In this document: one piece after another, positions 1 to 64,000 of the stretch | How positions within the stretch are numbered: position 1 is the first letter of the stretch | Layout of the letters: every line of letters begins with the position of its first letter | IMG/VR virus record: IMGVR_UViG_3300036859_000816 | Span: 32,001 to 96,000 of that record | DNA: 64,000 nt | Source: a virus | Direction: 5' to 3' (one strand) | Notes under the pieces: model-generated | Databases searched by the model: none | Told to the model about the DNA's origin: nothing | Seen by the model: the letters and a program-made list of their open reading frames with translations, nothing else | Program-made: the position numbers and the translations under genes

Positions 1-1
1 A

Positions 2-229
2 GTTTTTAAGGCGCTGCTCACGGACTACAAACACGTCGTCTCAGCATCACTCGAGCATTTGGACGGTGTTGCAAAAAAGGAAAGCGAAAAAAAGATTGCT
101 CTGATCGACAAAGCGCTCGTGCGCATTAACGAGCTGACGCTCAGCGAAGATGCGCCTCCGGATGAGCATGAAGATGAAGAGGACGACAATGAGGACGACG
201 AGGAAGAGGACGTCGACAAATCGAACTGA
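2..229 (+). CDS. 3' end of hypothetical protein with acidic tail (truncated by window)
   Basis: Frame 2 is open from base 2 (VFKALLTDYK...DEHEDEEDDNEDDEEEDVDKSN*); its TGA overlaps the ATG at 229 (TGATG). Confidence 0.7.
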   Translation, partial: VFKALLTDYKHVVSASLEHLDGVAKKESEKKIALIDKALVRINELTLSEDAPPDEHEDEEDDNEDDEEEDVDKSN

Positions 230-2715
230 TGACTACGCCCGCCGACATTGCACGACCCGCTGATGAATCGAATGATGACGGGCAGAAGTTAAGCGGGCCC
301 TTTTCATCGACGGACCTGGCGGCAAAGAAGCGTCGAAAAACAGACCCGGAAGAGAACGCCGCTTTTCTTAGCGAACATCTCGACGCAACCCTGCCTCGCA
401 AAGATGAACAAACCGCTCGGGAAGCGGCTCCCGCCATCGTGAGTACGGGAACGGCGGAAGCGACGCCGCCAGCCGAGATCAATCGTCAGCTGCGCGACCA
501 ACCGACCGTCGATGCCGTCGTCGATCTAGATGAAGAAAAGCTCGACAAGTTCTGTAAAAATTTTCAGGATCTGTTTAAGAAACAAATCGACGGCGAGAAC
601 TTCTACATCGATGTCATTCGTCGCAAGCCGGCGAGCTGGCAAGGTATTACGACTAAGGGTTCGCAGCATCGCATCGAACGACCGATGACCATCGAGGAGT
701 TTGCACAGCTCTACGGTGGCGAGGAGTACGTGCTGCAGGTCTATGGCAAGTCGAAGAGGGGACCCGTACTCAAAGACGTGAACGGTAAGCTCATCGGCAT
801 TGCGCGCACGACTCCGGTTATCGTCAACATACCGGGAAGAGACCCAAATCCGTATACTGCCGTCGGCTACGCCGAACATGGAAGCGATGACATGACCAAT
901 CCAAGCATTCCACTTGTAACGGCTCCCATGGCTCGCGTACGCGACTCAGAGCTCAAACACGAAGAGGTCATGGACGAACGGCGCGATCAGCGTGAGCAGC
1001 GCGCCGACGAGCGTCGCCGCCGAGAACTCGACAAGGTACGCGAAGAAGAGCGCGGCAAGATGGACGTCAGTCTGCAAATCCTCATGAAGCAGATGGACGA
1101 AAAGAGTGCGCAGATCGCGACCCTTACAAAGAAGCTCGAAGACCGCGGTGAGGATCGCAAAGCGGACATGCAGGGCATCGCGGCGGTGATTTCGGCGACG
1201 AGACCTGCGCACGATCCGCAGGAATCCAAGACACTCCAAGAGCTACAGAACAAACTGAGCGAGCAGCATAAAGACGAGATCAAGACGCTCATGGCGTCGC
1301 ATGCCACCGAGCTCAAAGCGGTGCAGGATCTACAAGTCAAGCTCAGTGAACAGCACACTGCCGAGATTACTCGGTTGCGCGAAGGGTACGCGGCCGAGTT
1401 GACGCGGCTACGCGAGGAACAGGGCAAAGAGCTCAGGCGCGTCGATGAATTGCGCGCGGAACAACGCAAGGACTCGGACAAGGCAATCAAAGAATCCGAA
1501 GAACGGATGGCGCAGCGAATCAAGGATGTCGAAGAGCGCGCGCGTCAGGACGTCGCCGCTGCGCGAGCGGACGTCGCCGACGCCAAGTCCGATGGCGATC
1601 GACGAGTCAACGACATAAAGGATCGCTTCGAGGATCGTATCAAGGATCTGGACCGCAATCACAAGCGCGAGATCGATGGCAGTCGAGAGCGGTGGGAGTT
1701 GCAGCTCTCCAACGAAAAGACTGCGCTCGAGACGCGCCTCGCTATCAAGGACCAAGAAATCCTACGTCTACAGGAAGAGCTCGAAACCGCTCGCGAGGAA
1801 GCGAAGAAGCCACTGACCGACCGCATCAATGAAGTCGCCGCCGCCGCCGAGGCGCTCGGGTACGGCAAGAACGAACCGGAGCAAAAAGACTGGAAACAGA
1901 TGGCGCTCGAGGTCGGCGGCAACCTCGTGTCGAATCTACCGGAGCTGCTACGCTCCGCTGGCGATACGATTACAAAAATGCGCCAGCAGCCGACGCCGCA
2001 ACAGATGGTTGCTTACACACAAGCTCAACAAGCGCAGATGCAGACGGCAGCCGGCGCACGTGCCGTGCAGTTGGCCGGCACGGCCTTGCCGCCACCGTTG
2101 CGAGGACCCGCAGGCGCATTGGCGGGGCCGCGTGGCGGCTTCGCTACCGAAGACGGACCGGAATTCGAAGGCGCGCGCGGGATGCGGTCGCCGATCATGC
2201 CGGCAGATGCGAGCGTGCCGACCATGGGCCGCGTACCAGCACCCCAGCCGCCTACGGCACCGGCGCCGCGGGCGGCGATGCCCTACGCAATGCAACAGCA
2301 CGTCCAGCCCATGCAGCCGGCGCGCATGCCAGTTCAACCGATGCAACCGGTCCAACCGGCACCGGTCGCCGCGGCCGTCCCTCAACCGGCAGAGCCGCCC
2401 GCTCCGACCGAAGCGCCAGCCAGCGAACCCGGACAACCCGGCACACTGCGATTCACCAATGAACAAGTGCTCGAATTTCGTCCACTCTTCGAAGCCGCTC
2501 TCAAGCAGGGCGCATCGCCTACGGAAGTCGCTGACTATCTCGTGCGCACGTACAATCGTGAACGCGTCGCCAAGGTTCTGCCTTTCATCGAACCGGGTTA
2601 TTTGCTGAACGTACTGCAGGAGAACGGCTTCGATCGTAGCCCGCTCTGTCGCCGCGACGGCCAGAAGTTTCTGCGGGAAACGTACGCGGTACTCCAACAG
2701 CGCTGCGCAGGATAG
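229..2715 (+). CDS. Large coiled-coil protein with Pro/Gln-rich linker and small C-terminal helical domain
   Basis: 828-aa ORF; E/K/R/Q-rich heptad-like region ~aa 240-530; Pro/Ala/Gln-rich region; coupled start. Confidence 0.85.
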   Translation: MTTPADIARPADESNDDGQKLSGPFSSTDLAAKKRRKTDPEENAAFLSEHLDATLPRKDEQTAREAAPAIVSTGTAEATPPAEINRQLRDQPTVDAVVDLDEEKLDKFCKNFQDLFKKQIDGENFYIDVIRRKPASWQGITTKGSQHRIERPMTIEEFAQLYGGEEYVLQVYGKSKRGPVLKDVNGKLIGIARTTPVIVNIPGRDPNPYTAVGYAEHGSDDMTNPSIPLVTAPMARVRDSELKHEEVMDERRDQREQRADERRRRELDKVREEERGKMDVSLQILMKQMDEKSAQIATLTKKLEDRGEDRKADMQGIAAVISATRPAHDPQESKTLQELQNKLSEQHKDEIKTLMASHATELKAVQDLQVKLSEQHTAEITRLREGYAAELTRLREEQGKELRRVDELRAEQRKDSDKAIKESEERMAQRIKDVEERARQDVAAARADVADAKSDGDRRVNDIKDRFEDRIKDLDRNHKREIDGSRERWELQLSNEKTALETRLAIKDQEILRLQEELETAREEAKKPLTDRINEVAAAAEALGYGKNEPEQKDWKQMALEVGGNLVSNLPELLRSAGDTITKMRQQPTPQQMVAYTQAQQAQMQTAAGARAVQLAGTALPPPLRGPAGALAGPRGGFATEDGPEFEGARGMRSPIMPADASVPTMGRVPAPQPPTAPAPRAAMPYAMQQHVQPMQPARMPVQPMQPVQPAPVAAAVPQPAEPPAPTEAPASEPGQPGTLRFTNEQVLEFRPLFEAALKQGASPTEVADYLVRTYNRERVAKVLPFIEPGYLLNVLQENGFDRSPLCRRDGQKFLRETYAVLQQRCAG

Positions 2716-2724
2716 GTTGTTGTC

Positions 2725-3009
2725 ATGTACTTGAGCCGTTATGTCCTTGAACAGATTGAACTGAACCTCAGTCTACGGTTTCGAGTGCAAACCGATCCGC
2801 CGGAGCTCGCCCAGCAGATTGTGTCCAGCTATGGCGCAGATTTCATGCGTACGTTCGTGGAGGAAACCACGCCGGCAGGCTTGATCGAATCCTTCAAAGA
2901 AACGCACAAGACCGATAGCGTGTTCTACACGGACGACGGACGACGATTCATCGAAGAGCTGTATGTCGAAGTGCGCAAACTTGCACCGCCCGCGGAGACT
3001 ACGTCGTAA
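2725..3009 (+). CDS. Small protein paralogous to the C-terminal domain of the 828-aa protein
   Basis: PPELAQQIVSSY...DSVFYTDDGRRFIEELY aligns by eye with PTEVADYLVRTY...RSPLCRRDGQKFLRETY. Confidence 0.7.
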   Translation: MYLSRYVLEQIELNLSLRFRVQTDPPELAQQIVSSYGADFMRTFVEETTPAGLIESFKETHKTDSVFYTDDGRRFIEELYVEVRKLAPPAETTS

Positions 3010-3733
3010 CCAGCATCTGCCAGTAGTCACCGGGCTCGTTCGTTCGATAGATGGGAACGAGCTGTCGATTGCGGATTTCATACAAACGCAAAGGATCGGG
3101 GTGGTGCGCGACGCTCGCGGCAGTGTAGACCTGACCCAAGTCGAGCGCGCGATGGTCATGACCGCAGCAGATGGAGACGTGCGGACCGCGTTGCAATAGA
3201 GCATTGATCTGGTTACGGTTCGTTAGACCTTCAAACAATTGCAGAGGATGCAGTTGCGGTCCGTGATGCATTGCAATGACGATGGACCGATTCGGCGCAG
3301 TGCCAGGATGAGTCAAGGCGTCAAGCAGTCCCAGTTGCGGCGCATCGACGTTGCCCAGAGCCCAGAACAATGGCGGGCGGCGCGAGAGAGTCGTATCGAT
3401 CGGGACGAGTAGCGCGTCCCCGAAGTCGAGGACCTTTCCCGGCCAGCTCGTGGCGCAAAAGCGGCGCAGTGGTCCGCGCAGCATTTTTCGCCAGCGCTCC
3501 GGCCCTCCATCGTGGTTGCCGGCGACGAGCGTCACGGATTCACTCGGCCAATCCGATAGCGCGCACGCCAGTTCGACAAACTGATGATGTTTGCCCCAAG
3601 CAGTGAGGTCGCCGGTGAGCAGCAGATGGTCGCAGCCGCTATATCGCGCTTGATCGAGCGCACGCAGAAACCGGTGATGCCGTTCGGGATTACCGTTTAA
3701 ATGCACGTCCGACAGTTGTGCAAAGCGCGTCAT
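2999..3733 (-). CDS. Calcineurin-like metallophosphoesterase (CpdA/Icc-like)
   Basis: Motifs SDVH, TGDL, GNHD, MHH, GHDH in canonical order. Confidence 0.9.
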   Translation of the reverse strand: MTRFAQLSDVHLNGNPERHHRFLRALDQARYSGCDHLLLTGDLTAWGKHHQFVELACALSDWPSESVTLVAGNHDGGPERWRKMLRGPLRRFCATSWPGKVLDFGDALLVPIDTTLSRRPPLFWALGNVDAPQLGLLDALTHPGTAPNRSIVIAMHHGPQLHPLQLFEGLTNRNQINALLQRGPHVSICCGHDHRALDLGQVYTAASVAHHPDPLRLYEIRNRQLVPIYRTNEPGDYWQMLVTT

Positions 3734-4794
3734 GAGCAGACCTCAGCAAGAGCCTGTCGAACCGAATGCAAAAGTTCGCGGTTGTCATCATGTTGAAAAG
3801 TACTCAATCGCGCTCGATACATCGGCAACCGCCATAGAAACCGGCGTAAGCGATCAGCTGTCAGTTGGGCGCACCGTTCACCGAAGCCGAGGCGTGCCAA
3901 GTAGTTCGCGTTTAGGATCTGTTCGAAGTGACCGGCGAACGGTACCGCGAGCATCGGTTTACCGAGATAGATGGCCTCGGTCATGACCGTAAATCCGGCA
4001 CCAGCAATCACCGCTTGCGCACTTGCAACATCAGCAATGAAGGCTGCGTCGGAGAACGGACAGAGTGTCACATTGCGACTCTGAATCGGTTGCGTCAGAC
4101 CCTGCATACCGTAGGCGCGACATGGCACGCCGACTTGATGCATGACATCGGTCAGCTGAGCATGATCGGCCTTGGCATTGAAGTAAGTGATGACGTGGTT
4201 GCCCGGCAGAGCTGCACGCGCACGGAGAATCTCAGGGCGCAGAATCGGTAAATGCAGACTCGTTTGATCGCGACACACGGGCGCGTAGGCGAAGGTCGTC
4301 ACAAGGTAACGTTGAGCATACGGCACAAGATTGTCGACAATGGGATACATCAGTGCGGCCGCAGCTCGATCGTGCATCGTCACCTCATGCGGATGCGTGC
4401 AGCGATTCATGAAGTGAATGTTGTCGACAGCAATCAAGGGTATGCCCGTTAGATGGGCATAGCGTGCCGACCAGGGCTCGAAGTCACTGATGACGACGTC
4501 GGGTTGCACCGCTAACGAAGCATTAAGTAGCGCAAGAAAATTCAGTGGAGCTGCAACAAGCGACTTTACTGAGTTCATGAACAAGGTCGCTTCAGGACAC
4601 ACCTTGTTCTGTTTGATGACCGCGCCCAAACCCATGACGGGAAACGCAGGCCAGCGGCGCTTGAGATAACGGAGTGCGGGACCCGATGAAGCGAACGTAA
4701 CCGAGTGGCCGAGCGTCTGCAGATGCTCGGCGACAACATCCGAACGCATGGCGTGGCCCATGCCTTCACCGCATGCGCCGTACAGAATTTTCAT
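3730..4794 (-). CDS. GT-B glycosyltransferase (MJ1255/GT28-like)
   Basis: N-terminal MKILYG-GEGMGHAMRS, SDFEP, C-terminal GAGFTVMTEAIYLGKP...HFEQILNA. Confidence 0.9.
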   Translation of the reverse strand: MKILYGACGEGMGHAMRSDVVAEHLQTLGHSVTFASSGPALRYLKRRWPAFPVMGLGAVIKQNKVCPEATLFMNSVKSLVAAPLNFLALLNASLAVQPDVVISDFEPWSARYAHLTGIPLIAVDNIHFMNRCTHPHEVTMHDRAAAALMYPIVDNLVPYAQRYLVTTFAYAPVCRDQTSLHLPILRPEILRARAALPGNHVITYFNAKADHAQLTDVMHQVGVPCRAYGMQGLTQPIQSRNVTLCPFSDAAFIADVASAQAVIAGAGFTVMTEAIYLGKPMLAVPFAGHFEQILNANYLARLGFGERCAQLTADRLRRFLWRLPMYRARLSTFQHDDNRELLHSVRQALAEVCS

Positions 4795-5048
4795 TGCCTC
4801 GCCGAACGTCGGTTCACGTAGCTGTAGCCAATGATGGCGACGAGTCCGAGTAGCCCAGCCACTCCGGTTGCCACCGCTCCGCCGACAGCATAACCGAAGC
4901 GCTGACGATCAGTCGGAGCGGCGAAGTAGCCGGCAGCGGCACCGAGTGTGCCATCAACCAAAAATGATCCTGTCGATTGCGTGATGCCACGCAAGGCTAT
5001 GCCGGACAGACCATCAGGCGGAACCGTTACGAGCTGCGTTGTAACCAC
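4791..5048 (-). CDS. Small Gly-rich membrane protein
   Basis: Hydrophobic GxxxG-rich segments plus basic tail RRSARQ; ATGA coupling to the GT gene. Confidence 0.7.
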   Translation of the reverse strand: MVTTQLVTVPPDGLSGIALRGITQSTGSFLVDGTLGAAAGYFAAPTDRQRFGYAVGGAVATGVAGLLGLVAIIGYSYVNRRSARQ

Positions 5049-5323
5049 TGTTTCAAATCCTCGCCTATTCGGTAACCAAAGGCGCCGCCGATCAGAATGC
5101 CCGCGAGAGCTCCATTGCGAGCCCAGATCATGGTGCGCGGCGAATCGGTCACATAGCCCGCGGCGCCGCCGATTAGAGCGCCCGAGATCAATCCATACAC
5201 GGCTCCGATGCCACTGAGGCTCGCTGTTGGTGCTGACACAGCCGCATCGGCAAGTGGCCCAAGACCCGACCTAGCGGGAAGCGGCGGCGGAACGCGAGTG
5301 GGGACCAATGCGGACGGAACCAT
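5027..5323 (-). CDS. Small Gly-rich membrane protein with SGLG/LSGIG motifs
   Basis: Two Gly-zipper hydrophobic helices; upstream promoter-like sequence. Confidence 0.7.
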   Translation of the reverse strand: MVPSALVPTRVPPPLPARSGLGPLADAAVSAPTASLSGIGAVYGLISGALIGGAAGYVTDSPRTMIWARNGALAGILIGGAFGYRIGEDLKQWLQRSS

Positions 5324-5333
5324 CTAGGCGATC

Positions 5334-5409
5334 AGAATAGCGGCGCCACCAAGAGTCGCGCAACTATTCGAGCTGAAATTTGCCCGAGCGCGGCCTGCGC
5401 CTGTAACGT
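5334..5409. promoter_or_regulatory. Divergent sigma70-like promoter pair
   Basis: - strand TTGCGC(5363-5358)-N18-TATTCT(5339-5334); + strand TTGCCC(5380-5385)-N18-TAACGT(5404-5409), 6 nt before GTG 5416. Confidence 0.55.
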
Positions 5410-5415
5410 AGCAGC

Positions 5416-5961
5416 GTGGTCGCCATTGCCGCACAACCCATCGCCGATGCGCCGCCATTCGTGCGGTCACGCTTCGGAGGACCGGTTCATACGATTCAGG
5501 TCATGCAGCAGATGTGTGTGGGCCCACGTGGCGAGCGGTCGATGTTGCTGCATTCGCTCCGCAACTACATCGTGCGAGAGCTCCAGCCCAAGGATTACCT
5601 GAGCGAGATTTTAGCCGTCCGGAACTTCGCCAGTGAGCACATTCGCTACTCCAACGATCCGCTGACCGAAGAGCAAGTGCAGGATCCCGAACGCATTACC
5701 GAACAGATCATCAAGTTCGGCAAAGCAGCAGGGGACTGCGACGACCTGGCTCTATGGATTGCAGCAATCTCTCGTCAGCTCGGTCGTGAGGCGCAATTCG
5801 TGACCGTCGGCTTCGAAGCGCCCGGACGCTACAGTCACGTCTTTACGCGCGTAAAGGAACCCAAGAGCGGACAATGGATCGTCTGCGATCCAGTAGCGGG
5901 TTCGAATGAAGCGGCGATGCTGCGCCGTGTGAAGACCTTTCATGTTTGGGATATTCGCTAA
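5416..5961 (+). CDS. Transglutaminase-like (papain-fold) cysteine enzyme, candidate virion maturation protease
   Basis: Cys-His-Asp triad pattern GDCDD...YSHVF...WIVCDP. Confidence 0.85.
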   Translation: MVAIAAQPIADAPPFVRSRFGGPVHTIQVMQQMCVGPRGERSMLLHSLRNYIVRELQPKDYLSEILAVRNFASEHIRYSNDPLTEEQVQDPERITEQIIKFGKAAGDCDDLALWIAAISRQLGREAQFVTVGFEAPGRYSHVFTRVKEPKSGQWIVCDPVAGSNEAAMLRRVKTFHVWDIR

Positions 5962-6845
5962 TGGCATACATTTCGACACTCATTCCGGTTACATTCGTGC
6001 GATCGATCCAAGGCTTGGGCGTAACGCAGAGCGAATACAATGCGTGCCTGGCGGCGCAAGCTGCGTACCAAAGGGATCTTTCTGCTTGGAACACTGAGCA
6101 AGCGGCATACACCGCTGCCGTTTTGCAACGGCAGATAACCATTGCGGCGCAGACGGCGACATACAACGCAGCCTACGCGGCGTATGTGAGCGCGCACGAC
6201 CGATGGGTGAAAGCGAAGGCCACGTGGAACAGTTACTTGTCACAGCTCGCGAGTATTGCGGCCGGCTACGCAATGACGACCGCTCAGGTGACGGCAAAGT
6301 ACGGACAGATACTAAGCGGAACGCCGACATGCGTGCCGAAAGACTGGCACACCAAGCTCGCCAACGAATGTTACAACTACAGCAACCCGGTCAAGGGACT
6401 CGGCGCCTTTGATTGGCGCCAATACGAAACGCGCGAGCTCGCCTGCTTTGGTGCCGCACTGCCGACTTGTGTCGATCCGCCGCTGGCTCCGCCGCAACCG
6501 GGACCAGAGCCGATGCCGCCAGTCAAAGCGACGCCGCCTCCAGATGTGCTGCCGTTGCGACCCAAACCGACTGCGCCCTCCTCTTGCATTGCGCCTACGC
6601 CTGTAGCAGTGCCGGCGCCAGTAGTAGCAGTGCCGGCGCCAGTAGCAGTACCAGTCGTAATACCCAAGGCTCAGCCTGATGAAGGAATTAGGGTTGTCGC
6701 GCCAGCCGCGGAAGAAGCCGCTATGGCGCCAGCGGTTCCTATCGAAGCAAAAGCCGGCGGCGGTCTGCTCGTCGCGGGACTGCTGGTGCTCGCTGTAGGC
6801 GGTGGAATCTACCTCATGAGCCGCCGTCGTCCCGCAACAACGTGA
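5961..6845 (+). CDS. Putative virion protein, C-terminal TM anchor, Pro-rich stalk
   Basis: TAATG coupling at 5959-5963; IQGLGV and VKGLGA motifs; TM LLVAGLLVLAVGGGIYLM followed by RRR. Confidence 0.8.
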   Translation: MAYISTLIPVTFVRSIQGLGVTQSEYNACLAAQAAYQRDLSAWNTEQAAYTAAVLQRQITIAAQTATYNAAYAAYVSAHDRWVKAKATWNSYLSQLASIAAGYAMTTAQVTAKYGQILSGTPTCVPKDWHTKLANECYNYSNPVKGLGAFDWRQYETRELACFGAALPTCVDPPLAPPQPGPEPMPPVKATPPPDVLPLRPKPTAPSSCIAPTPVAVPAPVVAVPAPVAVPVVIPKAQPDEGIRVVAPAAEEAAMAPAVPIEAKAGGGLLVAGLLVLAVGGGIYLMSRRRPATT

Positions 6846-6849
6846 TTTT

Positions 6850-6879
6850 TTGCGCCTCAGAGCATCGGCGCCGTATGAT
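6850..6879 (+). promoter_or_regulatory. Promoter TTGCGC-N18-TATGAT
   Basis: Intergenic, preceded by a T-run, 14 nt upstream of ATG 6894. Confidence 0.6.
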
Positions 6880-6893
6880 CGAGGCGAAAGAAC

Positions 6894-7568
6894 ATGGGTC
6901 CGACCTACCCGAACTACCCGAGTCAGCCGTACCGCGGAGGACAGCTCCCGACGATGGAACAAGTCGGGCCGCCCGACACTCGCTACAGTTCCGGTACAGC
7001 ACCCTTCTATGAAAGCGGGATCGTTGGCATGTACGGACGGAACCTTGCGGGCACTGATGAGGGCGTTCAGGACGAAAAAGCGGAACCGGCCTGGGCATCC
7101 AATGAGCTCGAAATGTACGCGCGCCAGGACGACGTCCAGGGCAACGGCATTTTCGATCCGCCCGGCTCGCACCCTAACATTCATCCGGACGCGGGCGTGT
7201 TCTCCGTGAACTATTCGCTGCCGGGCTATCACGCGCGCGAGCGTCCGTTCTCGGAAACAGAGGTGCTGGACGTTACAACGGGTCGGCCGATTCGAGCCGT
7301 ACCGAGCGGAGCAGTGGCGATGGACAGCGCAGCGCAGATAGCATTTATCGAACGCGGATTGTATGCGCCGCCCTCGCCCATCGTCCGCGCGTCGTATCGC
7401 CAGCCCATGTACAGCGCATCGATCGCTAACGTCATGCAGAATGCCGTGCCCGTAGCCATGGGAGCGACGGAAACGGCGCAGAATCTTATTCCTGTGCTCA
7501 TCACCGCAGCATTGGCCGGTGGCGCGCTCGGCGCACTGATCGGTTGGATGACGCGAGGTAAGGCGTGA
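6894..7568 (+). CDS. Putative virion protein with C-terminal TM anchor
   Basis: 224 aa; GNGIFD motif; C-terminal LIPVLITAALAGGALGALIGWMTRGK. Confidence 0.8.
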   Translation: MGPTYPNYPSQPYRGGQLPTMEQVGPPDTRYSSGTAPFYESGIVGMYGRNLAGTDEGVQDEKAEPAWASNELEMYARQDDVQGNGIFDPPGSHPNIHPDAGVFSVNYSLPGYHARERPFSETEVLDVTTGRPIRAVPSGAVAMDSAAQIAFIERGLYAPPSPIVRASYRQPMYSASIANVMQNAVPVAMGATETAQNLIPVLITAALAGGALGALIGWMTRGKA

Positions 7569-8011
7569 AGCTATCGGCTTACGAACTTGGCCCCGTAGTG
7601 GAGTGGCCGATGAGTGGAGTCCATCCCGAGCTCGTACAGGCTTCGCTCTTGCCCCTGCGTTCGACGCCGCCCGCGCGGCCGATGGACGGATGGAATGGTA
7701 TGTCCGCTTACGAGCTTTGGCCGGCGTACGGTTTCGGTGCGCGCCGTCTGCGCCGCGCTTGGCCGCTCTATGGTGTTGGCGCAGAAGAGCCACCGCCGGG
7801 TGCTCCAGCTGAGCCCGCGCGTGAGGCCGCTCCGATCGGCAAAGGATTGTTCATCGGTGCGGCGTACGGCATTGCTATCGGCATGGTCGCAAGTGAGTTT
7901 GTGATGCGTAAGCCCGATGCCACGCAACAGCTCAAGCAAAACCATCAACTCGTGATGTTTGGCGCGCTGTTCGGTGCGGCCGTCGGCGCCTTTGGAGCGG
8001 TGCAAGCGTGA
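7565..8011 (+). CDS. Putative virion membrane protein (two TM)
   Basis: GTGA coupling; internal SAYEL repeat; YGFGA/YGVGA motifs; two hydrophobic helices. Confidence 0.75.
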   Translation: MKLSAYELGPVVEWPMSGVHPELVQASLLPLRSTPPARPMDGWNGMSAYELWPAYGFGARRLRRAWPLYGVGAEEPPPGAPAEPAREAAPIGKGLFIGAAYGIAIGMVASEFVMRKPDATQQLKQNHQLVMFGALFGAAVGAFGAVQA

Positions 8012-8394
8012 AAGACCCGAACCTGCAACGCATCTTCGGTCTTGGCGATAATCCCGATGGATTGGGCCAGAACTACGCGACGAGGGAAACCAGTGGACCG
8101 GGTTCCGGACTCGAGCACGTGCCGCTATATTCGCGTGGAGCGCCGACGCTGATCAATCACGGCGCTGCCAAGGTACTTGGTCAAGACGATACCACCGAAG
8201 GATTGGTTGCGGGACTGACCGGCTTAGTCGTGCGCGCAGGAGGCGGAGCCATCGTTGGAATGGCTCTCGCTCCGAGTAAGGACAAGTGGACGGTTTATGG
8301 AATCACTGGCGCGGTTCTAGGCGCGGTGTTCGGCACGCTCGGTATGATGGGTCAAGCGACATACGTTTTGTTGACGCGAGAAGGTCGACAATGA
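8008..8394 (+). CDS. Putative virion membrane protein
   Basis: GTGA coupling; IFGLGD and DGLGQ; Gly-rich hydrophobic helices. Confidence 0.75.
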   Translation: MKDPNLQRIFGLGDNPDGLGQNYATRETSGPGSGLEHVPLYSRGAPTLINHGAAKVLGQDDTTEGLVAGLTGLVVRAGGGAIVGMALAPSKDKWTVYGITGAVLGAVFGTLGMMGQATYVLLTREGRQ

Positions 8395-9416
8395 CGATGA
8401 ACCTACGCCGCAATTTGATGGGACCGTATCAGCGCGGTGTGCCCAGTCAATACGTCGTCCACTATCATCCGTGGCCAACGCGCTTCCATGGTCCGCTGTA
8501 TCAGCGTCCCGTTTTCAATTTCCCATGGATGAGCTCGCCGCAGAACGTCTTCAAGCCTGGTGATTTCTATCCCGGAGAACTCACCGAGGAGCAAATGTCA
8601 GTGCAAGGACTCGGAGCAGACAGTCGTTATCAAACTGGCCAAGAGGCGATGGCTTACAACGTAGGTCGCGGCATCTTCAAGCCGGGCGGTTACGGCGGCG
8701 GCATCTTTGATGGTAATCTATCCGGCGACAAAGTCGCTCGACCGCTCGGCACGCCGCAGCGTCGTCGACGGCGTCGTCGCGGCATGAGTGGCTTGGGTGC
8801 TGCAACGGGACCAGTGCCGTCGACATGCTGGGACAGCCAAGCGTTCAAAGATTGCCAAGCGCGCGTCTTTGCAAAAGCGCAAGGTGACTGTCCCAAGACG
8901 GGTTACCCGAATGCGGCATATCCGAGCTACGACGATTGCGTAAAGGATCTGGCTGCAACGTATGTAGGTCCATCAGCAGAATCGCTCACCTGCGTTTCGC
9001 AGTATTGCGGTGGTGCCGCAGCAAAAACTGCAACGGGCGCATATCCGTGGGGCACATACAGCGCGGAGACGTTACGAATTCAAAAGGAAACGAACACTGC
9101 GCTTGCGCTCAAGGGTTTCTGTCCCATTGTAGCTGACGGTAAACTTGGACCCGCCACATGCGGCGCACGCAAAGCGCTGAGCGACCTTGGTCTGAGTTTT
9201 CCTGTTCCTTCAACCTGCCAAAAATTCACGGCACCGACTAAACCGCCATGTCCAGGTGGAGCGCCGGGACCAGTATTCGAGCCGGGGAAAGGCATCACTA
9301 CGGCATCGATGCTGCCCGGTGCCGGTCCTGACTGGACGATGATCGCGGCATTCGGTGTCGGTGCCGTCGCAGTGCTCGGCATCGGATACTTTCTACTGAC
9401 TCGAAAGGAGCAATAA
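8391..9416 (+). CDS. Putative virion protein with peptidoglycan-binding-like domain and C-terminal TM
   Basis: ATGA coupling at 8391; IQKETN...VADGKLGPAT (PG_binding_1-like); R-run before MSGLGA; TM plus RK. Confidence 0.8.
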   Translation: MTMNLRRNLMGPYQRGVPSQYVVHYHPWPTRFHGPLYQRPVFNFPWMSSPQNVFKPGDFYPGELTEEQMSVQGLGADSRYQTGQEAMAYNVGRGIFKPGGYGGGIFDGNLSGDKVARPLGTPQRRRRRRRGMSGLGAATGPVPSTCWDSQAFKDCQARVFAKAQGDCPKTGYPNAAYPSYDDCVKDLAATYVGPSAESLTCVSQYCGGAAAKTATGAYPWGTYSAETLRIQKETNTALALKGFCPIVADGKLGPATCGARKALSDLGLSFPVPSTCQKFTAPTKPPCPGGAPGPVFEPGKGITTASMLPGAGPDWTMIAAFGVGAVAVLGIGYFLLTRKEQ

Positions 9417-9417
9417 G

Positions 9418-10602
9418 ATGCCCAAAGGAGGCGGCGGCGGTGGTGGCCGTGGTGGAGGGGGAGGCGCGCGTGGAGGCGGTGGCATGCGCATGGGAGGCGG
9501 TTTTCGAGGCGGCCGCGGTGGCATGCGCATGGGCGGCGGCGGCTTTCGTCACCGTTTTCCACGACGGTTTTTCGGTGGCGGCGGAGCCTTCTTTGCGCCC
9601 GGCGGCGGTTGGTGGGGCGACGGTTATCCTTGGTACTGGAACGACTGGGATTACCCGCTCTATCTAATTGAAGACGAAGAAGAACGCGAAGAAGCGCGCA
9701 AGTGGCGTGAATTTCTCGCGATGCAAGCGGCACAGCAAGCGGCTACCCAAGCCGCTCAACTAGCCGTGCAACAAGTCGTCAAGGCGAAGTCGACGAAAGG
9801 TCTGGGTCTAGGTCTCGGCATCTTTCGGCCGAACGATAAGACAGCGCGTCCACTCGGACAGATGATGCCACATTCATGGAATGCACTCGGCGTCATCTTT
9901 GGAAACACGACGGCAGATCCCAAGGTTACGGAAACGCAGAAGTGGCTGAACGGTTACCTGAGCAAGCTTGGCTTCACGACGCTGACGGTCGATGGCAAAC
10001 TCGGAGCTAAGACGTGCGGCGCATGCGCCTGGTCGTTCGGTAATACACCCGACGTCGACATTTCGACCGCGCCACAGGCGTTCTTCGAAGTGTGGAACGT
10101 TTGCGCAAGCTCGTCGCAAACGGCACCGACTCCGCTTACGCAAGCTGCCAAAACTAGCGCGTACACGACCGGCGTCACCGCTATGCAAGCGAAGGTCGTG
10201 GACCCGAAATTGGTCGCGGACACTCAGACTGCATTGAATGTCGGCTTACTTGCGAACGGCATGTGCGCTCTCAGCGTGGATGGCAAAGCAGGGCCGGCTA
10301 CATGCGGAGCACAAGTTTGGTTGATAGCGCATGCCGGTGGTGATGGGCTCACACAAGCGCAACGTGATGCCATTTATCCCGTGTGCTCGGCTGGGTCTAA
10401 AGTAGCGCCCTCGGCGTGTCCGCCCGTGACGGCGGTTGCGCCCGTGGACATTACTAAGAAAGAACCGTCACCCGAAGCGGCGCTCGTTGCCCCAGCGAAA
10501 CCGGCATTTACCGGCGCGACCATGCTTGCCGGTCTAGGCATTGCTGCAGCGCTCGGTGCGCTCTGGTACGTTTACAGTCAGAAGAAGGCTGCCGGCGCAT
10601 GA
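9418..10602 (+). CDS. Putative virion protein: RGG/Gly-rich N-terminus, two PG-binding-like domains, C-terminal TM
   Basis: RBS AAGGAG; TQKWLN...VDGKLGAKT and TQTALN...VDGKAGPAT; TM plus KK. Confidence 0.85.
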   Translation: MPKGGGGGGGRGGGGGARGGGGMRMGGGFRGGRGGMRMGGGGFRHRFPRRFFGGGGAFFAPGGGWWGDGYPWYWNDWDYPLYLIEDEEEREEARKWREFLAMQAAQQAATQAAQLAVQQVVKAKSTKGLGLGLGIFRPNDKTARPLGQMMPHSWNALGVIFGNTTADPKVTETQKWLNGYLSKLGFTTLTVDGKLGAKTCGACAWSFGNTPDVDISTAPQAFFEVWNVCASSSQTAPTPLTQAAKTSAYTTGVTAMQAKVVDPKLVADTQTALNVGLLANGMCALSVDGKAGPATCGAQVWLIAHAGGDGLTQAQRDAIYPVCSAGSKVAPSACPPVTAVAPVDITKKEPSPEAALVAPAKPAFTGATMLAGLGIAAALGALWYVYSQKKAAGA

Positions 10603-11147
10603 GACGAGCTTACATTTCCATCGAGGATTTTCGTGCTCCGTTCGATCCCATTCCGTTTCAAGGATTGGGTCAGGACCCGTACGGCGATCCGCGTTGGCAT
10701 GTTCCGGCGCCGCCGCGTCGTTGGCCACGCGGCCGTAGCTATTGGGAGACCGCTCTCTTTCGTGCGCCGTATCGCAAGGGCTACTATCAGGACAACAGCC
10801 TGTTCGGTTTAGGCGCAACTGCGGCGACCGTCAGCGTCCAGGAAGTCCAGAAGGCGGTCGGTGCAGCTCAAACGGGGCAATGGGACGCCGCGACCGTGTC
10901 CGCAGTGCGCAAAAAGCAGAAGCAACTCGGATTGCCCGAAACCGGCGCTCCCGATTTCCCGCTGCTCGCTGCACTCGGCCTGGCTCAAGCTGAAGCGCCG
11001 ACGGTTACACCGGCGGACAGCTTTTTTCGCGACGCTCGTACAGCTCTGAACCAAGTGCCGCAGTGGGCGTACTTGGTGGGCGGCGGATTGCTCATGTTTT
11101 TGGCTTGGAACGGTTACCAGAGCTGGCGGCGGCAACCGGGTACGTAA
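10599..11147 (+). CDS. Putative virion protein with PG-binding-like domain and C-terminal TM
   Basis: VQEVQKAVG...TGQWDAATVSAVRKKQKQLGLPETG; FQGLGQ and LFGLGA. Confidence 0.8.
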   Translation: MRRAYISIEDFRAPFDPIPFQGLGQDPYGDPRWHVPAPPRRWPRGRSYWETALFRAPYRKGYYQDNSLFGLGATAATVSVQEVQKAVGAAQTGQWDAATVSAVRKKQKQLGLPETGAPDFPLLAALGLAQAEAPTVTPADSFFRDARTALNQVPQWAYLVGGGLLMFLAWNGYQSWRRQPGT

Positions 11148-11150
11148 GCG

Positions 11151-12086
11151 ATGACGATCGAGGAAACGTTCAACGATCTGACGGCGCGTGCCGAAACGAT
11201 TACCAAGGGCATTCCTTGGGCTCGGCTCGAAGCGGAAGGTAAAGTCGGAAACTACGTTGTAGACTACATTGCGCCCGCGTTCTCAGCAGCCACCGATGTC
11301 ATGAATACGCTGTACTACGATATCGTTCTGTACAACAAAGCGCAGACGGAAAGCGCGGTCAAACAAATTGCTGAGAACATGTACGACGGTATCAAGAATC
11401 AACTTTCCGACATGCTCCACGGCAATATTAGTGGATTTCTCAAAAATGGTGTTGCGTTGCAGGTGCGCAACTTGCGGGATCTAGTTTCCTTGGCATACGG
11501 CACAGCGTTCTTTGGAGCACGTCTGCACTCCAGTGCAACGGACTATGCGGCGATTGCGAGCTTGCCATACAATGATGTCAAGGCGCACGCGGACAAGGTT
11601 GTGCGAATTTTAGAGGGCATAAAAATCCTAGATGACCTCGGCGTGCTGACGTTCATGAAATGGGACAGCTCGTTCATGGAGGATCTGCGCATCGAACAAG
11701 GCTATCCGCCCAATACACCAAACCCACCAAACCCGATGAAGGGATTGGGAGCGGTGCCGGTTCTGGGAATTGTGATAGCGATCATTGCCGGCATTGTCAT
11801 TATCGCCGGCATTTGGATTTGGGCTCGATCCGCCAGTGAATACAATCGGCAGGCACTCGCGACTCTCGAAAAGCTATGCTCTGATCCAAGTCAATCCGAA
11901 AAGATCAAAACTCAGTGCGTCAAGGCGTTAAGCGAACCACAAGCGGGATTTGCGGCCGTGGTGCAGAAACTCGGTACGACCGCACTGACCTACGTATTCA
12001 TTGGTGCTCTGATTGTCGGGGCTATCTACTTGGCGCCTCGCATAGTGCGTTCATTCCGTGAAGCTCAAGCCGAAGCGAGGGCGTAG
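11151..12086 (+). CDS. Putative virion membrane protein (two TM after MKGLGA)
   Basis: 311 aa; TM VLGIVIAIIAGIVIIAGIWIW and YVFIGALIVGAIYL. Confidence 0.8.
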   Translation: MTIEETFNDLTARAETITKGIPWARLEAEGKVGNYVVDYIAPAFSAATDVMNTLYYDIVLYNKAQTESAVKQIAENMYDGIKNQLSDMLHGNISGFLKNGVALQVRNLRDLVSLAYGTAFFGARLHSSATDYAAIASLPYNDVKAHADKVVRILEGIKILDDLGVLTFMKWDSSFMEDLRIEQGYPPNTPNPPNPMKGLGAVPVLGIVIAIIAGIVIIAGIWIWARSASEYNRQALATLEKLCSDPSQSEKIKTQCVKALSEPQAGFAAVVQKLGTTALTYVFIGALIVGAIYLAPRIVRSFREAQAEARA

Positions 12087-12088
12087 CC

Positions 12089-12415
12089 GTGATCTATTCG
12101 CGTTGGCGTCCCGATGGCGGCTACGATTACTATCAGACTGCGGAAAGACGTGGACTTGGCGACGATCTACCGACGCCGCACATGACAAGCATTGGAGGCA
12201 TTGGTGTAGCGAGCACCGATGCGGGTCGCCGTATGCCGAGCAGCAGTCGCTATGTCGGTAGCGGTCCGGTTGCGCGCGGTAGCGTTGCTCCACTTGATCG
12301 ACGCGGACTGAGTCTGGGAGCAGTAAGTCCGACCGTCAGCAATCTCGGGTTTCTACTTGTCGCTGCATTGTTGGGGTGGTGGCTGCGCGGTCAGCTGAAC
12401 AAGGAGGCGCGTTGA
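12089..12415 (+). CDS. Small putative virion protein with C-terminal TM
   Basis: RRGLGD and LSLGA; TM LGFLLVAALLGWWL. Confidence 0.75.
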   Translation: MIYSRWRPDGGYDYYQTAERRGLGDDLPTPHMTSIGGIGVASTDAGRRMPSSSRYVGSGPVARGSVAPLDRRGLSLGAVSPTVSNLGFLLVAALLGWWLRGQLNKEAR

Positions 12416-12993
12416 TGCGCCGTCGCATGTATCAGCCGAACGAACCCGCACGCGAGATCGCGCGCAACATTCGCGAGACGTTCGTCGATCGTCCCGTCGA
12501 ACATGAGATAGCGGTTCCGTGGCGCTGGCCGCGAGGGCTACGTGAAGTCGGCGCATGTCAATCGGTCATGTATGCGAGCGACAAATGGCAAAAACGTCGC
12601 GATAATATCGTCGATTACAAACACGTCGCTGAAGGTCCGCAGTGGGTGCTCGCCCGACCCGGATTTCTGGTGCACTACGATCGACCCGACCGCAAGCTGC
12701 CAGTGGTGGGTCCAATGGTCGAGCTCGGACCGATGCCCGACAGTTTTGCCGTACTGGCGGATATTCTTGGCGTACAGGTGCGATTGTATGAACCGACCGA
12801 AGATGGCGGTTACGCCATTCCATCGGACCCGAACGAAGGATTCTACGAAGTCACGATCGCGCGAGCCAAACTTGGCGCCGCCCGCTTTCCGGACACACAC
12901 GACGCGTTCTTGATCGTTTACACGTCAGCGGGCGTCGATCTACTCATCGTGGGCGAACAGCTCGATGTCCAAAAGGACGGGATTGTCGGGTGA
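12415..12993 (+). CDS. Hypothetical protein (basic MRRR..N leader)
   Basis: RBS AAGGAGG at 12401 and TGATG coupling favour start 12415. Confidence 0.75.
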   Translation: MRRRMYQPNEPAREIARNIRETFVDRPVEHEIAVPWRWPRGLREVGACQSVMYASDKWQKRRDNIVDYKHVAEGPQWVLARPGFLVHYDRPDRKLPVVGPMVELGPMPDSFAVLADILGVQVRLYEPTEDGGYAIPSDPNEGFYEVTIARAKLGAARFPDTHDAFLIVYTSAGVDLLIVGEQLDVQKDGIVG

Positions 12994-12996
12994 ACC

Positions 12997-14031
12997 ATGC
13001 GACGACGCTATCTGCGCCGCAATCCAGCCTTCGAAATGACACCTGCTCGCGGATTGCCGGAACAAACGCGACCAGACCTCTCCGGGCTCGTCTTTATGGG
13101 TCTCGTCATCAACCCGAAGACCAAGCGGCCGGTCTTGGCAACAACAGATGGAGACTACGTAGGTATCCGCAGCATTGAGCAAGCTAATGTTCTTGAACAA
13201 CTTGGTCGTGGCTACCATTCGAGCAGTTACGAAGCAGCAGAAAAAGCGACAGGATATCCGCGCGTGCATACGCCCGAAGGCGTAGGTAAGAAGGGTCAAG
13301 GCTACGGCACGACGCTCTACACGGCACTGTGTTTAGGAGCAGAGTTAGCATGGGAGGAAAAGATCGAGATTTCGATGACTGGCAGCGGTCGCGGCATTTC
13401 GTCGGATTCGGAAGATCGTTCGGCAGCAGCGAGCCGATGGTGGGAAGCTGCACATGATCGCGGTCTGACGGATCAAGAGGTCGTCGAAGGTGAATCAGAG
13501 AGGGAAGAATACGTTAAACTCGATGTGAGCCCGAGCGAGTTAGAGGGATGCTTGACCGGTGTCGAAGGAGAAATCACCTATGTCAACGAAGTCAATGTCG
13601 ACATTGAAAAGCCCGCCGAGGATCGTACATTCGATTACTATACGTACAAGAGCGCGACCGAGCATAAGTTGATACCGCTATCGTTTGCTCTGGAAATTCC
13701 GCGGATGCCAAGTGGCGCCGAACTCAGGTATGTGTGGAAGGAAATCTTCGATGATCCTGACCGGTTAATCAGTTACGACTGGACCGCATTACTAGCTCTC
13801 GACGTTCGCGACCTGGATATCGATATCGTTAACTTGTTGTCGCTCGCATATATTGCTGCGGGTGGACGCGACAAAGATGTCGATGACCTCTGGTATCGGT
13901 GGAAACATGGCCTCGATCCGGACGTCGTCTCGCCGCAGGAGCGACTGTTTCGAGCCAATGCGGCGGGACTCGTGAGCGTGGCGGACGCGCGCGATGAGGC
14001 TGGCTGGACAGCGCTATCCGGTCTTCCTTGA
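12997..14031 (+). CDS. Hypothetical protein with GNAT-like acetyl-CoA-binding motif
   Basis: 344 aa; KKGQGYGTTLY resembles GNAT motif A, followed by S..RSAAASRWW; N-terminal MRRRYLRRNP. Confidence 0.6.
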   Translation: MRRRYLRRNPAFEMTPARGLPEQTRPDLSGLVFMGLVINPKTKRPVLATTDGDYVGIRSIEQANVLEQLGRGYHSSSYEAAEKATGYPRVHTPEGVGKKGQGYGTTLYTALCLGAELAWEEKIEISMTGSGRGISSDSEDRSAAASRWWEAAHDRGLTDQEVVEGESEREEYVKLDVSPSELEGCLTGVEGEITYVNEVNVDIEKPAEDRTFDYYTYKSATEHKLIPLSFALEIPRMPSGAELRYVWKEIFDDPDRLISYDWTALLALDVRDLDIDIVNLLSLAYIAAGGRDKDVDDLWYRWKHGLDPDVVSPQERLFRANAAGLVSVADARDEAGWTALSGLP

Positions 14032-15716
14032 GGTTTTTTGCGTTACGTGGCTCAAGACCGGTAAGCTACGGAGACCCAGTGAGTTACGCCAGATACACAC
14101 CGCACTATCCAGCGCTTCCGTCCGGGCCGCACTATCGGGCATTACCGTCGGGGCTGGGCGATGCTCAGGCGGATTTCAGTACGTACCTGAGCGCCGATCA
14201 AGCGGCGAATACGCAATCTCAAGGCTCAACCGACAGCTTAGTTGCGTACGCCAAAGAGGCCCAAGCGATCAAATCGTACTACGACGACATCAAAAAGTAC
14301 GGACCGAAGCGATGGCCCCGCAACTTCAAGGACGGCGCGAAAATGGCCGCCGATGGTCTGTACCGGTATTCGAAGGATTACGCCAAGGGTTGGGCCAAAA
14401 AGGAGATGGACGAGCTCGCGTCGAGTTACGGCTTCCAAGGTTGCGTACCCGACCATCTTCCGCGCAGCACGAAGGAAGCCTTTCATACTGGCGCGGACAT
14501 TGCCGCAGCGGGCGCATGCTATTCGATGGGAATTGAGCCGAAGCTCGGCGTGACGACGGTAGACTCGCTGTGGGACGGCCGCATTTCAGCCGAGGAGTGC
14601 GAAGCTATTGGCGCCGTTGCGGGCGCCGCCGCGGCCGCCGCTGTCGGTCAAATGTTCGGAATTCCGGCACCGATTGGAGCATTCATTGGCGGCAAAGTGG
14701 GAGGACTCGTCGGTAAAGGCATCGCGAAACTGTTCGGCTTGAGCAGTGATGCGCGACGAAAGTGGCTTGCCGAACAGAGAAAAATAGTCAAGCAAATCCA
14801 AGCGCAGGCTGATCAGCAGTGTTACCAAATTCGTCAAGCTTATTGGCAGATGTTCGACAAGCTTTTGGTCGAGATCGAAGCGCAGTGGGAACACTGGGAG
14901 CTGACTGTCGGCGCGAAGTTTGACCTGCGTTGGTTCGATCCGACGCCCGGCTTCTATGCCTGGATTCAGCAACAGTCCGCGCAATACAAAAGCTTCGTTG
15001 ATGGACCGTACTGTCAGCTCACGTGCGACAGCACGGTCATCTATAAAGGCGACCCGTATCTTAAAACGCATACGCAGGCACAACTCGATGCACTGATCAA
15101 ATCCAAGTGTGCCGCGACCGCTCAGAGTTCCGGAGAATTGTGTGCATACGGATGTGCTGTCGAATTCGGTTGTCTCTATCCGCGTTTCGCTACATGGAAG
15201 AAATCGAACACGCCGACGGACAAGCGACTGTTCGGTAGCACGCAGCGAGTCATCGATGCATTTCTCGCTCACGGATTCGAATGGATGCCGCCACCAACCG
15301 GCGTAAAATTGGTTGGATCAATTGGCGGACAAGCGCCGATATACGCTTCAAAACAGGGCGAACGTATTCTGGTGTGTGATTTGCCGGCAGCAACGAAGAA
15401 GGACGTTGAGAAGACGAAGTACCGCGATATATGGATCAAGATGCTCGAAACATTGGTGAACCATGAGGTCACCAAAGCGAACAATCTGCATACGGTTCAG
15501 GTACGCATACTCAACGATCTCATCAAAACGGCTTCGATAGCGCAGGCACAAGTTGAAATTGCAAAAATTGTCGAGCGCCAGAAGAAGGAACAGGCAGCAC
15601 TAGTAACGCGCGTCGCACCGAAGCTCATCACCGATCCCGGAAGATTGCGTAATCAAGTCATCAACACTGGTGCGCTCGTAGGCGGCAGCGGACTCTTACT
15701 GTGGAGTCTACTGTGA
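14028..15716 (+). CDS. Large putative virion protein with central Gly/Ala hydrophobic hairpin
   Basis: 562 aa; PSGLGD near the N-terminus; Cys-containing; hydrophobic C-terminus. Confidence 0.8.
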   Translation: MRFFALRGSRPVSYGDPVSYARYTPHYPALPSGPHYRALPSGLGDAQADFSTYLSADQAANTQSQGSTDSLVAYAKEAQAIKSYYDDIKKYGPKRWPRNFKDGAKMAADGLYRYSKDYAKGWAKKEMDELASSYGFQGCVPDHLPRSTKEAFHTGADIAAAGACYSMGIEPKLGVTTVDSLWDGRISAEECEAIGAVAGAAAAAAVGQMFGIPAPIGAFIGGKVGGLVGKGIAKLFGLSSDARRKWLAEQRKIVKQIQAQADQQCYQIRQAYWQMFDKLLVEIEAQWEHWELTVGAKFDLRWFDPTPGFYAWIQQQSAQYKSFVDGPYCQLTCDSTVIYKGDPYLKTHTQAQLDALIKSKCAATAQSSGELCAYGCAVEFGCLYPRFATWKKSNTPTDKRLFGSTQRVIDAFLAHGFEWMPPPTGVKLVGSIGGQAPIYASKQGERILVCDLPAATKKDVEKTKYRDIWIKMLETLVNHEVTKANNLHTVQVRILNDLIKTASIAQAQVEIAKIVERQKKEQAALVTRVAPKLITDPGRLRNQVINTGALVGGSGLLLWSLL

Positions 15717-16351
15717 GACGACAGAGACATCTAGGTCAAGCTCCCAGCGCTGCGGATCTCCAACGCATGGGCGAACAGCGAGCTAAGGAAGCCGCTGCGA
15801 CAGCAACCAAAGAAGCGCAAGCGGCTGCGCTAACAAAGTACGTGTACACGCCGACGCGCTACGCGAAGCTATCGACGATTCCGTATCCGCCACCGGCGCC
15901 TCCGTTAACACAGCTCGCGGTGGCTGCTGCGGATCTGGCGATTGCGTCAGCGGCAAAGGTGCGCAGCGCCAAGACCCTCGATGCGGCGCAGAAGGGCGCC
16001 GGAGAAACCGCGGTGGCGACTGCCGCGGCTTTACGCAAAGCGGCTGGTGTCTCGGAGGATCCGACGGCAATCGCAGCCGTCTCGCGAGCCAAAAAAGCGA
16101 TGGGCGATGCGGCAACAGCGCTCGCCGTCTGGACCAAACAGGACCCAAAGCAGCTCGCCGACGGACTCATCAAACAGGCCGACGCCTTGCTGACGCAGGA
16201 TACCGACCAAAAGGTCAATGCGACCCAAACCGTCGTTGCGGACTCCGTTGCGACGCTGCCCGAAGGCGCGATTCGGCTGGATTGGCAATTTTGGGCCGGT
16301 TTAGCCGCAGCGGGCGTCGGAGTTGTCCTGCTCGCGCGCCGCGGTGATTGA
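15713..16351 (+). CDS. Ala-rich putative virion protein with C-terminal TM
   Basis: GTGA coupling at 15713; RHLGQ; WQFWAGLAAAGVGVVLLARR. Confidence 0.75.
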   Translation: MRRQRHLGQAPSAADLQRMGEQRAKEAAATATKEAQAAALTKYVYTPTRYAKLSTIPYPPPAPPLTQLAVAAADLAIASAAKVRSAKTLDAAQKGAGETAVATAAALRKAAGVSEDPTAIAAVSRAKKAMGDAATALAVWTKQDPKQLADGLIKQADALLTQDTDQKVNATQTVVADSVATLPEGAIRLDWQFWAGLAAAGVGVVLLARRGD

Positions 16352-16370
16352 GCGCTTCAACCACCAAAAA

Positions 16371-16410
16371 GCGCAAAAATTTGCGCAACCTATCCCCCTC
16401 TGCGTAGGCT
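16371..16410 (+). promoter_or_regulatory. Promoter TTGCGC-N18-TAGGCT overlapped by palindrome GCGCAAA-AA-TTTGCGC
   Basis: Intergenic, upstream of the Arg-rich gene. Confidence 0.55.
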
Positions 16411-16487
16411 TGCCCTACCGCATCGTCCTAAGTGGCTCTCCGGACCGCTAGGCGCTCCCTGCAGTGACGCAGGATTGCGACCTGAAG

Positions 16488-18365
16488 ATGGCCCGACCGC
16501 TTGGCAAAACCTACCCGATTCGACCGCGTGATGTACGGACGTACGACTATACGGCGCCGCCTGGACGGCTGCGCGCGAATCCGGCGGTTACCACGATTGC
16601 TGCCATCAACGGTCCCGGTGCGTACCGAGGTCGACGCAGCGCACGCGCATCGATGGCGGGATTGAGCTCAAAGCATCGGGTCAACCGTGCCCGCACGCAG
16701 TTGAGCGCAGCACAACGAGACGCTTTTGCTCGAAAAGTCAGTGCAGCCCGTTCGGCTGCAACACCGAATCATCGGAGGAACGAAATGCAAACGAATGCAC
16801 GCAGGCGCCGTCGGCGCCGTTATGACGACAATCGTCGCCGCCGAGCGCGCCACCCGAGCGCCGCTACTACGACTACTCGTCGCCGTCGAACGCGCCGAGC
16901 AGCGAGCCCGGTCCGCCGTCGTCGCCGAGTGCGTCGAGCAGCGAGCCCGATTCGCCGTCGTAGAACCCGTCGTACCCGTCGGCATGTGCGGAATGCGTTC
17001 GTGGAAAATCGCCGTCGTCGCCGAACGCGTAAGAGCCCGGTTCGCCGTCGCCGAGTGCGTCGAGCAGCGAGCCCGGTCCGCCGTCGCCGTCGAACGCGCC
17101 GAGCAGCGAGCCCGGTCCGCCGTCGCCGTCGAACGCGCCGAGCAGCGAGCCCGGTCCGCCGTCGTCGCCGAACGCGCCACCTGACTGCCAATGTTCGCCG
17201 TCGCCGTCGTGGAACGCGGCGTTATGATGACAATGCTCGTCGCCGTCGCCGTCGAACGCGGCATCTGAGTGCCAACGTTCGCCGTCGCCGTCGTGGAACG
17301 CGGCGTTATGATGACAATGCTCGTCGCCGTCGCCGTCGAACGCGGCATCTGAGTGCCAACGTTCGCCGTCGCCGTCGTCACGTGCGCCGCGCGAGCCCGG
17401 TCCGCCGTCGCCGTCGCCGCTATAGCACCAACGCTCACCGTCGCCGTCACTACCGTCGCAACCAAGGCCTGTTCATGGAGGTCTTGCAGACCGGCGGTCT
17501 GATCACGGCGGGCATCGTCGGCCAGAAGCTACTCGCGGGCATCATCCGCAGTCAGATTCTGGATCGCGTGTTTCCGGCTGCGGCAGCTCCGGCTGCCGCT
17601 CCAGCGGCCGGATTGGGCGGCATCGAAGAGTACAACCCACTCATTGCCGGCGCACTGGCAGTAGCAGGCGGCATGTTCGTTACGAACATGGTTGTCAAAG
17701 ATACCAAAACGAAGACGCTCATCATGGGCGGCTTCGGCGCTGGGTTCATTCACAGCGCGTTGATCTTCCTGCTCGACAAGCTCAATCAGCCCGCCATTGC
17801 CGACATGTTGGCTGGTGAAGGTACCGCGGCTCGCATCTCTGCGATGTATGGCCTCGGCGCTGGAGTCAGCTTGCAACCGCATTACGCGCCCATGGGCGAG
17901 TACTTCAGTGAAGGCATGAGCGGTCTCGGAGCAGCGCCGGCACTGTATCAAGCAGCAGCTGGGATGGGTGCATACGGAGCGAATCCGGACATCTATCAGG
18001 CGGCCGCCGGATACGGCGATACGGATACGAGCTACGGCTTCGGTAACCACGTTAGCCCCTCTAGCGATCTCGAGCGTGAGCTCACCATCGCCGAAGCGGC
18101 GGCGGGTGTCGGTGCTGTGCAATCGTACGAAGCTTCGGCCGGAACCGGTGAGTACTTCTCGGCAACGGGTGAGTACTTTTCGGAACCGGGTGTGAGTGGC
18201 CTCGGTGCCATTCAGACGACGCCGGCAGCTGATACCTGGGTTCCGGGTATGGCGAATCCGCAGCTCTGGGCAGGCGTCAAGAGCGTCGGTGAGCCGCAGT
18301 CGGAGCACATGATGCTGCCCGCAGGCGTGCTCGAAACTGCAGGAGGCGCGGGCATCTTCGGGTAA
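16488..18365 (+). CDS. Protamine-like Arg-repeat core protein precursor with TM segments and Gly-rich acidic C-terminus
   Basis: RRAASPVRRRR and YDDNARRRRRR repeats; hydrophobic helices; four GLG and three GEYFS motifs; start 16488 (or GTG 16464). Confidence 0.85.
   Translation: MARPLGKTYPIRPRDVRTYDYTAPPGRLRANPAVTTIAAINGPGAYRGRRSARASMAGLSSKHRVNRARTQLSAAQRDAFARKVSAARSAATPNHRRNEMQTNARRRRRRRYDDNRRRRARHPSAATTTTRRRRTRRAASPVRRRRRVRRAASPIRRRRTRRTRRHVRNAFVENRRRRRTRKSPVRRRRVRRAASPVRRRRRTRRAASPVRRRRRTRRAASPVRRRRRTRHLTANVRRRRRGTRRYDDNARRRRRRTRHLSANVRRRRRGTRRYDDNARRRRRRTRHLSANVRRRRRHVRRASPVRRRRRRYSTNAHRRRHYRRNQGLFMEVLQTGGLITAGIVGQKLLAGIIRSQILDRVFPAAAAPAAAPAAGLGGIEEYNPLIAGALAVAGGMFVTNMVVKDTKTKTLIMGGFGAGFIHSALIFLLDKLNQPAIADMLAGEGTAARISAMYGLGAGVSLQPHYAPMGEYFSEGMSGLGAAPALYQAAAGMGAYGANPDIYQAAAGYGDTDTSYGFGNHVSPSSDLERELTIAEAAAGVGAVQSYEASAGTGEYFSATGEYFSEPGVSGLGAIQTTPAADTWVPGMANPQLWAGVKSVGEPQSEHMMLPAGVLETAGGAGIFG
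16896..17380 (+). repeat. Coding tandem repeats (39-nt and 84-nt units)
   Basis: 39-nt units at 16896, 16935, 17061, 17100, 17139; 84-nt units at 17178, 17262, partial at 17346. Confidence 0.9.
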
Positions 18366-18376
18366 CCGAAGTTCAC

Positions 18377-18430
18377 GCAATCAAGCCCGGGATGTCGTGG
18401 AAAACCACGGCACCGGGCTTGAGGCGTTGC
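18377..18430 (+). other. Long stem-loop in the leader of the putative major capsid gene
   Basis: TCAAGCCCGG...TGTCGTGG-AAAA-CCACGGCA...CCGGGCTTGA inverted repeat, no U-tract. Confidence 0.75.
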
Positions 18431-18492
18431 AAGGGCCGAGAGGAACCAGGCCTCACAAATCACGGTAGCCCGCGCACAGGAGTTCTAAAACC

Positions 18493-19248
18493 ATGGCTAA
18501 AGTTGTTACGATTCGCGAGCGCGTTCATCAGCCGTTCTGGGACACACTCGTACGCACCGCCGGTCTCGTACCCGGCACCCTCAACGATACCACCACTCTG
18601 TTCACTTCGAACGGTTCCCGTTCGGAGGCAACAACCAACCTGCAGAACGGCAGCACGTTGCCGTCGGATCAGAGTCACGTTGTGCTCGCCTTGCGCGTGT
18701 TCACGTGGTTCCGCAATCCGATTCTGCGCATTGCGGGTCAACCGGCGGGCGCGGTCGCGTTCAACGGCGACTTTAGCGAATTGGCGCCATGGGTGACGCC
18801 TGGTAGTCCGGCCTTCGGTCAGGCTCCGGGTCAAATCCAGGACGTTTACCGTCTGCACTGGCAGGCGGAAGAGCAGCTGCACTGGGACTTCGGTACCGGT
18901 CTCAAGGACTCGATCTTCAACATGCCCACCTGGTACTTCCCGGCGGGCGGTGGAATTTCGGGCGACATGGGCGGCGCGACCGACCTGATCCACTGGCAAA
19001 ACAGTGGCTGGGATGGTCACTCCGGCATCCTGCGCCTCGCGCGCGCAATCCTGCTCCCTCCGCGTCAGAACATCATCACGCGAGCGAAAATCTTCCCGCT
19101 CGAGGCCAACGGCCAAGCGATGACGTTCGGCACGACCCAGGGTTCGCGCAACATGTTGTCGCTCAAAGACAACATCAACACCGTCGACGCGATTCAGAAG
19201 GTCATTACCTTCACCTTTGACGGATTGTTCAGTCGCGACGTCCAGTAG
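18493..19248 (+). CDS. Putative major capsid protein (single jelly-roll candidate)
   Basis: RBS CAGGAG; 251 aa, beta-strand-like alternation, no TM; directly follows the core-protein gene; fold is inferred. Confidence 0.6.
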   Translation: MAKVVTIRERVHQPFWDTLVRTAGLVPGTLNDTTTLFTSNGSRSEATTNLQNGSTLPSDQSHVVLALRVFTWFRNPILRIAGQPAGAVAFNGDFSELAPWVTPGSPAFGQAPGQIQDVYRLHWQAEEQLHWDFGTGLKDSIFNMPTWYFPAGGGISGDMGGATDLIHWQNSGWDGHSGILRLARAILLPPRQNIITRAKIFPLEANGQAMTFGTTQGSRNMLSLKDNINTVDAIQKVITFTFDGLFSRDVQ

Positions 19249-19304
19249 CGCCCCCGAATAAATGGTGGTGCACGGAATTATGTAGGTCGGCTATCCTTTC
19301 CGTT

Positions 19305-20690
19305 GTGAGTAATTGCAACGGAAAGGATGGGTCGATTGGCAGAAAATCAGCACGGGCATTTGAAGTTGGGGCGCGTATAGGGGAGTGGGAAGTCGTAGCA
19401 GCGATCGTTCGCGACGCTACGGACGCACAGAAGAGGAATGGACAGAAGCAGGAACAGTGCTCCGTAGTGCGTTGTCGCTGCGGTCGAGAGCGCACACTAC
19501 CAAATGGATACTTGCGCGCTGGACGCAGTCTAGGTTGCGGTTGCCGTCGTGCTGAGGGCTGGAAGAATAGGAGCCGATCTCACGGCAAGAGCCGCACACC
19601 ATTGTATCGACTTTGGGCGTCTGTTAAGCACAGGCTGATCAGAGATCGCACATACGAAGGCATTCGAATGTACGCGCCTTGGCAGCACGACTTCGAGACG
19701 TTCGAAGCATTCATTCTGAGTCTTGGCCCGAAACCCACGCCGCAACACACGCTAGATCGAATCGATCCACGCGGAGATTACGTACCCGAAAATCTGCGGT
19801 GGGCTGACAAGGCTATGCAAGCCATCAATCGTCGCCCATTTGCTACTATTCAACAGCTGAGTCATAGGTCTGGACGGACGCTAATCCATGGCCACACCGG
19901 TAGTGAATTGCACAAACATTGGTGCCACATCAAGTACCGCATCAAGAACGAAAAATCATACTCCGGAATTCGAATGTACGAGCCATGGTTGAAGGATTTT
20001 TCAGCTTTTAATGCGTACATCGAGAGCCTTGGCCCGAAACCTACACCGCAGCATTCTCTGGACCGCATCGATCCAACAGGTGACTACGCACCAGGAAATC
20101 TGCGGTGGGCGGACAAGACGACGCAGTCCGAAAATCGCCGCAATAACAAGAGTCGGCAACTCCAGACCAAGAGCATCGTCAGTGTCGGCCAGAAGTACGA
20201 CATGCTGACTGTACTGGAGCTCGTCATCTTAGAAAAGCACGGCGTCACTTGGTACGGTGCGAAGGTGCAGTGCGAGTGCGGTACGATCAAGACCGTTTAC
20301 CAGAAGCAACTGCTATCGGCACGGACGAAGTCGTGCGGATGCTTCAAAAACACGAACCTGCGGTTGGGTCACAAGGCGCTCGAAAAGCCGATTACCGTCG
20401 ATGGTGAAATGTTGAGTTTGCGCGCTTGGTCGCGCCGTCAAGGAATTTCTCCGCAAGTCATCTGGACTCGCATCCACAGGCTGGGTTGGGATCCGGCAGA
20501 AGCCGTGAAGCGCCCGCTGCGAGAGGTTAAGCAGATCGAAGTCAAGGGCGAAAAACTGAACGCAGAAGAATGGTCGGCGCGGCATGGCGTGCCGGCGCAT
20601 GTGATCGTGAAGCGGCTGGAGCGGTTCGGTTGGGATCCAGAACGAGCCGTCACGCAGCCGGTTCGTGGCTGGCGCCGAAAGGCCGCGTAG
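19305..20690 (+). CDS. Free-standing HNH-type homing endonuclease with duplicated nuclease module
   Basis: Two copies of GPKPTPQH[TS]LDRIDPxGDYxPxNLRWA; CRCG...SLGCGC and CECG...KSCGC Zn motifs; two GWDPxxAV repeats. Confidence 0.85.
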   Translation: MSNCNGKDGSIGRKSARAFEVGARIGEWEVVAAIVRDATDAQKRNGQKQEQCSVVRCRCGRERTLPNGYLRAGRSLGCGCRRAEGWKNRSRSHGKSRTPLYRLWASVKHRLIRDRTYEGIRMYAPWQHDFETFEAFILSLGPKPTPQHTLDRIDPRGDYVPENLRWADKAMQAINRRPFATIQQLSHRSGRTLIHGHTGSELHKHWCHIKYRIKNEKSYSGIRMYEPWLKDFSAFNAYIESLGPKPTPQHSLDRIDPTGDYAPGNLRWADKTTQSENRRNNKSRQLQTKSIVSVGQKYDMLTVLELVILEKHGVTWYGAKVQCECGTIKTVYQKQLLSARTKSCGCFKNTNLRLGHKALEKPITVDGEMLSLRAWSRRQGISPQVIWTRIHRLGWDPAEAVKRPLREVKQIEVKGEKLNAEEWSARHGVPAHVIVKRLERFGWDPERAVTQPVRGWRRKAA

Positions 20691-20708
20691 GCCCATAAAT
20701 TCACGGCG

Positions 20709-20763
20709 AATCCGAAACGTGCGGATTTTTTGACGGCATCCGCCGCGGGGTGACAGACTGTCA
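20709..20763 (+). promoter_or_regulatory. Terminator-like hairpin fused to promoter TTGACG-N18-CAGACT with palindrome TGACAG-A-CTGTCA
   Basis: AATCCG/CGGATT stem plus T-run 20709-20731; -35 at 20730, -10 at 20754; palindrome 20751-20763. Confidence 0.5.
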
Positions 20764-20838
20764 GCGCACGGAAAAAATCGTCGATTCCGATACGGCGCTC
20801 CACTGGACTGCCGATACTCCTCAGGAGACACGGACAAC

Positions 20839-21807
20839 ATGCAGCAAATCGATCTCGGTCAACTAGTCCAAGGCGTTGCCTCGGCGAACGCGAACGCGCA
20901 ACGCGCACTCAAGGCCGTCAACGAATTCTCGCAGGCAGCAGGTCCCGATCTCAAGGCGGCTCGTGGCGAAATTCGCCGTCTCATTGAGGACACAGCGGTC
21001 CTCAAGGAGGCGATGACCAAGCTCGAAGCGCAGCGCACGGGCAACCCGAAAATCCAGTACGTCGAAAATATCCCGGGTCGACGCATTCCATTTGACGCGC
21101 TCGTGGACATTCCCATCGGCGCGGGCATAACGAGCACGCAGCAAGGCACGATCACGATCTCGCAGGAAGGTCCGTTCGTGGCCGTGGCGCGCTTCGTGAC
21201 GTTGCAGTCGCAGTTCCAGTTTCAGTTCGTTGATCCCGTGACACTGGCGAAGATCAGCTTCATGGGGCGCAGCTTTGGTCGCTACCGTCCAGTGCACTCG
21301 GCATGGGATCTGTCCGATGGTCGACCCGTCGATCAAGTGTCGATGGTCGTCGGCTTTCCTGGCTCGGGTGCGCCGCACGTCATCAGCCCGAGCAATGAAT
21401 CGCCGTGGCGCAGTATGGAAGGCGACTTCCGCATTCTCTTCGTCGAAGCCGGCTCGAGCTATCCGCGCAGCAACATTGAAGTGCCGAGTCCGTTTTGGAC
21501 GACGCAGATCAATTCGCCCTTTCAGCTCGGAGCTCTGGACGTTTTTGAACGCGGCGAAGTGCTGACGTTCAAGGTGCTGCCGACGCACGAGAACAATCCG
21601 CCGTTCGGTAACATCTTCGGCTTTGGCGCACCCAACCCGAATTTCCCGTTCGTCACGAGCGGCTGGGACGCCGTCGAAGGCATCAGCGACCCAAACCGAC
21701 TGGATGCCGGAAATACCGATCCAATTACGCGGCTACCCAACGCGATCATGACCATCGGCTTCCACGGCTATCGCATTATTCAGCCGCCGGGCGGTGGTCC
21801 GTACTGA
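20839..21807 (+). CDS. Putative second capsid protein (N-terminal coiled coil plus jelly-roll candidate)
   Basis: RBS CAGGAG; beta-rich; ends IMTIGFHGYR, compare ITFTFDGLF of 18493. Confidence 0.55.
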   Translation: MQQIDLGQLVQGVASANANAQRALKAVNEFSQAAGPDLKAARGEIRRLIEDTAVLKEAMTKLEAQRTGNPKIQYVENIPGRRIPFDALVDIPIGAGITSTQQGTITISQEGPFVAVARFVTLQSQFQFQFVDPVTLAKISFMGRSFGRYRPVHSAWDLSDGRPVDQVSMVVGFPGSGAPHVISPSNESPWRSMEGDFRILFVEAGSSYPRSNIEVPSPFWTTQINSPFQLGALDVFERGEVLTFKVLPTHENNPPFGNIFGFGAPNPNFPFVTSGWDAVEGISDPNRLDAGNTDPITRLPNAIMTIGFHGYRIIQPPGGGPY

Positions 21808-22616
21808 TGGCTGCCGCTGAGATTCAGACTTGGCTGCGTCAGCAGGGTATACCGGCGCAACCGGTCGCTAGCGTACTCGATCGATTTGCGAAGGTGCCGA
21901 GCGAATGCGGATCGCTACGTGTGCAATTTTCCGGTAGTTGGTTGCTGCAACTCGCAAACCATCCGACCACAACTCCATTCGAGCACAGCTTTCGCAAGCT
22001 ACCGCAGGATGGCATCTTCGCTGCCACACCCGAGCGGCCGAATATCATCGAGCTCGGATCGTTTACTGTGCCCGCAAGCATGGTGTTGCTCGTTCTGGAT
22101 TGGCGGTTTGATATTTATCGACCGAATGGCGCCATCGTCGGCGACGTCGTACCCATCGAAGAACGACGGCTCGCTCTGCAAATCGGTTGGGACGTGGTGT
22201 TCAGCGCGAAGCGGACCGCCAACCTCGAATACGAAATCACACCCGCGCCACCTACGACCGGCGGTCTGTCCGCATATAAGGCGAATCCCAACGCTGGCAT
22301 CATTCCGGACAACTTTGGCATCGCGCTGCCGCCCGCGTCACAGGTCGAATTTGATCGCATACGCTTCCTGCAGACGCAGGAGCCGAGCGGCTTAGGCGCA
22401 TCAATGCTCCCACAGCGACATCGGCGGGACGTCCAACCGCAAATGCCGTTTACGTACATTCTCGAGGAAAATCAGACCATTCAGTTTTTGAACATTGCCT
22501 TTCAGCCCGTGCCCATCCCGCTCGCCTTCTTTGAGGTGGAATTCAGCGGGCTGCTTTTGGGCTCCAATGCGTTCAAAGAGTTCATCAAGGGCTCGAATCC
22601 TTGCGTGGGCTACTGA
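21807..22616 (+). CDS. Putative third capsid/penton protein (jelly-roll candidate)
   Basis: TGATG coupling; beta-rich; ends FEVEFSGLL. Confidence 0.5.
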   Translation: MAAAEIQTWLRQQGIPAQPVASVLDRFAKVPSECGSLRVQFSGSWLLQLANHPTTTPFEHSFRKLPQDGIFAATPERPNIIELGSFTVPASMVLLVLDWRFDIYRPNGAIVGDVVPIEERRLALQIGWDVVFSAKRTANLEYEITPAPPTTGGLSAYKANPNAGIIPDNFGIALPPASQVEFDRIRFLQTQEPSGLGASMLPQRHRRDVQPQMPFTYILEENQTIQFLNIAFQPVPIPLAFFEVEFSGLLLGSNAFKEFIKGSNPCVGY

Positions 22617-22753
22617 GCCGTGAGAACCTTTCTGGAGTCGTCCGTGTCCCTCAAACGTCGAAATTGCAACGTAGTGGATCGGCAAAACTGCTACGCGCAC
22701 GTTCGCATCCGGAGTGAGGGCGCGGCCGGCTCCGGGATATATCAAGGTGAGCT

Positions 22754-23551
22754 ATGACCGCACTCGGCGCTTACTACGCGACCAAAACACTGGAACCGAT
22801 TGCCGGCTTGGGTCACCTGGGTCAAGCGCCCGAGCAGACCATGTCGGCGCTGGCCGCCAATACGATGCAGAGCTTTCTGCAGTCGATTCAGCCGCTCGGT
22901 ATCTACATTCCCTGGGCCGACCAGGTAGGCGAACACGACTGGAAGGTCGTTTCACCCGATCAGCGGTACGCCCTATATCCCGTAACGGCGGACATCTTGT
23001 CGTCCGCGGAACGGGCATCGTTCGGGCAACCCGTCGGCTTCGTTACGGTGTTGTCGGCGCATCAGCTCACTCTCGCTGATGCGGCACGTCTATTTGATGG
23101 CACGCCGTTCGAGTACTTCTCGACGGATGCATCGTACCGTGATGACGATCACAAATCCGCGCCAACGATTTACTTCGTCTACTGGGGTCGGTTGCGCGAC
23201 ACGGCGCAGACCGTCGGCAACTACAAGACGCTCGAGAGCCAAGCCAAAGCGATGGGTGTTCAGCTCGCGTTTCCCGTGTACGTCAACGTACCGGCCGACG
23301 CGACGCAACCCGCGATCGATTTCAATCTTGCGCTCAAAGCTCAACAGCTCGCGCCGACGACCGCGGCCATGCCAACGGCGATTGCGCCAACGCCAGTCGC
23401 ACCTACGGCGATAGCGCCCGCGGCTGCCGTAACGCAGAAATCATCCGGCATCCCTTCGTTGCTGTTGATTCTGGCCGTTGGCGGAGTGGCCGCTTACGCC
23501 GGCTACCGCATCATGCACGGCGGTCGTCGCAGAGCCGCCACTGTGTCGTAA
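22754..23551 (+). CDS. Putative virion protein with C-terminal TM
   Basis: IAGLGHLGQ near the N-terminus; PTAIAP repeats; TM plus RRR. Confidence 0.8.
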   Translation: MTALGAYYATKTLEPIAGLGHLGQAPEQTMSALAANTMQSFLQSIQPLGIYIPWADQVGEHDWKVVSPDQRYALYPVTADILSSAERASFGQPVGFVTVLSAHQLTLADAARLFDGTPFEYFSTDASYRDDDHKSAPTIYFVYWGRLRDTAQTVGNYKTLESQAKAMGVQLAFPVYVNVPADATQPAIDFNLALKAQQLAPTTAAMPTAIAPTPVAPTAIAPAAAVTQKSSGIPSLLLILAVGGVAAYAGYRIMHGGRRRAATVS

Positions 23552-24192
23552 TGCTGCCGATCATAGCGGTATCGGGATTAGGTGCGACGCAGGCGGATCA
23601 ATCTTCTGTGCGCTGCCGAACGCGAGCGCGCCCATGGGGTGCAACCCAATCATCCGAGCCTAGCTGTCAACCGCGGCCGCAACCCTGGTCGTGGATGCTC
23701 CCACCAGCGCCACCCGCTATCTCTACACCACCGAAGGTAGCCGTTGTCCGTGCTCCGGTTGTAGTCGCCAAGCCGCCGCCGGTCGTAAAAGCAAAGCCTG
23801 CACCCGTTGTAACAGTCAAGCCTGCTCCGACCGTAGTAAAATGCGAACCGGGAATGAAAGACTGCGCATGCAGAGCAGATAGCACGTGCGACCGCGGTTC
23901 GCGTTGTGTGGCGCACACGTGTGTGCCATGCAAACTGGGTACGCATAAATGCCAATGCGATGACAATGGAAAATGTCCGGGGCGCACAAGCAAAACCGGG
24001 AAGCTCTATTGCAAGTCGGGCATCTGCAAAAAGAGAGTGCACCACGGCATCTGGCCATTTTCTTCAACGAGCTACGAAGGACTCGGTGAAGAGCCGGCCG
24101 CACCGCTTTGGGCTTGGGCTGGTATCATCGGTTTGACGGGATTCATCTTTTGGTCGACGCTCCGTCCGCCGCGCCTACCGATAGGACGCTGA
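23551..24192 (+). CDS. Pro-rich and Cys-rich putative virion protein with C-terminal TM
   Basis: TAATG coupling; VSGLGA and YEGLGE flank two Cys-rich repeats. Confidence 0.8.
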   Translation: MLPIIAVSGLGATQADQSSVRCRTRARPWGATQSSEPSCQPRPQPWSWMLPPAPPAISTPPKVAVVRAPVVVAKPPPVVKAKPAPVVTVKPAPTVVKCEPGMKDCACRADSTCDRGSRCVAHTCVPCKLGTHKCQCDDNGKCPGRTSKTGKLYCKSGICKKRVHHGIWPFSSTSYEGLGEEPAAPLWAWAGIIGLTGFIFWSTLRPPRLPIGR

Positions 24193-24193
24193 T

Positions 24194-24436
24194 ATGGCTG
24201 AACCGCAACTGGTCGTCAGTCCCCAGGACATCGAGAAGGTACTGAAAGGGGCCAAAGCGATCGGTAACCCGATGGCCATCGTTCAACGCTTTGCCGGCCT
24301 GGGCGAAGCGGAACAGCAGGCGGGTATACCGGGATGGGCTTGGTTGTCGCTGGCCGTGGGCGTCGGTGTCGTAGTGGGCATGCAACTACGGCCCGCAGTG
24401 GATGATTTTTTGCAGAACCGCGGCTTCCGCCGCTAA
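24194..24436 (+). CDS. Small membrane protein
   Basis: FAGLGE followed by TM WAWLSLAVGVGVVVGM. Confidence 0.75.
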   Translation: MAEPQLVVSPQDIEKVLKGAKAIGNPMAIVQRFAGLGEAEQQAGIPGWAWLSLAVGVGVVVGMQLRPAVDDFLQNRGFRR

Positions 24437-24448
24437 ACTGGAGCGGCA

Positions 24449-25948
24449 ATGGCGTACAACCACATGTCGGCATATCAGGAAGGCATTCTCGGCGCTTTAA
24501 TGCGTCAGCCCGGCTCCGTGCACGAAGGCAGCCTGGGCGTGCTCATGCGTCAGCCCGGGTCTGTACACGAGGGCAGTCTGGGCATTCTGATGCGTCAGCC
24601 GGGCTCCGTGCACGAAGGCAGCCTTGGCGTGCTCATGCGCCAGCCTGGGTCTGTACACGAGGGTAGTTTGGGCGCACTCATGCGTCAGCCGGGATCCGTT
24701 CACGAAGGCAGCTTAGGCGTGACGCCGCGCCGTCGCATTTGGACAGCCGCATCACCGCTCTTGCAAGGGATCGGTCTGGCGCCTGCACCAATGACCGCTC
24801 CGGGAACGTCCGTCATGATGGCTCCGCGCGTTGCGGGTATGCCCGCGTACGCGCGCGCGGCGGCGGAACGAGCTCGCGCCCGCGCGGAATGTCAAGCGCG
24901 CTGCTATGCGCTGCCGACAGCAAAGCGCCCGGGCTGTCTGTCGGGTTGTTCCCGATCCTATCCCGTGAGCGGCCTCGGAGCTCTGATGGCGCCGCCTGGT
25001 GCGGCCGTCATGATGCGGCCACCAACGCGGGCAATGCCCGCATCGGCGCGTGCTGCCATGGAGCGCGCCCGGGATCGCGCGGAATGCCGCTCGCGCTGCT
25101 ATGCGCTGCCGTCGGCGTCGCGTACGCCGTGTCTATCGACGTGTTTAGCAACGTACCCCTTGACCGGTCTCGGAGCGGATGGAGATGCAGCCGCAGCGGC
25201 CGCACGCGAAGCCGCCGAACACGCAACGACCCGTGTGTCGTCTGAACAGGCGGCTTCAGCTGCAACGATCAAAGCTTCGCAGGCAGCGGCTCAGGCTGCT
25301 GCGGCGACGCATCCGATCGAACGAGCGGCGGCTGAGAGTGCAGCGTCCGCGGCAGCAGCCGCTGCTGCACAACATACCCAACAAGCGCAAGCGGCTCGGG
25401 CTGCTGAGATCAGTGCCGTCGCTAGAATGCGGATGATTGCGGCATCGCCACATCGTCCGCACTATCCGCCCTGGGCCGCAGCGGCAGCCATTGTGCCGCC
25501 TGGTCAGCGCGTACGCAGGCGCGCTACGCCGTGGTTTGGACAGTACGGTCGGGCAGCGAAAACCATTGGCAAGGGATTCTCGAAGGTTCAGCACTACGCG
25601 GAAACGCCCGAGCGATACATACAAAAGGTGCCCGTTGTGGGCACTGCGGCGAAAGCGGCGAAGACTGTTATCGAGGCTCCCATCAAAGCCATTACGTCAC
25701 TTTTCGGTCTGGGCGCGGCGCCGCAAACGGTTGCCGCCAAAATGGCTTCCGCGACGGCACGCGCGGTTTGTCTCAAGAACTGTGAAAAGCGTCCGGGAGC
25801 CGCATTCGCTCCATGCGTGAGTAGCTGCTTGAATCAGTATCCCTTGCATGGTCTGGGCGCCGAAACACCGGCCGGGGATACGAGCTGGCTCTGGATCGTG
25901 GGAGGCGTGGCACTGCTCGGCGCAGTCGTAGTAATGGCGTCGCGGTGA
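24449..25948 (+). CDS. Modular precursor-like virion protein (5x 15-aa repeat, 3x twin-CX3C modules, C-terminal TM)
   Basis: RBS GGAG; xLMRQPGSVHEGSLG x5; three CxxxC-x10-CxxxC-xxxYPxxGLG modules. Confidence 0.85.
   Translation: MAYNHMSAYQEGILGALMRQPGSVHEGSLGVLMRQPGSVHEGSLGILMRQPGSVHEGSLGVLMRQPGSVHEGSLGALMRQPGSVHEGSLGVTPRRRIWTAASPLLQGIGLAPAPMTAPGTSVMMAPRVAGMPAYARAAAERARARAECQARCYALPTAKRPGCLSGCSRSYPVSGLGALMAPPGAAVMMRPPTRAMPASARAAMERARDRAECRSRCYALPSASRTPCLSTCLATYPLTGLGADGDAAAAAAREAAEHATTRVSSEQAASAATIKASQAAAQAAAATHPIERAAAESAASAAAAAAAQHTQQAQAARAAEISAVARMRMIAASPHRPHYPPWAAAAAIVPPGQRVRRRATPWFGQYGRAAKTIGKGFSKVQHYAETPERYIQKVPVVGTAAKAAKTVIEAPIKAITSLFGLGAAPQTVAAKMASATARAVCLKNCEKRPGAAFAPCVSSCLNQYPLHGLGAETPAGDTSWLWIVGGVALLGAVVVMASR
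24494..24718 (+). repeat. 45-nt coding tandem repeat x5
   Basis: In-frame ATG every 45 nt from 24500; differences are mostly synonymous. Confidence 0.9.
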
Positions 25949-26544
25949 ATCCAACCGGCATCGACGGATTTTTGCATCGGCTCGGCGAAGTCCTCGGAAC
26001 ACTGCAAGCCGCGCCGGGTCCCGTCCATCGGCGCATCTGGATCGAGCTCGGTCCCTGGCTTCGAACACTGACGGTTGAGGCCGCGCCGAAGTGGCTCGGG
26101 CGGCTCGCCGCCGAGTTGCCATGTCATGTTGCAGCGATCGAACATGATGGCGCGCGCAAGTGTCCTCGGCATGCCGTCGCGCTCTGCATGCTCTGCGGTG
26201 GCGCAACGTGCCTCGAGCACGCGTTCATCGATATCCACGGCGAATCGATCTGTTACGTATGTGCGACGAAAGCGTTACACGGTCATGTGCACCACGCGCC
26301 GCCGCCAAAGGTACCGCGAGACGTGCAGTCACCGCGCGATGTCGCCTGGGCTTGCCGGCAGCTCAAAGTAGACAGCGACGTGACCGCGGCCGAGTTACAT
26401 ACTGCGCACCGCAAGTTAAGCGCACACTGGCATCCGGACCGCTATCGTACTGAGCAACAGAAGGCAAACGCAGAGCGACGCTTCAAGGACGTTCAACGAG
26501 CTTTCGATATCTTGCAGAAGCATCTGCAACGTAGTGCTGCATGA
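25945..26544 (+). CDS. Zn-finger plus DnaJ (J-domain) protein
   Basis: Cys/His cluster CxxC..CxxH..CxxC; C-terminal HRKLSAHWHPD...AERRFKDVQRAFDIL. Confidence 0.85.
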   Translation: MNPTGIDGFLHRLGEVLGTLQAAPGPVHRRIWIELGPWLRTLTVEAAPKWLGRLAAELPCHVAAIEHDGARKCPRHAVALCMLCGGATCLEHAFIDIHGESICYVCATKALHGHVHHAPPPKVPRDVQSPRDVAWACRQLKVDSDVTAAELHTAHRKLSAHWHPDRYRTEQQKANAERRFKDVQRAFDILQKHLQRSAA

Positions 26545-26819
26545 GGGAGTAAAATCTGACTGAGCTGAATAAGCTGAGCGATGCGACCGTGCATCAGCAC
26601 GCTGTGATAGCGCTACGTGAAGCGACCAAACAATTGGTGGATGCGCAAGCGGATCTAGCCTTGGGCAGCATTCTCCGATCGACGATCGATATGGCGTTGA
26701 AGAGCGTAGAAGACGCGCGCGAGGCAGTGTACGAACTGCGCCGTCGAGCCGGCGCGACAACGCGCCTGCGATCTCAGTTGCCGCGTGACGACGATGATCC
26801 GCATGCCAAACGCTAAAAA

Positions 26820-27662
26820 TTGGACAATTGCGGCGCGTTGGCGGCAAAATCTGTGGTTGTGACTGATCGACTAGCTGCTACCGCTCTCCGCATACTCGCT
26901 CCGCGAGCCGTCGTGTTTGGATTCGGCAATCCGGACAGCTTGCAGAATGTCATCACGACCGACCTGCCGAACGGCGCCGAGTGCTTCGTTATCGAGGACC
27001 GGACGCTGTATCGGCTGAACAAAACGCTGACGGTTACACCGCCCGGCGGAATTCAACCGGTCGGTGGTCCGGGACGCTGGGTTCCCGATTTCGGTCCAAC
27101 CGGCCCAACGGGACCCACCGGAACGAGCGGAAGTACGGGACCGACCGGAGTCGGCACGACGGGTGCGACCGGTACAAGCGGCGCAGCAACCTTCGGACGC
27201 GCCTCGATGCAATTCGATCCGAGTGTGTTCGGAACCGATGGTGTGTTCGACGTTGCCGCACAAAATAATTGGATAGGAGCCGATAGCACGCAGGTTGCCT
27301 ACGTTGTTCAAACGACACTGAGTGCCGATTGGTCACTGAATGGAACTACTGGCGTGCTGACGTACTCCGGCGTGGATGCATTCTACGCGTTCGTCGGATC
27401 CGTCAATCTGAACTCTCAGGATGGCGTTGCGCGTAATATCGAGGTCGCGTTTACCAAAAATGGTGCATTCATCGGTTCGCCAACCGCTATCTTGAATGCT
27501 ACCGGCGGCTTCACCAATGCGCTCAACTTCATGCCGTATAATCCCACTGCGATGTTCGCCGTATCCGCGACCGATACGATTCAAATGATCGCGCGTAACG
27601 TCGATGCGAACGCAAACCTCGAATACAACCGCCTGAGCGCCATTGGCTGGCGCGTCGGTTAA
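26820..27662 (+). CDS. Collagen-like spike/fibre protein
   Basis: GPT/GxT triplet repeats followed by a beta-rich head; true start probably GTG 26853 or 26859. Confidence 0.75.
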   Translation: MDNCGALAAKSVVVTDRLAATALRILAPRAVVFGFGNPDSLQNVITTDLPNGAECFVIEDRTLYRLNKTLTVTPPGGIQPVGGPGRWVPDFGPTGPTGPTGTSGSTGPTGVGTTGATGTSGAATFGRASMQFDPSVFGTDGVFDVAAQNNWIGADSTQVAYVVQTTLSADWSLNGTTGVLTYSGVDAFYAFVGSVNLNSQDGVARNIEVAFTKNGAFIGSPTAILNATGGFTNALNFMPYNPTAMFAVSATDTIQMIARNVDANANLEYNRLSAIGWRVG

Positions 27663-27763
27663 GCGTGATGCGGCCTGAACCACGGAAGCGACGTAAATCG
27701 GTATTTTTTGGCGGTAAATCGCGAAAATTCGCCAAACCGGCGAGGACCGGTTAGAAAGACAAC

Positions 27764-28117
27764 ATGAGCTACGCGGGCCTCGGCGCTCATCCCATCCACC
27801 GAAGCCGAGTGGTCACAAGTTCGACCAGCTACGCACGCTTGCATCCGAGTTACTGGCAGGCATTGCAGCCCGACGGACCGTGGGAAGCGGGAGCGCCCGG
27901 CTGGTACACTGCTCCGTATGTCGGCTGGGGCCAGAATCCCGATCGGCACTTGCCTCCCATTCTCGCCAATGATGGCTGCTGCAGTGGATGCGGCGGCTGC
28001 GGCAGTACAGGACAGACCGAAGACGTCTTCCTGAAGCCGCCCATTTGGCCGATCTTTGTCCTACTCGGCGTTGCGGGCCTGGGCATGTTGGCTGTCTACA
28101 AGCTCGCGCAAGATTGA
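27764..28117 (+). CDS. Small putative virion protein with C-terminal TM
   Basis: MSYAGLGA N-terminus; GCCSGCGGCG; TM IWPIFVLLGVAGLGMLAV. Confidence 0.75.
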   Translation: MSYAGLGAHPIHRSRVVTSSTSYARLHPSYWQALQPDGPWEAGAPGWYTAPYVGWGQNPDRHLPPILANDGCCSGCGGCGSTGQTEDVFLKPPIWPIFVLLGVAGLGMLAVYKLAQD

Positions 28118-28182
28118 TGGGGTTGACGGATTACCGTCGGCGTGGCCAAGATAGCCTCGTTCCAGAACGAAAGGATCGAACC

Positions 28183-28455
28183 ATGCCGCCTCCCAAACTG
28201 GTCGAAATAATCACTGGCGTTCAGATGTCGGTTCCGCCATTGCCTCCCGGTGTTGCTGCCGAAGGAAGCGTTGCCGTGCCGCAGGTTCAGGCCGGCGACT
28301 TTGCCGTCGTGAATTTCGAGAATGCGCTACCGGATCAGGTCGTCGATTCTCCGCCGCGGGCCAGTGCAGGTCAGCTGCACTTCCGTTTCATCAACGGCGG
28401 TTCCGTCGCTACCGAATCAGTGCTCATTTTCATCGATATTCTGCTCGCTCGCTAA
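28183..28455 (+). CDS. Small beta-rich hypothetical protein
   Basis: RBS AAGGA before ATG 28183 (alternative coupled start 28117). Confidence 0.6.
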   Translation: MPPPKLVEIITGVQMSVPPLPPGVAAEGSVAVPQVQAGDFAVVNFENALPDQVVDSPPRASAGQLHFRFINGGSVATESVLIFIDILLAR

Positions 28456-28500
28456 CGTAGACTTGACGTAGGCAGCGTGTAGCGACATGATGCGTGCCCA

Positions 28501-28686
28501 ATGGCATCGGCACGCACGAAAGTTGATCGCAAAGACGTCTTGATACGCGTTCGCGTGACGGAAGCGCAGCGGCGCGTATTTTTCAAGGCGGCCAACCAGG
28601 CTGGCCTCGATTTATCGAGCTGGCTGCGCACGATCGCACTCGACGCCGTGGAACGTCGCCGACCCTTTGCGGAAGGTCGGGGGTAG
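28501..28686 (+). CDS. Ribbon-helix-helix DNA-binding protein
   Basis: RKDVLIRVRVTEAQRRVFFKAANQAGLDLSSWLR pattern; upstream TTGACG-N17-CATGAT (28463-28491). Confidence 0.75.
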   Translation: MASARTKVDRKDVLIRVRVTEAQRRVFFKAANQAGLDLSSWLRTIALDAVERRRPFAEGRG

Positions 28687-28689
28687 CGC

Positions 28690-29310
28690 ATGGCCGACGA
28701 CGAGAAGTCCAAGCAACTCGAAGCGCCGATGGCCGTTTGGGTGAAGGGCGGCACGACGTCAATGCAGCATGATGTCGAGCAGCAACGTCAGGCGGCTGAG
28801 GCCGAAGCTCGACGTGATGTCGAGGCGGAGCGTCACCGTATTGCGCTCGCAAATCCGATGGAAGCGCGCATGCACACGATGTCGCTCAGTAATCGGCAGC
28901 GCGACGCCATGGTTGTGCTCGGCTTCAAACACGCCAAGGACAACAAAATCGACAATTGGATGACGTGCGAGCTCTACCGCATTGGCGACGCTGAGCACGA
29001 GCGGCTCGTCCTACAAATCTGCTGCCCGTACTGCGTGAGCAAACACGGTCGTTCACTCGGCCAGTCGCAGTACCACATTCATCAGGACCACCGTGACTTC
29101 AGTCTGGATCAGCGTACGCGAGAGCAGCGTAAGGAGCACTCACTTGGTGTTCCCGTTGCTGGCGACATCTGGATCAATCCGGAGAACGTCGAGGAAGTCA
29201 TCAAAGTGGCGGGCACAATTACAACGCATGGTTGGATCCGCTGCGACGGTCTCGGCTGCACGTGGTCGTTTCGCATTGATGACAGCGTCATCATTACGAG
29301 GTCGACGTGA
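28690..29310 (+). CDS. Hypothetical protein (possible Zn-binding)
   Basis: 206 aa; CPYC and CDGLGC. Confidence 0.7.
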   Translation: MADDEKSKQLEAPMAVWVKGGTTSMQHDVEQQRQAAEAEARRDVEAERHRIALANPMEARMHTMSLSNRQRDAMVVLGFKHAKDNKIDNWMTCELYRIGDAEHERLVLQICCPYCVSKHGRSLGQSQYHIHQDHRDFSLDQRTREQRKEHSLGVPVAGDIWINPENVEEVIKVAGTITTHGWIRCDGLGCTWSFRIDDSVIITRST

Positions 29311-29588
29311 GCCGCAAGTGGAAGCCTGAAGTCATCATCGGCGGCGGTGAGCCTAAGCCGCAAGATCCCAATCCGATGACGAGCGACTTCGGCCATGCCG
29401 TCGATCAGTTCGTTGCCGGTTGGTACAAGCGCCACCCACAGCTCGACCAGGATGCAGCGCTGATTGTCCTAATGCAATACGTGGCCGGTTTAGCCGTAAC
29501 CCGCGGCTGTCCGGAAATCGATTACGTACGCTGCTCAACGGACCTCTATCAGATGGAGGCGCAGGCACGGAACAAAGACGGCGCATGA
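29307..29588 (+). CDS. Hypothetical protein
   Basis: GTGA coupling, 93 aa. Confidence 0.65.
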   Translation: MSRKWKPEVIIGGGEPKPQDPNPMTSDFGHAVDQFVAGWYKRHPQLDQDAALIVLMQYVAGLAVTRGCPEIDYVRCSTDLYQMEAQARNKDGA

Positions 29589-29959
29589 GCGAAGCGTTCA
29601 TCGAATTGTGCGAACTGATTCGCCAGGCTGGTCTCGAGCTGCGACTGTACGGGCGTCCCGTCACCAAACAGCAGGTGCTCGAGTACGCACAACAGCATTC
29701 AATGATGAGGATAGCGACGATGAGCAACTCGAATACGGACACAAATTGGAAATTTTCGGATGAGCTCGACGGATTGAAATTGGGCACGGCCGAAGAAGAG
29801 CGGCACCGGGCGAAGCTCTGGATGGACACGGCTGCGCAGCATGGGCGTAACGAAGAGTACTGGCGCAATCGCTGTCGCAAAGCCGAAGAAGTCATCAACG
29901 AATTCGTCAAACAGGCCGGCAAAGCGGGCTATACGATCAGCGCTAAAAGCGATGACTAG
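29585..29959 (+). CDS. Hypothetical protein
   Basis: ATGA coupling at 29585; overlaps the start of the next gene. Confidence 0.55.
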   Translation: MSEAFIELCELIRQAGLELRLYGRPVTKQQVLEYAQQHSMMRIATMSNSNTDTNWKFSDELDGLKLGTAEEERHRAKLWMDTAAQHGRNEEYWRNRCRKAEEVINEFVKQAGKAGYTISAKSDD

Positions 29960-31292
29960 CGAGCGTATGGATGAAACGGCCGCGCGAGCACCCGTCGAAG
30001 GGCAGCTCGAACGCGAACGACCGTACTTTGCACCGGGTCAAACAGCGGAGCACCTATTCAGTGTGCTCTATCAAGGCGAATACGAGACGCTCGGGGACGG
30101 TACCGCTATTGCCGTCCGCCGGCATGCGACGGCCTTGGCAGCAAGTGGTATTCCCGTACAGCTGCGGAGCTTTTCGAACATCGTCGTCAATCGCTACGGT
30201 GTGCGCGAGCCGGCGCACCTCGGCATTCCGGCACCCGTCGAAGCTGAAGTCGGTGCGCTGCGCAAGACATCGGTTCAAGCGCTCATTCCTGTCATCAAGC
30301 ATGCGGTCATCGCCAGCGCGGAACACGCGCGCAACATCCTAATTCCTCATGGCGCCATCGGTACCGATACGATGGCAACCGTCGAGCTGCGGCGCTCGAT
30401 TTGCCAAAATACGATCTTGTACACGGTCTGGGAGCGCAGCCGCATCGATGAAACGTTGGCGCGTGAACTTGACCGCGCGGCGCAGCTCTGGGTGCCGTGT
30501 GTACAGAACGCGCAAATGTTGGAGTCCAGCGGCATCGCTAAACACAAGATTCACGTCGTGCCGCACCCGTATCGGCCTGATGATGATCTCACCAAACTGC
30601 TCGATCGCAAACCGACGGACTGGCGTCTGTTCTATTCGATCGGCCGCTGGGAACCGCGCAAGGCTTACGCGGAGCTAATTACAGCGTTTCTGCGTGCGTT
30701 TACGCCGAGCGACAAGGTCATGTTGACGATCAAGTACTCGGGCAATGGCAATTGGCAAGGCTACCCGACGCCAGCACAGGCTTTATACATGGCTCTCGAT
30801 TCGACCGTCAGGAAACATTGGACGGAAGAGCAAGCACGCCAACGTATCCGGTTCATCGACAAGCACCTCAGTGCTTCAGGAATCATTGAACTGCATTTCC
30901 GCAATAACATTTACGTCTCGTGTTCGCATGGCGAAGCGTGGAACTTCGGCGCATTTGACGCGATACAAGCCGGCAACTCTCTCGTGTACGTGCCATGGGG
31001 CGGCGTAGTGGATTACGCTTCACCGAACGACACCAGAGTGCCGTTACGCGGCATGCAGCCAGTACATGCCAGTTATGGATGGGCCGAAAGCGAATGGGCA
31101 GGATTTGAAATCGACGACTTGGCGCTCGCTCTGCGCTCCACTCCAGTGCGCAGCGCGTACGGGCGGCCGCTGCATTTTAGTCACTTCAGCGCGCCGGTAG
31201 TTGGCCGACAAATGCGCGATCTTGTGCTCCAGCTCGCCGACGAACGAGCGCCAGCTGCAGCTGCGTACTATCGAGGAAAGGTCGATGGCTAA
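29952..31292 (+). CDS. GT4-like glycosyltransferase
   Basis: YTVWE, LWVPC, VVPHP, SIGRWEPRK, SHGEAWNFGAFDA. Confidence 0.85.
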   Translation: MTSERMDETAARAPVEGQLERERPYFAPGQTAEHLFSVLYQGEYETLGDGTAIAVRRHATALAASGIPVQLRSFSNIVVNRYGVREPAHLGIPAPVEAEVGALRKTSVQALIPVIKHAVIASAEHARNILIPHGAIGTDTMATVELRRSICQNTILYTVWERSRIDETLARELDRAAQLWVPCVQNAQMLESSGIAKHKIHVVPHPYRPDDDLTKLLDRKPTDWRLFYSIGRWEPRKAYAELITAFLRAFTPSDKVMLTIKYSGNGNWQGYPTPAQALYMALDSTVRKHWTEEQARQRIRFIDKHLSASGIIELHFRNNIYVSCSHGEAWNFGAFDAIQAGNSLVYVPWGGVVDYASPNDTRVPLRGMQPVHASYGWAESEWAGFEIDDLALALRSTPVRSAYGRPLHFSHFSAPVVGRQMRDLVLQLADERAPAAAAYYRGKVDG

Positions 31293-32133
31293 TCTACTTT
31301 ACGAAACCTGCGCACACTGTGCGGAACAGCGTGCACATTTCGATATCAAAGCGTTGCACTGTTCGTGGTGTCGCGGCACGGGATTTATTCTGAAGTCGTA
31401 TGTGTGCAATGTATGTGGCGACGCCGTACGTCTGGACATGTACGGCGAGCTGGGTCTGCCTGATTTGAAGATTACAGGCAGCTATGGTTCGATGTACTTA
31501 AACGATTACCATACCTATTTCTTCGCACTGTGCGAGCGCTGCCTGCGCAATCTGTTCGAGCACATGGAAGTTCCGCCGGAAGTTCGCGACGTACACGACG
31601 GAGACGTCTTGTACAAAGGAGATCGAGAGACGTACGTTCGGATGTTGTGGCTGCGCACTGGCGCAGAGCAGCGCAAGTTGAAGCTTACGCAAGGCTTATG
31701 CACATACACCGAATTCTGCCGCAATGAAGCCCACTGGCGCGTATTTTACTCGGCGTCAGTGAGCGACGAAGCGCTGTGCGACTCACACAAGTCGAGCGTG
31801 GACCATTGCGCGAATGCGACAGTTGTGCCCGCAGAGCCGTTGCAACATGTACCGGTCGACGTGAAAGATCAAACGGAAGAGCAACGGTGGCTCGTTGCAT
31901 CGGAGTGGCTACGAGCGCAGCCCAAGCAAGCATGGCAGTACATGCCTGAGTGTCTCAAGCCACTAACTAACGCTCCAGATGCGACATCGACGTGGTGGTT
32001 TCCGAGCGAAAAGACTTGGCGTTCGGAGTTGACGGACGCGAAGGAGCTCAACATCGCTGACGGTTTGTTAGTGTGGGACCTGAAAATAAAGGCCGCGTGG
32101 GCGGAATTATCGAAAGGGAACGTGAATGGCTAA
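31285..32133 (+). CDS. Multi-Zn-finger hypothetical protein
   Basis: CxxC motifs including CSWCRGTG; RBS GAGG. Confidence 0.7.
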   Translation: MANLLYETCAHCAEQRAHFDIKALHCSWCRGTGFILKSYVCNVCGDAVRLDMYGELGLPDLKITGSYGSMYLNDYHTYFFALCERCLRNLFEHMEVPPEVRDVHDGDVLYKGDRETYVRMLWLRTGAEQRKLKLTQGLCTYTEFCRNEAHWRVFYSASVSDEALCDSHKSSVDHCANATVVPAEPLQHVPVDVKDQTEEQRWLVASEWLRAQPKQAWQYMPECLKPLTNAPDATSTWWFPSEKTWRSELTDAKELNIADGLLVWDLKIKAAWAELSKGNVNG

Positions 32134-32419
32134 AAAGATACTAGTGACGTGCGATTTTTGCGGAGAATTGGCCAGATGTGATGCTTCCGAAGATCCAACA
32201 GTACAGCTAAATTTAGTCGTCAGCGCTAAGAGCAAACAGCTCGCTATTCATAGGCGTCCTCCGATGCCTGTTGTCGGTGACGCAACTGGCATCTTCCCGT
32301 CTGACGTTTGCGTGACGTGTCTAAATAAAGCGTTACGTGCGCTCGGGTTGGAGCTGTGTGACGGCAACGAACGCGGATTTCCGCCTAGTCTATATCTGCG
32401 ACGCAGCGATAGCCGATGA
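32126..32419 (+). CDS. Small Zn-finger protein
   Basis: CDFC...CVTC. Confidence 0.6.
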   Translation: MAKKILVTCDFCGELARCDASEDPTVQLNLVVSAKSKQLAIHRRPPMPVVGDATGIFPSDVCVTCLNKALRALGLELCDGNERGFPPSLYLRRSDSR

Positions 32420-33486
32420 ATGTTCGTCTCTACGGACGCATCATGGGTCATGGCAGCCATGCGCAGGTGACGCGCGGCTTTCGTGAAACTCTCGAGGTAG
32501 CCGGCTTGCTGAGCGGAGTCGTCGCGCTCGATATACTGGGTTTGGACGAACAGTTGATGGGTCAACTTCGATCTAGCGGTGATCCCGCAGTAGAGCACGG
32601 CGTCTTGACAGGTGCGCTCGAATTCATGGATCAGTTGACGCGAGCGAAACATGCGCGTCGCTGGGTCATGGTCGCTCCGAACAGCAACTGCTTACCTCGT
32701 CCGATTGAACAGATGCTCAACGACATTGCGACCGATGTCTTGGTGCCCTCTGATTGGGCGGCGGACATGCTCAAGGAGTTAACGGATAAACCGATCCACG
32801 TCGTGCCGCACGGTGTGCATGAAGGTTTCTCACGCAGCGCCGCTCAGCGTGAACGGCTAGAGAACGATTACAACGCACAACAGTTTCGCGTTCTGCACTT
32901 TTCGACGAGCGAACGCCAGCGCAAGGGCACGTTTGAGTTACTGTGCGCGTGGCGCGCGCTGATGAAGTGCGGTCGGTTACCTAAGCTCGCTGAGCTATTT
33001 CTTGTGCTGGATTACTCCGCACAATTGCGACTTGCGGAACGACTTGTGGACGAAGACATGGACGTGCCCGGCCTGAAAGTCGTAACTCGTCTGGACGCGG
33101 CACCCCAAGCGATGGCGGACGTGTTGCGGCAAGCGCACGTAGTCTGCCAACCGTCACGGGCGGAAGCCTTTGGGATCATCCCCCTTGAAGCACTCGCATG
33201 CGGCACGCCGATCGTCGCAACGGCCTGCACCGGTCACAAGCAGTACTTGTCGCATTTAGGCGTACCGGGCTTCGTTGTCGTCCCGCATGCCGAGCTCGGA
33301 CCTATCGATGATGGGCCGGCTGCCGTTGCGCCAACGGTCGATCCTGAGGCCATTGAAGCGGCTCTGGCGGTCGCGTACGACAACTGGCGCGATCTCAGTG
33401 GGCTCGCATTCGACGCCGCACCGAGGGTCGCGGTAGACTGGTCATGGCGGCGTCAACTTGCGCCGTGGCTGGAGCAACTGAGATGA
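32416..33486 (+). CDS. GT4 glycosyltransferase
   Basis: VVPHGV, RKG, PSRAEAFGIIPLEALACGTP (E-x7-E motif). Confidence 0.9.
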   Translation: MNVRLYGRIMGHGSHAQVTRGFRETLEVAGLLSGVVALDILGLDEQLMGQLRSSGDPAVEHGVLTGALEFMDQLTRAKHARRWVMVAPNSNCLPRPIEQMLNDIATDVLVPSDWAADMLKELTDKPIHVVPHGVHEGFSRSAAQRERLENDYNAQQFRVLHFSTSERQRKGTFELLCAWRALMKCGRLPKLAELFLVLDYSAQLRLAERLVDEDMDVPGLKVVTRLDAAPQAMADVLRQAHVVCQPSRAEAFGIIPLEALACGTPIVATACTGHKQYLSHLGVPGFVVVPHAELGPIDDGPAAVAPTVDPEAIEAALAVAYDNWRDLSGLAFDAAPRVAVDWSWRRQLAPWLEQLR

Positions 33487-33980
33487 CTAGTCTAGGTCAA
33501 CCCGCACGCAGCTTCTGGCGCTTGCCACCCGGTACACCCGAATGGATGCGCCCACCGGATTGGATGGCGTTGGGGTCGCCCGGCAAGATCGTGGGCATGA
33601 TGCAGAACCCGCGCACGGGAAAGTGGACGATGGTTGAAGCGATGGCCGGGCTCGGCAATCCCGGAAAAATCGTCGGCTTCAATCCCGACACGGGTGAGGT
33701 CTACTGGGCGACTGCCGGCTTCGGTGCGACGACCGCTCCGGCCTATGCTCAGGAAGCGGCAAAACGTGCGGCTGAAGCCGCGGCGGCCGCAGCGAAAGCT
33801 CAGGCGGCAACCCAGGCCCTGAAACAACAGCAAGCCGCACTCGCGCCGCAGTTGGCACCGACGACGACGGCGAAAGCGCCCGCCGATGCGACGATACCCA
33901 TCCTAGCGTTTGGTGCCGTCGCCATTGTCGGCGGCATCCTACTGTTTCGACGCCGACGTCCAGAAAGATCCACCACATGA
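33483..33980 (+). CDS. Putative virion protein with C-terminal TM
   Basis: ATGA coupling; LGSPGKIVG/LGNPGKIVG repeat; TM plus RRRR. Confidence 0.75.
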   Translation: MTSLGQPARSFWRLPPGTPEWMRPPDWMALGSPGKIVGMMQNPRTGKWTMVEAMAGLGNPGKIVGFNPDTGEVYWATAGFGATTAPAYAQEAAKRAAEAAAAAAKAQAATQALKQQQAALAPQLAPTTTAKAPADATIPILAFGAVAIVGGILLFRRRRPERSTT

Positions 33981-34333
33981 AGGTCCACGACATGAACGAA
34001 GCACTTGCACGGCTCAAGCCGTACTCCGGTAAATTGGTCACCGTTCAACTGAAGACGCCGTTCTGCATGCTCTCGTATGCCGGCAGCCACATGCTCAACG
34101 GAAAAGAAGTGCACGGCCTCATGCCCGCGCAAATCAAGGGTCCAAACGGCGAAGCCGAGCCCGTCGGATTTTCTCCGATCATTCCTTCAGCGATTCTCGA
34201 CGTCAACGAATTCGATGTCCTGTTGCGCTTGCGCGATCCGGCGACGGGCGCAGAGCTGCACATTAGCTTGCCAGCAGACGAAGTCCTTTATGTCACGATC
34301 GTCGGCAAGGCTCCGTCGAAGCTCGTCTTGTAA
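33977..34333 (+). CDS. Hypothetical protein
   Basis: ATGA coupling, 118 aa. Confidence 0.7.
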   Translation: MKVHDMNEALARLKPYSGKLVTVQLKTPFCMLSYAGSHMLNGKEVHGLMPAQIKGPNGEAEPVGFSPIIPSAILDVNEFDVLLRLRDPATGAELHISLPADEVLYVTIVGKAPSKLVL

Positions 34334-35017
34334 ATGAGCCGCGCTGACGAAACACGCTTTCGGCGCTGGCTCATCGATCGAATCAAGGAAACGTGCTTTC
34401 AGAAGTATTCGGGCGAATCCATTGAAGAGCTCGCGCAGCGACTCGGCGTGCAAGCGGATGTGTTGCGTACGGCCCAGGCCGAGCGTGCCGAAGAGCTCAC
34501 GGCGATAGGACGGCCGCCGATTAAGGTTGGCAGCGCACGAGCGCGCGGTAGTGCGCCGCAGCTGACGCTGCATTGTCCCAAGAACATATTCCAGGAAATG
34601 CATGTGCGTGCGACACGCTTAGGTGTCAGTCATGGCGAGCTCGTCCGAGCAATCGCCAACACGTTGCTCAGCGGTCCAGACAATCCGATCTGGCTTTACC
34701 ACTGTTGGATGTTCGAAGGCGTGCGACAGGTGATCGGATATAAGCCAGCCCAGAAATGGTACTTGGACGTTGCGCTGAGCAAAGGCGCGCACGTCGCACT
34801 CGATCAACGCGCCACGAGACTCGGCACGAACAAAACCGCGCTACTGCGCGGAGCCATCACCGACTATCTCGAGGGTCGAATGACGGGCGTGTGTTTTGTA
34901 CCGGTGTCGATGATGTGGCAGGACCCAAAGCGCTACTGGACAGGCGAGCTGATTCGTAAAGGAGAATACCATGGACATTCAGGAACTATTGAGCCGCGAG
35001 TCGCGAACCAGCATTGA
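34334..35017 (+). CDS. Putative DNA-binding protein (tandem RHH-like modules)
   Basis: Repeat RATRLGVSHGELVR / RATRLGTNKTALLR. Confidence 0.6.
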   Translation: MSRADETRFRRWLIDRIKETCFQKYSGESIEELAQRLGVQADVLRTAQAERAEELTAIGRPPIKVGSARARGSAPQLTLHCPKNIFQEMHVRATRLGVSHGELVRAIANTLLSGPDNPIWLYHCWMFEGVRQVIGYKPAQKWYLDVALSKGAHVALDQRATRLGTNKTALLRGAITDYLEGRMTGVCFVPVSMMWQDPKRYWTGELIRKGEYHGHSGTIEPRVANQH

Positions 35018-35801
35018 GACGTGGTGCCGGCGCAATGCGCAGGCGGTGTACGTTGGCAATGACACAGTGCTGTGTCGCGTGCTCGGTAAGTACCCGATGT
35101 ATGTGCAAGCGAGCGATGTGTCCGTGGGTGCGCGTCTGATGCTCGATGGTTACTGGGAAATGTGGATCACGATGGCCATCGCGCGCTATTTGAAACCTGG
35201 CATGACCTGTCTCGATGTCGGTGCGCACGTCGGTTATTATACAGTGCTCATGGCCGACATCGTTGGCGCACGAGGCCGCGTCATCGGGCTCGAACCGTAC
35301 GTGCCGAGCTACCGCCACTTATGTAACAACATCGTCGTAAATGGCGGTCCAACTGTCGAAGTTCAAAGTTACGCAGCCTCTGACGTAACCGGAATGCGAA
35401 ACATGTACGTCGATCGAACGTATACGGGTAACAATACTCTCGAGAACGACTATTGTTCAGATGGGGAAGCTGAGCGACTAGGATTAGTTGAGCCCATCAT
35501 ATGCTCAAAAATCGACGACAAGGTGGACGTTGCCGTCGACTTCATCAAAATCGATGCCGAACGACACGAACGTCACGTCTGGCGTGGCATGCAGCAGTTA
35601 CTTGCGCGGAATACCAACGTACAGGTCGCGATGGAATACACGTTCGCAGCCGATCCAGAGCATGAGCTACTGAAAGAAATCCGTGAAGCCGGCTACGAGA
35701 TCCACGACATTCAAGGCGACGGAACGCTGCGCAAGATGACGGCTGAGCAAGTGGTGAGCGATCCGAGCGTGCAGTGGCGAATGCTCTGGCTCAAGCGCTA
35801 G
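34971..35801 (+). CDS. FkbM-family SAM-dependent methyltransferase
   Basis: LDVGAHVGYY, GLEP, DFIKIDAE; RBS AGGAG. Confidence 0.9.
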   Translation: MDIQELLSRESRTSIETWCRRNAQAVYVGNDTVLCRVLGKYPMYVQASDVSVGARLMLDGYWEMWITMAIARYLKPGMTCLDVGAHVGYYTVLMADIVGARGRVIGLEPYVPSYRHLCNNIVVNGGPTVEVQSYAASDVTGMRNMYVDRTYTGNNTLENDYCSDGEAERLGLVEPIICSKIDDKVDVAVDFIKIDAERHERHVWRGMQQLLARNTNVQVAMEYTFAADPEHELLKEIREAGYEIHDIQGDGTLRKMTAEQVVSDPSVQWRMLWLKR

Positions 35802-36501
35802 GTTGTACGCAGGGCAACACAATCCCTTTGAAAGCCCACTCCCAAGCGTAACCAAGGTTTTGTTCTGCCTGTTGAGCTAAATACGATGAGCACGTTCCTG
35901 GTTGCACATAACCCGCCGCTGAATGCCAGGTGTACTGCGCGACTCCATCGATAATTTGGTAACCATTGGAAACCGGGCTGACCTTGAACTTCGCTACAAT
36001 CGTAGCGTCGGGAATTGCGATTGCACACGATTGCATCGTGTCACAGTTGTTCATTCGTTGAATGCGAATAGTTTCGGTGCTGTGAATTGCTACGGAAATC
36101 GATACCACCGACGCAACTTCATCGTAGTGCAGCGAAGTAGCGTCCCAGGTCAGATCCACCGTCCAACACGGTGAATCGATGCATGTTATGCACGTACCGT
36201 CGTACGACGATGACCAGACGAATGTTGTCGGTAATGGAGCCGTGCAATCGATCGGCGCGGCGCCACCGCCACCGTTTGCAACGCTTCCGGCTACACTCGC
36301 AGATCCGCCGGAGCTTGTGTCGCCGGCATTGTTACCGCCACCGATTGCAGCACCACCTGATCCGACTGAATCACTGCCAGCCGATCCTGCGGACGCCATG
36401 CCAGCTGACCCGGCGTAGCCCAGATCGTCAGCACCGCCCGTTACAGTCGAGCTGCACGCCAGAAAGCAAAAAGCAACCAAAGTTCTCAGGGCCGTTTGCA
36501 T
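35791..36501 (-). CDS. Lipoprotein with Gly/Ser-rich linker (myxobacterial style)
   Basis: Signal MQTALRTLVAFCFLA-C lipobox; GSAGSAG linker; Cys-containing C-terminal domain. Confidence 0.7.
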   Translation of the reverse strand: MQTALRTLVAFCFLACSSTVTGGADDLGYAGSAGMASAGSAGSDSVGSGGAAIGGGNNAGDTSSGGSASVAGSVANGGGGAAPIDCTAPLPTTFVWSSSYDGTCITCIDSPCWTVDLTWDATSLHYDEVASVVSISVAIHSTETIRIQRMNNCDTMQSCAIAIPDATIVAKFKVSPVSNGYQIIDGVAQYTWHSAAGYVQPGTCSSYLAQQAEQNLGYAWEWAFKGIVLPCVQPSA

Positions 36502-36550
36502 GATATCTACCATGATACCACGTGCTACGGCCGCTGCCAGCGATCCCTTC

Positions 36551-36994
36551 CTAGCGAAACGGGACGACGGCAAGCTCGGCAATCTTGGAAACCCAGAAAA
36601 ATAGGCCGGGCCCGATGGATTTGATGACAGCGAACTCAACTACCGGACCATTGTCGGACGGGTTGAAGATGATTCCACCCAGCAAAATCACTGCGCCGAT
36701 GTATTCCTCTGACTGACTGTTCAGCGGGCTACGAACAAGTTTCCCGCCGAACTGACTAATGCTCGCGGCCTGGGCAGGCACGATTTGGCGCAAACTGTTG
36801 ATAGGAACGGCGAGATCAAAGACCGTCGTATCCCAGAGCACGTTGACCGTTGTACTATTTGGTGGGTCGTTACCCGCATCGAATCCGCTCGTGACTCCGA
36901 AGTGCGGCGGCTGGGCCGCAAAGCTGGTTTGGAGCAAATCGTTCGCTTCGAGAAAAGTGCGGGGAACCACGATGACATCGTCCACAATTGCCAT
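36551..36994 (-). CDS. Hypothetical protein
   Basis: Start MAIVDD lies 7 nt after a -10 box. Confidence 0.65.
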   Translation of the reverse strand: MAIVDDVIVVPRTFLEANDLLQTSFAAQPPHFGVTSGFDAGNDPPNSTTVNVLWDTTVFDLAVPINSLRQIVPAQAASISQFGGKLVRSPLNSQSEEYIGAVILLGGIIFNPSDNGPVVEFAVIKSIGPGLFFWVSKIAELAVVPFR

Positions 36995-37001
36995 GTCGAC
37001 C

Positions 37002-37031
37002 ATGCTACGTCGGGCCGGACAGTGCCGTCAA
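37002..37031 (-). promoter_or_regulatory. Promoter TTGACG-N18-TAGCAT
   Basis: Shares TTTTTTGACGGCA with the promoter at 20726-20738. Confidence 0.6.
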
Positions 37032-37073
37032 AAAAGCGGCCAGAGCGGAACCGGCTTGGGCTATCCTGTGGCG

Positions 37074-37595
37074 ATGTCCGCCTTCACTGGCCTGGCTGCG
37101 TCGCTGCGGGTCCTGGCTTCGGCCGCCCAACGGGCGACCCTGTACGACGTCAATACGACCGTCTACGCGGCCCAAGAACGCGCCGTTGAGCGGACGCTGG
37201 AGCGTATCCAGATCCAGGCGGAGCGGCTCACGGCGGGCCAGCCTAAGCACCGCAAGGCCGCGCGCACCGTACGGGCAGCCGTCGAACGAGCCGAGCGCTG
37301 CGCGCGCGGGGTCCTCCGGCGCAGCTCAGTCGATGACCTGGTGGGGCGGGCCGAAGCGGTGGAGCGAGCGGCGCGGGATGTGGCCGAATTGACCACGGAG
37401 CTTAACGGGCAGGCAGCGCAGGGCGTCGACGAAGTAATCGTTGGTGAGCGACCCTGGACGGAGCTGTCGAATGTGCTGGACGCACTCGGCTCCGGACATG
37501 CTAGTCAACCGGTACAGAACCAGGGCGTTGACCAGACCGCTGCGATTGCGACCTTGAGCGCAGGTGACGAGCACGCGAGCGGAACGCATCAGTAA
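37074..37595 (+). CDS. Helical hypothetical protein (overlaps the phosphatase antisense)
   Basis: TATCCT -10 at 37062 then ATG; amphipathic A/R/E-rich sequence. Confidence 0.45.
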   Translation: MSAFTGLAASLRVLASAAQRATLYDVNTTVYAAQERAVERTLERIQIQAERLTAGQPKHRKAARTVRAAVERAERCARGVLRRSSVDDLVGRAEAVERAARDVAELTTELNGQAAQGVDEVIVGERPWTELSNVLDALGSGHASQPVQNQGVDQTAAIATLSAGDEHASGTHQ

Positions 37596-37835
37596 GCTGC
37601 TCACATGATCCGCCATGCGCACGGCGCGCAACCATTCGCGCTGGGTGAGCGGGCTACCGTCGTCGTTAATCGGACAACGTAGCGTCGATAGACCCGTTTC
37701 GTCGGGACGCTGCTGAATCTCAATGGCGCAGAGGACAAGTGCATCGAAACATGGACGCACCGGCAACTCCGGATACGATCCTTGGTACAGCTTCGGCGCT
37801 AAGCAGGTGACATCAAGTTCGGAGCAGTCAGGCAT
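37326..37835 (-). CDS. Dual-specificity protein phosphatase
   Basis: LYQGS, INDD general-acid loop, VLVTCAQGRNRSG (CX5R), IRQLRP...NDYF. Confidence 0.9.
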   Translation of the reverse strand: MPDCSELDVTCLAPKLYQGSYPELPVRPCFDALVLCAIEIQQRPDETGLSTLRCPINDDGSPLTQREWLRAVRMADHVSSLLMRSARVLVTCAQGRNRSGLVNALVLYRLTSMSGAECVQHIRQLRPGSLTNDYFVDALRCLPVKLRGQFGHIPRRSLHRFGPPHQVID

Positions 37836-38044
37836 GTTAGGGATTGCCGGGAAGTGGGCGCCGCTCCCGGCGGGCGACAAAGGATTCACCGCTGTTTCAT
37901 GAGGCCACCAAACCGACAGCCCAAATCCAGAAAAACTGTCGGCAAAAAATCCCGCCGCAAGTTCTCCTTGCGTACCATGGCGGTAGAGCCCATGCAGTCA
38001 CGCGATCGAACGTAGCACATTGCCGTCCGCGATTGCTGAAATTC

Positions 38045-38356
38045 TCAGGTTCGCGCGGTAGGCGGCTTAGTTGCTGGCATCGTACTCGATGGTCGAGCGA
38101 CGCGCGCCAAGCGCTCGCGCGCTGTCTTGAGCATGACCGAAGCTTCGTTCAGTGCCGAAGGACGCAGATGGTCATCATCCATGATTTCGGGAAGCATCTT
38201 GAGCATTCCGACGACTAGATCGAGGTCTTCTTTGGTCTGCACACGCTCGAGTGCGCTGATGGTTTCACGCAAAGAGATGATGATAGCGTTGCGCATGTAG
38301 ATGACGGCAGCCTCAGACATCAGCGCGTTCCTCTCAGATTGTATTTCAACTTGCAC
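38045..38356 (-). CDS. Hypothetical protein
   Basis: ORF within a co-oriented run. Confidence 0.55.
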   Translation of the reverse strand: MQVEIQSERNALMSEAAVIYMRNAIIISLRETISALERVQTKEDLDLVVGMLKMLPEIMDDDHLRPSALNEASVMLKTARERLARVARPSSTMPATKPPTART

Positions 38357-38360
38357 TTCA

Positions 38361-39044
38361 TCATGGACTGTCCTGCTGCTGAGAAAAGAGTGATCCTTGA
38401 GTATCGACGTCGCGAATCACCTTGACGATGCGCGTGCCGTCGCCAATCTGCTCAGCGAGCTTGACGGCGCGCTCGGGCACGTTGTCAGCGTCGTCGATGA
38501 CGAGGTCGACGCCCGTCGGTCGGAACATGGTGAAGATGCCGGGAGTGAAGCCGCCTTGACCGTCCGGAATGGTCAAACGATGCGCGAGAAAGACCCATGT
38601 TTCGCCGAGCTTGAAGCCATTCGGGATCGCGCCGAGCTTGCGTGAGACGCCCATTTGCCGAGCCTCGGCCATGAAGATGTGCGGAGAGCGATAGAACTTC
38701 TCACCCGTCCACAGTAGGCCGTGCTTGCCAGTGACCGGCTGTATGCCGACGGGACAGGTTCGGCATGCATCGAGACCTGCGCAGCAGTAGCGCGGTACAC
38801 GACGCAACAGATCCGAGGTCGGAAACAGCAGGCTCGGCTCGATCCAGGTCCAGCCGCGCGTCGGCTTGATGCCGGCCGAGCAGCACGGGCAGACCGTCAG
38901 CGGCAAGGGCAGCCGGCCGCACGGCGCCGCAAGACCGGGTCCCACCAAATAGATGCCGACGCCGTTCTTGCTCGGCTTGCGGTACCCGCAACCGCGGGCG
39001 TGTTCCGTTGACGTTACAACTGTTACCATGGCTAGTGATACCAT
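38361..39044 (-). CDS. Hypothetical phage protein (Cys-rich N-terminus)
   Basis: RGCGYRK...CPCC; 227 aa; start possibly 39029. Confidence 0.7.
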   Translation of the reverse strand: MVSLAMVTVVTSTEHARGCGYRKPSKNGVGIYLVGPGLAAPCGRLPLPLTVCPCCSAGIKPTRGWTWIEPSLLFPTSDLLRRVPRYCCAGLDACRTCPVGIQPVTGKHGLLWTGEKFYRSPHIFMAEARQMGVSRKLGAIPNGFKLGETWVFLAHRLTIPDGQGGFTPGIFTMFRPTGVDLVIDDADNVPERAVKLAEQIGDGTRIVKVIRDVDTQGSLFSQQQDSP

Positions 39045-39085
39045 GGTAGCAGACGTGAGCTTCCCCGCAAAAAGAAAAATAACGG

Positions 39086-39382
39086 TCAGTTCGGGTTCGC
39101 TCCCGGAACCTTCACGCCACCGACGCCAATGAGCACGGTTTCGAGCATCAAACCAAATGCGTCATGCGCATCCGATGCGGCAGTATAGACGATGCCCATG
39201 GTGTCACCGGTTCCGCTCAGCGCGCCGCCTGCCTTGCGTACAACCTGACTCAATAGGTCGATCCGCGGTTCCTGTGGAGAGCGATAGACCAAGATCCAAC
39301 GCTCATTGTTTCCGTCTTGGATTTTCACGAGCTCGATGCGGCAGTCTCCGAGCATCGCGTACTGAACCAACTCAGCGTCCAT
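39086..39382 (-). CDS. Hypothetical protein
   Basis: 98 aa, RBS AAGGA. Confidence 0.6.
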   Translation of the reverse strand: MDAELVQYAMLGDCRIELVKIQDGNNERWILVYRSPQEPRIDLLSQVVRKAGGALSGTGDTMGIVYTAASDAHDAFGLMLETVLIGVGGVKVPGANPN

Positions 39383-39384
39383 CT

Positions 39385-41154
39385 TCAGTCCTTTCGGTGA
39401 GCCAGGGCAAAGAGTGAGAGCTGTTTGAGACCGGTACGAGGATCTTCGGATAGCACGCGCGCTGCGTGCGGGTCAAAGCCAACAGCGTGAGCTATGCGAG
39501 CTCGCGCGAGGCGGACGTGCGGTTCGGCATCAGTGTCGAGTAACTCAATTCCCAGAAAACGCACCATTTCCAGAATGCACGCGACTCCAGTTGAACCGCT
39601 GCCCGCGAACGGATCGAGGCAGATTCCGGCTGGCGGCGTCACGAGCCGAACAAGCCAACGCATCAGCGCCACGGATTTGACGGTCGGGTGTACATTGCGG
39701 ATTCCGCCAGTTCTCCCGGCGCCTGCGTGCGGATTGCGTGTACCGGCGCTGCCATCAACGCGGCCCGTAGCGGCGCCGCCCGTCACGGCCGCAAAGTCAC
39801 CGAGGCCGGTGTCTCGCTCCGACCGCGCCGGCTTAGCTTCGTAGAGAAACGGAACGACGTCGTCGAGCTCGTCGGGTTCGAACTGAGGGAAGAAGCGCGC
39901 GGCGGAGCCAGCGTCTCCGTATTCAATCATAGGTGTCCCTGCTGAACGACTTTCTTTCCCTAACGAGTTTCCTCGTGAGCCAGTGGCAGCATTCATCCGT
40001 GCTCCACTACCACTCCTGATTTCACCACTCTGCTTACTAAGCTCAGCGACTGGGCATCCATCGACGCACTGCCACTGCTCGACGTCTTCGGTGTCATTGC
40101 GCCGCTCGCCTGGCAAAGCAGCAAAGCCGGTCACGCCCTTATCGGCATAGCGACGGTCCGCGGACGGTTCACCCGCGCGTGTCGTATGCCGCACCATGGA
40201 GACTTCGTTACCGGTAAACTTGCTGGGCTCGGTCGCACGGTTGGGCGTGTCCCATGTTGGATTAGCCGGAACGCTAGCGGTGCCAATGCGCCGACAATCC
40301 GGATGATGCGAAAAGAGTAGGTTCGGCGGCCAACGACCCGCAGTATTGACCTCGTTCGCTCCGCTAAGGTCGCTCGAGTTTTTCCAGCTGTTGCCGAGCG
40401 AGCCGCCCTTGGCTTTGAGCGCGGCGACTTGCTGCTCGTGTGCTTTGAGGTCAGCCGGCGAGGCGTGCGCGACACGGCAGGCGTCGATGTTGAGGCCTCC
40501 GGTGCCGTACTCGACTACATTTGCGGCTACGGTGCCAGCGAGCGTTTTGCGCACTAGCCACCAAACTTCGTGAGCCGGCTTTGCAGCAGTGCCCCAACCG
40601 TTCCACTCTTTCGCAGCATCAGTAGCTGGCGCGATTATCGCTCGAGATTCACCAGTGTGAATTTCAATACGCTGCGCACCCGCAGCGTCATCAATTGCTT
40701 TACTGACATTGAGCGATTTCGGGAATCCCGTGGAAAAAATGTGATCGAACGAATCTCTGACCTCAAATCCTGCATTCTCGAGGGCCATGCCGGTCCAGTG
40801 CGACGTGCGCGGCAAGGCCCAGACGAACGCATGCGCTCCCGGTTTGAGCACACGCAGCACCTCGCGCATGATCTCGGTCAGCCACGCAATCCAATTGTCG
40901 CGGCCTCCGCGGTCCGAATCAAAACTCCGACCCATGAAGTTTATGCCAGCTGGAGGATCACAAACGCATGAGTCGATGCAGTTATCCGGCAGCGCTCGCA
41001 GCGGAACGAGCGCATCATGATGTTCGACGTGCCAGCGCGCTTCGCCGCGGAGCACGCGGGTAATCTCGCGATGAAACCAGAGCCACGACTTGGCGCACAG
41101 AGTGCTCATCAGTTGCTGTCCCGATTGTCCCGCGCCAGTTCCACAACGAAGCAC
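39385..41154 (-). CDS. N4/N6 DNA methyltransferase (beta class)
   Basis: CDPPAG motif IV variant; KPG; HPTVKS...LDPFAGSGSTG motif I; start likely 41109. Confidence 0.9.
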   Translation of the reverse strand: MLRCGTGAGQSGQQLMSTLCAKSWLWFHREITRVLRGEARWHVEHHDALVPLRALPDNCIDSCVCDPPAGINFMGRSFDSDRGGRDNWIAWLTEIMREVLRVLKPGAHAFVWALPRTSHWTGMALENAGFEVRDSFDHIFSTGFPKSLNVSKAIDDAAGAQRIEIHTGESRAIIAPATDAAKEWNGWGTAAKPAHEVWWLVRKTLAGTVAANVVEYGTGGLNIDACRVAHASPADLKAHEQQVAALKAKGGSLGNSWKNSSDLSGANEVNTAGRWPPNLLFSHHPDCRRIGTASVPANPTWDTPNRATEPSKFTGNEVSMVRHTTRAGEPSADRRYADKGVTGFAALPGERRNDTEDVEQWQCVDGCPVAELSKQSGEIRSGSGARMNAATGSRGNSLGKESRSAGTPMIEYGDAGSAARFFPQFEPDELDDVVPFLYEAKPARSERDTGLGDFAAVTGGAATGRVDGSAGTRNPHAGAGRTGGIRNVHPTVKSVALMRWLVRLVTPPAGICLDPFAGSGSTGVACILEMVRFLGIELLDTDAEPHVRLARARIAHAVGFDPHAARVLSEDPRTGLKQLSLFALAHRKD

Positions 41155-41360
41155 TCAACCTTCTCATCGAGTTCGGATTGAATCCGCTCCCACTCGGAAC
41201 TGAAGCCGGGAAGGTGAGCAGCGGCCACCAAGACTGATTTTTTCGCGATTTCCAGAGCTATCAGCGCTTCGAGCGGACCAGGTGTCCGCGCCGGCACATT
41301 CTCCAGGATCCATACTGCGGCAGGTGAGGCGGCGTCGAACATTGCGGCGAGAGTTTTCAT
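41109..41360 (-). CDS. Hypothetical protein
   Basis: Translationally coupled on both sides. Confidence 0.55.
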   Translation of the reverse strand: MKTLAAMFDAASPAAVWILENVPARTPGPLEALIALEIAKKSVLVAAAHLPGFSSEWERIQSELDEKVECFVVELARDNRDSN

Positions 41361-41695
41361 TGAGCGTCCTCATCAACAAAGTGCAGTATGAATTCTGGCG
41401 GCTTGTCCCAATTGCGTAGATCGTCTTCGACGTCTATCCAGTAGTTCTGTCGCGGTGGCACAACAATGAGCGGATTTAGTCCACGATTCCAGATTTCCGC
41501 CGTGGCCGTCACCTGATTCTTCATGCCGAAGCCGACCGTAACGTAATACGTCATGTGGTCCCTATAGTCGCCTTTGAAATTGACTCTAAGACCAGTGATT
41601 ACTCGTCGATGCTCTGTCAGAACTACATCGCTGTATTTTACATGCCCTGCAACGCTGAAGGCGTCGGTGCGTTGCGACATAACAATTGTCGTCAT
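41357..41695 (-). CDS. Hypothetical protein
   Basis: Coupled ORF. Confidence 0.6.
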   Translation of the reverse strand: MTTIVMSQRTDAFSVAGHVKYSDVVLTEHRRVITGLRVNFKGDYRDHMTYYVTVGFGMKNQVTATAEIWNRGLNPLIVVPPRQNYWIDVEDDLRNWDKPPEFILHFVDEDAQ

Positions 41696-41883
41696 TGTAA
41701 AATCTCCGCAGCGTTGCGGACCAAGCTGCGTACGAGGCTATTGATGGATACGCCGTTTTGTTTCGACCAGCGTTTCAACAGCGCAAGCTCGGATGTAGAC
41801 ACTTCAACGCGCACTGCATGGACGTGGATTATGTTGCTGCTTCGCTTGCGTATTGTCTTTGTTTTGGTCTTCTTCTTTTTCAT
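41692..41883 (-). CDS. Small basic RHH-like protein
   Basis: VRVEVSTSELALLKRWSKQNGVSINSLVR. Confidence 0.55.
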   Translation of the reverse strand: MKKKKTKTKTIRKRSSNIIHVHAVRVEVSTSELALLKRWSKQNGVSINSLVRSLVRNAAEILQ

Positions 41884-42191
41884 GACTCACCTCGCCCGCC
41901 TTTGCCAAAAATGGCGTCAAAGTTTGCGCCACCGAAGTCGCGGCGCATCTCTTCGATCTGTTCAACCGAAGGACGCTCATCATCGTACTCACCCGCGATG
42001 GTTCGGTCGGCCAAGTCTTCGAAGCCTGCCTGACGCAAATCGGCGACCAGTTGAAGTTTCGGTGTAGCCAACTCAGTGTCGAAGTCATGGTAGACGCCCT
42101 TCAGCGCACGCTTGAGCACGTATTCGCGTTTGAGGCTCCAGGGTTTCTTGCGCAGATCGTCAACCAGTTCTTTCTTCGTGCTGCCCATCAC
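41880..42191 (-). CDS. Hypothetical protein
   Basis: Coupled ORF, 103 aa. Confidence 0.6.
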   Translation of the reverse strand: MMGSTKKELVDDLRKKPWSLKREYVLKRALKGVYHDFDTELATPKLQLVADLRQAGFEDLADRTIAGEYDDERPSVEQIEEMRRDFGGANFDAIFGKGGRGES

Positions 42192-42553
42192 GCACCCTTT
42201 CGTTTTTTCTCGTCAATCTCGATAACGTTGTCGTAGCCCTGCTCCAGTCGGCGCAGTAATGTCTCGCGGTATTCAAATTCTTGGAACGCTCGCGTTAGTT
42301 TTATGGCTAGGGCGGCGCTGACAGAAACGCCTGTTTTTGAACTTACCCAGTCGTAACTTTTGTCCAGTAGCTCATTGAGCAAATCCGCGATAAACGAATA
42401 CGTATAACGATTAAGTTTTGCTGTCGCAATGTATTCAGCGCGACGCAACCACGGCCAGTACCAGTGGCGACGCTCAATGACGATACTGATGACTCCATTT
42501 AGTTCCTGCGATTCAACAACACGAATCATGGAGATCCATTCGGTCGTGCCCAT
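42188..42553 (-). CDS. Hypothetical protein
   Basis: Coupled ORF. Confidence 0.55.
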   Translation of the reverse strand: MGTTEWISMIRVVESQELNGVISIVIERRHWYWPWLRRAEYIATAKLNRYTYSFIADLLNELLDKSYDWVSSKTGVSVSAALAIKLTRAFQEFEYRETLLRRLEQGYDNVIEIDEKKRKGA

Positions 42554-43155
42554 GTGCGCAACGCTTCGCGGGCTTCATCACGCGCGCGGTTGAGTTGAAC
42601 CATCGCTTCGTGTTCTCCACCGCGATCCGGATGATGTTCTTGCACTCGCTTGCGGTATGCCGCTTCAACATCGTCCAGTGTCAGTCCGCCGATGGTTGTG
42701 AAGCCAAGGATCGTGGCCCAGCTCGGCAGCGAGCTCGATGCGGGCAACGCTGCGAAGCCCGTGAAGGCTCGCTTGAGGATTTCGCTCGCTTGCGTTCGCT
42801 CGATTAGGCGCAAGCCTTGGATAGCCAAACCGACCGCGCGCAGATTTTCGCGAACGGTCCTCCATGCGTCGCAAGCGATGACACGCGAGCCGAGCTTACG
42901 GTTACTCCAGTATACAGCTACTCCGGGATCGTTCGGTTCGCGCTGGTTCGAGTACGGTAGACCATCTATGCGCAGGGCCACGTTCGTGCTGATGACGGCG
43001 TCGTGCGATTGCACGCCGAACAGGCGCAGTTCTTCGACCAGGTCGTCGCGCGCTTTGCCGAAGCTGACCTGGTATTTCGACGAGCGCCGTTCGTTGATTG
43101 GCGTACGCTGCCAACCATCGGGCCAGCTCAGCGGAAACGCATCAATGCCTTTCAT
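42526..43155 (-). CDS. Phage J-domain (DnaJ) protein
   Basis: FPLSWPDGWQRT N-domain; AYRKRVQEHHPDRGG...MVQLNRARDEA. Confidence 0.85.
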   Translation of the reverse strand: MKGIDAFPLSWPDGWQRTPINERRSSKYQVSFGKARDDLVEELRLFGVQSHDAVISTNVALRIDGLPYSNQREPNDPGVAVYWSNRKLGSRVIACDAWRTVRENLRAVGLAIQGLRLIERTQASEILKRAFTGFAALPASSSLPSWATILGFTTIGGLTLDDVEAAYRKRVQEHHPDRGGEHEAMVQLNRARDEAREALRTWARPNGSP

Positions 43156-43331
43156 TTTGCTTTTCACTTTCCTTTGTCTGCCAAGACCCGCAGAGACCGC
43201 CGCCGTCGAACACACAATCCGCCAGTGCTCGACCTCGATCACGATGCAGAATGCAGATGCGCGCCGGCTTGTCGCGTCGCCAGGGATTCTCGACCTCTGG
43301 TTCCGTCCAGTAGCGGCAGTTGGCGCAGCGT

Positions 43332-43523
43332 TTACTCGCCATCGCTCGCATCCTGCGGAAGCTCTGCAAAAAACAGCACGCTCTCGAGAAGCCCAGCTGT
43401 CCGGTAGTCTTCCAAGCAATCAGCGCAGATCAGAAAATCATTGAGCCACGCTACCGCCGGTTTGCCGCACTCATGTTCTGGCTCGGACGGCGGCCAAGAC
43501 AGAATCACTTGACACGTCTTCAT
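43332..43523 (-). CDS. Small Zn-finger protein
   Basis: C..CGKPA...CADC; ATGA coupling. Confidence 0.5.
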   Translation of the reverse strand: MKTCQVILSWPPSEPEHECGKPAVAWLNDFLICADCLEDYRTAGLLESVLFFAELPQDASDGE

Positions 43524-44356
43524 GTGCCAGTCTCCCGAGCGGTCAGCTCTGCGATCCGTTTCAGTGCGTTTGCCACCTCTTGAAAGCGTTCCGCCAGAGC
43601 CGCGGGCGGCATCTGAGACAACAGACACGCTGCTTTGAACTGCTCACCCAGCTGCTTCGGTCCGTAATTGCCGCCGCGGTACATAGCGAGGCCGGTAGCT
43701 TCAATGCCCGCTGCGCGCTCAAATGCCGCGATGGTTTGTTTCAGCGATGCCGCGTCTTGCTCGGCATAGCGTGCTTTATTTTCGAGCCTGTACCTCTCAC
43801 TTTCGCACTCAGCCAGCTGGCGCTTTAGTTCGTCGAACTTGGTTTCGTTGTACCGAGCGTTCGCGGCTTCGTATGCCTCATCGCGACCGGATTGACGCAG
43901 CCGAGCTTGTCGTTCGCCGTCGTTGCGTAGCACGCTGGCCAGAAATTCTCGTGTGTACGCTTCAGGCTCCAGCTTCGGCGCCTGCTTTGCAACGCGAACT
44001 TTCTTGCCGGTTAGCTCGTAGTGGCCCCAGGTTTGCGGAACTTCGGCAGCCTCCACGACGCCTTTGGTCGCGGCGACCCACCAGAAATCGCAGAAGCGCT
44101 GGATGTCACTCGATTTCTTTGGATCGTCGACCTCGCGTAACCAATCGTTACGGGAAACCTTGACTTCGATGCCGGCTAGCCAGATGCCGCGCGACGGCCA
44201 GACGGAGACGACGATGGCATCGGCATAGCGCGTTTGGCGTCCGTAACCTGTGCCGTTGCGGACCTCAAATAGCCAAGCGTGCGCCGGCTCGCGCAACGGT
44301 CCGGCGCGCAATGCGTTCAGGACCGTGGCCGACGTGATTTGAAGCTGCGCCTTCAC
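43520..44356 (-). CDS. PD-(D/E)XK nuclease, MmcB-like, with coiled-coil tail
   Basis: FEV...YADAI...IEVKVSRNDWLRE...CDFWW. Confidence 0.8.
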   Translation of the reverse strand: MKAQLQITSATVLNALRAGPLREPAHAWLFEVRNGTGYGRQTRYADAIVVSVWPSRGIWLAGIEVKVSRNDWLREVDDPKKSSDIQRFCDFWWVAATKGVVEAAEVPQTWGHYELTGKKVRVAKQAPKLEPEAYTREFLASVLRNDGERQARLRQSGRDEAYEAANARYNETKFDELKRQLAECESERYRLENKARYAEQDAASLKQTIAAFERAAGIEATGLAMYRGGNYGPKQLGEQFKAACLLSQMPPAALAERFQEVANALKRIAELTARETGT

Positions 44357-44622
44357 TTCACGATCTCGTCTATCAAGGTCAGTGAATGGTACTCATCCTC
44401 AGCGTTCGCAGCGCGTAACACGTGCGTCGTGGCCTGTCCGAGCGTTGGCCGCGTACTGCTGTATTGGTAGAGCTCACCGCAGCGTACGAGCACGATGACG
44501 CGATCAGCGTGGCGCGTCACAATGAACTGCCGCATGCGTTGTTTGCCGAGCTTCCGGGCGCTCCAGTCAGCAAGCATCTGCAGTGCAGTAGCGTCATCGA
44601 CCGCTGTCATGGATTCTCCCAA
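44353..44622 (-). CDS. Hypothetical protein
   Basis: Coupled ORF. Confidence 0.5.
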   Translation of the reverse strand: MGESMTAVDDATALQMLADWSARKLGKQRMRQFIVTRHADRVIVLVRCGELYQYSSTRPTLGQATTHVLRAANAEDEYHSLTLIDEIVK

Positions 44623-44897
44623 TGCGGCGTCATCCAGACGTCGCCTTCGTCCTCGCCAAAATGTGCACGTACAGCCGGCTCAGCGTCTTCGTGGTAAACG
44701 AGAATACTGCCGAGCGTCGGATGGTTGACGCGCAACGGTTCGCCACTCACATCGCCGCGGGTGACCATCCGTTCGGGTTCAGTGGGAAAGTGTGGATAGA
44801 GCTCGTGGAACCAAGCGTGCGTGGCAACGTAGACAAGATCGACGATCTTGCGGGTTTCGCGCGGCCACTCGCGCCACTGCAGAGCAAACTTCATCAT
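44607..44897 (-). CDS. Hypothetical protein
   Basis: ATGA coupling with the lysin stop. Confidence 0.55.
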   Translation of the reverse strand: MMKFALQWREWPRETRKIVDLVYVATHAWFHELYPHFPTEPERMVTRGDVSGEPLRVNHPTLGSILVYHEDAEPAVRAHFGEDEGDVWMTPHWENP

Positions 44898-45643
44898 GGC
44901 AGATCCTGTTCGAGAATGAGCGCGTCGCGGTCGGCACGTAAGGCGTCCCAATCGATAGTGAGCGGCAACTGCAGTTCGAGCACAGTGTCCAGATCCGCGT
45001 CGCTGAACGGCGAGTGACCGGTCGTGGGTTGCAGGACGATGGGATCATGTTCGTGTACGGGTGCATCGAACACGGTCGGCAGCGTCGCATTGAGATGCGT
45101 GGCTAACTGCGTCAAGCCCTTGATGTACAGCGATCGTGAAGCGGTGTAATAGCCAGCTAGACCGAGCTCGTCGCCAAATGCGATCCAGTCGCCGCGCCGC
45201 GCCGCGTCCCATGCTTTGGCGTAACGGTTGGGTTTACCGCCACCTCTCGTTGCTAAGCCCAGAAAGCGCAGATGCGCATCGATACCCTTTGGCAATTTGT
45301 CCCACGCACGAAAGCAGCATTGTAGATTGAATGGGTCGTACCAGACGATCCGTCCGTTTTCGACTTCGTTACAGCGAAAGAACTGCACGAATCCCTGAAA
45401 CGAGGGCGACGCTTTCTTATTACCGATTTCGAAGTTGTGGCAGTACTGTCCGTGGCCGGTTTCAAGAATCACCTGCGCAGCTAGCGCACAGAGCTGACGG
45501 CGCGCAATGTCTTCACCGAACACGAAGCGGTACGCTTCGACCATGCCGCCCGCGAGCTCGAGGTCCGTGAACGGCGTCAGCCGGTCCGGTATGACGGTTT
45601 GGCCTAGTCGATTGGGAGCGGTGGGATACTTTGGATCAATCAT
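44894..45643 (-). CDS. GH73/FlgJ-like peptidoglycan hydrolase (candidate endolysin)
   Basis: AQVILETG (catalytic Glu), NxxxGxK, FRAW, AGYYTA. Confidence 0.75.
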   Translation of the reverse strand: MIDPKYPTAPNRLGQTVIPDRLTPFTDLELAGGMVEAYRFVFGEDIARRQLCALAAQVILETGHGQYCHNFEIGNKKASPSFQGFVQFFRCNEVENGRIVWYDPFNLQCCFRAWDKLPKGIDAHLRFLGLATRGGGKPNRYAKAWDAARRGDWIAFGDELGLAGYYTASRSLYIKGLTQLATHLNATLPTVFDAPVHEHDPIVLQPTTGHSPFSDADLDTVLELQLPLTIDWDALRADRDALILEQDLP

Positions 45644-46182
45644 GCAATGCCTCGCAGCGGTACGGGTTGCAGCGGAGTCTGGTAGCTTAGATAGAGTGGA
45701 TGCTTCGGCTCGCCCAGGCCGTTCTTGGTTATTCCAAAGCACTGCAGCGGTATGCCGGCCGCCTGCAACATCGCGATCACGTCACGGCTACGCTGAACGA
45801 GGCAACCATGGTTTCCCCAGCCCGCGATAAATAGTTCCGACTTGCGCGCGGTTTCGAGCAGCCATCGGTCATTTTCGGCACCGACGCGTTCATCCGTTCG
45901 GTAGAGCTCGTTTGGATCGGTTGCCCGCCACGCAAAAAGATTAACGATGTCGCATCCGCCAAATCCCCAGCGTTTTGCGAAACCCACGCACTTGCGCACT
46001 GTCGGATCATCAGCCGTTTCGGCGGCTGTCGATGGGTTGAGCAGGCAGAAGACGCAGTAGCGCACGGGCCCAAACAACGCGGACGACCAACGGCGCGTCA
46101 GTACGTACCGGTACTTGCGATCCGAAGAAAGGATCGCGTAGGCCATGTAGCCGTGCAAGGACTCAATATTCAATTCAAGCAC
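45640..46182 (-). CDS. DUF1643 family protein
   Basis: YRYVLTRRW, LNPSTA..DDPT, VNLFAWRATDP, AGWG, PKHPLY. Confidence 0.85.
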   Translation of the reverse strand: MLELNIESLHGYMAYAILSSDRKYRYVLTRRWSSALFGPVRYCVFCLLNPSTAAETADDPTVRKCVGFAKRWGFGGCDIVNLFAWRATDPNELYRTDERVGAENDRWLLETARKSELFIAGWGNHGCLVQRSRDVIAMLQAAGIPLQCFGITKNGLGEPKHPLYLSYQTPLQPVPLRGIA

Positions 46183-46558
46183 GGCGGCGTATCTTCTTCC
46201 GTTCCGGTTTTTCGCGCACCGGTGACTTACGTGCGCCGTGCCGGAGCTCCGTCATGAGCGCGATCACTTGTTCGCTCAACATAAGCTCCAGGGCAGCTGC
46301 AGCACGCTCAGCGCTATCGTAGTCCTGCTCAGACATGAGATGACCGCTTAGTCCGGATGCGCTCTGCAGCGAGAACGTCCAACGCTGCGTGTAGCCACCG
46401 AGTCCGTCTACTTTATCCGGCCCGAGCCACAACGTCGAACGCTTGGAGTATCCAATTGGGAAAACGCGCAACTGGAGCTTTGCGACAAGCAAGACGAAGT
46501 CGCCGGTTGCGCGATGTCGCATGGGCTTACCGAACAGCATCGGTTTGCTCTTAGCCAT
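46175..46558 (-). CDS. Hypothetical protein
   Basis: Coupled ORF, 127 aa. Confidence 0.55.
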   Translation of the reverse strand: MAKSKPMLFGKPMRHRATGDFVLLVAKLQLRVFPIGYSKRSTLWLGPDKVDGLGGYTQRWTFSLQSASGLSGHLMSEQDYDSAERAAAALELMLSEQVIALMTELRHGARKSPVREKPERKKIRRRA

Positions 46559-46806
46559 CAGTCATCCTCATCATGAAGCGATGGGCCGTTAAATGGTCGC
46601 GTGCTGCGATTCTTCAAGACGTACTCGCGAACCGGCTTCGGTATTTGCTCAGGAAAATGATCGACATCCCAGTCGAGCAGTATTGCGTCGGCATCTCGCT
46701 GCGACAGGTGACCGTCGAGCACTTCCGCGTCGAGCAACATGCACACGATCTTGCGCTGACCGCGATCGTAATTGTGCATTCTACTAATGAGTTCGTTCAG
46801 TGTCAT
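46558..46806 (-). CDS. Hypothetical protein
   Basis: Start MTLNEL; TGATG coupling. Confidence 0.5.
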   Translation of the reverse strand: MTLNELISRMHNYDRGQRKIVCMLLDAEVLDGHLSQRDADAILLDWDVDHFPEQIPKPVREYVLKNRSTRPFNGPSLHDEDD

Positions 46807-46820
46807 GAGTGCCTGAGCTC

Positions 46821-47006
46821 TCATCCAAGCCAGGTGGGCCGCGGCGGCACAACGAACGTGATCGTTCGACCGCAGCCTGGGCACGTATGTTCGTAAGTGC
46901 CAGGTTCGAGCACGATCATGGTCGGCGGATTGTGCTCGGGATGCAGGCAAGGTTGCTGTTTGATCCATTGGTCGTGCTCTGGATCGTCAATCTTTCGAAG
47001 CGGCAT
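46821..47006 (-). CDS. Small Zn-ribbon protein
   Basis: CLHPEHNPP...HTCPGCG; RBS GGAG. Confidence 0.55.
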   Translation of the reverse strand: MPLRKIDDPEHDQWIKQQPCLHPEHNPPTMIVLEPGTYEHTCPGCGRTITFVVPPRPTWLG

Positions 47007-47364
47007 GGTGGTCTCCTTCCGGCAGCGGATCATCGGCGAATTCGAAACACTCGATGTGCGCGCCGTCGCGATCGTCGATGACTTCGAGCTTGTGGATCTG
47101 GAACAAGCCGCCCAGCGTCCAATCGCAGCCAACGCCATCGGTATGACGGCCTTCGCAGCTGAAGAAGATCCAGCTCGACGTGTCCCTGATTTCCGGGTTG
47201 CGCGCGGTGACGGATTCGTGCGACTGCACGTTGCCGCACTGAACACACCGAAACTTCCACTTACGCGGATCGTCGCCGTACAGTTCGCGACCGCGTTCCA
47301 ACCATTGTGGGCGAGTCATAGTGCGTGGCATGTCCTTCGTACACTGATAGATGTGAGCGATCAT
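46987..47364 (-). CDS. Zn-binding hypothetical phage protein
   Basis: WKFRCVQCGNVQS...SCEGR...GCDWTLGGLF. Confidence 0.7.
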   Translation of the reverse strand: MIAHIYQCTKDMPRTMTRPQWLERGRELYGDDPRKWKFRCVQCGNVQSHESVTARNPEIRDTSSWIFFSCEGRHTDGVGCDWTLGGLFQIHKLEVIDDRDGAHIECFEFADDPLPEGDHHAASKD

Positions 47365-47377
47365 GCTTACTTCTTTC

Positions 47378-48358
47378 TCATGCAGCTAGAAACATCGACG
47401 AGGATTCGTTGGATTCAACGTGCACGTAGTCACTCGTCGTCGTCAGACTCGCGTGGCCGAGTGTGTGCTGAACTAGATGCGCTGGTGCTCCTCGCCGCAA
47501 TGCGTGGCTCGCGTGCGCATGACGCAGCCAGTGCGGTGATGGCCGGTGTTGCAGATGCGCCGCTGTTGCCGCCGCGCACACGATATTCCAGCCGTCAGAT
47601 TGATGCAGCTGCCGGCCGCGCACGCTCTCGAAGACGATCGACGACAGCCGGGTCTTCTGCAACAGCTCGAAGTCCTTGATCAAACTGATCGGCAACGGAA
47701 CGTGCCGCGTCTTGCCGCCCTTGCCGTGCAAGGTCACGCGCAATCGATCCGTTTCCATGTGCAGCTCCGACCACTTCATCGCGAGCGCTTCAGAGATGCG
47801 AGCGCCCGAGAGATACAGGAACCGCAGCAACGTGCGGTCGCGTCCGGGAGCGGCGGCTTGAATCAGCGCGTAAACCTCGTCCTGGCTCAGGATCCGCTCA
47901 GCGAGCTGATTCGGTCGCCGAGGCGGCTTGACAGCGGCGCCGACATTGAACACGAGGTACCCAGTCTCGTGGGCAAATGACAACAGGCTCTTGACCGCAG
48001 AGATGCGCCGCGCATGCGAGGATACGGCGCCGTGGTCCCGCAGGTGCCGCTGGAAGGCCGTCAGGTGCGCCACTTTGACGTCCCGTAGCGTCGTCGGCCG
48101 CGCAGGCAGCTCATCGCTCGGCCGGTCCGGCAAGGCCGCCAGAAAGGCGCGGAACAGCTCCAGGTCGCCGCGGTACGCCCGCTGCGTTTGCACGCTGTCA
48201 TACCGGTCGAGCCACAGGATGATGAGCTCGGCGTCGGAGCCGGCTCCGGAGTAGTCCGGACGCTCGAAGACCTCGGTTGACGGCGGTGGCGCGCGGCGCA
48301 AGCCGAACGCGTCGAGCATACCAAGGACTTCGTTAATGGGTTGTCGCGACTCCGGCAT
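47378..48358 (-). CDS. Tyrosine recombinase/integrase (XerC/D-like)
   Basis: SGARISEA (R), GKGGKTR (K), HWLRH, LGH, terminal Y; N-terminal core-binding domain. Confidence 0.92.
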   Translation of the reverse strand: MPESRQPINEVLGMLDAFGLRRAPPPSTEVFERPDYSGAGSDAELIILWLDRYDSVQTQRAYRGDLELFRAFLAALPDRPSDELPARPTTLRDVKVAHLTAFQRHLRDHGAVSSHARRISAVKSLLSFAHETGYLVFNVGAAVKPPRRPNQLAERILSQDEVYALIQAAAPGRDRTLLRFLYLSGARISEALAMKWSELHMETDRLRVTLHGKGGKTRHVPLPISLIKDFELLQKTRLSSIVFESVRGRQLHQSDGWNIVCAAATAAHLQHRPSPHWLRHAHASHALRRGAPAHLVQHTLGHASLTTTSDYVHVESNESSSMFLAA

Positions 48359-48359
48359 G

Positions 48360-48689
48360 TTACTGCAACCGTCCGCGCTGCTGTTCACGGTACCGGACCA
48401 TGGCTTCATCGAAAGCTTCCGGATTCTGCAGATACGCGATGCCGCGCCAGTCTTGCGCAAGGTCTTGCCATTTCTTGCACTGCTCTTCCCAGAACTGGGC
48501 ACTTTTTCGCCACGTGCGTTCGGTGTCCCAGCGATGAAGCGCTGCTGCAGCGCAGAAGCCTGCTGCCAAACCGGAGGCGCTCGCCGTTAGAACGGAATGA
48601 TACCAGACGGCATTCCATATGAGGCACGCCAGGTTCGTCACGGCCAAAGCAATGTCTAACCACATCAACTTCCGGAAGGGATCCTTCAC
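48360..48689 (-). CDS. Small membrane protein
   Basis: Two hydrophobic helices then a charged tail; RBS AAGGAGG. Confidence 0.55.
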   Translation of the reverse strand: MKDPFRKLMWLDIALAVTNLACLIWNAVWYHSVLTASASGLAAGFCAAAALHRWDTERTWRKSAQFWEEQCKKWQDLAQDWRGIAYLQNPEAFDEAMVRYREQQRGRLQ

Positions 48690-48943
48690 TGCATGCCTCC
48701 TTGGAGCAGCGCAATAGCGACAAGCTCGTACTGCTCCCAACCATGTTCGGTCGGTGAAGCTCCTTGGTAGAGCAAGCCGCGCCCTGGCTCGAACGTCCAG
48801 AGCGGCGGCATTCCATCACGCCATTCCGTGTGCGTGTACAATGGCGTCGAGCTCTCGAAAGAACCGTGCGCCACTACCGGCATAGTGACCCGCGCGCCAG
48901 CGCGATGTAAGCGCAGCAAGTGCGTTGGAGCGAACGGTATCAC
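48686..48943 (-). CDS. Hypothetical protein
   Basis: Coupled ORF. Confidence 0.5.
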   Translation of the reverse strand: MIPFAPTHLLRLHRAGARVTMPVVAHGSFESSTPLYTHTEWRDGMPPLWTFEPGRGLLYQGASPTEHGWEQYELVAIALLQGGMQ

Positions 48944-49512
48944 TTGTGGTTAGTCTTCTTCTTATCCGGTCCGGGCAAGCGCAGCTTGTCCAACACCTCC
49001 GAACTCGTGAGAATCTTCGTTACGTTGCCCAGTCGAATCACACGGTCACGGAGTGCCGGCGTGCGGATTTCGCTCAAGCGAATCGCTTCGCGTGTCTCAT
49101 CCATCCGTTCGATCGCTCGGGCCATGCCGCGCGCATCTCGCTCGAACTCGACCTTCGCCAAGTCCTCATCGTCGATCGTTGCACGAATGCCGACGCCGCG
49201 CTTTGTTTCGATGGTCGCGTGGTGTGAGCGTTTCAGTATCCGTTTCGCATTCGGCTGGACGCGCTTGACGATCATTACGTAGTGGCTGTCGATCTTCGGC
49301 GTGTCCTTGAGCTGCAGCAGGATGCGAGCGATCACATTGAGCGCAGTGAAACGTTCGGGCATGTGTTTCGCCGCCCACAATAAGAAACTGACCAAGCGCT
49401 GAGGCATGGTCTCGTTCATGTTCACTTTGTAGTTGAACTCATCTAGCCCCTTGCGGCTGCCTTTGCCGCGCCGGAACAGATGGTTAGTGCGGTCATGGGA
49501 ATTTGTGTTCAT
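48940..49512 (-). CDS. Basic hypothetical protein
   Basis: 190 aa; RBS GGAG. Confidence 0.7.
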   Translation of the reverse strand: MNTNSHDRTNHLFRRGKGSRKGLDEFNYKVNMNETMPQRLVSFLLWAAKHMPERFTALNVIARILLQLKDTPKIDSHYVMIVKRVQPNAKRILKRSHHATIETKRGVGIRATIDDEDLAKVEFERDARGMARAIERMDETREAIRLSEIRTPALRDRVIRLGNVTKILTSSEVLDKLRLPGPDKKKTNHK

Positions 49513-49530
49513 GATGACTCTCCATTTCGG

Positions 49531-50913
49531 TTAGCGTTTGAACTGACGAATGTACTCTTCGAGGATCAGGCGAGCCTCTTGGATTGCTTGAAATTCAGCA
49601 CGCATCTCTTCCGTGTACTTGTCGCCGTGCTTGTCTGGATGAAGAGACGCGGACCGCGCATGAGCGCGGCGTTTGACCAGCATCGGATCCAGTTTTTTGC
49701 CAAACTCCGCTGCAATGCTCAGGATCTGACAGGCTTGTCCGAAGCGCCGCCGACCGATCGCCCCCAGGTTTTCGCGGCGCGCGTTTTCGGCGTGCTTGCG
49801 GACGGCCGCAAATAGATCGGTTACGCCGGTGTCGATCCAATCCGCGAAGTCCTGAATCGCCTTGTTGCGGATGTAATCATCAGCTTCGCTGAGCCGGTCC
49901 TTGATGAACTGCTCGGTGAGCAGACGAACCTGGTAACGAAAAGAGTCAGCATCTTTGCCGGCGTGACCGGATCGCGGAGCTGGCGCCGCTGATTTCGCAT
50001 ACGCTGGCGAAACGGATGCGGCCTTAGCGGACCACGAGCGGACCTTGGGACCTTTGGGACCTTTGGCCACGTTCTCGCGAACAACTTTGCCGTCATCGAG
50101 CGACCTCCGAACTTTGGAATTGTCATACTCAATCAGCGCTCGGTGTACAGCTTCCCGTAGAGCCATCTTCTGTTTTTTTGCGATAACGCGCGCGCGGATG
50201 GCGATGTTCTGGGTAGCTCCAAGGGTGAGATCGCGCTCCAGCCGGTACCAAATCTCATTGGCCGCTTCGCCCAACGAGTTGATGGAACGATGCCGCGCAT
50301 AGCAACCAGTTGATCCGCCGAGTAACTTCTGCAGCTGGTACTCGCGTCGCTCGCCCTTACCGTCCTTGTAAGAAATGAGACGCTTCTGAAGTAACCAGAG
50401 TTGCTCTTCACGGTCGGCGCGCTCCTGATGCGTCGACGTCTTGTCGAGAGCACGATACTCTGCGCACAGCTGTTCCACTTGTTGCGCAACCGTTGGCTTC
50501 TCCGTCGGCTTTTCAGTGACCGGTGTGGCCGGCTGAGTCTCCGGAACCATTTCCGGTTCAGCCGGGATCACGTCTTGCGCCACCGTGGATTTGCCATTCG
50601 AAGCCGCAATGATGGGCGTTACAATCGACCGATGGTGGGCCATGGCTAAATCAATCGCGACGTCCAGGTTCATATTACGACCCTCTTTTTGTAAGCGCTC
50701 AGCATGTGACGCGAGAACTGCTCGGATCTCATATTCTAACGCTGACCCTCCAAATTGGGCGACGAACCATGCCGTGCGCGTCGTGTTTCTACGTGGACAC
50801 TCAACGCAGTAATTCTTCCAGAGCTCGTGTTCTCGCTGGACGCGCTCCTTTTCGGTCAAGTCTAATTGCGTGCGCTTGTACTCCGCGCACAGCGCATCGA
50901 AGGATGCTGTCAT
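49531..50913 (-). CDS. Large protein with C-terminal J-domain-like module
   Basis: ACQILSI...SASLHPDKHG...EFQAIQEARLIL; internal repeat LCAEY x2. Confidence 0.75.
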   Translation of the reverse strand: MTASFDALCAEYKRTQLDLTEKERVQREHELWKNYCVECPRRNTTRTAWFVAQFGGSALEYEIRAVLASHAERLQKEGRNMNLDVAIDLAMAHHRSIVTPIIAASNGKSTVAQDVIPAEPEMVPETQPATPVTEKPTEKPTVAQQVEQLCAEYRALDKTSTHQERADREEQLWLLQKRLISYKDGKGERREYQLQKLLGGSTGCYARHRSINSLGEAANEIWYRLERDLTLGATQNIAIRARVIAKKQKMALREAVHRALIEYDNSKVRRSLDDGKVVRENVAKGPKGPKVRSWSAKAASVSPAYAKSAAPAPRSGHAGKDADSFRYQVRLLTEQFIKDRLSEADDYIRNKAIQDFADWIDTGVTDLFAAVRKHAENARRENLGAIGRRRFGQACQILSIAAEFGKKLDPMLVKRRAHARSASLHPDKHGDKYTEEMRAEFQAIQEARLILEEYIRQFKR

Positions 50914-51938
50914 GTTTGTTTCCCGTTCTGCATATCGATCTGCGCCTGAATCGCGGCTCGCTCAGCTTGCTCGTAGCCGTCGTTCGCCATGTTTTCCAAA
51001 AACAAGTTACGCAGCGCACCGTTCTCTGCGATATTGGCGTCCAACCGACGCAACACATGACCCCATTTGTCCTTTTGCATCGCAGCATTCTGCTGCATGG
51101 ACCCCAGCACGTTGGCGTTAAGGCCCGTGATCAGACCATGCAAATTCGACAACACAGTGACTAGCTCAGCCGAATATCGTTCGGTCTTGGTCAGTTCCTC
51201 GATACTCGACATCGTTGTTTTGAGCGTACGTTGCACGGCTTCAATGACCGTCTGTAGCGCCGCCATACGCTGCTCCATCTGGTCGATTCGCTTGGTGATC
51301 GAGCGATCCTTTTGCTCGACCTTCTCCTGTACCAAATCGATGGCCCCGAGAACTTCGTCTTGTCTGTCACTCAAGCCATTGAACTGGCTATCGAACTGGC
51401 GGTGGTTACTCGCTACGGCCTCGATAAGCGTATGAAAGCTGTCGATCAACGACCCGATACGGTTGTCTGCTTGTACAGGCTCAAGCAACTGATTGGTGGA
51501 GTTTTCCTCGGTCCTCGCGTTCTCAGCTGTCGCCGCCGCACCATCCTCGTCCACCAAGTGACGCCGCAAGACTTCCTCGAGTTGCTTGCCGGCAGGTTTC
51601 TTTGGAAAGACGAGAGCGGAGAGCATTGAGCCGTCGTAATCCGCGTAGTTGTTCAAGATTTCATTGAGTCGCTTTTTATCCGCGGGCGCGTAGCACTGCT
51701 GCCCATCATCAAGCGTTTTTTTGACCAAACCTTCATCGACCAACTGATCGAGGATTCGGCGCTGCCACTTGCGCGCTTGAGAACCAGTGGCCTCTTGGAA
51801 CTCAGTTGCAGTGCTGTTTTGCGGCAGTATAAAGATGTCCTTGAGTAAGAGAGGATTCGGCGCGTCGTACAAGGTCCCGATCCCCAAGAACGCTAACTTG
51901 ATCCGTGCTTTATCCCGTTGTGCGTGGTTGTTGGCCAT
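50910..51938 (-). CDS. Coiled-coil protein with possible N-terminal winged helix
   Basis: RRILDQLVDEGLVKK; long heptad region. Confidence 0.7.
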   Translation of the reverse strand: MANNHAQRDKARIKLAFLGIGTLYDAPNPLLLKDIFILPQNSTATEFQEATGSQARKWQRRILDQLVDEGLVKKTLDDGQQCYAPADKKRLNEILNNYADYDGSMLSALVFPKKPAGKQLEEVLRRHLVDEDGAAATAENARTEENSTNQLLEPVQADNRIGSLIDSFHTLIEAVASNHRQFDSQFNGLSDRQDEVLGAIDLVQEKVEQKDRSITKRIDQMEQRMAALQTVIEAVQRTLKTTMSSIEELTKTERYSAELVTVLSNLHGLITGLNANVLGSMQQNAAMQKDKWGHVLRRLDANIAENGALRNLFLENMANDGYEQAERAAIQAQIDMQNGKQT

Positions 51939-51949
51939 TTTGGTTAGAC

Positions 51950-52279
51950 TTATTCCTGTTTGAACCACCGTTTCAGCTGTTCCAGTACTCCGGCGACGTC
52001 CGGCTTTGTGAAGCGCGGAATATCCGGCGGCACGTACGCGCCAGCGTTACCGGTGTGTACGATGAAATGTTTGGGCTGATTCAAGGCGCCGTAAACGTCC
52101 ATCGCTGTGCCGTCGGGCAAATCGAAGTCGCAGACGACGGCATCTGGCGGCGGATACTTATGGTGCGTGACATCCCGAACCGATGCGGCCACACTGACTA
52201 GATAGCCCGCTCTGGTAAGCTGACGAAACAGCGCGCGCCGCACGAGGGCATCATCGTCGACAACGAGTATGCAAATCAT
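51950..52279 (-). CDS. Stand-alone response regulator receiver domain
   Basis: ILVVDDD, VCDFDLPDG (phospho-Asp), HTG, KP. Confidence 0.85.
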   Translation of the reverse strand: MICILVVDDDALVRRALFRQLTRAGYLVSVAASVRDVTHHKYPPPDAVVCDFDLPDGTAMDVYGALNQPKHFIVHTGNAGAYVPPDIPRFTKPDVAGVLEQLKRWFKQE

Positions 52280-52644
52280 TCGTAACCCTTTCTCTTGGTT
52301 GAACGGTCCCGTAAGCGCATGCCGGCTCGTCCGATCAAGACGACGTCGCCCGTGTCCAGCGAACATGCGAGCTGTTTGTCGTTCCAGTACAAATACAAGC
52401 ACCGCGCTTCACGCGTTCGCTCAACGGGACCAGGCAGCACAAACCATTCTCGCGACTTCAGCACGCTATGCGCCGCCTCAAGCGTTTGACGTCGTTCGAG
52501 CTCGAGATCCAGTCGGTGCCGCAGATGATCGAGCTCCTGCTGAGCCCAGTTCGGCAAGCGCCGCTCGCGGTCACTGAGCTTGCATGTGCACCGTATCTTG
52601 GCGCCATTCACAATCGGCAACTTGCAGAGCGGGCAGTGGTTCAT
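52276..52644 (-). CDS. Hypothetical protein
   Basis: ATGA coupling; CPLC; LPNWAQQEL. Confidence 0.55.
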   Translation of the reverse strand: MNHCPLCKLPIVNGAKIRCTCKLSDRERRLPNWAQQELDHLRHRLDLELERRQTLEAAHSVLKSREWFVLPGPVERTREARCLYLYWNDKQLACSLDTGDVVLIGRAGMRLRDRSTKRKGYE

Positions 52645-52862
52645 TTGCGGTTCTTGTGGCGCCACGCAACCATTGCAAGGGCGCATTGTTCTGCTTCGAC
52701 GATCTGTGTCTCATCGGTCTTACCGAGCAGATGCCTTATTTCGCACCAAAGGCGAACCAGCAAAGGCGCCACTGGGTCGCGTGCGAGCAAGACGAACATG
52801 GGCTCGTCGGGTTCAGCATTCTTGTAGCAATCGTAAGCGCCGGGATTGTTCTTAGTGGCCAC
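52641..52862 (-). CDS. Small phage protein
   Basis: EPDEPMFVLLARDPVAP; RBS AGGAG. Confidence 0.65.
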   Translation of the reverse strand: MATKNNPGAYDCYKNAEPDEPMFVLLARDPVAPLLVRLWCEIRHLLGKTDETQIVEAEQCALAMVAWRHKNRK

Positions 52863-52864
52863 GT

Positions 52865-53158
52865 TTACGCTCCTAATTTCTTGTCTTGCGCGGCCCTGAT
52901 AGCAGCGTCTTCGTGAGCCAGGTCCGCCTCGATGAGCTCGTAATTGTCGATTGCGAAGGAGAGCGCGTCGAAGATCGCGGATTTGCTGACGTGAGGGTAG
53001 CGCTTAATCAACTGTTCGACCGTCGCTCCGCCTCTGCTATAGAACGCCCAAACCCGGCGCACGGGAACGCGTGAGCCGACGATGTACGGACTTCCTCCAA
53101 GCACGTCAGTTTCCACGCGCACATGCGGATGCGACACCAGAACACGAATTGTCGTCAT
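52865..53158 (-). CDS. DUF433 (antitoxin-type HTH) protein
   Basis: VLGGSPYIVGSRVPV...EQLIKRYPHVSKSAIFDAL. Confidence 0.8.
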   Translation of the reverse strand: MTTIRVLVSHPHVRVETDVLGGSPYIVGSRVPVRRVWAFYSRGGATVEQLIKRYPHVSKSAIFDALSFAIDNYELIEADLAHEDAAIRAAQDKKLGA

Positions 53159-53361
53159 GATGACAGTTCCCAAAACTCGGCGCAGCGAGCCGTTCGTGTG
53201 CGCGTGTCAAAGAAGGCTTCGCGCCGTCCACCCACTTCGCTCAGTGCTCTACGTACAGCGGCCGGCACACGTCGTACCGGCTCGAAGCTACGCGCACCAA
53301 CACCAGTCCATCGAATGCGGTAGAACGAATCGCCGACAGCTGCGTAACGCACGATCATCGG

Positions 53362-53616
53362 TCACCCAGTCTCTTCCTTAGAAACATGAAGCGCGCAGCT
53401 GAACTTCGGCGCTGTGTACAGAGTCCCAGCGTCGTGGAACGAGCGCGTGAACGCTAACCGCTGCTTAGCCTGGGCAGGCCGATACTCTCCAGACGGCAGG
53501 ACGACGATGCCGTTGCATCGACGGTGCTTCGCCTTCGGATCGTTATCCTCCGGGCAATCGTAGTAGTACGGATCCTTTCCCCAATGCTTACAGGTGGAAC
53601 AGGTCTTCATCTTCAC
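53362..53616 (-). CDS. Small Cys-containing phage protein
   Basis: CSTCKHW...FSCALH. Confidence 0.55.
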   Translation of the reverse strand: MKMKTCSTCKHWGKDPYYYDCPEDNDPKAKHRRCNGIVVLPSGEYRPAQAKQRLAFTRSFHDAGTLYTAPKFSCALHVSKEETG

Positions 53617-53855
53617 ACGTACCTTTGCTGGCTGATTCGCTCGAGAACATCAGCTATGGCGTTAGCGTGAGCGCGATCTTGCTCGTCATTGGAGCGCGCC
53701 GGATCTCGCAACCAACGAACCACGCGCTCGACAACACGCTCGGGATACATGTCGGTCTTCGCCATTAGCGTGATGGCTAGATCGAACAGCACCACAGCAT
53801 CGACGGTGTCCCGGTCTGGTAGCTGGCTATGGTCAGACATCGGCGATGGCTTCAC
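53613..53855 (-). CDS. Hypothetical protein
   Basis: Coupled ORF. Confidence 0.5.
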   Translation of the reverse strand: MKPSPMSDHSQLPDRDTVDAVVLFDLAITLMAKTDMYPERVVERVVRWLRDPARSNDEQDRAHANAIADVLERISQQRYV

Positions 53856-53952
53856 GTTTGGTCATTGTTCTTCCCGTTGTGGCTCAGTGACCTCAGGTGC
53901 CAGGGGCTGATAACGTCACTTATCAAGTGTTGGTACGCGCCAGCAAGATCAT

Positions 53953-54135
53953 TTATTTCTGCGGTTTCTTGGCCCCAGCGGATGGCAGCTCCAAATCCAA
54001 GAAAATCCGCGCTCGGACATACGTGGACCGCGTCATGCCTGCCGCGGCCGCAGCTCGGTCCAGCTGTAGCCGTTCCTGGCGTGACAACAGCATGGTAAAG
54101 CGCTGCGGACGGTCTGTGCTTTGCTTTTTCTTCAT
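53953..54135 (-). CDS. Ribbon-helix-helix regulator
   Basis: RFTMLLSRQERLQLDRAAAAAGMTRSTYVR. Confidence 0.65.
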   Translation of the reverse strand: MKKKQSTDRPQRFTMLLSRQERLQLDRAAAAAGMTRSTYVRARIFLDLELPSAGAKKPQK

Positions 54136-54141
54136 GTTTGG

Positions 54142-54158
54142 TTACCATATCATGGTAA
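54142..54158. promoter_or_regulatory. Palindromic operator TTACCAT-ATC-ATGGTAA in a divergent intergenic region
   Basis: Perfect 7-bp inverted repeat 6 nt upstream of the RHH start, with TTGACG on the - strand at 54171-54166. Confidence 0.55.
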
Positions 54159-54271
54159 GACGCACCGTCAAGCAAAAGGAAGCAACGCTTCAACGGCCGC
54201 GTAGGATTCTGCAATCGGGCACGATGCCCGCCCGGGCGACACGACGTTGCCCACAACGAAAGAAGGTAACG

Positions 54272-54580
54272 ATGGCAAGAATTAACCTAGGTGGCGGACG
54301 CTGGTTTGACACCGACAAAGCCGAGTGTTTCGAAGAAGACACCAGATTTAATGGCAACAACCACATCTCCGTCGCGACCGGCACGCAGTGGGATCACGAG
54401 GAGTTGTATCGCACGGCCAAAGGCATGTGGATCAAACACAGCTGGTCGCAGTGGCAGGGATCCACGCCGCACTACGGCGAGATGGATGAGGACGAAGCGC
54501 GGCAATGGTTGATCGATCAAGACCATGGCGACGATGTCGAGCGCTTCTGGCCCGGCGAGCTCGCTGCCGCAGAGGTCTGA
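54272..54580 (+). CDS. Hypothetical phage protein
   Basis: RBS GAAGG; EELYRTAKGMW...EARQWL. Confidence 0.7.
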   Translation: MARINLGGGRWFDTDKAECFEEDTRFNGNNHISVATGTQWDHEELYRTAKGMWIKHSWSQWQGSTPHYGEMDEDEARQWLIDQDHGDDVERFWPGELAAAEV

Positions 54581-54835
54581 CGCTTCCGCAACCTGCCGCG
54601 CGGCGCGAGTCACGCGGCAGACGCGGGCGCCAGCCCGAGAAAGTCGCAAATGATGCCCATCGAAGAGCTGGTCGAGTTTTTGGCGTCACAAGACGATGCA
54701 GTCATCTGGCGCAACGGAACCGAACTTCGCACGGGCAACGGTTTGATCTACATTCGGTCGTGCCAAGGTCGCGAGCTACGCGGCGATAGCTGGCAACCGC
54801 GGTACACGTGGCATCGACTCTATTAGGAGCAATCA

Positions 54836-55420
54836 ATGGCACAGCTGAAACCCGCACAATATCTAGCTCGCGATCTTGCCGAAGCGCTCGGCGATGACTG
54901 GCACTGGAAAAAACCAGACGAGGACCATGTGACGGGTTTCATCGACGGTCCGGACGGACGCCAGCTCGCCGTACACGTCCAGACGTACGGCGCTCAAGAG
55001 GGTAAGAAGGGTGAGATCAGTGGCCTGCTACCGCAGCGCGACGCAAAGGGCGACTACTTCAGCACCAGTATCGAACGGCCATCGATCGGCTTCACCGTCG
55101 CTCGTGGCGTGGACGCTATCGCTCGCGACGTACAGCGACGCTTGCTGCCGGCGTACGAGACGGCTTTTCAGCGAACGCAGGAAGCTCTGGCGCGGCGTAA
55201 CGAGTACCTCGCGGAGACGACGGACAGCATTGCCGGCATACTCGAGGCCGTTCCCGGGCTCGAGTGGCGGCGCCATCGCGAGGAATCGAGCGCATCCTTC
55301 GACCTAGAGGGCGCGGGCTGGGGCGATATCAAGGCACACGGCGACAGCGTTTCGCTGGAAGTTCGCAGCTTGAGCCGTGAGCAGGTTATCCGGATGTTGC
55401 AAGCCCTCAGCGAAGGCTGA
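54836..55420 (+). CDS. Hypothetical protein
   Basis: RBS AGGAG; 194 aa. Confidence 0.75.
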   Translation: MAQLKPAQYLARDLAEALGDDWHWKKPDEDHVTGFIDGPDGRQLAVHVQTYGAQEGKKGEISGLLPQRDAKGDYFSTSIERPSIGFTVARGVDAIARDVQRRLLPAYETAFQRTQEALARRNEYLAETTDSIAGILEAVPGLEWRRHREESSASFDLEGAGWGDIKAHGDSVSLEVRSLSREQVIRMLQALSEG

Positions 55421-55603
55421 AACACAATGAGAGGAAGACAAAGTGGCGAAATCTAAATGCGACCAATGCGGAGAAATCGTTGACGATATCGATGCGGGCT
55501 TTTCTCCCGGACTCCACGAGATGGCTCACGACTGTGGCGGTACGTGGCAGGTAGAAGAATCAGGCCAAGACGAACTGGTGCGCGCTGAAGAAAATGTCCG
55601 CGC

Positions 55604-55807
55604 ATGCTGACCAAAGAAGATCAGGAACTGTTGCACAAGGGGGCCAACGATCTGATCGCGCTCGTCAATGAGTTGCGTGACATGAACCCGCGGCTGCCGG
55701 AACGAACGCAGGAGCTCATCGAAAGCGTGCTCTTGAGCAGCGGCTTCGCGCATGGTCTGGTGTATCGTTTGGACCGACAACTTCGCGAGCAGCAAGGAGA
55801 GAGTTAG
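55604..55807 (+). CDS. Hypothetical protein
   Basis: 67-aa helical ORF. Confidence 0.5.
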   Translation: MLTKEDQELLHKGANDLIALVNELRDMNPRLPERTQELIESVLLSSGFAHGLVYRLDRQLREQQGES

Positions 55808-55968
55808 CTCGACATGATCCAAGTGGTGTCGAAACGGGCACGGGATGTACAAGGCGAGATGTAGGCTCCGTGTACGTTGGTAAATAAGACGGCGATGCCG
55901 CAAGTCCAACGGTCGGCCTACGCGACACTCGAGCTAACTTTTTCCTTCCTGCTGACGAGACGTGCGTA

Positions 55969-56466
55969 ATGATCTCAGTTGTCTCTGGAATCCGCGAACT
56001 GCACCAGAGCAGCTATGCCGACGTCGAGCGTGCGATGGCCGTTGAAATGGAGCGTGCTAGCGACGCTGCCAGAAATAATTCACCCAGCACGCTCCGCTTC
56101 GGAGGCGCCATCGGCGTCGATTCGGTTGCACTGCAAGCTGCACGTCAGCTACGTCGACCGCGTCATCGGGTCATCTTCGTTGTCATCGTACCCGGCAAAC
56201 TGACCGAACAACCGAAGTTCGCTTATCAGGTCGCGTTGCGCTGTGCCGATAACATCATCGAGCTCGAGTTTCCCCGCGGCGCCAAGTGGGCATATCTTCG
56301 GCGCAATGACCGACTGCTCGATGGCGCACAACGCCTCGTCGCTTTCACTGATGGACGCGCAACGGGCGGTACCGCGTACACGATCAAGCGCGCTCAGAAA
56401 TCAGGTATTGACGTAGAGCTTGTAACGGTGCGTTCATTCTTGCACCGAGTAGACCTGACAAAATGA
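55969..56466 (+). CDS. SLOG-superfamily (YspA/DprA-like) protein
   Basis: VSGIR, GGAIGVD, YLRRNDRLLD, TDGRATGGTAYTI. Confidence 0.8.
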   Translation: MISVVSGIRELHQSSYADVERAMAVEMERASDAARNNSPSTLRFGGAIGVDSVALQAARQLRRPRHRVIFVVIVPGKLTEQPKFAYQVALRCADNIIELEFPRGAKWAYLRRNDRLLDGAQRLVAFTDGRATGGTAYTIKRAQKSGIDVELVTVRSFLHRVDLTK

Positions 56467-56525
56467 CCATGGCTGGTCACGTCGATCTCGGATACTCCAA
56501 GGGCATCACGAAACGGAGTCGGTCC

Positions 56526-57017
56526 ATGAGGCAATCGCTGGTTGCGTTTATTGCTTCCACACTTTTCGCGCTCGTCGCGTGCAGTGCTGAAGGTGGCGTC
56601 GAATCCGAAACAATCCAATCTCAGGGTGAAACGATGCTCACAAAAGGTCAGATGATCGTCTACGTTCCCGGAATTCTCGTTCCGCAAGAGGAGCTCATTA
56701 GCCTCGGTCCGCCCGAGGGACTGGGCGGCGTCATTTTGGAAGGCTCCGCAGAGCTGTCCGGACGGATCGACTATCAGGCGGGCGCGCTGACAGCGGGAAT
56801 CTTTCAGGCCAAGTCGGACAAGTTGAAGGTCAAAATTACGATGCCGTTCACCGAGCACGGCACCATCATCAATGGCGTATTCCGAATGACCGACGAAACT
56901 GGTCAAACGCACGTTTTCAAGCCGGGCGACAGCTACCTGCTCAAGCAGGGCACAGTCGTGGTTTGGGACCAATTCAGTCCGATCCTGCAGAAGTCGTTTT
57001 TCAACGTCGTCGAGTAG
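56526..57017 (+). CDS. Lipoprotein with cupin (EutQ/DUF861-like) domain
   Basis: Lipobox LVA-C; AGIF...PFTEHGTIING...FKPGDSYLLKQG. Confidence 0.75.
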   Translation: MRQSLVAFIASTLFALVACSAEGGVESETIQSQGETMLTKGQMIVYVPGILVPQEELISLGPPEGLGGVILEGSAELSGRIDYQAGALTAGIFQAKSDKLKVKITMPFTEHGTIINGVFRMTDETGQTHVFKPGDSYLLKQGTVVVWDQFSPILQKSFFNVVE

Positions 57018-57038
57018 TTCTGGTATGCTTCGCGGGCA

Positions 57039-57332
57039 ATGCCCCAGCCCGCAAGCGTTCCGATTGATCTGCAAGCTTCGGTGATCGAGCTCGGATCAGG
57101 CTCGTACATTCTGCTGAGTTTCTTTCGCGACGCCTCAGCAGAGTCGGCGGTGCTGACGGATGCGGAGCGCCAGGTGGCGCTTGCGATATTGGCGGGACGC
57201 TCGAATGCCGAGATTGCCCGCATCCGTGGCACGTCGCCGCGCACGATAGCCAATCAAGTAGCGCACATTTTTCGCAAGCTCGGCGTGAAGTCGCGCTCCG
57301 AGTTTGTTGCGCTGAGGCAGTGTCCTCTCTAG
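57039..57332 (+). CDS. Small LuxR-type HTH regulator
   Basis: LTDAERQVA...GRSNAEIA...RTIANQVAHIFRKLGVKSR. Confidence 0.85.
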   Translation: MPQPASVPIDLQASVIELGSGSYILLSFFRDASAESAVLTDAERQVALAILAGRSNAEIARIRGTSPRTIANQVAHIFRKLGVKSRSEFVALRQCPL

Positions 57333-58228
57333 ATCGCCTTCTGCACGCGCTACGGGCGGCGCGCACGATCAACGAAGCGAGCCTTCGGGTCATGGATCTC
57401 GCGTTAGCGCCTCTGCGCGCTGACTCAATCGGGATCTACATCTACGAACCGAAGCTCCAAAGGCCCGCGGAGATTTACTTTCGCGGTGTGCCCGAACGCT
57501 TCATCTTTGAGTACGAACAGCTGGCAAGGGATCACGATCCATTGCTGGAGCGTGTGTTGCAGACACGCGCGGCCGTGCGTGATGAAGACGTGTATCCCGG
57601 TGAAGCCTGGAATCGATCGTTCTTGTACCGCGAATTTGTCCCGCGTTATCGCACGAAACATGTGGTTGCGGCTCCAATCGTTGTCGGCAACGAAGTAGTT
57701 GGTACGCTACACATCGGTCGATTCTTCGATGAAGGTCGCTTTACGACGCGGGACAAAGAGACAGCCACCGAAATATGCCGCGCTCTAGCGAAGCAATGCG
57801 GCACGGAAAGTTCTGCATACGAGTCGGATCCCGCTCCGCGTTTACATGCCGACCGAGCTCGACTGCGGACGCAGTTGGAAGCCATTGAACGAACTGGTAA
57901 GGCGTTGCCCGAAGACCAAACTGCAATGATTTTTGACATGCTTAAGCACAATCAGATCGCACCGATTGATTGCCTGGACAACGGTGAGCGGCGCTACGTT
58001 CTCTTGCCGCGTTTTACAAACAAGAATCAGTTGCCCGTTTCGCTGACTGCGCGCGAACGCGCGGTTCTTCGATATGTTGTCCGAGGTGAAAGCAACAAAG
58101 CGATTGCGTCGGAGCTACACTGCTCCGTGAGCGCCGTGGGCAACAAAGTCAGTTCTATGATGCACAAGTTCGGCGTTTCTTCGCGCATCCAATTGATTGT
58201 GCTCGCAGCTGCCCACGCTAGCGATTGA
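57320..58228 (+). CDS. GAF plus LuxR-HTH transcriptional regulator
   Basis: HDPLL...APIVVGNEVVGTL GAF; LTARERAVL...GESNKAIA. Confidence 0.85.
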   Translation: MSSLDRLLHALRAARTINEASLRVMDLALAPLRADSIGIYIYEPKLQRPAEIYFRGVPERFIFEYEQLARDHDPLLERVLQTRAAVRDEDVYPGEAWNRSFLYREFVPRYRTKHVVAAPIVVGNEVVGTLHIGRFFDEGRFTTRDKETATEICRALAKQCGTESSAYESDPAPRLHADRARLRTQLEAIERTGKALPEDQTAMIFDMLKHNQIAPIDCLDNGERRYVLLPRFTNKNQLPVSLTARERAVLRYVVRGESNKAIASELHCSVSAVGNKVSSMMHKFGVSSRIQLIVLAAAHASD

Positions 58229-60071
58229 CGCGACCATTGGGCATGATGGGCCAGTGTCGTTGCGACGCCATGCGCAGGACGCTGCATTGCAGATCATTCA
58301 CTTCACGATCGATCGTGAGATCGATGCAGCGCCAGTCGCCGTCCCACGCCTGAGATATCAGAGAGCGGTTGCCCGCCAACATGCCCCATGTGTTGAGCGG
58401 ACAGGGAAACAGTTCGGTGCAGTTCGTCAGCGGAATGGGCTCGGATAGCACGTTGAAAGGCTGAAGCAAACTGCGACCGACGAACCGGGTCATACCGAAC
58501 GCATCGAGCATGCCGTAAGCGTCCAACAGTGTCGGCAGTACATCGAGATGCGTCACATCATCGTTCGCGTGGGCTCGTAATGCTGCCGCTTGCTGCGCGC
58601 TCAGTGCACCGTTGCCGAAGGCAATCCAGCCGGGTACATGGATCTGTTCGTCGTAGAGGTTCTGCCCATGGTGAATCGCCTTGCGCTCACCGAAGGCTTC
58701 GCCGTGGTCGCTCGTGAACACGACGAGATACGGCTCGGACGCAACCTTCGCCATGAAGGCTCGGACAATTCGTGCAACAGAGCGGTCCTGCTCGACGATG
58801 GCATTCAGGTAAGCATTGTGCAGCTCGTTGAGCCTGGTCCACCGGGCCACATGAGTATACGGACGATAGGGTGCGTGCGCGTCATCGACGAAGTACGGAG
58901 CGTGCGTGCCGCTCAAATGAGCGACGAGAAGCACCGGGAGCTCGATGGCTGGCAGCTCACGCTCGATCTTCGCCGCCAGCATGCGGTCCATGCCGAGCTC
59001 GATCGTCTCGCCCATGTTCGCAATCGGTCGGCCGGCTACGTCGCTGTCGATCTCGAACGAATCGACGACATTCCGCAGGTTCGTCCGAGCAAAAAATGAT
59101 GGACTCTGCGTCGACCAGTACAGCACGCGCGGGCGATGCGGACCCAGAGCGTGCAAGTAATCGAAGACAAGCGGCGTAGACGCGATGTGCTGCACAGAAC
59201 CGACCGGTACGTGACCGCTCAGTAAAGCATTGACGGAGATAGCCGTGTAGCTGCTCACGCTGCGCAGTTGACGCAGTTCGACGCGATCGGGAATCGCTTG
59301 TGCCGTTTCCGACGCCGTCGCACGCGCGCCGCGCATCACGTAGTCGCTCGCACGCACACTTTCGTCCACGATGAGCAGTACGTTCGGAAACTGCGTGATC
59401 CGACTTTGCAACGGCGGTATCGACGCAGAAATGTGCGAGTGGACGTCGTGGGTGCGAAGCAGCACTCGAAGCGACCATAGAGCACGCACATCCGGCGGCG
59501 CCAAGGTAACCGACGGCAGAAGCACGAGAGAGCCGACCAGCGTACCTGCAACCGTCAGCACTATCGCCGTAGATGACCTGGGCACACTGCGCAGTAGCCA
59601 GTATTCGCTCACTGCGCCGAAGATGGCTGCGAGTACAACCCAAGGCAGGAGCGCGATCACGATCGGCTCAATGTCCGACCACATCAATCGTGCGCACACG
59701 GCCGCCTGATCGTCCACGAACGTCCGGTAAAACCGAAAGTATTCAAGCTGAACTACCGCAAGCGAGCTCGCGGTCAACGCCAATGCGCCGCGCGCTACTG
59801 GTCGCCGCACAAGCAGTGCGAGCAACATCCAGAGTGTAACGCTCGCGCAGGCTCCGACCGTCGTTCCGAGTCGATCTGGGTGGCAACCGCGCAATACCAG
59901 CTGCATTGCAGCGAACTGTGTGACGAAGAGAATCCAGCGAAACTTAGACGGAGTGCAGTTTTGAACCCTCTTCGTTGCCGTAGAGATCCATTGCATACAC
60001 CGCTGCCGTCTCAAGAAACTTCGACAGCTTGACCATCTGTTCGCGCAGCGCGTCTCCGTCCTTGTGTTCAT
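58218..60071 (-). CDS. Membrane-anchored sulfatase/alkaline-phosphatase-superfamily enzyme (LtaS/EptA-like)
   Basis: N-terminal TMs; LIVDESVR, SYT nucleophile position, HAPY, SDHGE; true start likely near 59906-59945. Confidence 0.8.
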   Translation of the reverse strand: MNTRTETRCANRWSSCRSFLRRQRCMQWISTATKRVQNCTPSKFRWILFVTQFAAMQLVLRGCHPDRLGTTVGACASVTLWMLLALLVRRPVARGALALTASSLAVVQLEYFRFYRTFVDDQAAVCARLMWSDIEPIVIALLPWVVLAAIFGAVSEYWLLRSVPRSSTAIVLTVAGTLVGSLVLLPSVTLAPPDVRALWSLRVLLRTHDVHSHISASIPPLQSRITQFPNVLLIVDESVRASDYVMRGARATASETAQAIPDRVELRQLRSVSSYTAISVNALLSGHVPVGSVQHIASTPLVFDYLHALGPHRPRVLYWSTQSPSFFARTNLRNVVDSFEIDSDVAGRPIANMGETIELGMDRMLAAKIERELPAIELPVLLVAHLSGTHAPYFVDDAHAPYRPYTHVARWTRLNELHNAYLNAIVEQDRSVARIVRAFMAKVASEPYLVVFTSDHGEAFGERKAIHHGQNLYDEQIHVPGWIAFGNGALSAQQAAALRAHANDDVTHLDVLPTLLDAYGMLDAFGMTRFVGRSLLQPFNVLSEPIPLTNCTELFPCPLNTWGMLAGNRSLISQAWDGDWRCIDLTIDREVNDLQCSVLRMASQRHWPIMPNGRVNR

Positions 60072-60168
60072 GAGACCATCGCGCCTTATCGATGAGCTGC
60101 TGCGCGGAGCGTAGCACGTCGGTCAGCGCGTGGTCCGTTTTAGCTTCAAACGTTTGGTTGTTTTTCAT
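59944..60168 (-). CDS. Hypothetical protein
   Basis: 74 aa helical. Confidence 0.55.
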   Translation of the reverse strand: MKNNQTFEAKTDHALTDVLRSAQQLIDKARWSHEHKDGDALREQMVKLSKFLETAAVYAMDLYGNEEGSKLHSV

Positions 60169-60378
60169 GTGTGGTGTTCCCTCTGCGTTGTCCGCATTTC
60201 TTGCAGCGGTATCGGTTAGGTGGATTGACTCGTTCCGGGCACGCGCATCGCCAGAAACCCACCGCCTTGAGCTGTTTTGGCTCCGCAGTCTTCACGGTTG
60301 CGTCCACCTGTTCATCTGCCCAATTCAGAATTGCAGAACGTCGCGCGCGCTTGTGCTGTTGTCGTCGGTGTCGGGACA

Positions 60379-60597
60379 TCAGGTCACCGCCGCGGATATC
60401 ATCGTTTGCATCTCCGCTTCGCTGACTTCGCGCCCGTACGCGCCGCGACGATCCTTCTCGACTCGGTAACGATCGTCGCCAATGTGCCTGAAGATCAGGT
60501 CCGCTTCGTGCCACAGAAACGACCGCGCACGCGATTGCGTTTGCCGATCATCGTATTCTTCCACTTGTCCTCGGCGCACTATCTTAATGAGAGCCAT
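60379..60597 (-). CDS. Hypothetical protein
   Basis: 72 aa. Confidence 0.5.
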   Translation of the reverse strand: MALIKIVRRGQVEEYDDRQTQSRARSFLWHEADLIFRHIGDDRYRVEKDRRGAYGREVSEAEMQTMISAAVT

Positions 60598-60669
60598 GAT
60601 TTACCTTTACTTATCGCGTGGGCTCATGGTGGAATTCCCTCGTCCCATCCGTACGTGTTGGGCCCATCG

Positions 60670-61215
60670 TCACCAGATTTTTGCGCCACGACCCATGAAG
60701 GCATAGTTCGTGCCGAGCAATGCTTTTGCGACTTGATCGATTACCCAGGTCTTGTGATGGTCGCCGTCGATGCCGCCATACCGGCTAATAATGTCTAAAG
60801 CTTCGGTCTGCCGCACGCTTGTGACCGTATCGAAGTCTTCACGCAACACCGACGGGATCGGCGCTTCCGGAAGTATGCCGACCGATCGCAGAAAGACGCT
60901 ACCTATGGCGGGTTCGACGAGCGCGGAGCCGAAGATGCAGCCGAGCTTTTCTCCGATGTAGTCCGCGTGGTGCGGTTTCATCGGCAGCGGCCGACCACTG
61001 TGCACGTTGAGCAGCGTGAAATCGATGCCCTGTTCGTGTGCTTCGTGGCAGAGCTTGATGTACTCGTTCATCAACCCGCAGAATTCGATAAACGCATGGT
61101 TACCGATGCGCACCGCCGCATAGTAGAACGCATCGGAAGCCTGCTGCATTTTCTCGAGCATGGCTTGGCGCTGTTCCGCGGTGTGCGTGTATGGCTCGTC
61201 AAGTTGTTCATTCAT
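60670..61215 (-). CDS. Hypothetical phage protein
   Basis: 181 aa; YGGIDGDHHKTWVIDQV motif. Confidence 0.7.
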   Translation of the reverse strand: MNEQLDEPYTHTAEQRQAMLEKMQQASDAFYYAAVRIGNHAFIEFCGLMNEYIKLCHEAHEQGIDFTLLNVHSGRPLPMKPHHADYIGEKLGCIFGSALVEPAIGSVFLRSVGILPEAPIPSVLREDFDTVTSVRQTEALDIISRYGGIDGDHHKTWVIDQVAKALLGTNYAFMGRGAKIW

Positions 61216-61439
61216 CGGCGCAGTTCCTCGGTCGCAAACCGTTCGAGCTCTGCAACGACTTCACGCAACCGCTGAGCCGTCTCGGAAACATTCTTCTCAT
61301 TTACCTTGAGAGTCCATGTTTCTTCGCTGCGCTGTTGGAGCTGTGATTCGTTGGCGTATTTGTTTACTGACTGTGCGTTCACTCCAGGCAGAGAGAAGGT
61401 CAGGATGACCTGTTTTTCAATAGTCGCTTTCATTTTCAT
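61212..61439 (-). CDS. Hypothetical protein
   Basis: RBS AGGAG; ATGA coupling. Confidence 0.6.
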   Translation of the reverse strand: MKMKATIEKQVILTFSLPGVNAQSVNKYANESQLQQRSEETWTLKVNEKNVSETAQRLREVVAELERFATEELRR

Positions 61440-61618
61440 GCTCCTGGTCGGCGTAGCGCGTTTCGAATTCGATGTGGTCCGCCGGCTCTGGAAGAATCGG
61501 CGGCTCGGGATCGCAAACGTGTTCGACGCGCCGCGGTCGCGGTCCGACGTCGACGTGAGCTTCGCAGCCGCACGCGAGCAGGCAGAGCCAACCGCCGCGT
61601 GCGTGAGGTCGACAGGTT

Positions 61619-61879
61619 TTAACCGGTTGAATCGTCATGGACTTCTCCGGGCTCACACGAGATTTCGGTTTCAATTACGTGGGGATAGAGTGTGAGAGCT
61701 TGCACAGCAATCGCATCGGCCTTGGCAACATCATGGCCGGCGCTAATCGCGGCAGCGAACACGCGCTCGTAAAATCCGAGCATTCTTGAGTGAACCGCGA
61801 GCTGAAGTTGATGGCGCAGGTTGCTGTTCTCGGTTTGCGCAGCCGCAAGTTGCTTGGCCAGATCGTCGGATTGACTCAT
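61619..61879 (-). CDS. Hypothetical protein
   Basis: RBS AAGGA. Confidence 0.55.
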   Translation of the reverse strand: MSQSDDLAKQLAAAQTENSNLRHQLQLAVHSRMLGFYERVFAAAISAGHDVAKADAIAVQALTLYPHVIETEISCEPGEVHDDSTG

Positions 61880-61886
61880 GGTTTCC

Positions 61887-62225
61887 TTACTGATTTAAGT
61901 AGCAGAAGCGCCAATTGTGAGTGAACCCGTCGCGGCCAACGTACAGCTTTTTCGCGCGCTGCGCTTCGGTTTCGATGTGTTCCTTCCACAAGCTCAGCGC
62001 GAAGTCTTCGAAGTTCTCTGGCGCCACCACGATGCTAGGCCAAAACTTTGTGCCATTCGGCGCGTCCAAGCGCGGCGAGCGCCAACCGCAGTCGCATCCT
62101 ACTTGAACGACCTTCACCGCTTGCTCCGGGTCATTCGTACCAAGCTCGATGTAGCGCCAGTCGTCTTTGCGCAGACCGACCAAGTAGCCCTCGTGGTGCG
62201 GCGCATCGTCATTTATCCAACCCAT
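61887..62225 (-). CDS. Hypothetical protein (HEG...CDCGW Zn motif)
   Basis: 112 aa. Confidence 0.65.
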   Translation of the reverse strand: MGWINDDAPHHEGYLVGLRKDDWRYIELGTNDPEQAVKVVQVGCDCGWRSPRLDAPNGTKFWPSIVVAPENFEDFALSLWKEHIETEAQRAKKLYVGRDGFTHNWRFCYLNQ

Positions 62226-62229
62226 GGTT

Positions 62230-63999
62230 TCACGTCCCTCTTTCGTGGGAGAACAGCTTCGGGAAGTTGTCGCTCAACTGACGGTGATACCGGCTCAGAA
62301 TGCGCTCAGCAACCCGCCACGTCGTTTCGTCGCTGTCCTCGAGACCCGTCGCACCGACGAGGTGCATGATCGCCGCGTCGGGCTTATTGAAGCCAGTGAA
62401 GTCTTTCTCCACGGCGCCATCGCAACGCGCGAGCATGTGATCGAGCGCAGCGCGAATCGTTACCTTGAGCGCTGCCGTCAGCTCCGGCTCGGGCCGGGCA
62501 ACCTTCGCACGCTCGCGACCCGCAATTGCCGCCACGCGTTCCCGAGCATGCTCACGCTCCGCCGCTGCTGCCGCTTCTTCGCGCGCCTTCATGCGCGCCG
62601 CCAGCTCCTCATCCGTTTCGGGCACAAGGCCGCCATCGGCCGTGCGCGGCGGCAAGGCCGGCAGCGTGCGCTCGATCGCCGCCTCAATGAGCTGCATCTT
62701 GCGGACGAGCAAATCATTGATATGTCGCTCGAGAGCGTGATCGCTAACGAGGCACGTGTACAAAACACTGTCGGCATCCTGACCGATGCGATGCAGCCGG
62801 TCTTCGGCCTGTAGATTCAGAGCCGGCGTCCAATCCCGATCAACGAAAATGGCGTGCGCGGCGTGCGTCAATGTCAAGCCGACGCCACCGGCCGGAATAG
62901 TGACCGCGATGCCCTTGTATTCGCCGGACTGAAACGCGCGCGCCACGGCTTGCTTGTCCTGCGTGTCGCCCGTGATAGCGAGCCAGCCCTCGCGCGCGGC
63001 CAGCGTATCGATGGGCGCACGGTGCGCCGAGAAAACCACGAGCGAGACGCCCTGCTCCTCGTAATCCTCGACCATCGAGAGCAGTGCGGGAATGCGTTGC
63101 GAAGCCAAGGCAGCGCGAATCGCCGAGAACGCCTCGAACGGCGGCAGATGACCAGCCTGGATTTCGTCTTGATGCTCGAGCCACAGCTCATCGAGCTCGT
63201 CTCGCAGCGTACCGTCCAGACCGTTGACCACTAGAGTCGCGCGGCGCTTCGGCGGTAGATCCTTGAGCACCTCGGCTTTGGTTCTTCGCAACATGACGCG
63301 ACGGAGCTTGTCCGGCACGTACGGAGCCGGACCAGTGAACTTCCACACGACAACGCCGCGCGCGACCGATTCTTGATAGCCACCGAAGTCGCGAACGAAG
63401 CCCTTCCAGCCACCAAACACGTCGCGATCCATGCCGCCCGCTTGTAACAGGCCAAAGAGGTCCTGTGGGCGCGTCAGGAGCGGTGTACCAGTAAGAAACA
63501 GCGTTCGCGAGCAGAGCTTGCTGAGCGTGCGCACCTTCTTCGAGCGCGCCGCTTTGGGATTCTTGGTTCGGTGCGCCTCGTCGACAATGAGCGTCACGCC
63601 CGCGAACTTTGCCGCGATGGCGGCGGCCGCGATCGGAGCGGGCTTGCTCTTGTCGACCGGTAACAAATCGGCCGGCAGGACGTCGTAATTGGTGACGACG
63701 ACTTCGCCCTCGGCGGGCACCAAGGCGCTCGAGTCAGCTCGCCGACCTTCGACGATGCGAACCGTCAAATCTGAGCGCCAGCGTGCCGCTTCGTCGCGCC
63801 ACGTGTACTTGACTGCTGCGGGCACGATGACGACGGCTCGCGCGCGTTCGGGAAGAGCTACGAGCGCCTGTAGGGTCTTACCAACTCCCATGTCGTCGCC
63901 CAGCAACGCGCGCTGCCGAGCCGCGATCCATTCGACGCCCTCCACCTGGTATGGGTAAGCGCCCACAGCGCGGGCTCGGTCAGCGGCGGCAGTGACAGC
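62230..63999 (-). CDS. SNF2-family (SF2) helicase, 5' end probably beyond window
   Basis: YPYQ, GDDMGVGKT, DEAH, LTGTP, MLRRTK, GVGLTL, QAEDRLHRIGQ; frame stays open to the window edge. Confidence 0.92.
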   Translation of the reverse strand, partial: AVTAAADRARAVGAYPYQVEGVEWIAARQRALLGDDMGVGKTLQALVALPERARAVVIVPAAVKYTWRDEAARWRSDLTVRIVEGRRADSSALVPAEGEVVVTNYDVLPADLLPVDKSKPAPIAAAAIAAKFAGVTLIVDEAHRTKNPKAARSKKVRTLSKLCSRTLFLTGTPLLTRPQDLFGLLQAGGMDRDVFGGWKGFVRDFGGYQESVARGVVVWKFTGPAPYVPDKLRRVMLRRTKAEVLKDLPPKRRATLVVNGLDGTLRDELDELWLEHQDEIQAGHLPPFEAFSAIRAALASQRIPALLSMVEDYEEQGVSLVVFSAHRAPIDTLAAREGWLAITGDTQDKQAVARAFQSGEYKGIAVTIPAGGVGLTLTHAAHAIFVDRDWTPALNLQAEDRLHRIGQDADSVLYTCLVSDHALERHINDLLVRKMQLIEAAIERTLPALPPRTADGGLVPETDEELAARMKAREEAAAAAEREHARERVAAIAGRERAKVARPEPELTAALKVTIRAALDHMLARCDGAVEKDFTGFNKPDAAIMHLVGATGLEDSDETTWRVAERILSRYHRQLSDNFPKLFSHERGT

Positions 64000-64000
64000 C

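Follow-up and report, generated by a model that had tools for sequence, protein, structure and literature searches.

A probable morphogenesis module of a large tailless, jelly-roll bacterial virus from soil

We propose that the genes between positions 229 and 35801 of the 64,000-nucleotide window analysed here (positions 32001-96000 of G000:C1, the single 131,132-bp record IMGVR_UViG_3300036859_000816) probably form the morphogenesis module of a tailless bacterial virus with an icosahedral and probably membrane-lined particle. One product of this block, MCP1, is a predicted jelly-roll protein, and the hallmark genes of tailed phages were missing from profile searches; together these results support the tailless jelly-roll virus envisaged in a preliminary description of this DNA. 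MCP1 is, however, predicted to be a single jelly roll and not a double one. The source of the record is most likely an uncultured soil bacterial virus with a genome of about 127-131 kb, and its relatives are best explained as a widespread, uncultured lineage of soil and freshwater with genomes of about 125-180 kb, on which a literature search found no paper.

IMG/VR classes the record as a linear virus with a CheckV completeness of 85%, and its first and last 4.4 kb repeat each other with 80% identity, so that little sequence may be missing. It was compared with seven related IMG/VR loci (contigs of 38-179 kb), and among the eight records in all, two have a rating of 100% complete and two carry direct terminal repeats. 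The terminal-repeat relatives are 125 and 179 kb long, which together with the 131 kb of the record bears out the earlier impression of an unusually large genome of tailless type.

The block is co-directional and neighbouring genes often overlap by 4 bp. Among 42 candidate genes selected by hand from the list of ORFs, 38 lie on the plus strand and four in a minus-strand island (2999-5323), for which no homologue was found in the complete relative G001. From 5416 to 28117, 11 of the 25 consecutive plus-strand junctions are overlaps (six of exactly 4 bases) and five more are gaps of 1-3 bases, so the genes are coupled (Table 1). The order p108, p205, core protein, MCP1, p322, p269, p265, DnaJ is largely kept across the relatives, with single members missing in some.

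Table 1. Features of the block, with positions in the window
Position	Strand	Feature	Description
229..2715	+	828-aa protein	N-terminal globular part; ~300 residues 47% charged (coiled-coil-like); Pro/Gln/Ala-rich stretch; C-terminal domain
2999-3733	-	Metallophosphoesterase	Pfam Metallophos, E 4.8e-15
3730-4794	-	Glyco_trans_1_3 glycosyltransferase	Pfam E 9.7e-93
4791-5048, 5027-5323	-	Two small hydrophobic proteins	Hydrophobic segments
5416..5961	+	Transglutaminase-core (papain-like fold) enzyme, 181 aa	Pfam Transglut_core, E 8.8e-8, 32.8 bits (cut-off 23)
5946..12415	+	Nine coupled small-protein genes	Seven with C-terminal membrane anchor, most with Gly-Leu-Gly motifs
12376..16351	+	205-, 344-, 562- and 216-aa proteins	Soluble and conserved; acidic; with glycine-zipper segment; Ala-rich (respectively)
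16464..18365	+	Arg-rich (protamine-like) protein, 633 aa	Two hydrophobic helices; acidic Gly-rich tail with four GLG motifs
18493..19248	+	MCP1, 251 aa	Predicted single jelly roll; candidate major shell protein
19305..20690	+	HNH homing endonuclease, 461 aa	PHROG 3377, E 2.4e-55
20839..21807	+	p322	N-terminal helical hairpin; conserved beta-rich core of ~250 residues
21807..22616	+	p269	Conserved beta-rich protein
22754..25948	+	Four further GLG-motif proteins	Three with C-terminal anchor; one of 499 aa with repeated Cys modules
25945..26544	+	DnaJ-domain protein	Pfam DnaJ, E 1.8e-10; kept in 7 relatives
26820..27662	+	Fibre-like protein, 280 aa	N-terminal domain; 7 Gly-X-Y triplets; beta-rich C-terminal part
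28690..35801	+	Trailing part of block	Conserved Cys-rich 206-aa protein, RHH protein, FkbM methyltransferase and others
29841-31292, 32416-33486	+	Two glycosyltransferase-like proteins	Trailing part
33444-33980	+	C-terminally anchored protein	Trailing part

MCP1 was modelled by AF2 as one 8-strand sandwich (pLDDT 81.9, pTM 0.79), and fold comparison of this predicted model places its jelly roll closest to those of the SPV1 and P23-77 shell proteins, although in Foldseek no match reached E <= 0.001 in PDB or BFVD, the best (1.5e-2 and 4.5e-3 respectively) being borderline. The protein has 658 homologues (the best 120 of the 658 at 70% identity or above) and 93 clusters at 50% identity; in the shortest homologues the core is about 190 residues long. 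Three copies were predicted to self-associate with a score of 0.81, compared with 0.00 for the best of three controls; 85% or more of the contacts were common to the runs, with a partner pLDDT of at least 81. The mark for self-association was reached by 20/30 proteins solved as one-chain pairs and 1/23 solved as single chains, figures that hold only roughly since the calibration was made with two copies and other alignments.

Beta-rich capsid candidates had already been noted in the block; MCP1 is predicted as a jelly roll, but the AF2 model of p322 was poor (pLDDT 53.8) and fold searches with it gave no informative match. p322 has 719 homologues, is 45-64% identical in eight relatives, where it always adjoins MCP1, and is a candidate for a second shell protein, a penton or a sub-capsomer component. 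For p269, a candidate capsid component, no match to a family, PDB or the atlas was found; it is 33-42% identical in eight relatives and its position is unchanged. Profile comparison did not relate MCP1, p322 and p269 to one another (probabilities below 1%). An alternative is that MCP1 is a penton, spike base, cement or other accessory jelly roll of a virus whose shell has an unrecognised fold, for example that of p322, or whose particle is not icosahedral (pleomorphic, or an enveloped nucleoprotein). We consider this unlikely, as no other gene of the module is as well conserved as that of MCP1 (76-80% identity in closer relatives vs 59-64% for p322), the best fold matches of MCP1 are hexamer-forming shell proteins and not pentons, and its predicted self-contact uses two different faces.

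Several other products of the block are candidate virion or assembly proteins. The 828-aa protein, without a Pfam or PHROG match and 27% identical to its G001 homologue over 890 columns, may be a scaffold or size-determining protein. The 205-, 344-, 562- and 216-aa proteins are sub-capsomer or core candidates: the first, 39-52% identical in 7 relatives, and the second had no Pfam or PHROG family match, the 216-aa protein had none in Pfam, and the 562-aa protein matched tape-measure PHROG 167 over residues 189-457 only (E 2.2e-6). The DnaJ-domain protein could recruit host Hsp70 during assembly. Non-structural genes are also present, encoding, besides the DnaJ-domain protein, an HNH endonuclease, glycosyltransferases, a metallophosphoesterase, an RHH protein and an FkbM methyltransferase. 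The homing endonuclease is a mobile passenger outside the virion module; it sits between the two most conserved structural genes, was matched in 0/9 related loci, and is missing from a contig of another soil run in which 19229 is joined to 20786. The trailing genes (PHROG 2170 glycosyltransferase, E 2.7e-9; Pfam GT4-conflict, Glycos_transf_1, RHH_1 and Methyltransf_21), six of which have G001 homologues, probably serve virion glycosylation and regulation and not the shell.

By a crude Kyte-Doolittle scan (window of 19 residues, mean >= 1.6), 20/42 block proteins have a hydrophobic segment, and in 13/42 such a segment lay within 35 residues of the C-terminus; the enrichment is real, and to call the block dominated by membrane-anchored proteins, as had been done, somewhat overstates it. 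PHROG matches were found for none of five small proteins tested from the nine-gene cluster, in which the product of 10599-11147 matched the peptidoglycan-binding family PG_binding_1 (28 bits, cut-off 23) and that of 9418-10602 did so weakly. The four further GLG-motif proteins had no Pfam or PHROG match. GLG occurs 34 times in the block compared with 6.6 expected, and in 16 of these the next residue is Ala; it is likewise enriched in G001 (24 vs 5.5 expected; control region 7 vs 7.3) and in the loci L006, L009 and L010. The transglutaminase-core enzyme, a candidate virion maturation protease, is 57% identical to its G001 homologue, with conservation of the Cys, His and Asp that we take to be its triad.

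The DNA-condensing protein suspected earlier corresponds to the 633-aa product, which has 113 Arg in residues 96-330 (48%) and 16 runs of at least four Arg, then hydrophobic helices at 393-437 and the acidic Gly-rich tail. It had no Pfam or PHROG match, and was matched in 9/9 related loci searched through its C-terminal half, with the exception of L007, where only the N-terminal Arg-rich part matched. This protein is a candidate for a membrane-tethered core component that condenses DNA. The supposed collagen spike is a candidate vertex fibre or receptor-binding protein: its Gly-X-Y triplets are consecutive and it weakly matched tail-fibre PHROG families (E 6.2e-6 to 3.2e-4), but there was no Pfam Collagen match at E <= 0.01. 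Residues 6-121 are common to five paralogues in the record at 30-60% identity.

Hallmark genes were sought by six-frame searches of the record and up to seven relatives with a limited Pfam set and a loose first-look filter, which could miss very divergent versions. TerL_ATPase, Terminase_6C and Terminase_3 were each found in 0/8 records, as were Phage_capsid (the one HK97 capsid family searched) and Phage_portal (the one portal family searched), and Terminase_6N and FtsK_SpoIIIE in 0/1 and 0/5. Nothing scored above the cut-off for Pox_A32 in eight records; there were just two 12.5-bit P-loop matches, of which that in G005 falls in a DnaB-like ORF and that in G004 has an identical score, model span and frame length. 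The only NTPases with a family match were DnaB-like and SNF2-like helicases. Pfam or PHROG scans of 30 proteins from the flanks and 10 large G001 ORFs returned replication, methylase, glycosyltransferase, lysis and integrase families and no head, tail or packaging family, and sheath, tube and baseplate families were likewise missing from every scan of block, flanks and G001 ORFs. The earlier statement that the block has no terminase, portal, HK97 capsid or tail gene holds at the level of Pfam and PHROG, and no tailed-phage hallmark came to light in window, flanks or relatives. The packaging ATPase that had been expected outside the window did not appear, there being no FtsK or A32 match in the record, the two 100%-complete relatives or the two with terminal repeats.

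Another possibility, which we regard as very improbable, is a tailed phage (Caudoviricetes) with hallmark genes too divergent for Pfam and PHROGs or located in unsampled sequence, and with MCP1 as a decoration protein. The 85% completeness of the record would allow this, and the tail-fibre and weak tape-measure PHROG matches, a replication module of tailed-phage type and atlas neighbours labelled Uroviricota (an automatic label) are in keeping with it; however, large terminases are usually the phage genes most readily detected, and the four TerL families, HK97 and portal were not found in any of the eight records (six for Terminase_6N), complete and terminally repeated ones included, the repeated ends of the record suggest that little may be missing, and sheath, tube and baseplate families are lacking from the scans. 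Least probable is a large plasmid-like or vesicle-transferred element in which anchored proteins and a jelly-roll oligomer build some structure of the cell surface or of vesicles (pilus-like fibre, S-layer, plasmid vesicles), as might fit the ParB and tyrosine recombinase, the Ena-type pilins and nucleoplasmin-like pentamers also among the structural neighbours of MCP1, the many membrane and glycosylation genes and an element known from genes alone, but no FtsK/TraD-family ATPase was detected, as conjugative DNA transfer would need, the endolysin-like gene, tail-fibre-like domains, Arg-rich protein and homing endonuclease adjoining the most conserved gene are reminiscent of phages, two relatives have direct terminal repeats and IMG/VR classes 8/8 records as viral.

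For the tailless virus that we favour, the endolysin-like protein encoded in the flanks, the peptidoglycan-binding domain and the DnaB, DnaG zinc finger, beta clamp, RecT and ParB genes of the record point to a bacterial host. The tyrosine recombinase and ParB could equally serve multimer resolution and partition, rather than a temperate lifestyle. A glycosyltransferase relative at 45% identity, labelled at NCBI as a Deltaproteobacteria MAG, is the sole, weak hint toward Myxococcota; bins that contain the shell gene carry the labels Gemmatimonadales, Pirellulales and Pseudomonadota. In the proposed scheme, MCP1 would form the capsomers, with p322 and/or p269 as pentons or sub-capsomer proteins. 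The proteins with a C-terminal anchor, a dozen or more, suggest an internal membrane and would populate this host-derived layer, those with peptidoglycan-binding domains acting at entry. The 48%-Arg protein may condense the DNA and anchor it in the membrane by way of its two helices, and the shell may assemble around the pre-condensed core with no motor filling, as proposed for SPV1. The over-represented Gly-Leu-Gly(-Ala) motifs may be sites where the transglutaminase-fold enzyme trims virion proteins, or alternatively docking signals. Fibres with the shared N-terminal anchor would sit at the vertices and glycosyltransferases would decorate the particle.

As far as the account in PMC8812541 goes, SPV1 (Portogloboviridae) has no packaging ATPase, and the P23-77/SH1/HHIV-2 group combines two jelly-roll shell proteins with an FtsK/HerA-type packaging ATPase. 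Since no such ATPase was found in the record and its complete relatives, SPV1 would be the closest structural kin and, on the predicted model of MCP1, the nearest family is Portogloboviridae and not the PRD1-like viruses. SPV1 (PDB 6oj0) has a hexamer-forming, VP4-type single jelly-roll shell protein, as predicted for MCP1, and the lack of an ATPase is shared (FtsK_SpoIIIE 0/6, Pox_A32 0/8 above cut-off). Its second single jelly roll is the penton VP10, a role for which p322 offers only the poor model, and its inner lipid layer and nucleoprotein core have putative counterparts here read from genes (the 13/42 anchored proteins and the Arg-rich protein). No sequence similarity was detectable between the MCP1 lineage and SPV1, which has a 20-kb circular genome, a Saccharolobus host (Sulfolobales, archaea) and no replication proteins, and is non-lytic. 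In contrast, genomes of the present lineage measure 125-180 kb and carry bacterial-type genes for DnaB, DnaG, the clamp, RecT, peptidoglycan binding and an endolysin, together with an Arg-rich candidate core protein apparently in place of a VP1-type one, the GLG motif and the transglutaminase-fold enzyme.

PRD1, PM2 and the ATPase-bearing P23-77/SH1 group were rejected as closest kin because no packaging ATPase was found. P23-77, SH1 and HHIV-2 (Helvetiavirae; vertical single jelly-roll capsids; genomes of 17-31 kb) have the ATPase and two jelly-roll genes, whereas here A32 was found in 0/8 records, FtsK in 0/6 and one jelly roll is predicted. PRD1 and PM2 (Tectiviridae, Corticoviridae) offer a likeness in being tailless, with an internal membrane bearing small anchored proteins and with muralytic or cell-wall-binding membrane proteins, and P5 of PRD1 is a vertex spike with collagen-like motifs. 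These Bamfordvirae differ in their A32-like ATPase, 10-15 kb genomes and double jelly-roll shell protein, compared with the single roll modelled for MCP1 (p322 or p269 might still be double), and the PM2 P2 families P2_N and P2_C were found in 0/5 records. The HK97-fold capsid, portal and large terminase of Caudoviricetes were not found at the Pfam level. Adenovirus and African swine fever virus have Arg-rich core proteins and a cysteine protease whose cleavage sites in virion precursors are short motifs containing Gly, to which the 48%-Arg protein, papain-like-fold enzyme and GLG excess offer a functional analogy only, without shown homology; the enzyme here is of the transglutaminase-core family, unlike adenain, and cleavage by it is hypothetical. 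Characterised tailless membrane viruses have genomes of roughly 10-31 kb, and if the tailless reading is true, this virus would exceed every described tailless phage several-fold in size.

From its sequence, the lineage appears to have no packaging ATPase, a state that PMC8812541 also gives for Sulfolobus polyhedral virus 1 (SPV1) and FLiP. TerL_ATPase, Terminase_6C, Terminase_3, the HK97 family Phage_capsid and Phage_portal were each found in none of eight records (0/8), including the relatives G001 (179,401 bp, terminal repeats, 100% complete), G005 (138,061 bp, 100%) and G003 (125,036 bp, terminal repeats), and Terminase_6N and FtsK_SpoIIIE were also absent (0/1 and 0/5 records for each). 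Pox_A32 gave two 12.5-bit P-loop matches, one of them inside a DnaB-like ORF and the other with the same score and span. No head, tail or packaging family was returned by family scans of 30 proteins from the flanks of the record under study (G000) and 10 large ORFs of G001; these scans gave replication, methylase, GHKL ATPase, MazG, glycosyltransferase, collagen, lectin, endolysin-like, TnpB-like, integrase and FG-GAP families. Walker-A scans produced 8 loose matches in G000 and 20 in G001, only the DnaB-like and SNF2-like ORFs being tied to NTPase families, and a G001 ORF with GAGKS looked of low complexity and had no Pfam match. The preliminary description had seen no terminase, portal, HK97 capsid or tail gene, and at family level this is borne out in the window, the flanks and the relatives. 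It had also presumed that a packaging ATPase would lie outside the window, but none was detected there, FtsK_SpoIIIE being absent and Pox_A32 yielding only those weak matches.

The candidate major shell protein, MCP1, belongs to no Pfam or PHROG family, has no match by tblastn in GenBank phages (50,697 records) and, as a profile against PDB sequences, gave chance matches only (E 0.13 or worse). Even so, it is very widespread and conserved: 658 homologues were found among 90%-identity clusters, of which the best 120 are at least 70% identical, and clustering at 50% identity gives 93 clusters; seven loci lie on IMG/VR contigs of 38-179 kb and two in MAGs labelled Pirellulales and Pseudomonadota. 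The shortest full-length homologues have about 190 residues and are without segment 85-130, which leaves a conserved core as large as one jelly roll. An AlphaFold2 model built on a 38-row alignment (pLDDT 81.9, pTM 0.79) has eight or nine long strands. For this model Foldseek gave no match with E <= 0.001; at the top of the PDB rows stood the SPV1 capsid protein 6oj0_A (E 1.5e-2, probability 0.99), followed almost exclusively by jelly-roll capsid proteins. Three copies of MCP1 were predicted to associate (score 0.81 versus 0.00 for the best of three controls), and the mark used was reached by 20 of 30 solved one-chain pairs and 1 of 23 solved single chains, a calibration that differs in copy number and alignment. 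Contacts agreed in at least 85% between runs, with partner pLDDT of at least 81, and they fall on two separate faces of MCP1, which is what subunits lying side by side in a ring or lattice would show. By computation, MCP1 is a conserved protein, predicted to self-associate and to adopt a single jelly roll of the SPV1 and P23-77 type, although the fold score is borderline. A second, split MCP1 gene lies just upstream of the intact copy in the relative G007 (pieces of 50% and 71% identity), and may reflect duplication or interruption of the capsid gene.

In every relative MCP1 is followed by p322 and then p269. There are 719 homologues of p322, the model of which is poor (pLDDT 53.8); a structure aligner matched only an N-terminal helical hairpin, and the best Foldseek rows (E 0.1, TM <= 0.19), several of them picornavirus or tymovirus jelly rolls, were given no weight with such a model. 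Profiles against PDB sequences gave coiled-coil noise only for p322 and nothing for p269, and atlas searches with the two found no named kin. A lead from the atlas to the PM2 P2 families (score 0.76) was rejected (0/5 records), as was the idea that MCP1, p322 and p269 are detectable paralogues (hhalign probabilities 0.7%, 0.2% and 0.3%).

Within the block at 229-35801, 42 candidate genes were hand-picked from the ORF list, 38 of them on the plus strand, and many junctions are 4-base overlaps or 1-3-base gaps. A replication module continues upstream of the window on the same strand (YqaJ exonuclease, beta clamp, RecT, DnaG-type zinc finger, MT-A70 methylase, DnaB-like helicase, C5 methylase and ParB); position 229 is a functional boundary of the block and not an operon boundary. 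Promoter and terminator searches of 16000-23000 returned 3 and 7 sites, about the numbers that chance would give (2.0 and 6.9 expected), and an AGGAG about 12 bases upstream of the MCP1 start is not decisive. An HNH endonuclease separates MCP1 from p322 in G000 alone, none of nine related loci matching it, and in another soil run a contig connects 19229 with 20786 through 165 other letters and lacks the endonuclease; run X3 had no cover over 19011-21014, which was given no weight. The endonuclease gene is a mobile one that has inserted next to MCP1, the most conserved gene. Other non-structural genes inside the block encode a metallophosphoesterase, glycosyltransferases, a DnaJ-domain protein, an RHH protein and an FkbM methyltransferase.

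Positions of the features discussed (window coordinates unless a record is named)
Feature	Position	Detail
Transglutaminase-core enzyme	5416-5961	
Arg-rich protein, 633 aa	16464-18365	candidate DNA-condensing core protein
MCP1, 251 aa	18493-19248 (+)	candidate major shell protein
HNH endonuclease, 461 aa	19305-20690	PHROG 3377, E 2.4e-55
p322	20839-21807 (+)	
p269	21807-22616 (+)	
J-domain sequence in the block	25945-26544	
Putative spike	26820-27662	
J-domain-like sequences	42526-43419 and 49531-50913 (minus strand)	HPD motif, by eye
Right-half accessory genes (tyrosine recombinase and membrane sulfatase-family protein among them)	47378-48502, 57039-58228, 58218-60071	recombinase, Pfam E 1.7e-32; sulfatase-family protein, E 3.9e-23
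Protein of 707 aa	G000 100876-102999 (window 68876-70999)	C-terminus matches transposase (TnpB-like) PHROGs, E 4e-11
Loci among the sharers of the spike N-terminal domain	G000 103855-106531, 115287-116997	
Separate collagen protein, 611 aa, and a ConA-like lectin	G000 122019-124566	Pfam Collagen E 1.5e-59
Split MCP1 gene	L011 8650-9840 (G007)	
Direct repeat at record ends	G000 1-4365 and 126786-131132	80% nucleotide identity

Two J-domain-like sequences were noted besides the one in the block, and Pfam assigned neither to a DnaJ family at E <= 0.001; several J-domain proteins in a single virus genome, if real, would be unusual. The right half of the window carries the recombinase and sulfatase-family genes and two proteins judged by eye to resemble LuxR-type HTH regulators; these are accessory or lysogeny-type genes and lie outside the block. 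Past the window's end lies the gene for the large protein with a TnpB-like C-terminus.

A crude hydropathy scan placed a hydrophobic segment in 20 of the 42 block proteins, C-terminal in 13. The Arg-rich protein is 48% Arg across residues 96-330, with 16 runs of at least four Arg, and this part is followed by two hydrophobic helices and an acidic tail. The protein described earlier as a collagen spike has only seven Gly-X-Y triplets and no Pfam Collagen match at E <= 0.01, but matches tail-fibre PHROGs weakly. Its N-terminal domain (about 80-100 residues) is common to five other G000 proteins at 30-60% identity, and the six continue with differing collagen-like and beta-rich parts, so that they look like a fibre family, an exchangeable repertoire on one attachment domain. 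The transglutaminase-core enzyme and its G001 homologue share 57% identity, and the candidate Cys, His and Asp are retained. Gly-Leu-Gly (GLG) occurs 34 times in the 42 block proteins, across 5027-33980, against 6.6 expected, and Ala is next in 16; it is found mostly in anchored proteins and the Arg-rich protein, and never in MCP1 or p322. The enrichment recurs in G001 (24 versus 5.5 expected; control region 7 versus 7.3) and at related loci L009 (14 versus 3.3), L010 (19 versus 6.5) and L006 (13 versus 6.0), and is weaker in L007, L011 and L022. In the p269 alignment the position varies (GLG, GPG, GAG, GGG), and therefore not every instance is conserved. One reading of the motif is a cleavage site; another is a docking signal.

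G000, of which the window is bases 32001-96000, is a single linear virus record of 131,132 bp in IMG/VR (CheckV completeness 85%). Its first 4.36 kb and last 4.35 kb form a direct repeat carrying paralogous genes, including a GHKL-type ATPase with 94% protein identity between copies; G000 may thus represent a practically complete circular genome of about 127 kb assembled round into a strain variant, or have a long diverged terminal repeat. The G+C is even (0.55-0.64), the window has no tRNA genes, and near-identical DNA is present in soil metagenome runs of four studies, one of them a possible source. A PG_binding_1 domain in a virion-block protein and an endolysin-like gene in the flank point, at the sequence level, to a host with a peptidoglycan wall. 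MAG labels of the relatives disagree on the host, and of the 120 matches listed from a search with a glycosyltransferase, one bore an organism name.

We propose that MCP1 would tile an icosahedral shell that covers a membrane of host origin, in which the anchored proteins sit, and that the Arg-rich protein would condense the DNA and link it to the membrane, so that the shell could close round a pre-formed core without a motor. By our scaling from PRD1 and SPV1, such particles would measure roughly 140-170 nm. Membrane proteins might be matured by the transglutaminase-fold enzyme or docked through GLG, fibres with the common N-terminal domain would bind receptors, PG-binding proteins could aid wall crossing, and glycosyltransferases may decorate the particle. 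The computed basis is the predicted fold and self-association of MCP1 together with the failure to detect motor or tailed-phage genes; the remaining steps we infer. We read the block, with some confidence, as a morphogenesis module of a tailless, probably membrane-lined icosahedral jelly-roll virus; the membrane is slightly favoured, and for motorless assembly the chances seem about even. A bolder proposal, which we regard as tentative and rather doubtful, is that this lineage comprises the first giant (125-180 kb), bacterial relatives of portoglobovirus-type viruses, a deep motorless icosahedral lineage of family rank or higher, in which the genome is condensed beforehand by a protamine-like protein tethered to the membrane, an internal membrane and single jelly-roll shell form round it, and a transglutaminase-fold protease matures at least a dozen virion proteins at Gly-Leu-Gly. 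If true, core maturation of the adenovirus and asfarvirus kind would have its counterpart in bacteria.

The usual assumption is that a bacterial virus with a large genome is a tailed phage, whose preformed head is filled by a terminase motor; the tailless prokaryotic viruses with a membrane that have been described are, to our knowledge, all small, with genomes of about 10-31 kb. At 125-180 kb, a widespread soil lineage with a jelly-roll shell and no detectable motor would exceed that limit four- to six-fold, and would leave to be explained how such an amount of DNA comes to be enclosed. In virome surveys such contigs are at present labelled tailed phages by default, as the Uroviricota label on atlas neighbours illustrates. 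At the level of listings and abstracts, literature searches turned up no account of tailless bacterial viruses above 100 kb or of bacterial SPV1-like shell proteins. PRD1 and PM2 have a double jelly roll, whereas that predicted here is single; the P23-77/SH1 group, with vertical single jelly rolls, has a packaging ATPase, whereas this lineage appears to be without one. Portogloboviridae are the closest, sharing the shell fold, at a borderline score, and the absence of the ATPase. SPV1, of that family, has a 20-kb genome, an archaeal host and mini-CRISPR arrays (ICTV profile, PMC8459092); the present lineage departs from the family in genome size and host and is therefore not a member. The portoglobovirus-like state proposed as ancestral would gain a bacterial branch, and, if the bolder proposal is true, the single jelly-roll, ATPase-less condition would extend beyond archaea and beyond small genomes.

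Follow-up and report, generated by a model that had tools for sequence, protein, structure and literature searches.

A conserved G-L-G signal in the proteins of one viral operon, with a transglutaminase-fold enzyme as its candidate reader

In one operon of an uncultivated virus, the tripeptide G-L-G forms a genuine short linear signal in the encoded proteins, and it is conserved across the lineage. It lies mostly in membrane proteins whose anchor is a C-terminal helix bearing a basic tail, where it is found near N-termini, in linkers between modules and shortly ahead of the anchor. The most likely reading, which we put forward tentatively, is that the sites are recognised by the enzyme encoded at 5416-5961, acting as a site-specific endopeptidase; motif and enzyme together may form a new protein-cutting maturation system, based on putative cleavage. 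Here, the window means the whole stretch of DNA that was analysed (64,000 nucleotides, positions 32,001 to 96,000 of IMG/VR record IMGVR_UViG_3300036859_000816).

Enrichment and conservation of G-L-G

Gene calling gave 35 + strand ORFs (9,091 aa) within 5416-33980, referred to below as the operon. Expected GLG numbers were obtained by shuffling each protein separately, its composition being kept. The operon holds 32 GLG against 5.61 ± 2.38 expected (0 of 1000 shuffles reach 32), distributed over 17 of its 35 proteins against 5.06 ± 2.0 (0 of 2000 shuffles), so that the preliminary description of this DNA, which reported about 30 GLG in some 17 proteins, was accurate. GLG[ADEQ] was found 22 times and GLGA 15 times, compared to 1.49 and 0.75 by shuffle. 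The remaining 143 ORFs of the 131-kb genome (30,670 aa) showed no enrichment, with 18 GLG against 14.55 ± 3.87 (62 of 300 shuffles reach this number). The contrast previously drawn with enzymatic and early genes is thus upheld under composition control, whereas the figure of only about four occurrences there was too low.

None of the control tripeptides GAG, GSG, GTG, GPG, GRG, GEG, GDG, GKG, GQG, LGL, LGG and GGL was enriched in the operon by shuffle. GGG was enriched (24 vs 7.8) because of a single Gly run in 9418-10602. The variants G[IVMF]G, which had been proposed to belong to the motif, were not significantly enriched in the window operon (17 vs 12.0; 102 of 1000 shuffles reach 17), but they are enriched in relatives. 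The signal acts at the protein level and not at the DNA level. The 32 operon sites are encoded by 25 distinct 9-mers, and only 3 of the 32 sites fall in membrane-helix-like stretches. No resemblance to the DNA of this stretch was found in other windows. The enzyme and the motif-bearing proteins are the following:

5027-5323, − strand: small membrane protein; GLG at residue 20
5416-5961, + strand: transglutaminase-fold Cys-His-Asp enzyme of 181 aa, candidate reader or protease of the motif; itself without GLG
5946-6845, + strand: C-terminal-helix-anchored protein; GLG at 23 and 151; the true start is likely an internal Met-Ala-Tyr
8008-8394, + strand: small membrane protein; GLG at 11 and 18
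8391-9416, + strand: C-terminally anchored protein with a peptidoglycan-binding-like module; GLG at 73 and 134 (ORF listed from 8286, the Met at 8391 being taken as start)
9418-10602, + strand: Gly/Arg-rich, C-terminally anchored protein; GLGLGLG at 128-134, GLG at 372 within the helix
10599-11147, + strand: PG_binding_1 protein (Pfam 2.5e-6); GLG at 22 and 70, both conserved in orthologues
11151-12086, + strand: membrane protein; GLG at 198, immediately ahead of the helix
12089-12415, + strand: C-terminally anchored protein of 108 aa, predicted partner of the enzyme; GLG at 22, GIG at 37
14028-15716, + strand: 562-aa protein; GLG at 42, not kept in orthologues
16464-18365, + strand: Arg-rich (protamine-like) protein with membrane helices and an acidic tail; GLG at 383, 463, 487 and 579, also GFG, GMG and GVG
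21807-22616, + strand: protein with GLG at 195; orthologues hold G-x-G with a variable middle residue
22754-23551, + strand: C-terminally anchored protein; GLG at 18, replaced or kept in orthologues as GLG, SLG or HLG
23551-24192, + strand: Cys-rich protein; GLG at 9, and at 177 ahead of the C-terminal helix
24194-24436, + strand: 80-aa membrane protein; GLG at 35, eight residues ahead of the helix, kept in 12 of 15 sequences
24449-25948, + strand: modular, C-terminally anchored protein; GLG at 175, 240, 420 and 468
27764-28117, + strand: small membrane protein starting MSYAGLGA; GLG at 5, a second within the helix
28690-29310, + strand: soluble Cys-rich protein; GLG at 187
33444-33980, + strand: C-terminally anchored protein; GLG at 69, GFG at 92

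The GLG signal recurs in every related virus record examined. In 22 non-duplicate related loci, 158 GLG were counted downstream of the enzyme gene against 42.5 expected, versus 36 against 30.7 upstream of it, and 23 loci around the capsid-like gene gave 292 against 85.2. The same holds for the operons of two single relatives, G002 (19 vs 6.8; 0 of 1000 shuffles) and G003 (15 vs 5.9; 1 of 1000). When tripeptides were ranked in 196 pooled downstream proteins, GLG came second, after PPP only (154 vs 42.3, z 17), whereas it was outside the top 15 in 222 pooled upstream proteins.

In line with a check that the preliminary description had suggested, the motif is conserved while its flanks diverge, in genomes that co-encode the enzyme: orthologue alignments show a constant motif position between drifting flanks in the 8391, 10599 and 12089 families, the position is likewise kept in the 16464 tail and the 24194 family, and each of the 13 related records searched for both the enzyme gene and the capsid-like gene has the former. 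In the 8391 family, G-[LMIVF]-G has two or three fixed places, of which 61 of 63 homologues retain one or more. The window sites of the 14028, 27764 (five orthologues found) and 28690 proteins are not conserved; the last is probably a chance occurrence, because it lies inside a C-x-x-GC element and is lost in orthologues.

It is very improbable that the enrichment is a functionless artefact of composition, internal repeats or paralogue ancestry. Eight of the 32 sites do come from the repeated modules of the 24449 and 16464 proteins, and three window sites are not conserved, but composition is controlled by the per-protein shuffles, a single count per protein still gives 17 vs 5.1, the motif occurs in unrelated protein families with codons that vary from site to site, and the enrichment is repeated in the 22 and 23 related loci. 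Tested by shuffles, per-protein count and relatives, this explanation was unsupported.

Form and placement of the motif

The sequence context was compiled for 33 sites, namely the 32 of the operon and the one in 5027-5323 (− strand). Position -2 is V, M, L or I in 19 of them, position -1 is S or A in 15 and position +1 is A in 15; among 281 pooled sites, position -2 is L, V, I, M or F in 134. In its wider form the motif reads hydrophobic-x-G-[L/M/I/V/F]-G, and the next residue is often Ala, Asp, Glu or Gln. A C-terminal hydrophobic helix is present in 13 of the 17 GLG proteins, compared to 5 of the 18 others (Fisher p 0.0067).

Earlier, the motif had been placed behind short N-terminal leaders, between repeated modules and just before membrane anchors, which proved partly right. 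The first 25 residues hold 9 of the 33 window sites, five or six lie at most ~20 residues ahead of a C-terminal helix, and several mark the ends of repeated modules in 24449-25948 and 16464-18365; the former has three Cys-rich modules, each closing with YP-x-x-GLG. Moreover, the motif occurs within the first 32 residues of 144 of 574 operon proteins, and its density falls from ~9 per 1000 positions over residues 1-30 to ~3.5 at residues 100-400.

G-[LMIVF]-G is densest at 10-20 residues from the C-terminus (12.5 per 1000), and a layout of motif, helix and basic tail is seen exactly at 24449 (GLG, eight residues, helix, SR), 24194, 23551 and 11151. These observations would suit C-terminal sorting as known for sortases, exosortases or rhombosortases, with the papain-like enzyme as a transpeptidase that cuts at the motif and links the protein to another molecule. 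We consider this quite unlikely, given that just 5-6 of the 33 sites precede a helix while nine are N-terminal and the remainder internal, and that the C-terminal peak partly stems from motifs within helices.

The transglutaminase-fold enzyme and its predicted partner

The product of 5416-5961 matches Pfam Transglut_core (E 8.8e-8, 32.8 bits vs a cut-off of 23), its residues C108, H141 and D158 are invariant across 55 enzyme sequences, and its AF2 model is a confident transglutaminase/papain-like fold (pLDDT 94.9), all in agreement with its initial designation as a Cys-His-Asp transglutaminase-like enzyme. Its Foldseek neighbours include transglutaminase-like putative proteases, PNGase, LapG, the pseudomurein endoisopeptidases PeiW/PeiP and arylamine N-acetyltransferases; the fold does not separate a protease from an isopeptidase, amidase or transferase. 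Crosslinking of the Gln-Lys transglutaminase type does not fit, the motif having no fixed Gln or Lys.

The enzyme family comprises 424 homologues. The enzyme is better conserved than its neighbours, at a median identity of 54% compared to 24-52% in the other nine operon families with hits. The gene was said to head the + strand operon, and here it is the first + strand gene past a strand switch, whereas three + strand genes precede it in relative G002. No signal peptide or membrane helix was detected in the enzyme. By hand count, 14 of 24 leader-bearing homologues show G-[LIMVF]-G directly ahead of the start of the conserved domain, plus one GYG; these leaders depend on the start choices of the gene callers, and many of the homologues are mutually close relatives. 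The window's own enzyme has no leader. Enzyme and motif always occurred together among the records seen, so that no natural genome lacks one of them to probe their link.

We propose that the G-L-G and wider hydrophobic-x-G-[L/M/I/V/F]-G sites could be recognised by this co-conserved cytoplasmic enzyme, which, as a site-specific endopeptidase cutting after either the middle residue or the second Gly, would remove short N-terminal leaders, separate modules of operon proteins and free domains from their membrane anchors during particle assembly or maturation. The 12089-12415 protein is predicted to wrap around the enzyme and may tether it to the membrane beside its substrates. As for competing enzymes, the genome yielded no adenain, Ulp1 or HK97-type protease (no match for the Peptidase_C5, C48 and S78 profiles at E <= 1) and no other cysteine or serine maturation protease family; of possible rivals, the Pfam inventory lists only an M23-like and an SLT enzyme.

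The M23-like gene (94442-94630 in window numbering; 27.7 bits, just below the cut-off of 28.7) bears on another explanation, in which processing of the GLG sites falls to a host protease or the M23-like enzyme itself, while the transglutaminase-fold enzyme is a virion-associated cell-wall endopeptidase or isopeptidase serving entry or lysis, with the 12089 protein tethering it to the viral membrane. Glycyl-glycine endopeptidases are found among M23 enzymes, PeiW and PeiP are fold neighbours of the enzyme, as is the psiM2 enzyme in the viral library, and the products of genes neighbouring 5416-5961 contain peptidoglycan-binding modules, which would also fit a cell-wall-cutting entry enzyme. Nevertheless, we judge this explanation unlikely: the M23-like gene lies well outside the operon, the enzyme has neither signal peptide nor membrane helix and shows higher conservation than any other operon protein that had hits, while lysins usually evolve fast, and the motif occurs in the leaders of some of its homologues.

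Modelling supports binding between the enzyme and the 12089 protein. The complex with residues 1-72 of the latter scored 0.87, against 0.21 for the best of three controls. Among solved complexes, 58 of 80 attained this score mark, compared to 2 of 110 mismatched pairs; these counts are only roughly valid for the 12089 model since our own alignments were used. Contacts agreed by at least 83% between runs, with a partner pLDDT of at least 65. The modelled interface takes in nearly all conserved residues of the 12089 protein, uses its strand with G-I-G (residues 38-42) and confidently includes D158 and the preceding strand. C108 and H141 are absent from the confident interface, so that substrate-like docking is not supported by the model; the interface looks more like that of a stable subunit than of a passing substrate. 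The interpretation first proposed, putative cleavage of virion precursors at GLG, is partly supported: the motif, the triad, their co-occurrence and one modelled partner are in favour, while the catalytic Cys falls outside the confident contacts.

This large, stable-looking interface would suit a motif that serves docking or assembly and always stays uncut, as a short sticky peptide in disordered stretches through which the membrane-anchored proteins and the Arg-rich core protein bind a common partner (a scaffold, the capsid shell, or the transglutaminase-fold protein as adaptor or chaperone). The tail sites of the 16464 protein are conserved in 16-18 of 18 orthologues, the GEYF after the motif is as conserved as the motif, and G-[LMV]-G-E-Y-F units are repeated; conservation of this kind is seen more in binding epitopes than at cleavage sites. 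The pooled downstream proteins are enriched in further hydrophobic-Gly tripeptides as well (GIF 30 vs 5.2, GVF 42 vs 10.2). Against docking, a mere adaptor could do without a triad that is invariant in 55 diverse sequences, the bias to the first 30 residues with leaders as short as MSYAGLGA is typical of removable leaders, and a lone GLG in a variable linker suits a protease site at least equally. We regard docking as possible but somewhat doubtful.

Capsid-like genes and relation to known systems

Two conserved operon genes may encode capsid components:

18493-19248, + strand: conserved protein of 251 aa, possible capsid component; no GLG
20839-21807, + strand: conserved protein of 322 aa with a helical hairpin and a beta-sandwich, jelly-roll-like capsid candidate

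The 18493 protein had hits in 19 of 21 loci (median identity 58%) and a weak Atlas lead to the PRD1 P2/P3 families (score 0.75-0.77). The AF2 model of the 20839 protein (pLDDT 74.5) had no Foldseek match at E <= 0.001; its best VIA match, a weak one, was a PBCV-1 capsid chain (Z 8.0, rmsd 4.4 Å, 127 aligned). Its GFG at residue 261, in a loop, is conserved in close relatives only. With a capsid-like match this weak, the virion or structural-arm label of the operon is a tentative one; likewise, the host may be bacterial, the only hints being two metagenome bins.

With many small membrane proteins beside capsid-like genes, the operon resembles PRD1, PM2 and the haloarchaeal SH1/HHIV-2; the weak fold matches of 20839-21807 to capsid proteins, HHIV-2 among them, and the Atlas lead of 18493-19248 point the same way. 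It should be noted that known membrane-containing jelly-roll viruses are ~10-45 kb, whereas the uncultivated virus records of this lineage with the family's genes span 24.7-182 kb, many being fragments, and those rated at least 96% complete span 130-179 kb. In addition, no packaging ATPase was recognised here, and no terminase, portal or tail families were among those listed. To our knowledge, no maturation protease is known in bacterial members of these viruses, and our literature search returned no paper describing one.

The T4 gp21 and phiKZ-type prohead proteases of tailed phages act on N-terminal capsid-targeting leaders with a consensus site in many internal virion proteins, and the short putative leaders closing in a consensus site are alike here; the prohead enzymes differ in fold and in site consensus.

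The likeness to adenovirus lies in one small cysteine enzyme and a short Gly motif across many proteins of one module, including an Arg-rich one of the DNA-binding type. A relationship by descent, as "adenovirus-like" would imply, is contradicted: Peptidase_C5 and C48 have no match in this genome, and the triad order Cys, His, Asp on a transglutaminase/papain-like fold is unlike adenain, the order in clan CE being His, Glu/Asp, Cys. Most motif carriers here are also membrane-anchored, and their cleavage is putative. If the endopeptidase reading is true, a logic akin to that of the adenovirus protease would have arisen on an unrelated fold, by convergence. The extended motif does resemble (M/I/L)XGX-G, which PMC3386624 gives for the adenovirus protease and which has (M/I/L)XGG-X as its companion form, and the hydrophobic residue at -2 would fit M/I/L at P4 if the cut came after the middle residue.

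A precedent for a transglutaminase-fold enzyme cutting at one defined site is LapG, a C-H-D transglutaminase-like protease that, according to PMC3032545, cuts LapA near its N-terminus between Ala108 and Ala109 and is held by the membrane protein LapD. The viral enzyme shares the small size (~180 aa), C-H-D triad and fold of the LapG/BTLCP group, although its match to Legionella LapG 4fgq is weak (Foldseek E 2.9e-3, TM 0.48, 14% identity). LapG is periplasmic and cuts Ala-Ala of one adhesin, whereas the enzyme here has no export signal and its putative sites are G-L-G in many proteins. The LapD/LapG structure 4u65 was also among the Foldseek rows for the enzyme, and the holding of LapG by LapD parallels the predicted tether of the enzyme by the 12089 protein.

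The GLG motif in the operon and in related loci

The parent record of the window, an IMG/VR record of 131,132 bases rated 85% complete, of which the window spans 32001-96000, was gene-called with a codon-usage model trained on its own long ORFs, with a few manual additions. Nearly every gene from 5416 to ~35800 lies on the + strand, and most of these genes have no Pfam or PHROG match; apart from the enzyme, genes of this lineage are almost all without annotation. The following have a match:

5416-5961, + strand, transglutaminase-like gene (Pfam)
10599-11147, + strand, PG_binding_1 protein (Pfam/PHROG)
19305-20690, HNH endonuclease with repeated modules, between two conserved capsid-candidate genes (Pfam/PHROG)
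25945-26544, DnaJ-domain protein (Pfam/PHROG)
29841-31292 and 32416-33486, two glycosyltransferases (Pfam/PHROG)

The HNH gene looks like a mobile insertion, since in the related record G002 the two capsid-candidate genes are adjacent and lack an HNH gene between them. Just upstream of the operon (the + strand genes 5416-33980), an 828-aa protein (229-2715) has neither a Pfam nor a PHROG match, and the Atlas offered no usable hit for it; a counterpart of 860 aa occupies the same place in the related record G003.

We compared the number of Gly-Leu-Gly (GLG) tripeptides in the 35 operon ORFs (9,091 aa) with that in shuffles preserving the composition of each protein. GLG occurs 32 times, against 5.61 ± 2.38 after shuffling (0 of 1000 shuffles reached 32), and GLGA 15 times, against 0.75 expected. 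When each protein is counted once, 17 of the 35 bear the motif (5.06 ± 2.0 expected; 0 of 2000 shuffles), and the 32 sites are encoded by 25 distinct 9-mers. An artefact of composition or of DNA repeats is rejected on these grounds, and the count and description of GLG sites given in the preliminary description are borne out. The motif is not enriched in the remaining 143 ORFs of the genome (18 versus 14.55), nor are twelve control tripeptides enriched in the operon; the enrichment of GGG there is due to one Gly run. Only 3 of the 32 sites fall in hydrophobic helix-like stretches, and the consensus around the motif in the window is [P/S]-[V/M/L/I]-[S/A]-G-L-G-A. The variants that had also been listed as part of the code fared less uniformly: G[IVMF]G is not significantly enriched in the window alone (17 versus 12.0), whereas it is enriched in the operons of G002 (29 versus 14.1) and G003 (22 versus 12.4), where GLG itself reaches 19 versus 6.8 and 15 versus 5.9, respectively. 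The favoured middle residue varies between lineages, Leu prevailing in this genome and Met and Val being frequent in G003.

No cultured relative was found among 50,697 phage records by DNA or protein search. In IMG/VR, relatives were recovered as 26 loci through the enzyme family (5416-5961 product) and 24 loci through the 322-aa capsid-like protein (20839-21807), on records of 19.5-182 kb, some with direct terminal repeats and several rated 96-100% complete. In 22 loci (after removal of the duplicates L022, L030, L031 and L032), + strand proteins downstream of the enzyme gene contain 158 GLG versus 42.5 expected, compared with 36 versus 30.7 in upstream proteins. Moreover, in 23 loci around the capsid-like gene, GLG reaches 292 versus 85.2 and G-[LMIVF]-G 624 versus 265.6, totals to which L046 and L067 contribute almost nothing (2 and 0 ORFs called). 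GLG is the second most over-represented tripeptide, after PPP, in 196 pooled downstream proteins, and lies outside the top 15 in 222 upstream proteins.

Other tripeptides are over-represented in the pooled operon proteins. GIF (30 versus 5.2) and GVF (42 versus 10.2) lie in Gly-rich disordered stretches, and TCG, CGA and DGK come from a repeated GKLGPATCGA peptidoglycan-binding-like module, which in the window is found in 8391-9416. A second N-terminal signature was also observed: among 571 operon proteins from related loci (L007-L066), Met-Ser-Tyr stands at the start of 38 and x-[S/A/T]-Tyr at that of 53, compared with 1 of 222 upstream proteins. Of 64 proteins with such a Tyr start within the first 9 residues, 27 carry G-[LMIVF]-G within 32 residues as well, a count that pools shared ancestry with independent occurrences. 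Within the window, Tyr-type starts are seen in 27764-28117, in 24449-25948 and at an internal start of 5946-6845.

Conservation and placement of the motif

The GLG proteins are mostly fast-diverging, several having no BLAST match at 1e-5 in other loci, while the enzyme has BLAST matches in 21 loci (median identity 54%). In orthologues of the families of 8391, 10599 and 12089 (genes named by their start coordinates), the tripeptide is kept and the flanks drift. Among database homologues of the 8391 protein, 61 of 63 retain G-[LMIVF]-G one or more times ahead of the final 30 residues, usually at two or three fixed places with differing neighbours. In the acidic tail of the Arg-rich protein 16464, four to five sites are kept in 16-18 of 18 sequences, and the pre-helix site of the 80-aa protein 24194 is kept in 12 of 15. 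Conservation is not general: for 14028, 27764 and 28690 the orthologues do not retain the site, for 21807 they keep only G-x-G, and for 22754 many have SLG. In the 16464 protein (16464-18365), a region of more than 200 aa with Arg runs and SP-Arg repeats is followed by membrane helices and then by the acidic tail, which is rich in Gly and built of G-x-G-E-Y-F units; 17 related loci encode a counterpart with ~29% identity.

Within operon proteins of all loci, the density of the motif over the first 60 residues is ~2.5 times that at residues 100-400, and it lies within the first 32 residues in 144 of 574 proteins. The 8391 family includes short forms that have nothing but the N-terminal domain, the motif and an anchor, which places the motif at module borders. 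Moreover, 13 of the 17 GLG proteins of the window have a C-terminal hydrophobic helix followed by a short tail that is basic in most cases, compared with 5 of the 18 GLG-free operon proteins (p 0.0067). Such an architecture recalls C-terminal sorting signals of the sortase, exosortase or rhombosortase type, which we rejected as the general position of the motif because it directly precedes the helix and basic tail at only five or six of 33 sites; most of the 33 are N-terminal or internal.

Two kinds of modification were considered as well. Glycosylation was suggested by the many glycosyltransferases of the genome, and a sequon is not apparent, since Ser stands before the motif at only 8 of the 33 sites in the window and at 33 of the 281 pooled ones. 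Gln-Lys crosslinking of the transglutaminase type is rejected, as no Gln or Lys is fixed within the motif or beside it. We regard GLG as very probably a functional signal, acting at the protein level and tied to the operon and to its anchored membrane proteins.

The transglutaminase-like enzyme and its predicted partner

The 181-aa enzyme matches Transglut_core (PF01841) with 32.8 bits (cut-off 23, E 8.8e-8). It has 424 database homologues of ~180 aa, and most of the 120 listed carry a precomputed PF01841 match. C108, H141 and D158, in that order, are invariant in 20 sequences and in a diverse set of 55, and align with the triad region of PNGase. A profile search against sequences of solved structures returned only a weak PNGase row (E 0.23). 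The AF2 model of the enzyme (pLDDT 94.9, pTM 0.90) retrieved 3kd4, 3isr, PNGase 2f4m and LapG 4fgq with a Foldseek probability of 1.00. Its neighbours comprise transglutaminase-like putative proteases (3kd4, 3isr), PNGase, Rad4, LapG, TgpA, the pseudomurein endoisopeptidases PeiW/PeiP and arylamine N-acetyltransferases and, in the viral library, three unnamed proteins and the psiM2 endoisopeptidase. These neighbours span peptidase, isopeptidase, amidase and transferase activities. By sequence, triad and predicted fold, the enzyme is a member of the transglutaminase-like superfamily; the fold is settled and the reaction putative.

The enzyme gene and the capsid-like gene are both present in 13 of the 13 records searched for both. 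By hand count, 24 of the 120 listed enzyme homologues have a leader of at least 8 residues before the conserved block, 14 of these leaders ending in G-[LIMVF]-G and one further in GYG; these counts depend on the start choices of gene callers, and several homologues are near-duplicates. Leaders of the twin-arginine-like form RR-x-F-L-Q-G-[LMI]-G occur in P0020, P0044, P0057, P0062, P0093 and other homologues, and some G003 proteins have RR-x-F-L-Q-G-L-G-like leaders too. They are not read as twin-arginine export signals, since no long hydrophobic stretch follows, and no signal peptide is visible in the enzyme sequence.

We modelled the enzyme (55-row alignment) in complex with residues 1-72 of the 12089 protein (12089-12415, 108 aa, C-terminally anchored; 7 rows). 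The complex scored 0.87, compared with 0.21 for the best of 3 controls; the score mark is attained by 58 of 80 complexes of known structure and by 2 of 110 mismatched pairs, counts that hold only roughly because our own alignments were used. Model runs share at least 83% of contacts, with a partner pLDDT of at least 65. The confident interface involves residues 51-74, 129-131, 145-158 and 162-175 of the enzyme and, on the side of the partner, residues 1-11, 24-47 and 61-66. Contact is closest between residues 38-42 of the 12089 protein (I-G-V-A-S, overlapping a G-I-G) and the enzyme strand 153-156, which runs into the catalytic Asp158. Absent from the confident contacts are Cys108 and His141 of the enzyme, as are Gly22 and Leu23 of the partner. 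The model supports a putative binding of the 12089 protein by the enzyme and is neutral on substrate-like docking; the 12089 protein reads as a stable subunit or tether, a predicted arrangement that recalls LapD holding LapG.

Particle type and a putative maturation cleavage

The model of the 322-aa protein combines a helical hairpin with a beta-sandwich (pLDDT 74.5). Foldseek retrieved nothing for it at E ≤ 0.001, and the weak rows are mostly jelly-roll capsid proteins. With VIA, the beta domain gave Z 8.0 to a PBCV-1 capsid chain (rmsd 4.4 Å, 127 aligned), followed by EhV-201 (Z 7.0) and HHIV-2 (Z 6.6); models that lack a clear match typically reach a best Z of 7-8. Its GFG site was discarded as a conserved site, being kept by close relatives only. 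A weak Atlas lead (0.75-0.77) connects 18493-19248 with the PRD1 P2/P3 families. Among the Pfam families listed there is no FtsK/HerA-type packaging ATPase, and a Walker A pattern scan of the gene calls yielded two weak matches only. Terminase, portal, HK97 capsid and tail families are likewise missing from the families listed, except that one collagen-repeat protein matches tail-fibre families. A tailless, membrane-containing particle is plausible. Host hints consist of one Pirellulales bin and one Saccharibacteria bin.

The preliminary description had proposed that the GLG sites form a candidate adenovirus-like maturation code, cut (or transpeptidated or crosslinked) by the 5416-5961 enzyme. 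Any such likeness would be convergent. Neither Peptidase_C5 (PF00770) nor C48 (PF02902) matched at E ≤ 1 in a six-frame search of the 131-kb record (85% complete), and no gene of the genome showed adenain or clan CE membership there. A six-frame search also found no S78 protease. In Pfam scans of 183 proteins, which omit four genes straddling locus borders, the relevant matches listed are an M23-like peptidase and an SLT transglycosylase only (one inventory lists 25 of 30 families, the remaining five being at E ~1e-5 to 1e-4). The M23-like peptidase is encoded outside the window (94184-94780 in window numbering, genome 126184-126780, - strand); its match at 94442-94630 scores just under the Pfam cut-off, and the protein has an N-terminal membrane helix and three GLG.

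Putative cleavage of the motif by the transglutaminase-fold enzyme falls somewhat short of an even chance. It is favoured by the N-terminal leaders and the location at module borders, by the invariant triad and unusually high conservation of the enzyme, by its strict co-occurrence with the motif, which is found on some enzyme leaders, and by the fact that no other protease was found. The modelled interface, which misses the catalytic Cys, speaks against cleavage, as do the conservation of GEYF after the motif in the 16464 core protein and the alternative service of such folds as cell-wall isopeptidases. Two precedents favour it. The adenovirus protease is described as cutting virion precursors at (M/I/L)XGX-G or (M/I/L)XGG-X (PMC3386624); the pattern here is similar, in that residue -2 is L/V/I/M/F in 134 of 281 pooled sites, G stands at 0 and +2, and the carriers are candidate virion proteins. 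LapG (PMC3032545), of the BTLCP family (DUF920), resembles the enzyme in its C-H-D triad, transglutaminase-like fold and size of ~180 aa; however, it is periplasmic and cuts an Ala-Ala site in an adhesin, whereas the putative site here differs and the enzyme has no visible signal peptide.

A fuller reading, which we hold to be rather unlikely as a whole, is that an uncultivated large-virus lineage evolved its own virion maturation code, in which a tethered transglutaminase-fold cysteine protease cuts hydrophobic-x-G-L-G. The lineage would be widespread, with near-complete records of ~130-180 kb, and might infect Planctomycetota; its particle would combine a jelly-roll-like capsid with dozens of tail-anchored membrane proteins. 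The protease would be tethered to the viral membrane by the small anchored subunit and would act on such sites in the majority of the membrane proteins as well as in the protamine-like core protein. Such a system would be a convergent counterpart, in a bacterial virus, of the Gly-based cleavage systems of adenoviruses, asfarviruses and poxviruses.

To our knowledge, Gly-based maturation cleavage is known only in viruses of eukaryotes. If GLG is a cleavage code, it would extend such cleavage for the first time to a prokaryotic virus of the jelly-roll or membrane type, with a different protease fold; it would bear on how that virus realm acquired maturation proteases and add a new specificity to those with a transglutaminase fold. 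Should no cleavage occur, the motif would still offer a compact handle on an undescribed virus lineage, flagging the proteins of a single functional set and predicting where their mature forms end. Well-known examples exist both of virus maturation proteases that recognise short consensus sites and of site-specific proteases with a transglutaminase fold. In the literature searched, limited to the coverage of one library, we found no description of this lineage, this motif, their combination or a transglutaminase-like maturation protease; within that literature the combination, the motif and the lineage appear new, pending proof of the putative cleavage.

The record also carries cargo unusual for a virus. 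In the genome flanks and at 36000-62000 of the window, we observed H-NOX (HNOB), response regulator, GAF and LuxR-type domains, together with a sulfatase, ParB, a Cas12f-like TNB domain, ThyX and at least 6 glycosyltransferase genes. The record ends (350-4365 and 127089-131132 in record numbering, both outside the window) form a ~4 kb direct repeat of only 82% identity, which is a diverged duplication and not a clean terminal repeat.

Follow-up and report, generated by a model that had tools for sequence, protein, structure and literature searches.

What kind of virus particle would be built from the products of three adjacent, conserved genes in a large genome where the hallmarks of tailed phages are not detected? 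The general assumption is that a large dsDNA virus of prokaryotes has a tail, an HK97-type capsid and motor-packaged DNA, and the characterized prokaryotic viruses with jelly-roll capsids all have, to our knowledge, small genomes. The Halopanivirales, which are vertical single jelly-roll viruses, encode two single jelly-roll major capsid proteins (MCPs) side by side. A preliminary description of the window analyzed here (a 64,000-nucleotide stretch of a virus record) had taken the three genes, P1, P2 and P3, for paralogous members of such a system. We favor, with moderate confidence, the reading that P1–P3 form a conserved trio of shell genes in a not yet described lineage of tailless bacterial viruses that are large (~130–180 kb) and probably have an internal membrane. 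No published description of this lineage, which is known here from its genes, was found in the literature.

The window belongs to a 131,132-bp IMG/VR virus record that is 85% complete by CheckV. With four relatives it makes up a set of five records of 131–182 kb; three of the relatives are 100% complete, two of the four have terminal repeats, and two complete relatives measure 135 and 179 kb. (Direct terminal repeats of this kind are also expected from headful or terminase packaging.) The features discussed below are listed in Table 1.

Table 1. Features of the P1–P3 locus, with coordinates in the window
Feature	Coordinates	Strand	Description
Transglutaminase-like protein (cysteine-protease fold)	5416..5961	+	Lies in the same + strand gene block; homologous to gp34, a virion protein of SSIP-1
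633-aa upstream neighbor (up633)	16464..18365	+	Arg-rich repeats; two hydrophobic windows within 392–437
P1	18493..19248	+	251 aa; most conserved of the three; predicted single jelly-roll-like fold; candidate major capsid protein
HNH endonuclease gene	19305..20690	+	Inserted in the P1–P2 spacer, outside the shell set; PHROG 3377, E 2.4e-55
P2	20839..21807	+	322 aa; by composition, helix-prone N-terminus (1–72) and conserved domain rich in Pro/Gly and beta-formers (73–322)
P3	21807..22616	+	269 aa; predicted single jelly-roll core at ~52–257, containing an insertion modeled at low confidence; candidate for a vertex (penton) or a second shell protein
265-aa downstream neighbor (dn265)	22754..23551	+	C-terminal membrane anchor; hydrophobic window 230–254

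All three ORFs are present where they were first described, and the P2 stop and P3 start overlap as ATGA, so that P2 and P3 are translationally coupled. The endonuclease between P1 and P2 has 0 homologues across 30 related loci, and in one MAG the locus tags of the P1 and P2 homologues are adjacent. The flanking genes recur as well: by tblastn, a homologue of the 633-aa protein lies immediately upstream of P1 in 21/30 loci, and a homologue of the 265-aa protein is found after P3 in 15/30. From its sequence, the Arg-rich 633-aa product may be a DNA-condensing core protein or a membrane protein. At a cut-off of a Kyte-Doolittle mean of at least 1.6 over 19 residues, hydrophobic windows are also present in dn499 (477–499), an 80-aa ORF (43–69) and up562 (194–212), while two neighbors of 216 and 213 aa fall under it (1.46 and 1.47). 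The gene block around the trio also carries membrane-anchored, peptidoglycan-binding and collagen-like fiber proteins. The trio itself had been said to lack membrane anchors, which holds for P1 and P2; P3 does have one window above the cut-off, at 79–98 (1.68), modeled by AlphaFold as two beta strands (block-mean pLDDT ~88–95) and not as a helix.

P1, P2 and P3 are real, conserved and syntenic genes. Database searches returned 658 homologues of P1, 719 of P2 and 28 of P3, and the P1 family comprises 171 clusters at 50% identity in 1.84 billion representatives, along with 30 IMG/VR contigs. Main-clade identities are 54–80% for P1, 35–64% for P2 and 27–42% for P3, and P1 and P2 are adjacent in 30/30 IMG/VR loci (one of them truncated), even at 22–26% identity. 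P3 comes after P2 in 21/30 of these loci by tblastn; in distant-clade loci a profile HMM located it in 5/6 examined, and the sixth contig stops 216 nt past P2. The GC3 of P1 is the joint highest among 155 ORFs, and this, together with its conservation, is the signature of a major structural protein. P2 has no match in Pfam, PHROG or PDB sequences.

What folds do these proteins have? AlphaFold models P1 (pLDDT 62) and P3 (pLDDT 73) as eight-stranded, jelly-roll-type beta-sandwiches, the type of fold that the preliminary description had proposed. The P1 model has weak structural matches, and non-capsid sandwiches tie with them. For P3 the best matches are specifically to icosahedral membrane viruses, namely to their vertex and capsid proteins; its model comes closest to the sphaerolipovirus protein of the five-fold vertex (the penton), which suits the earlier suggestion that the set includes a penton. 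A double jelly-roll (DJR) MCP of the Bamfordvirae type (e.g., PM2 P2) was rejected for P1 and P3, since the P1 and P3 models each have one set of ~8 core strands; the DJR proteins D13, PBCV-1 and SGIV align via one barrel only, and an Atlas lead to PF18628/PF25513 scored just 0.75–0.76.

Are the three proteins paralogous? The preliminary description had rested this on three motifs shared in the same order. All nine strings do exist in that order (P1 55–69, 186–197 and 238–244; P2 106–120, 234–245 and 304–310; P3 87–101, 217–228 and 242–248), but their resemblance is at chance level: the nine motif pairs have ungapped BLOSUM62 scores of -7 to 18, and when each protein pair was shuffled, 300/300 shuffles gave a better same-length segment for every motif. 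No BLASTP or profile comparison connects P1, P2 and P3 (pairwise BLASTP best E 0.37; hhalign of the family alignments, probabilities 0.2–2.7%, with global hhalign likewise giving no support), and paralogy is therefore unsupported. When the profiles of the broad P1 family and the P3 family are aligned locally, the best alignment (probability 0.55%, E 0.1) falls exactly on motif 1, pairing P1 55–74 with P3 87–106 and then P1 127–139 with P3 124–136, in register with independently predicted strands (E62–74 and E129–134 in P1; E92–106 and E126–132 in P3). This alignment weakly favors the shared pattern.

Which packaging and tail genes accompany the trio? Terminase_6N, TerL_ATPase, Terminase_3, Phage_portal, Phage_capsid and FtsK_SpoIIIE were detected in 0/5 records, with control genomes positive (the tailed-phage accessions were PF05065, PF04860, PF03237, PF03354 and PF04466). 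For FtsK_SpoIIIE (PF01580) the controls were positive in 12/14 genomes, and a very divergent ATPase could escape this search. An ATPase like gp40 of SSIP-1 was likewise found in 0/5 records, and classical Walker A motifs occur solely in a methyltransferase, close to its end, and in a DnaB-like helicase. Some 50 larger ORFs scanned singly (Pfam or PHROGs) yielded no terminase, portal, HK97 capsid or FtsK-type gene, and 123 further ORFs gave no tailed-phage hallmark among the 25 PHROG families listed of 71 matched. Very divergent tailed-phage genes could be missed by these searches, which covered six Pfam families and PHROG scans, with 25 of 71 matched families listed for the 123 further ORFs. 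Membership in the Caudoviricetes is not supported, an HK97-fold capsid, portal and large terminase having been found in 0/5 records and by none of the single-ORF scans. The Atlas neighbor clusters, on the other side, carry mostly a Uroviricota label, which counts against a tailless lineage.

These searches bear on the Halopanivirales-type capsid proposed at the outset, in which homo- and heterodimers of two of the trio would make up pseudo-hexameric capsomers, the remaining protein would be the penton and the DNA would be pumped in by an undetected ATPase. We consider this unlikely. The jelly-roll models and the penton-like P3 do bear it out in part, the neighbors of P3 including capsid proteins of HHIV-2, HCIV-1, SH1 and P23-77; the three conserved genes are adjacent, two of them coupled through the ATGA overlap, and SSIP-1, a possible distant cultured relative, is described as having two MCP types in PMC6356626 and PMC4958249. 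The proposal is weakened by the poor matches of P1, by the lack of either type of ATPase (0/5 records each) or of any spare ORF with a Walker A motif, and by the position of P2 between P1 and P3. In addition, a search of every PDB sequence with four profiles (A1, A2, A3 and A8) had 0 hits at E cut-offs of 1 or 10, so that no sequence kinship with solved MCPs, VP4/VP7 and VP16/VP17 included, was detected, and the genomes here measure 131–179 kb, as against the 16–30 kb in the ICTV profile abstracts. With no FtsK-HerA ATPase detected (0/5 records) and with a genome 4–8 times that of any member, the locus is therefore Halopanivirales-like in its capsid at best, and membership was rejected.

It is quite unlikely that these are extremely divergent tailed phages, with P1 and P3 as jelly-roll accessories (decoration or cement, baseplate, fiber or receptor-binding proteins) and with an HK97 capsid, portal and terminase unrecognizable by sequence. 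Every ORF of at least 400 aa is either annotated as something unrelated or unsuitable in composition. In a genome of 131 kb, the gene with the highest conservation and the strongest codon bias rarely encodes an accessory protein. Membrane-anchored proteins also dominate the surrounding block, and all of this adds to the negative result for the six hallmark families. A non-icosahedral or enveloped particle with P1 and P3 as its jelly-roll matrix, spike or fiber subunits, or a vesicle-forming non-viral element that contains them, is very unlikely, given the best matches of P3, the IMG/VR call of the lineage as viral, with terminal repeats, and a transglutaminase-like protein in common with the icosahedral SSIP-1.

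How, then, would the tailless, shell-trio virus be put together? We infer that the facets would be tiled by P1, a single jelly-roll, as the major capsid protein. P3, as its closest resemblance is to the sphaerolipovirus penton, would probably close the vertices as a single jelly-roll or serve as a second shell subunit. P2, in which a helix-prone N-terminus precedes a domain rich in beta and coil, would be an obligatory partner, possibly as another subunit of the capsomers or as a linker facing the membrane. A membrane carrying the many anchored proteins encoded nearby would be the platform on which the shell assembles. Because no packaging ATPase was detected, condensation and enclosure are proposed instead of pumping: the Arg-rich upstream protein would condense the genome, and the assembling shell would close around it as in SPV1, in place of the filling of a preformed head.

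If this is true, widespread tailless jelly-roll viruses of 130–180 kb without a packaging ATPase would break the rule that such viruses are small and that large ones are tailed, and condensation-driven encapsidation would scale up to large genomes. P1 would be a practical hallmark gene for finding viruses that current pipelines label Uroviricota. Prokaryotic DJR viruses are <20 kbp according to PMC8812541, and the SPV1/Helvetiavirae capsid lineage, also treated there, would gain a bacterial branch. More tentatively, and at somewhat less than even odds, the viruses may form a realm-level bacterial lineage, abundant in soils and sediments, in which a very large single jelly-roll icosahedral shell over an internal membrane encloses 130–180 kb of protamine-like condensed DNA with no motor; they would be bacterial counterparts of SPV1 and the largest prokaryotic jelly-roll-capsid viruses, SSIP-1 being their sole cultured distant relative.

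How do they compare with known systems? Halopanivirales/Sphaerolipoviridae (HHIV-2, HCIV-1 and SH1; PDB 6h82, 6h9c and 6qt9) package their DNA with an FtsK-HerA ATPase, of which none was detected here; their pseudo-hexameric capsomers are made from MCP homo- and heterodimers, the heterodimers being VP7-VP4 or VP16-VP17, the latter with structures 3zn4, 3zn5 and 3zn6 from Thermus phage P23-77. SPV1 (Sulfolobus polyhedral virus 1, Portogloboviridae, PDB 6oj0) has a ~20-kb circular genome and a hyperthermophilic Sulfolobales host (PMC8459092). Its shell consists of single jelly-roll hexamer and penton proteins, and its DNA is condensed by a nucleocapsid protein, with no packaging ATPase. In the present records no ATPase was found, and an Arg-rich, putatively DNA-binding protein is encoded upstream of P1 in 21/30 loci. 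Unlike SPV1, with which there is no sequence similarity, these records are 131–182 kb, carry peptidoglycan-binding, M15 peptidase and bacterial-type replication genes, and encode a third conserved protein between P1 and P3; membership in the Portogloboviridae was rejected on genome size and gene content.

SSIP-1, a tailless membrane phage, has a T = 49 capsid of ~100 nm and a 44-kb circular dsDNA genome (PMC6260650), and its gp40 is a predicted packaging ATPase (PMC4124505). It has in common with the present lineage, presumed to infect bacteria, a bacterial host and a genome above those of other membrane phages, although the genomes described here exceed its own three- to fourfold. The transglutaminase-like protein (Pfam Transglut_core, E 8.8e-8) matches gp34 by BLASTP (E 3e-10) and phmmer (E 1.1e-6). 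Profile comparisons gave no SSIP-1 counterpart for P2 or P3. For the broad P1 profile, the best SSIP-1 alignment is to virion protein gp46, over 157 collinear columns (E 0.008–0.014, probability 3–5%; not significant after 30 comparisons), and with gp46 as the phmmer query the best 29 matches all belong to the P1 family (29/29; best E 0.002). Our own scaling from SSIP-1 suggests a shell of T ~100 and a diameter of ~140 nm for the genomes described here.

The best explanation for P1, P2 and P3, which we consider moderately probable, is that they are the shell genes of large tailless, probably membrane-containing bacterial viruses. All three ORFs were found on the plus strand at the positions previously assigned to them (see the table), and they belong to a recurrent gene order. 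In 30 related IMG/VR loci this order runs Arg-rich protein, P1, P2, P3 and an anchored 265-aa protein, with P1 and P2 present in all 30, P3 detected by tblastn in 21, the upstream Arg-rich protein in 21 and the downstream 265-aa protein in 15. The arrangement extends to a distant clade (P1 32–36% and P2 22–26% identical), where a P3 profile finds a gene after P2 in five of six loci; in the sixth, the contig ends just past P2.

Of the three, P1 shows the highest conservation, and its GC3 is joint-highest among 155 ORFs, as would be typical of a major structural protein. There are 658 database relatives of P1, the best 120 of which are at least 70% identical, compared with 719 for P2 (the best 120 at 56–96% identity) and 28 for P3 (36–91%). 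Among 1.84 billion representatives, the P1 profile retrieved 171 clusters (50% identity), 36 of them at E ≤1e-30. The family core carries the motifs RERxHQP..D, TN....LPSDQ, P.GGG and RLA.PI..P.RQ.F, and a C-terminal DG...RDVQ; many compact relatives of about 180–230 aa (P0291–P0416 in A8, the broad and more diverse P1 alignment) are without the disordered 80–115 loop. None of the three proteins matched a Pfam or PHROG family, family profiles found nothing among PDB sequences, and P1 had no tblastn match in 50,697 phage records. Scans for promoters, terminators and hairpins around P1–P3 gave nothing above shuffles.

Table. Coordinates of the trio, of inserted genes and of other features (window positions unless a record or contig is named; L033 and L034 are stretches of the same record, G000, outside the window)
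Feature	Coordinates	Strand	Size or remark
P1	18493-19248	+	251 aa
HNH endonuclease ORF, between P1 and P2	19305-20690		PHROG 3377, E 2.4e-55
P2	20839-21807	+	322 aa
P3	21807-22616	+	269 aa; start overlaps P2 stop
Spacer inserts in relatives	L021:11115-13442; L025:2242-3912; L022:12107-13324; L025:3909-5123
PG_binding_1 protein, relatives	L001:12044-12667; L002:12529-13272		E 8e-12; E 8e-11
Coiled-coil protein	229-2715		828 aa
Transglutaminase-like ORF	5416-5961	+
Collagen-like protein	26820-27662		PHROG tail-fiber families, E 6e-6
Collagen-like protein	L034:10019-11854		611 aa; Pfam Collagen, E 1.5e-59
Xer-like recombinase	47378-48502	-	Phage_integrase, E 1.7e-32
TNB-domain protein	G000 100876-102999 (L033:6876-8999)	-	707 aa; E 6e-6
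HExxH protein	G000 129652-131052 (L034:17652-19052)	-	466 aa

The HNH gene that separates P1 from P2 is a selfish insertion lying outside the module, since none of 30 related loci has a homologue of it and, in one MAG, the locus tags of the P1 and P2 homologues are consecutive. The P1–P2 spacer is an insertion hot spot, holding varied inserts in the window and in its relatives: in the latter, a TnpB-like protein (Cas12f1-like TNB domain, E 4e-15), a LAGLIDADG homing endonuclease and PAPS-reductase/DUF3440 proteins. Some relatives also have a small PG_binding_1 protein between P2 and P3.

Are the three proteins paralogs? The preliminary description had called them so on the basis of nine short strings shared in the same order. 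All nine are present and collinear, but as sequence similarity they are at chance level: for every motif pair, a better ungapped segment was obtained in 300 of 300 shuffles. BLASTP gave nothing significant among the three (best E 0.37), and pairwise hhalign was null with family alignments, with IMG/VR-enriched alignments and at the broader A8 stage, as it was in separate local and global runs. Sequence paralogy is therefore unsupported. A single hint comes from aligning A8 locally to the P3 profile with hhalign: the best alignment (probability 0.55%) pairs motif 1 and the strand after it, and its register agrees with that of strands predicted independently by AlphaFold. "Paralogous" is thus unproven, and the models would allow at most a shared fold, for P1 and P3 only. 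The accompanying claim that none of the proteins has a transmembrane anchor holds for P1 and P2, which have no window resembling a membrane helix. P3 has one hydrophobic window (79–98), modelled by AlphaFold as two confident beta strands. Hydrophobic windows also occur in several neighbors of the trio.

The proposed jelly rolls fared better, in that both P1 and P3 are modelled as jelly-roll-type sandwiches. The P1 model (pLDDT 61.9, pTM 0.62) has two disordered loops and strands at 15–22, 33–36, 62–74, 129–134, 139–145, 184–188, 195–200 and 235–248. Foldseek returned no match to it at E ≤0.001, either in the structure search, where iridovirus, SPV1 (Sulfolobus polyhedral virus 1) and PRD1 capsid proteins were the top rows, or against BFVD, and a second structure comparison gave TasA (7.5), a KP1 baseplate protein (7.1) and SPV1 6oj0_A (7.0). 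Because of these results, the assignment of P1 as a capsid protein depends less on fold matches than on context. In the P3 model (pLDDT 73.0, with 74 residues at or above 90), residues 55–252 hold the eight core strands, and a low-confidence insertion spans about 133–216. Its top Foldseek rows are SPV1 (E 6.1e-3, probability 0.97) and nine P23-77 VP16 chains; the second comparison gave SPV1 6oj0_Z (7.5), HCIV-1 (6.8–7.2), STIV (6.5–7.1) and vaccinia D13 (7.0), with SH1 (6.6), a VP17 entry (6.2) and VP16 (5.9–6.0) lower down. The identity of P3's best match as a penton protein was verified and is new here. PM2 coat-protein domain clusters, the nearest named to P3 in the ESM Atlas (0.75–0.76), were taken as chance, since P3 is modelled as a single barrel. 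The Atlas has no structure entry for P2 or P3. In P2, helix-formers make up 61% of residues 1–72, and Pro/Gly and beta-formers make up 21% and 33% of the rest.

The window covers bases 32001–96000 of one IMG/VR virus record, which is linear (131,132 bp; CheckV completeness 85%). Direct terminal repeats are present in relatives of 179,401 and 135,429 bp, both with a completeness rating of 100%. Terminase_6N, TerL_ATPase, Terminase_3, Phage_portal, Phage_capsid and FtsK_SpoIIIE were each found in none of five records, while control genomes were positive, and the larger ORFs, scanned singly, had none of these hallmark families. Another 123 ORFs matched 71 PHROG families, the best 25 of which (E ≤1.2e-13) include no head, portal or terminase. 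Searches for a packaging ATPase with the Walker A pattern, PF01580 and gp40 of Salisaeta phage SSIP-1 turned up none; classical Walker A motifs were confined to a DnaB-like helicase and a site close to the end of a methyltransferase.

The genome does encode YqaJ, RecT, a beta clamp, a DnaG-like primase, DnaB, MT-A70 and other methylases, along with MazG, ThyX-like, ParB-like, RuvC-like and Xer-like integrase genes, glycosyltransferases, collagen-like proteins, and peptidoglycan-binding and M15 peptidase proteins. The Xer-like tyrosine recombinase, which also has a SAM-like N domain, and several ParB-like PHROG matches suggest temperate or plasmid-like maintenance. Two collagen-like proteins, and then a Laminin_G_3 lectin-like protein, are candidate spikes. 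Directly upstream of the structural block lies a protein with a long charged coiled-coil middle and a Pro/Gln-rich region that matches no family. Outside the window, a protein with a Cas12f1-like TNB domain is a predicted TnpB/Cas12-like nuclease within the viral genome, and another, matching no family, ends in an HExxH-type motif that suggests a zinc metalloprotease.

A set of 185,579 species, represented by one genome each, contained P1 relatives in 10 contigs, all from MAGs, labelled Pirellulales (two), Planctomycetota, Phycisphaeraceae, Pseudomonadales, Pseudomonadota, Gemmatimonadota, Deltaproteobacteria, Acidobacteriota and, in one archaeon, Methanomicrobiales. Planctomycetota lineages account for four of the 10. 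The labels were rejected as host evidence, being mutually inconsistent, and the contigs were read as binned viral sequence; three of them (48–123 kb) probably represent complete or partial viral genomes.

How would such a shell be built? By analogy with SPV1 (ICTV profile) and the sphaerolipoviruses, we infer that P1 would tile the facets, P3 would plug the vertices or act as a second subunit, and P2 would be a conserved partner. Many anchored proteins would organize an inner membrane, while an Arg-rich 633-aa protein would condense the DNA, which would be enclosed during assembly without a motor. Literature searches brought up no account of large tailless jelly-roll viruses of bacteria.

New here, besides the chance level of the motifs and the presence of P3 in the distant clade, are two links to SSIP-1. 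The transglutaminase-like ORF, located in the structural plus-strand block, is homologous to the virion protein gp34 (phmmer E 1.1e-6, BLASTP E 3e-10); both match Pfam Transglut_core, and the ORF could encode a maturation protease. The best SSIP-1 matches of the broad P1 profile are the adjacent virion proteins gp46 and gp45. With gp46, hhalign aligned 157 collinear columns (E 0.008–0.014, probability 3–5%), and a phmmer query with gp46 ranked 29 P1-family proteins first (best E 0.002); given 30 comparisons, this is a lead rather than a result. No link to SSIP-1 proteins was found for P2 or P3, and its predicted ATPase gp40 has a homologue in none of the five records of this lineage. The earlier observation is thus confirmed in part, and its interpretation, two major capsid proteins plus a penton or minor protein of the Halopanivirales type, is supported in part: no ATPase and no sequence kinship were found, the genome is 4–9 times larger and the host probably bacterial, so membership with SPV1 or the Halopanivirales fails, but the locus would work like their type of shell.
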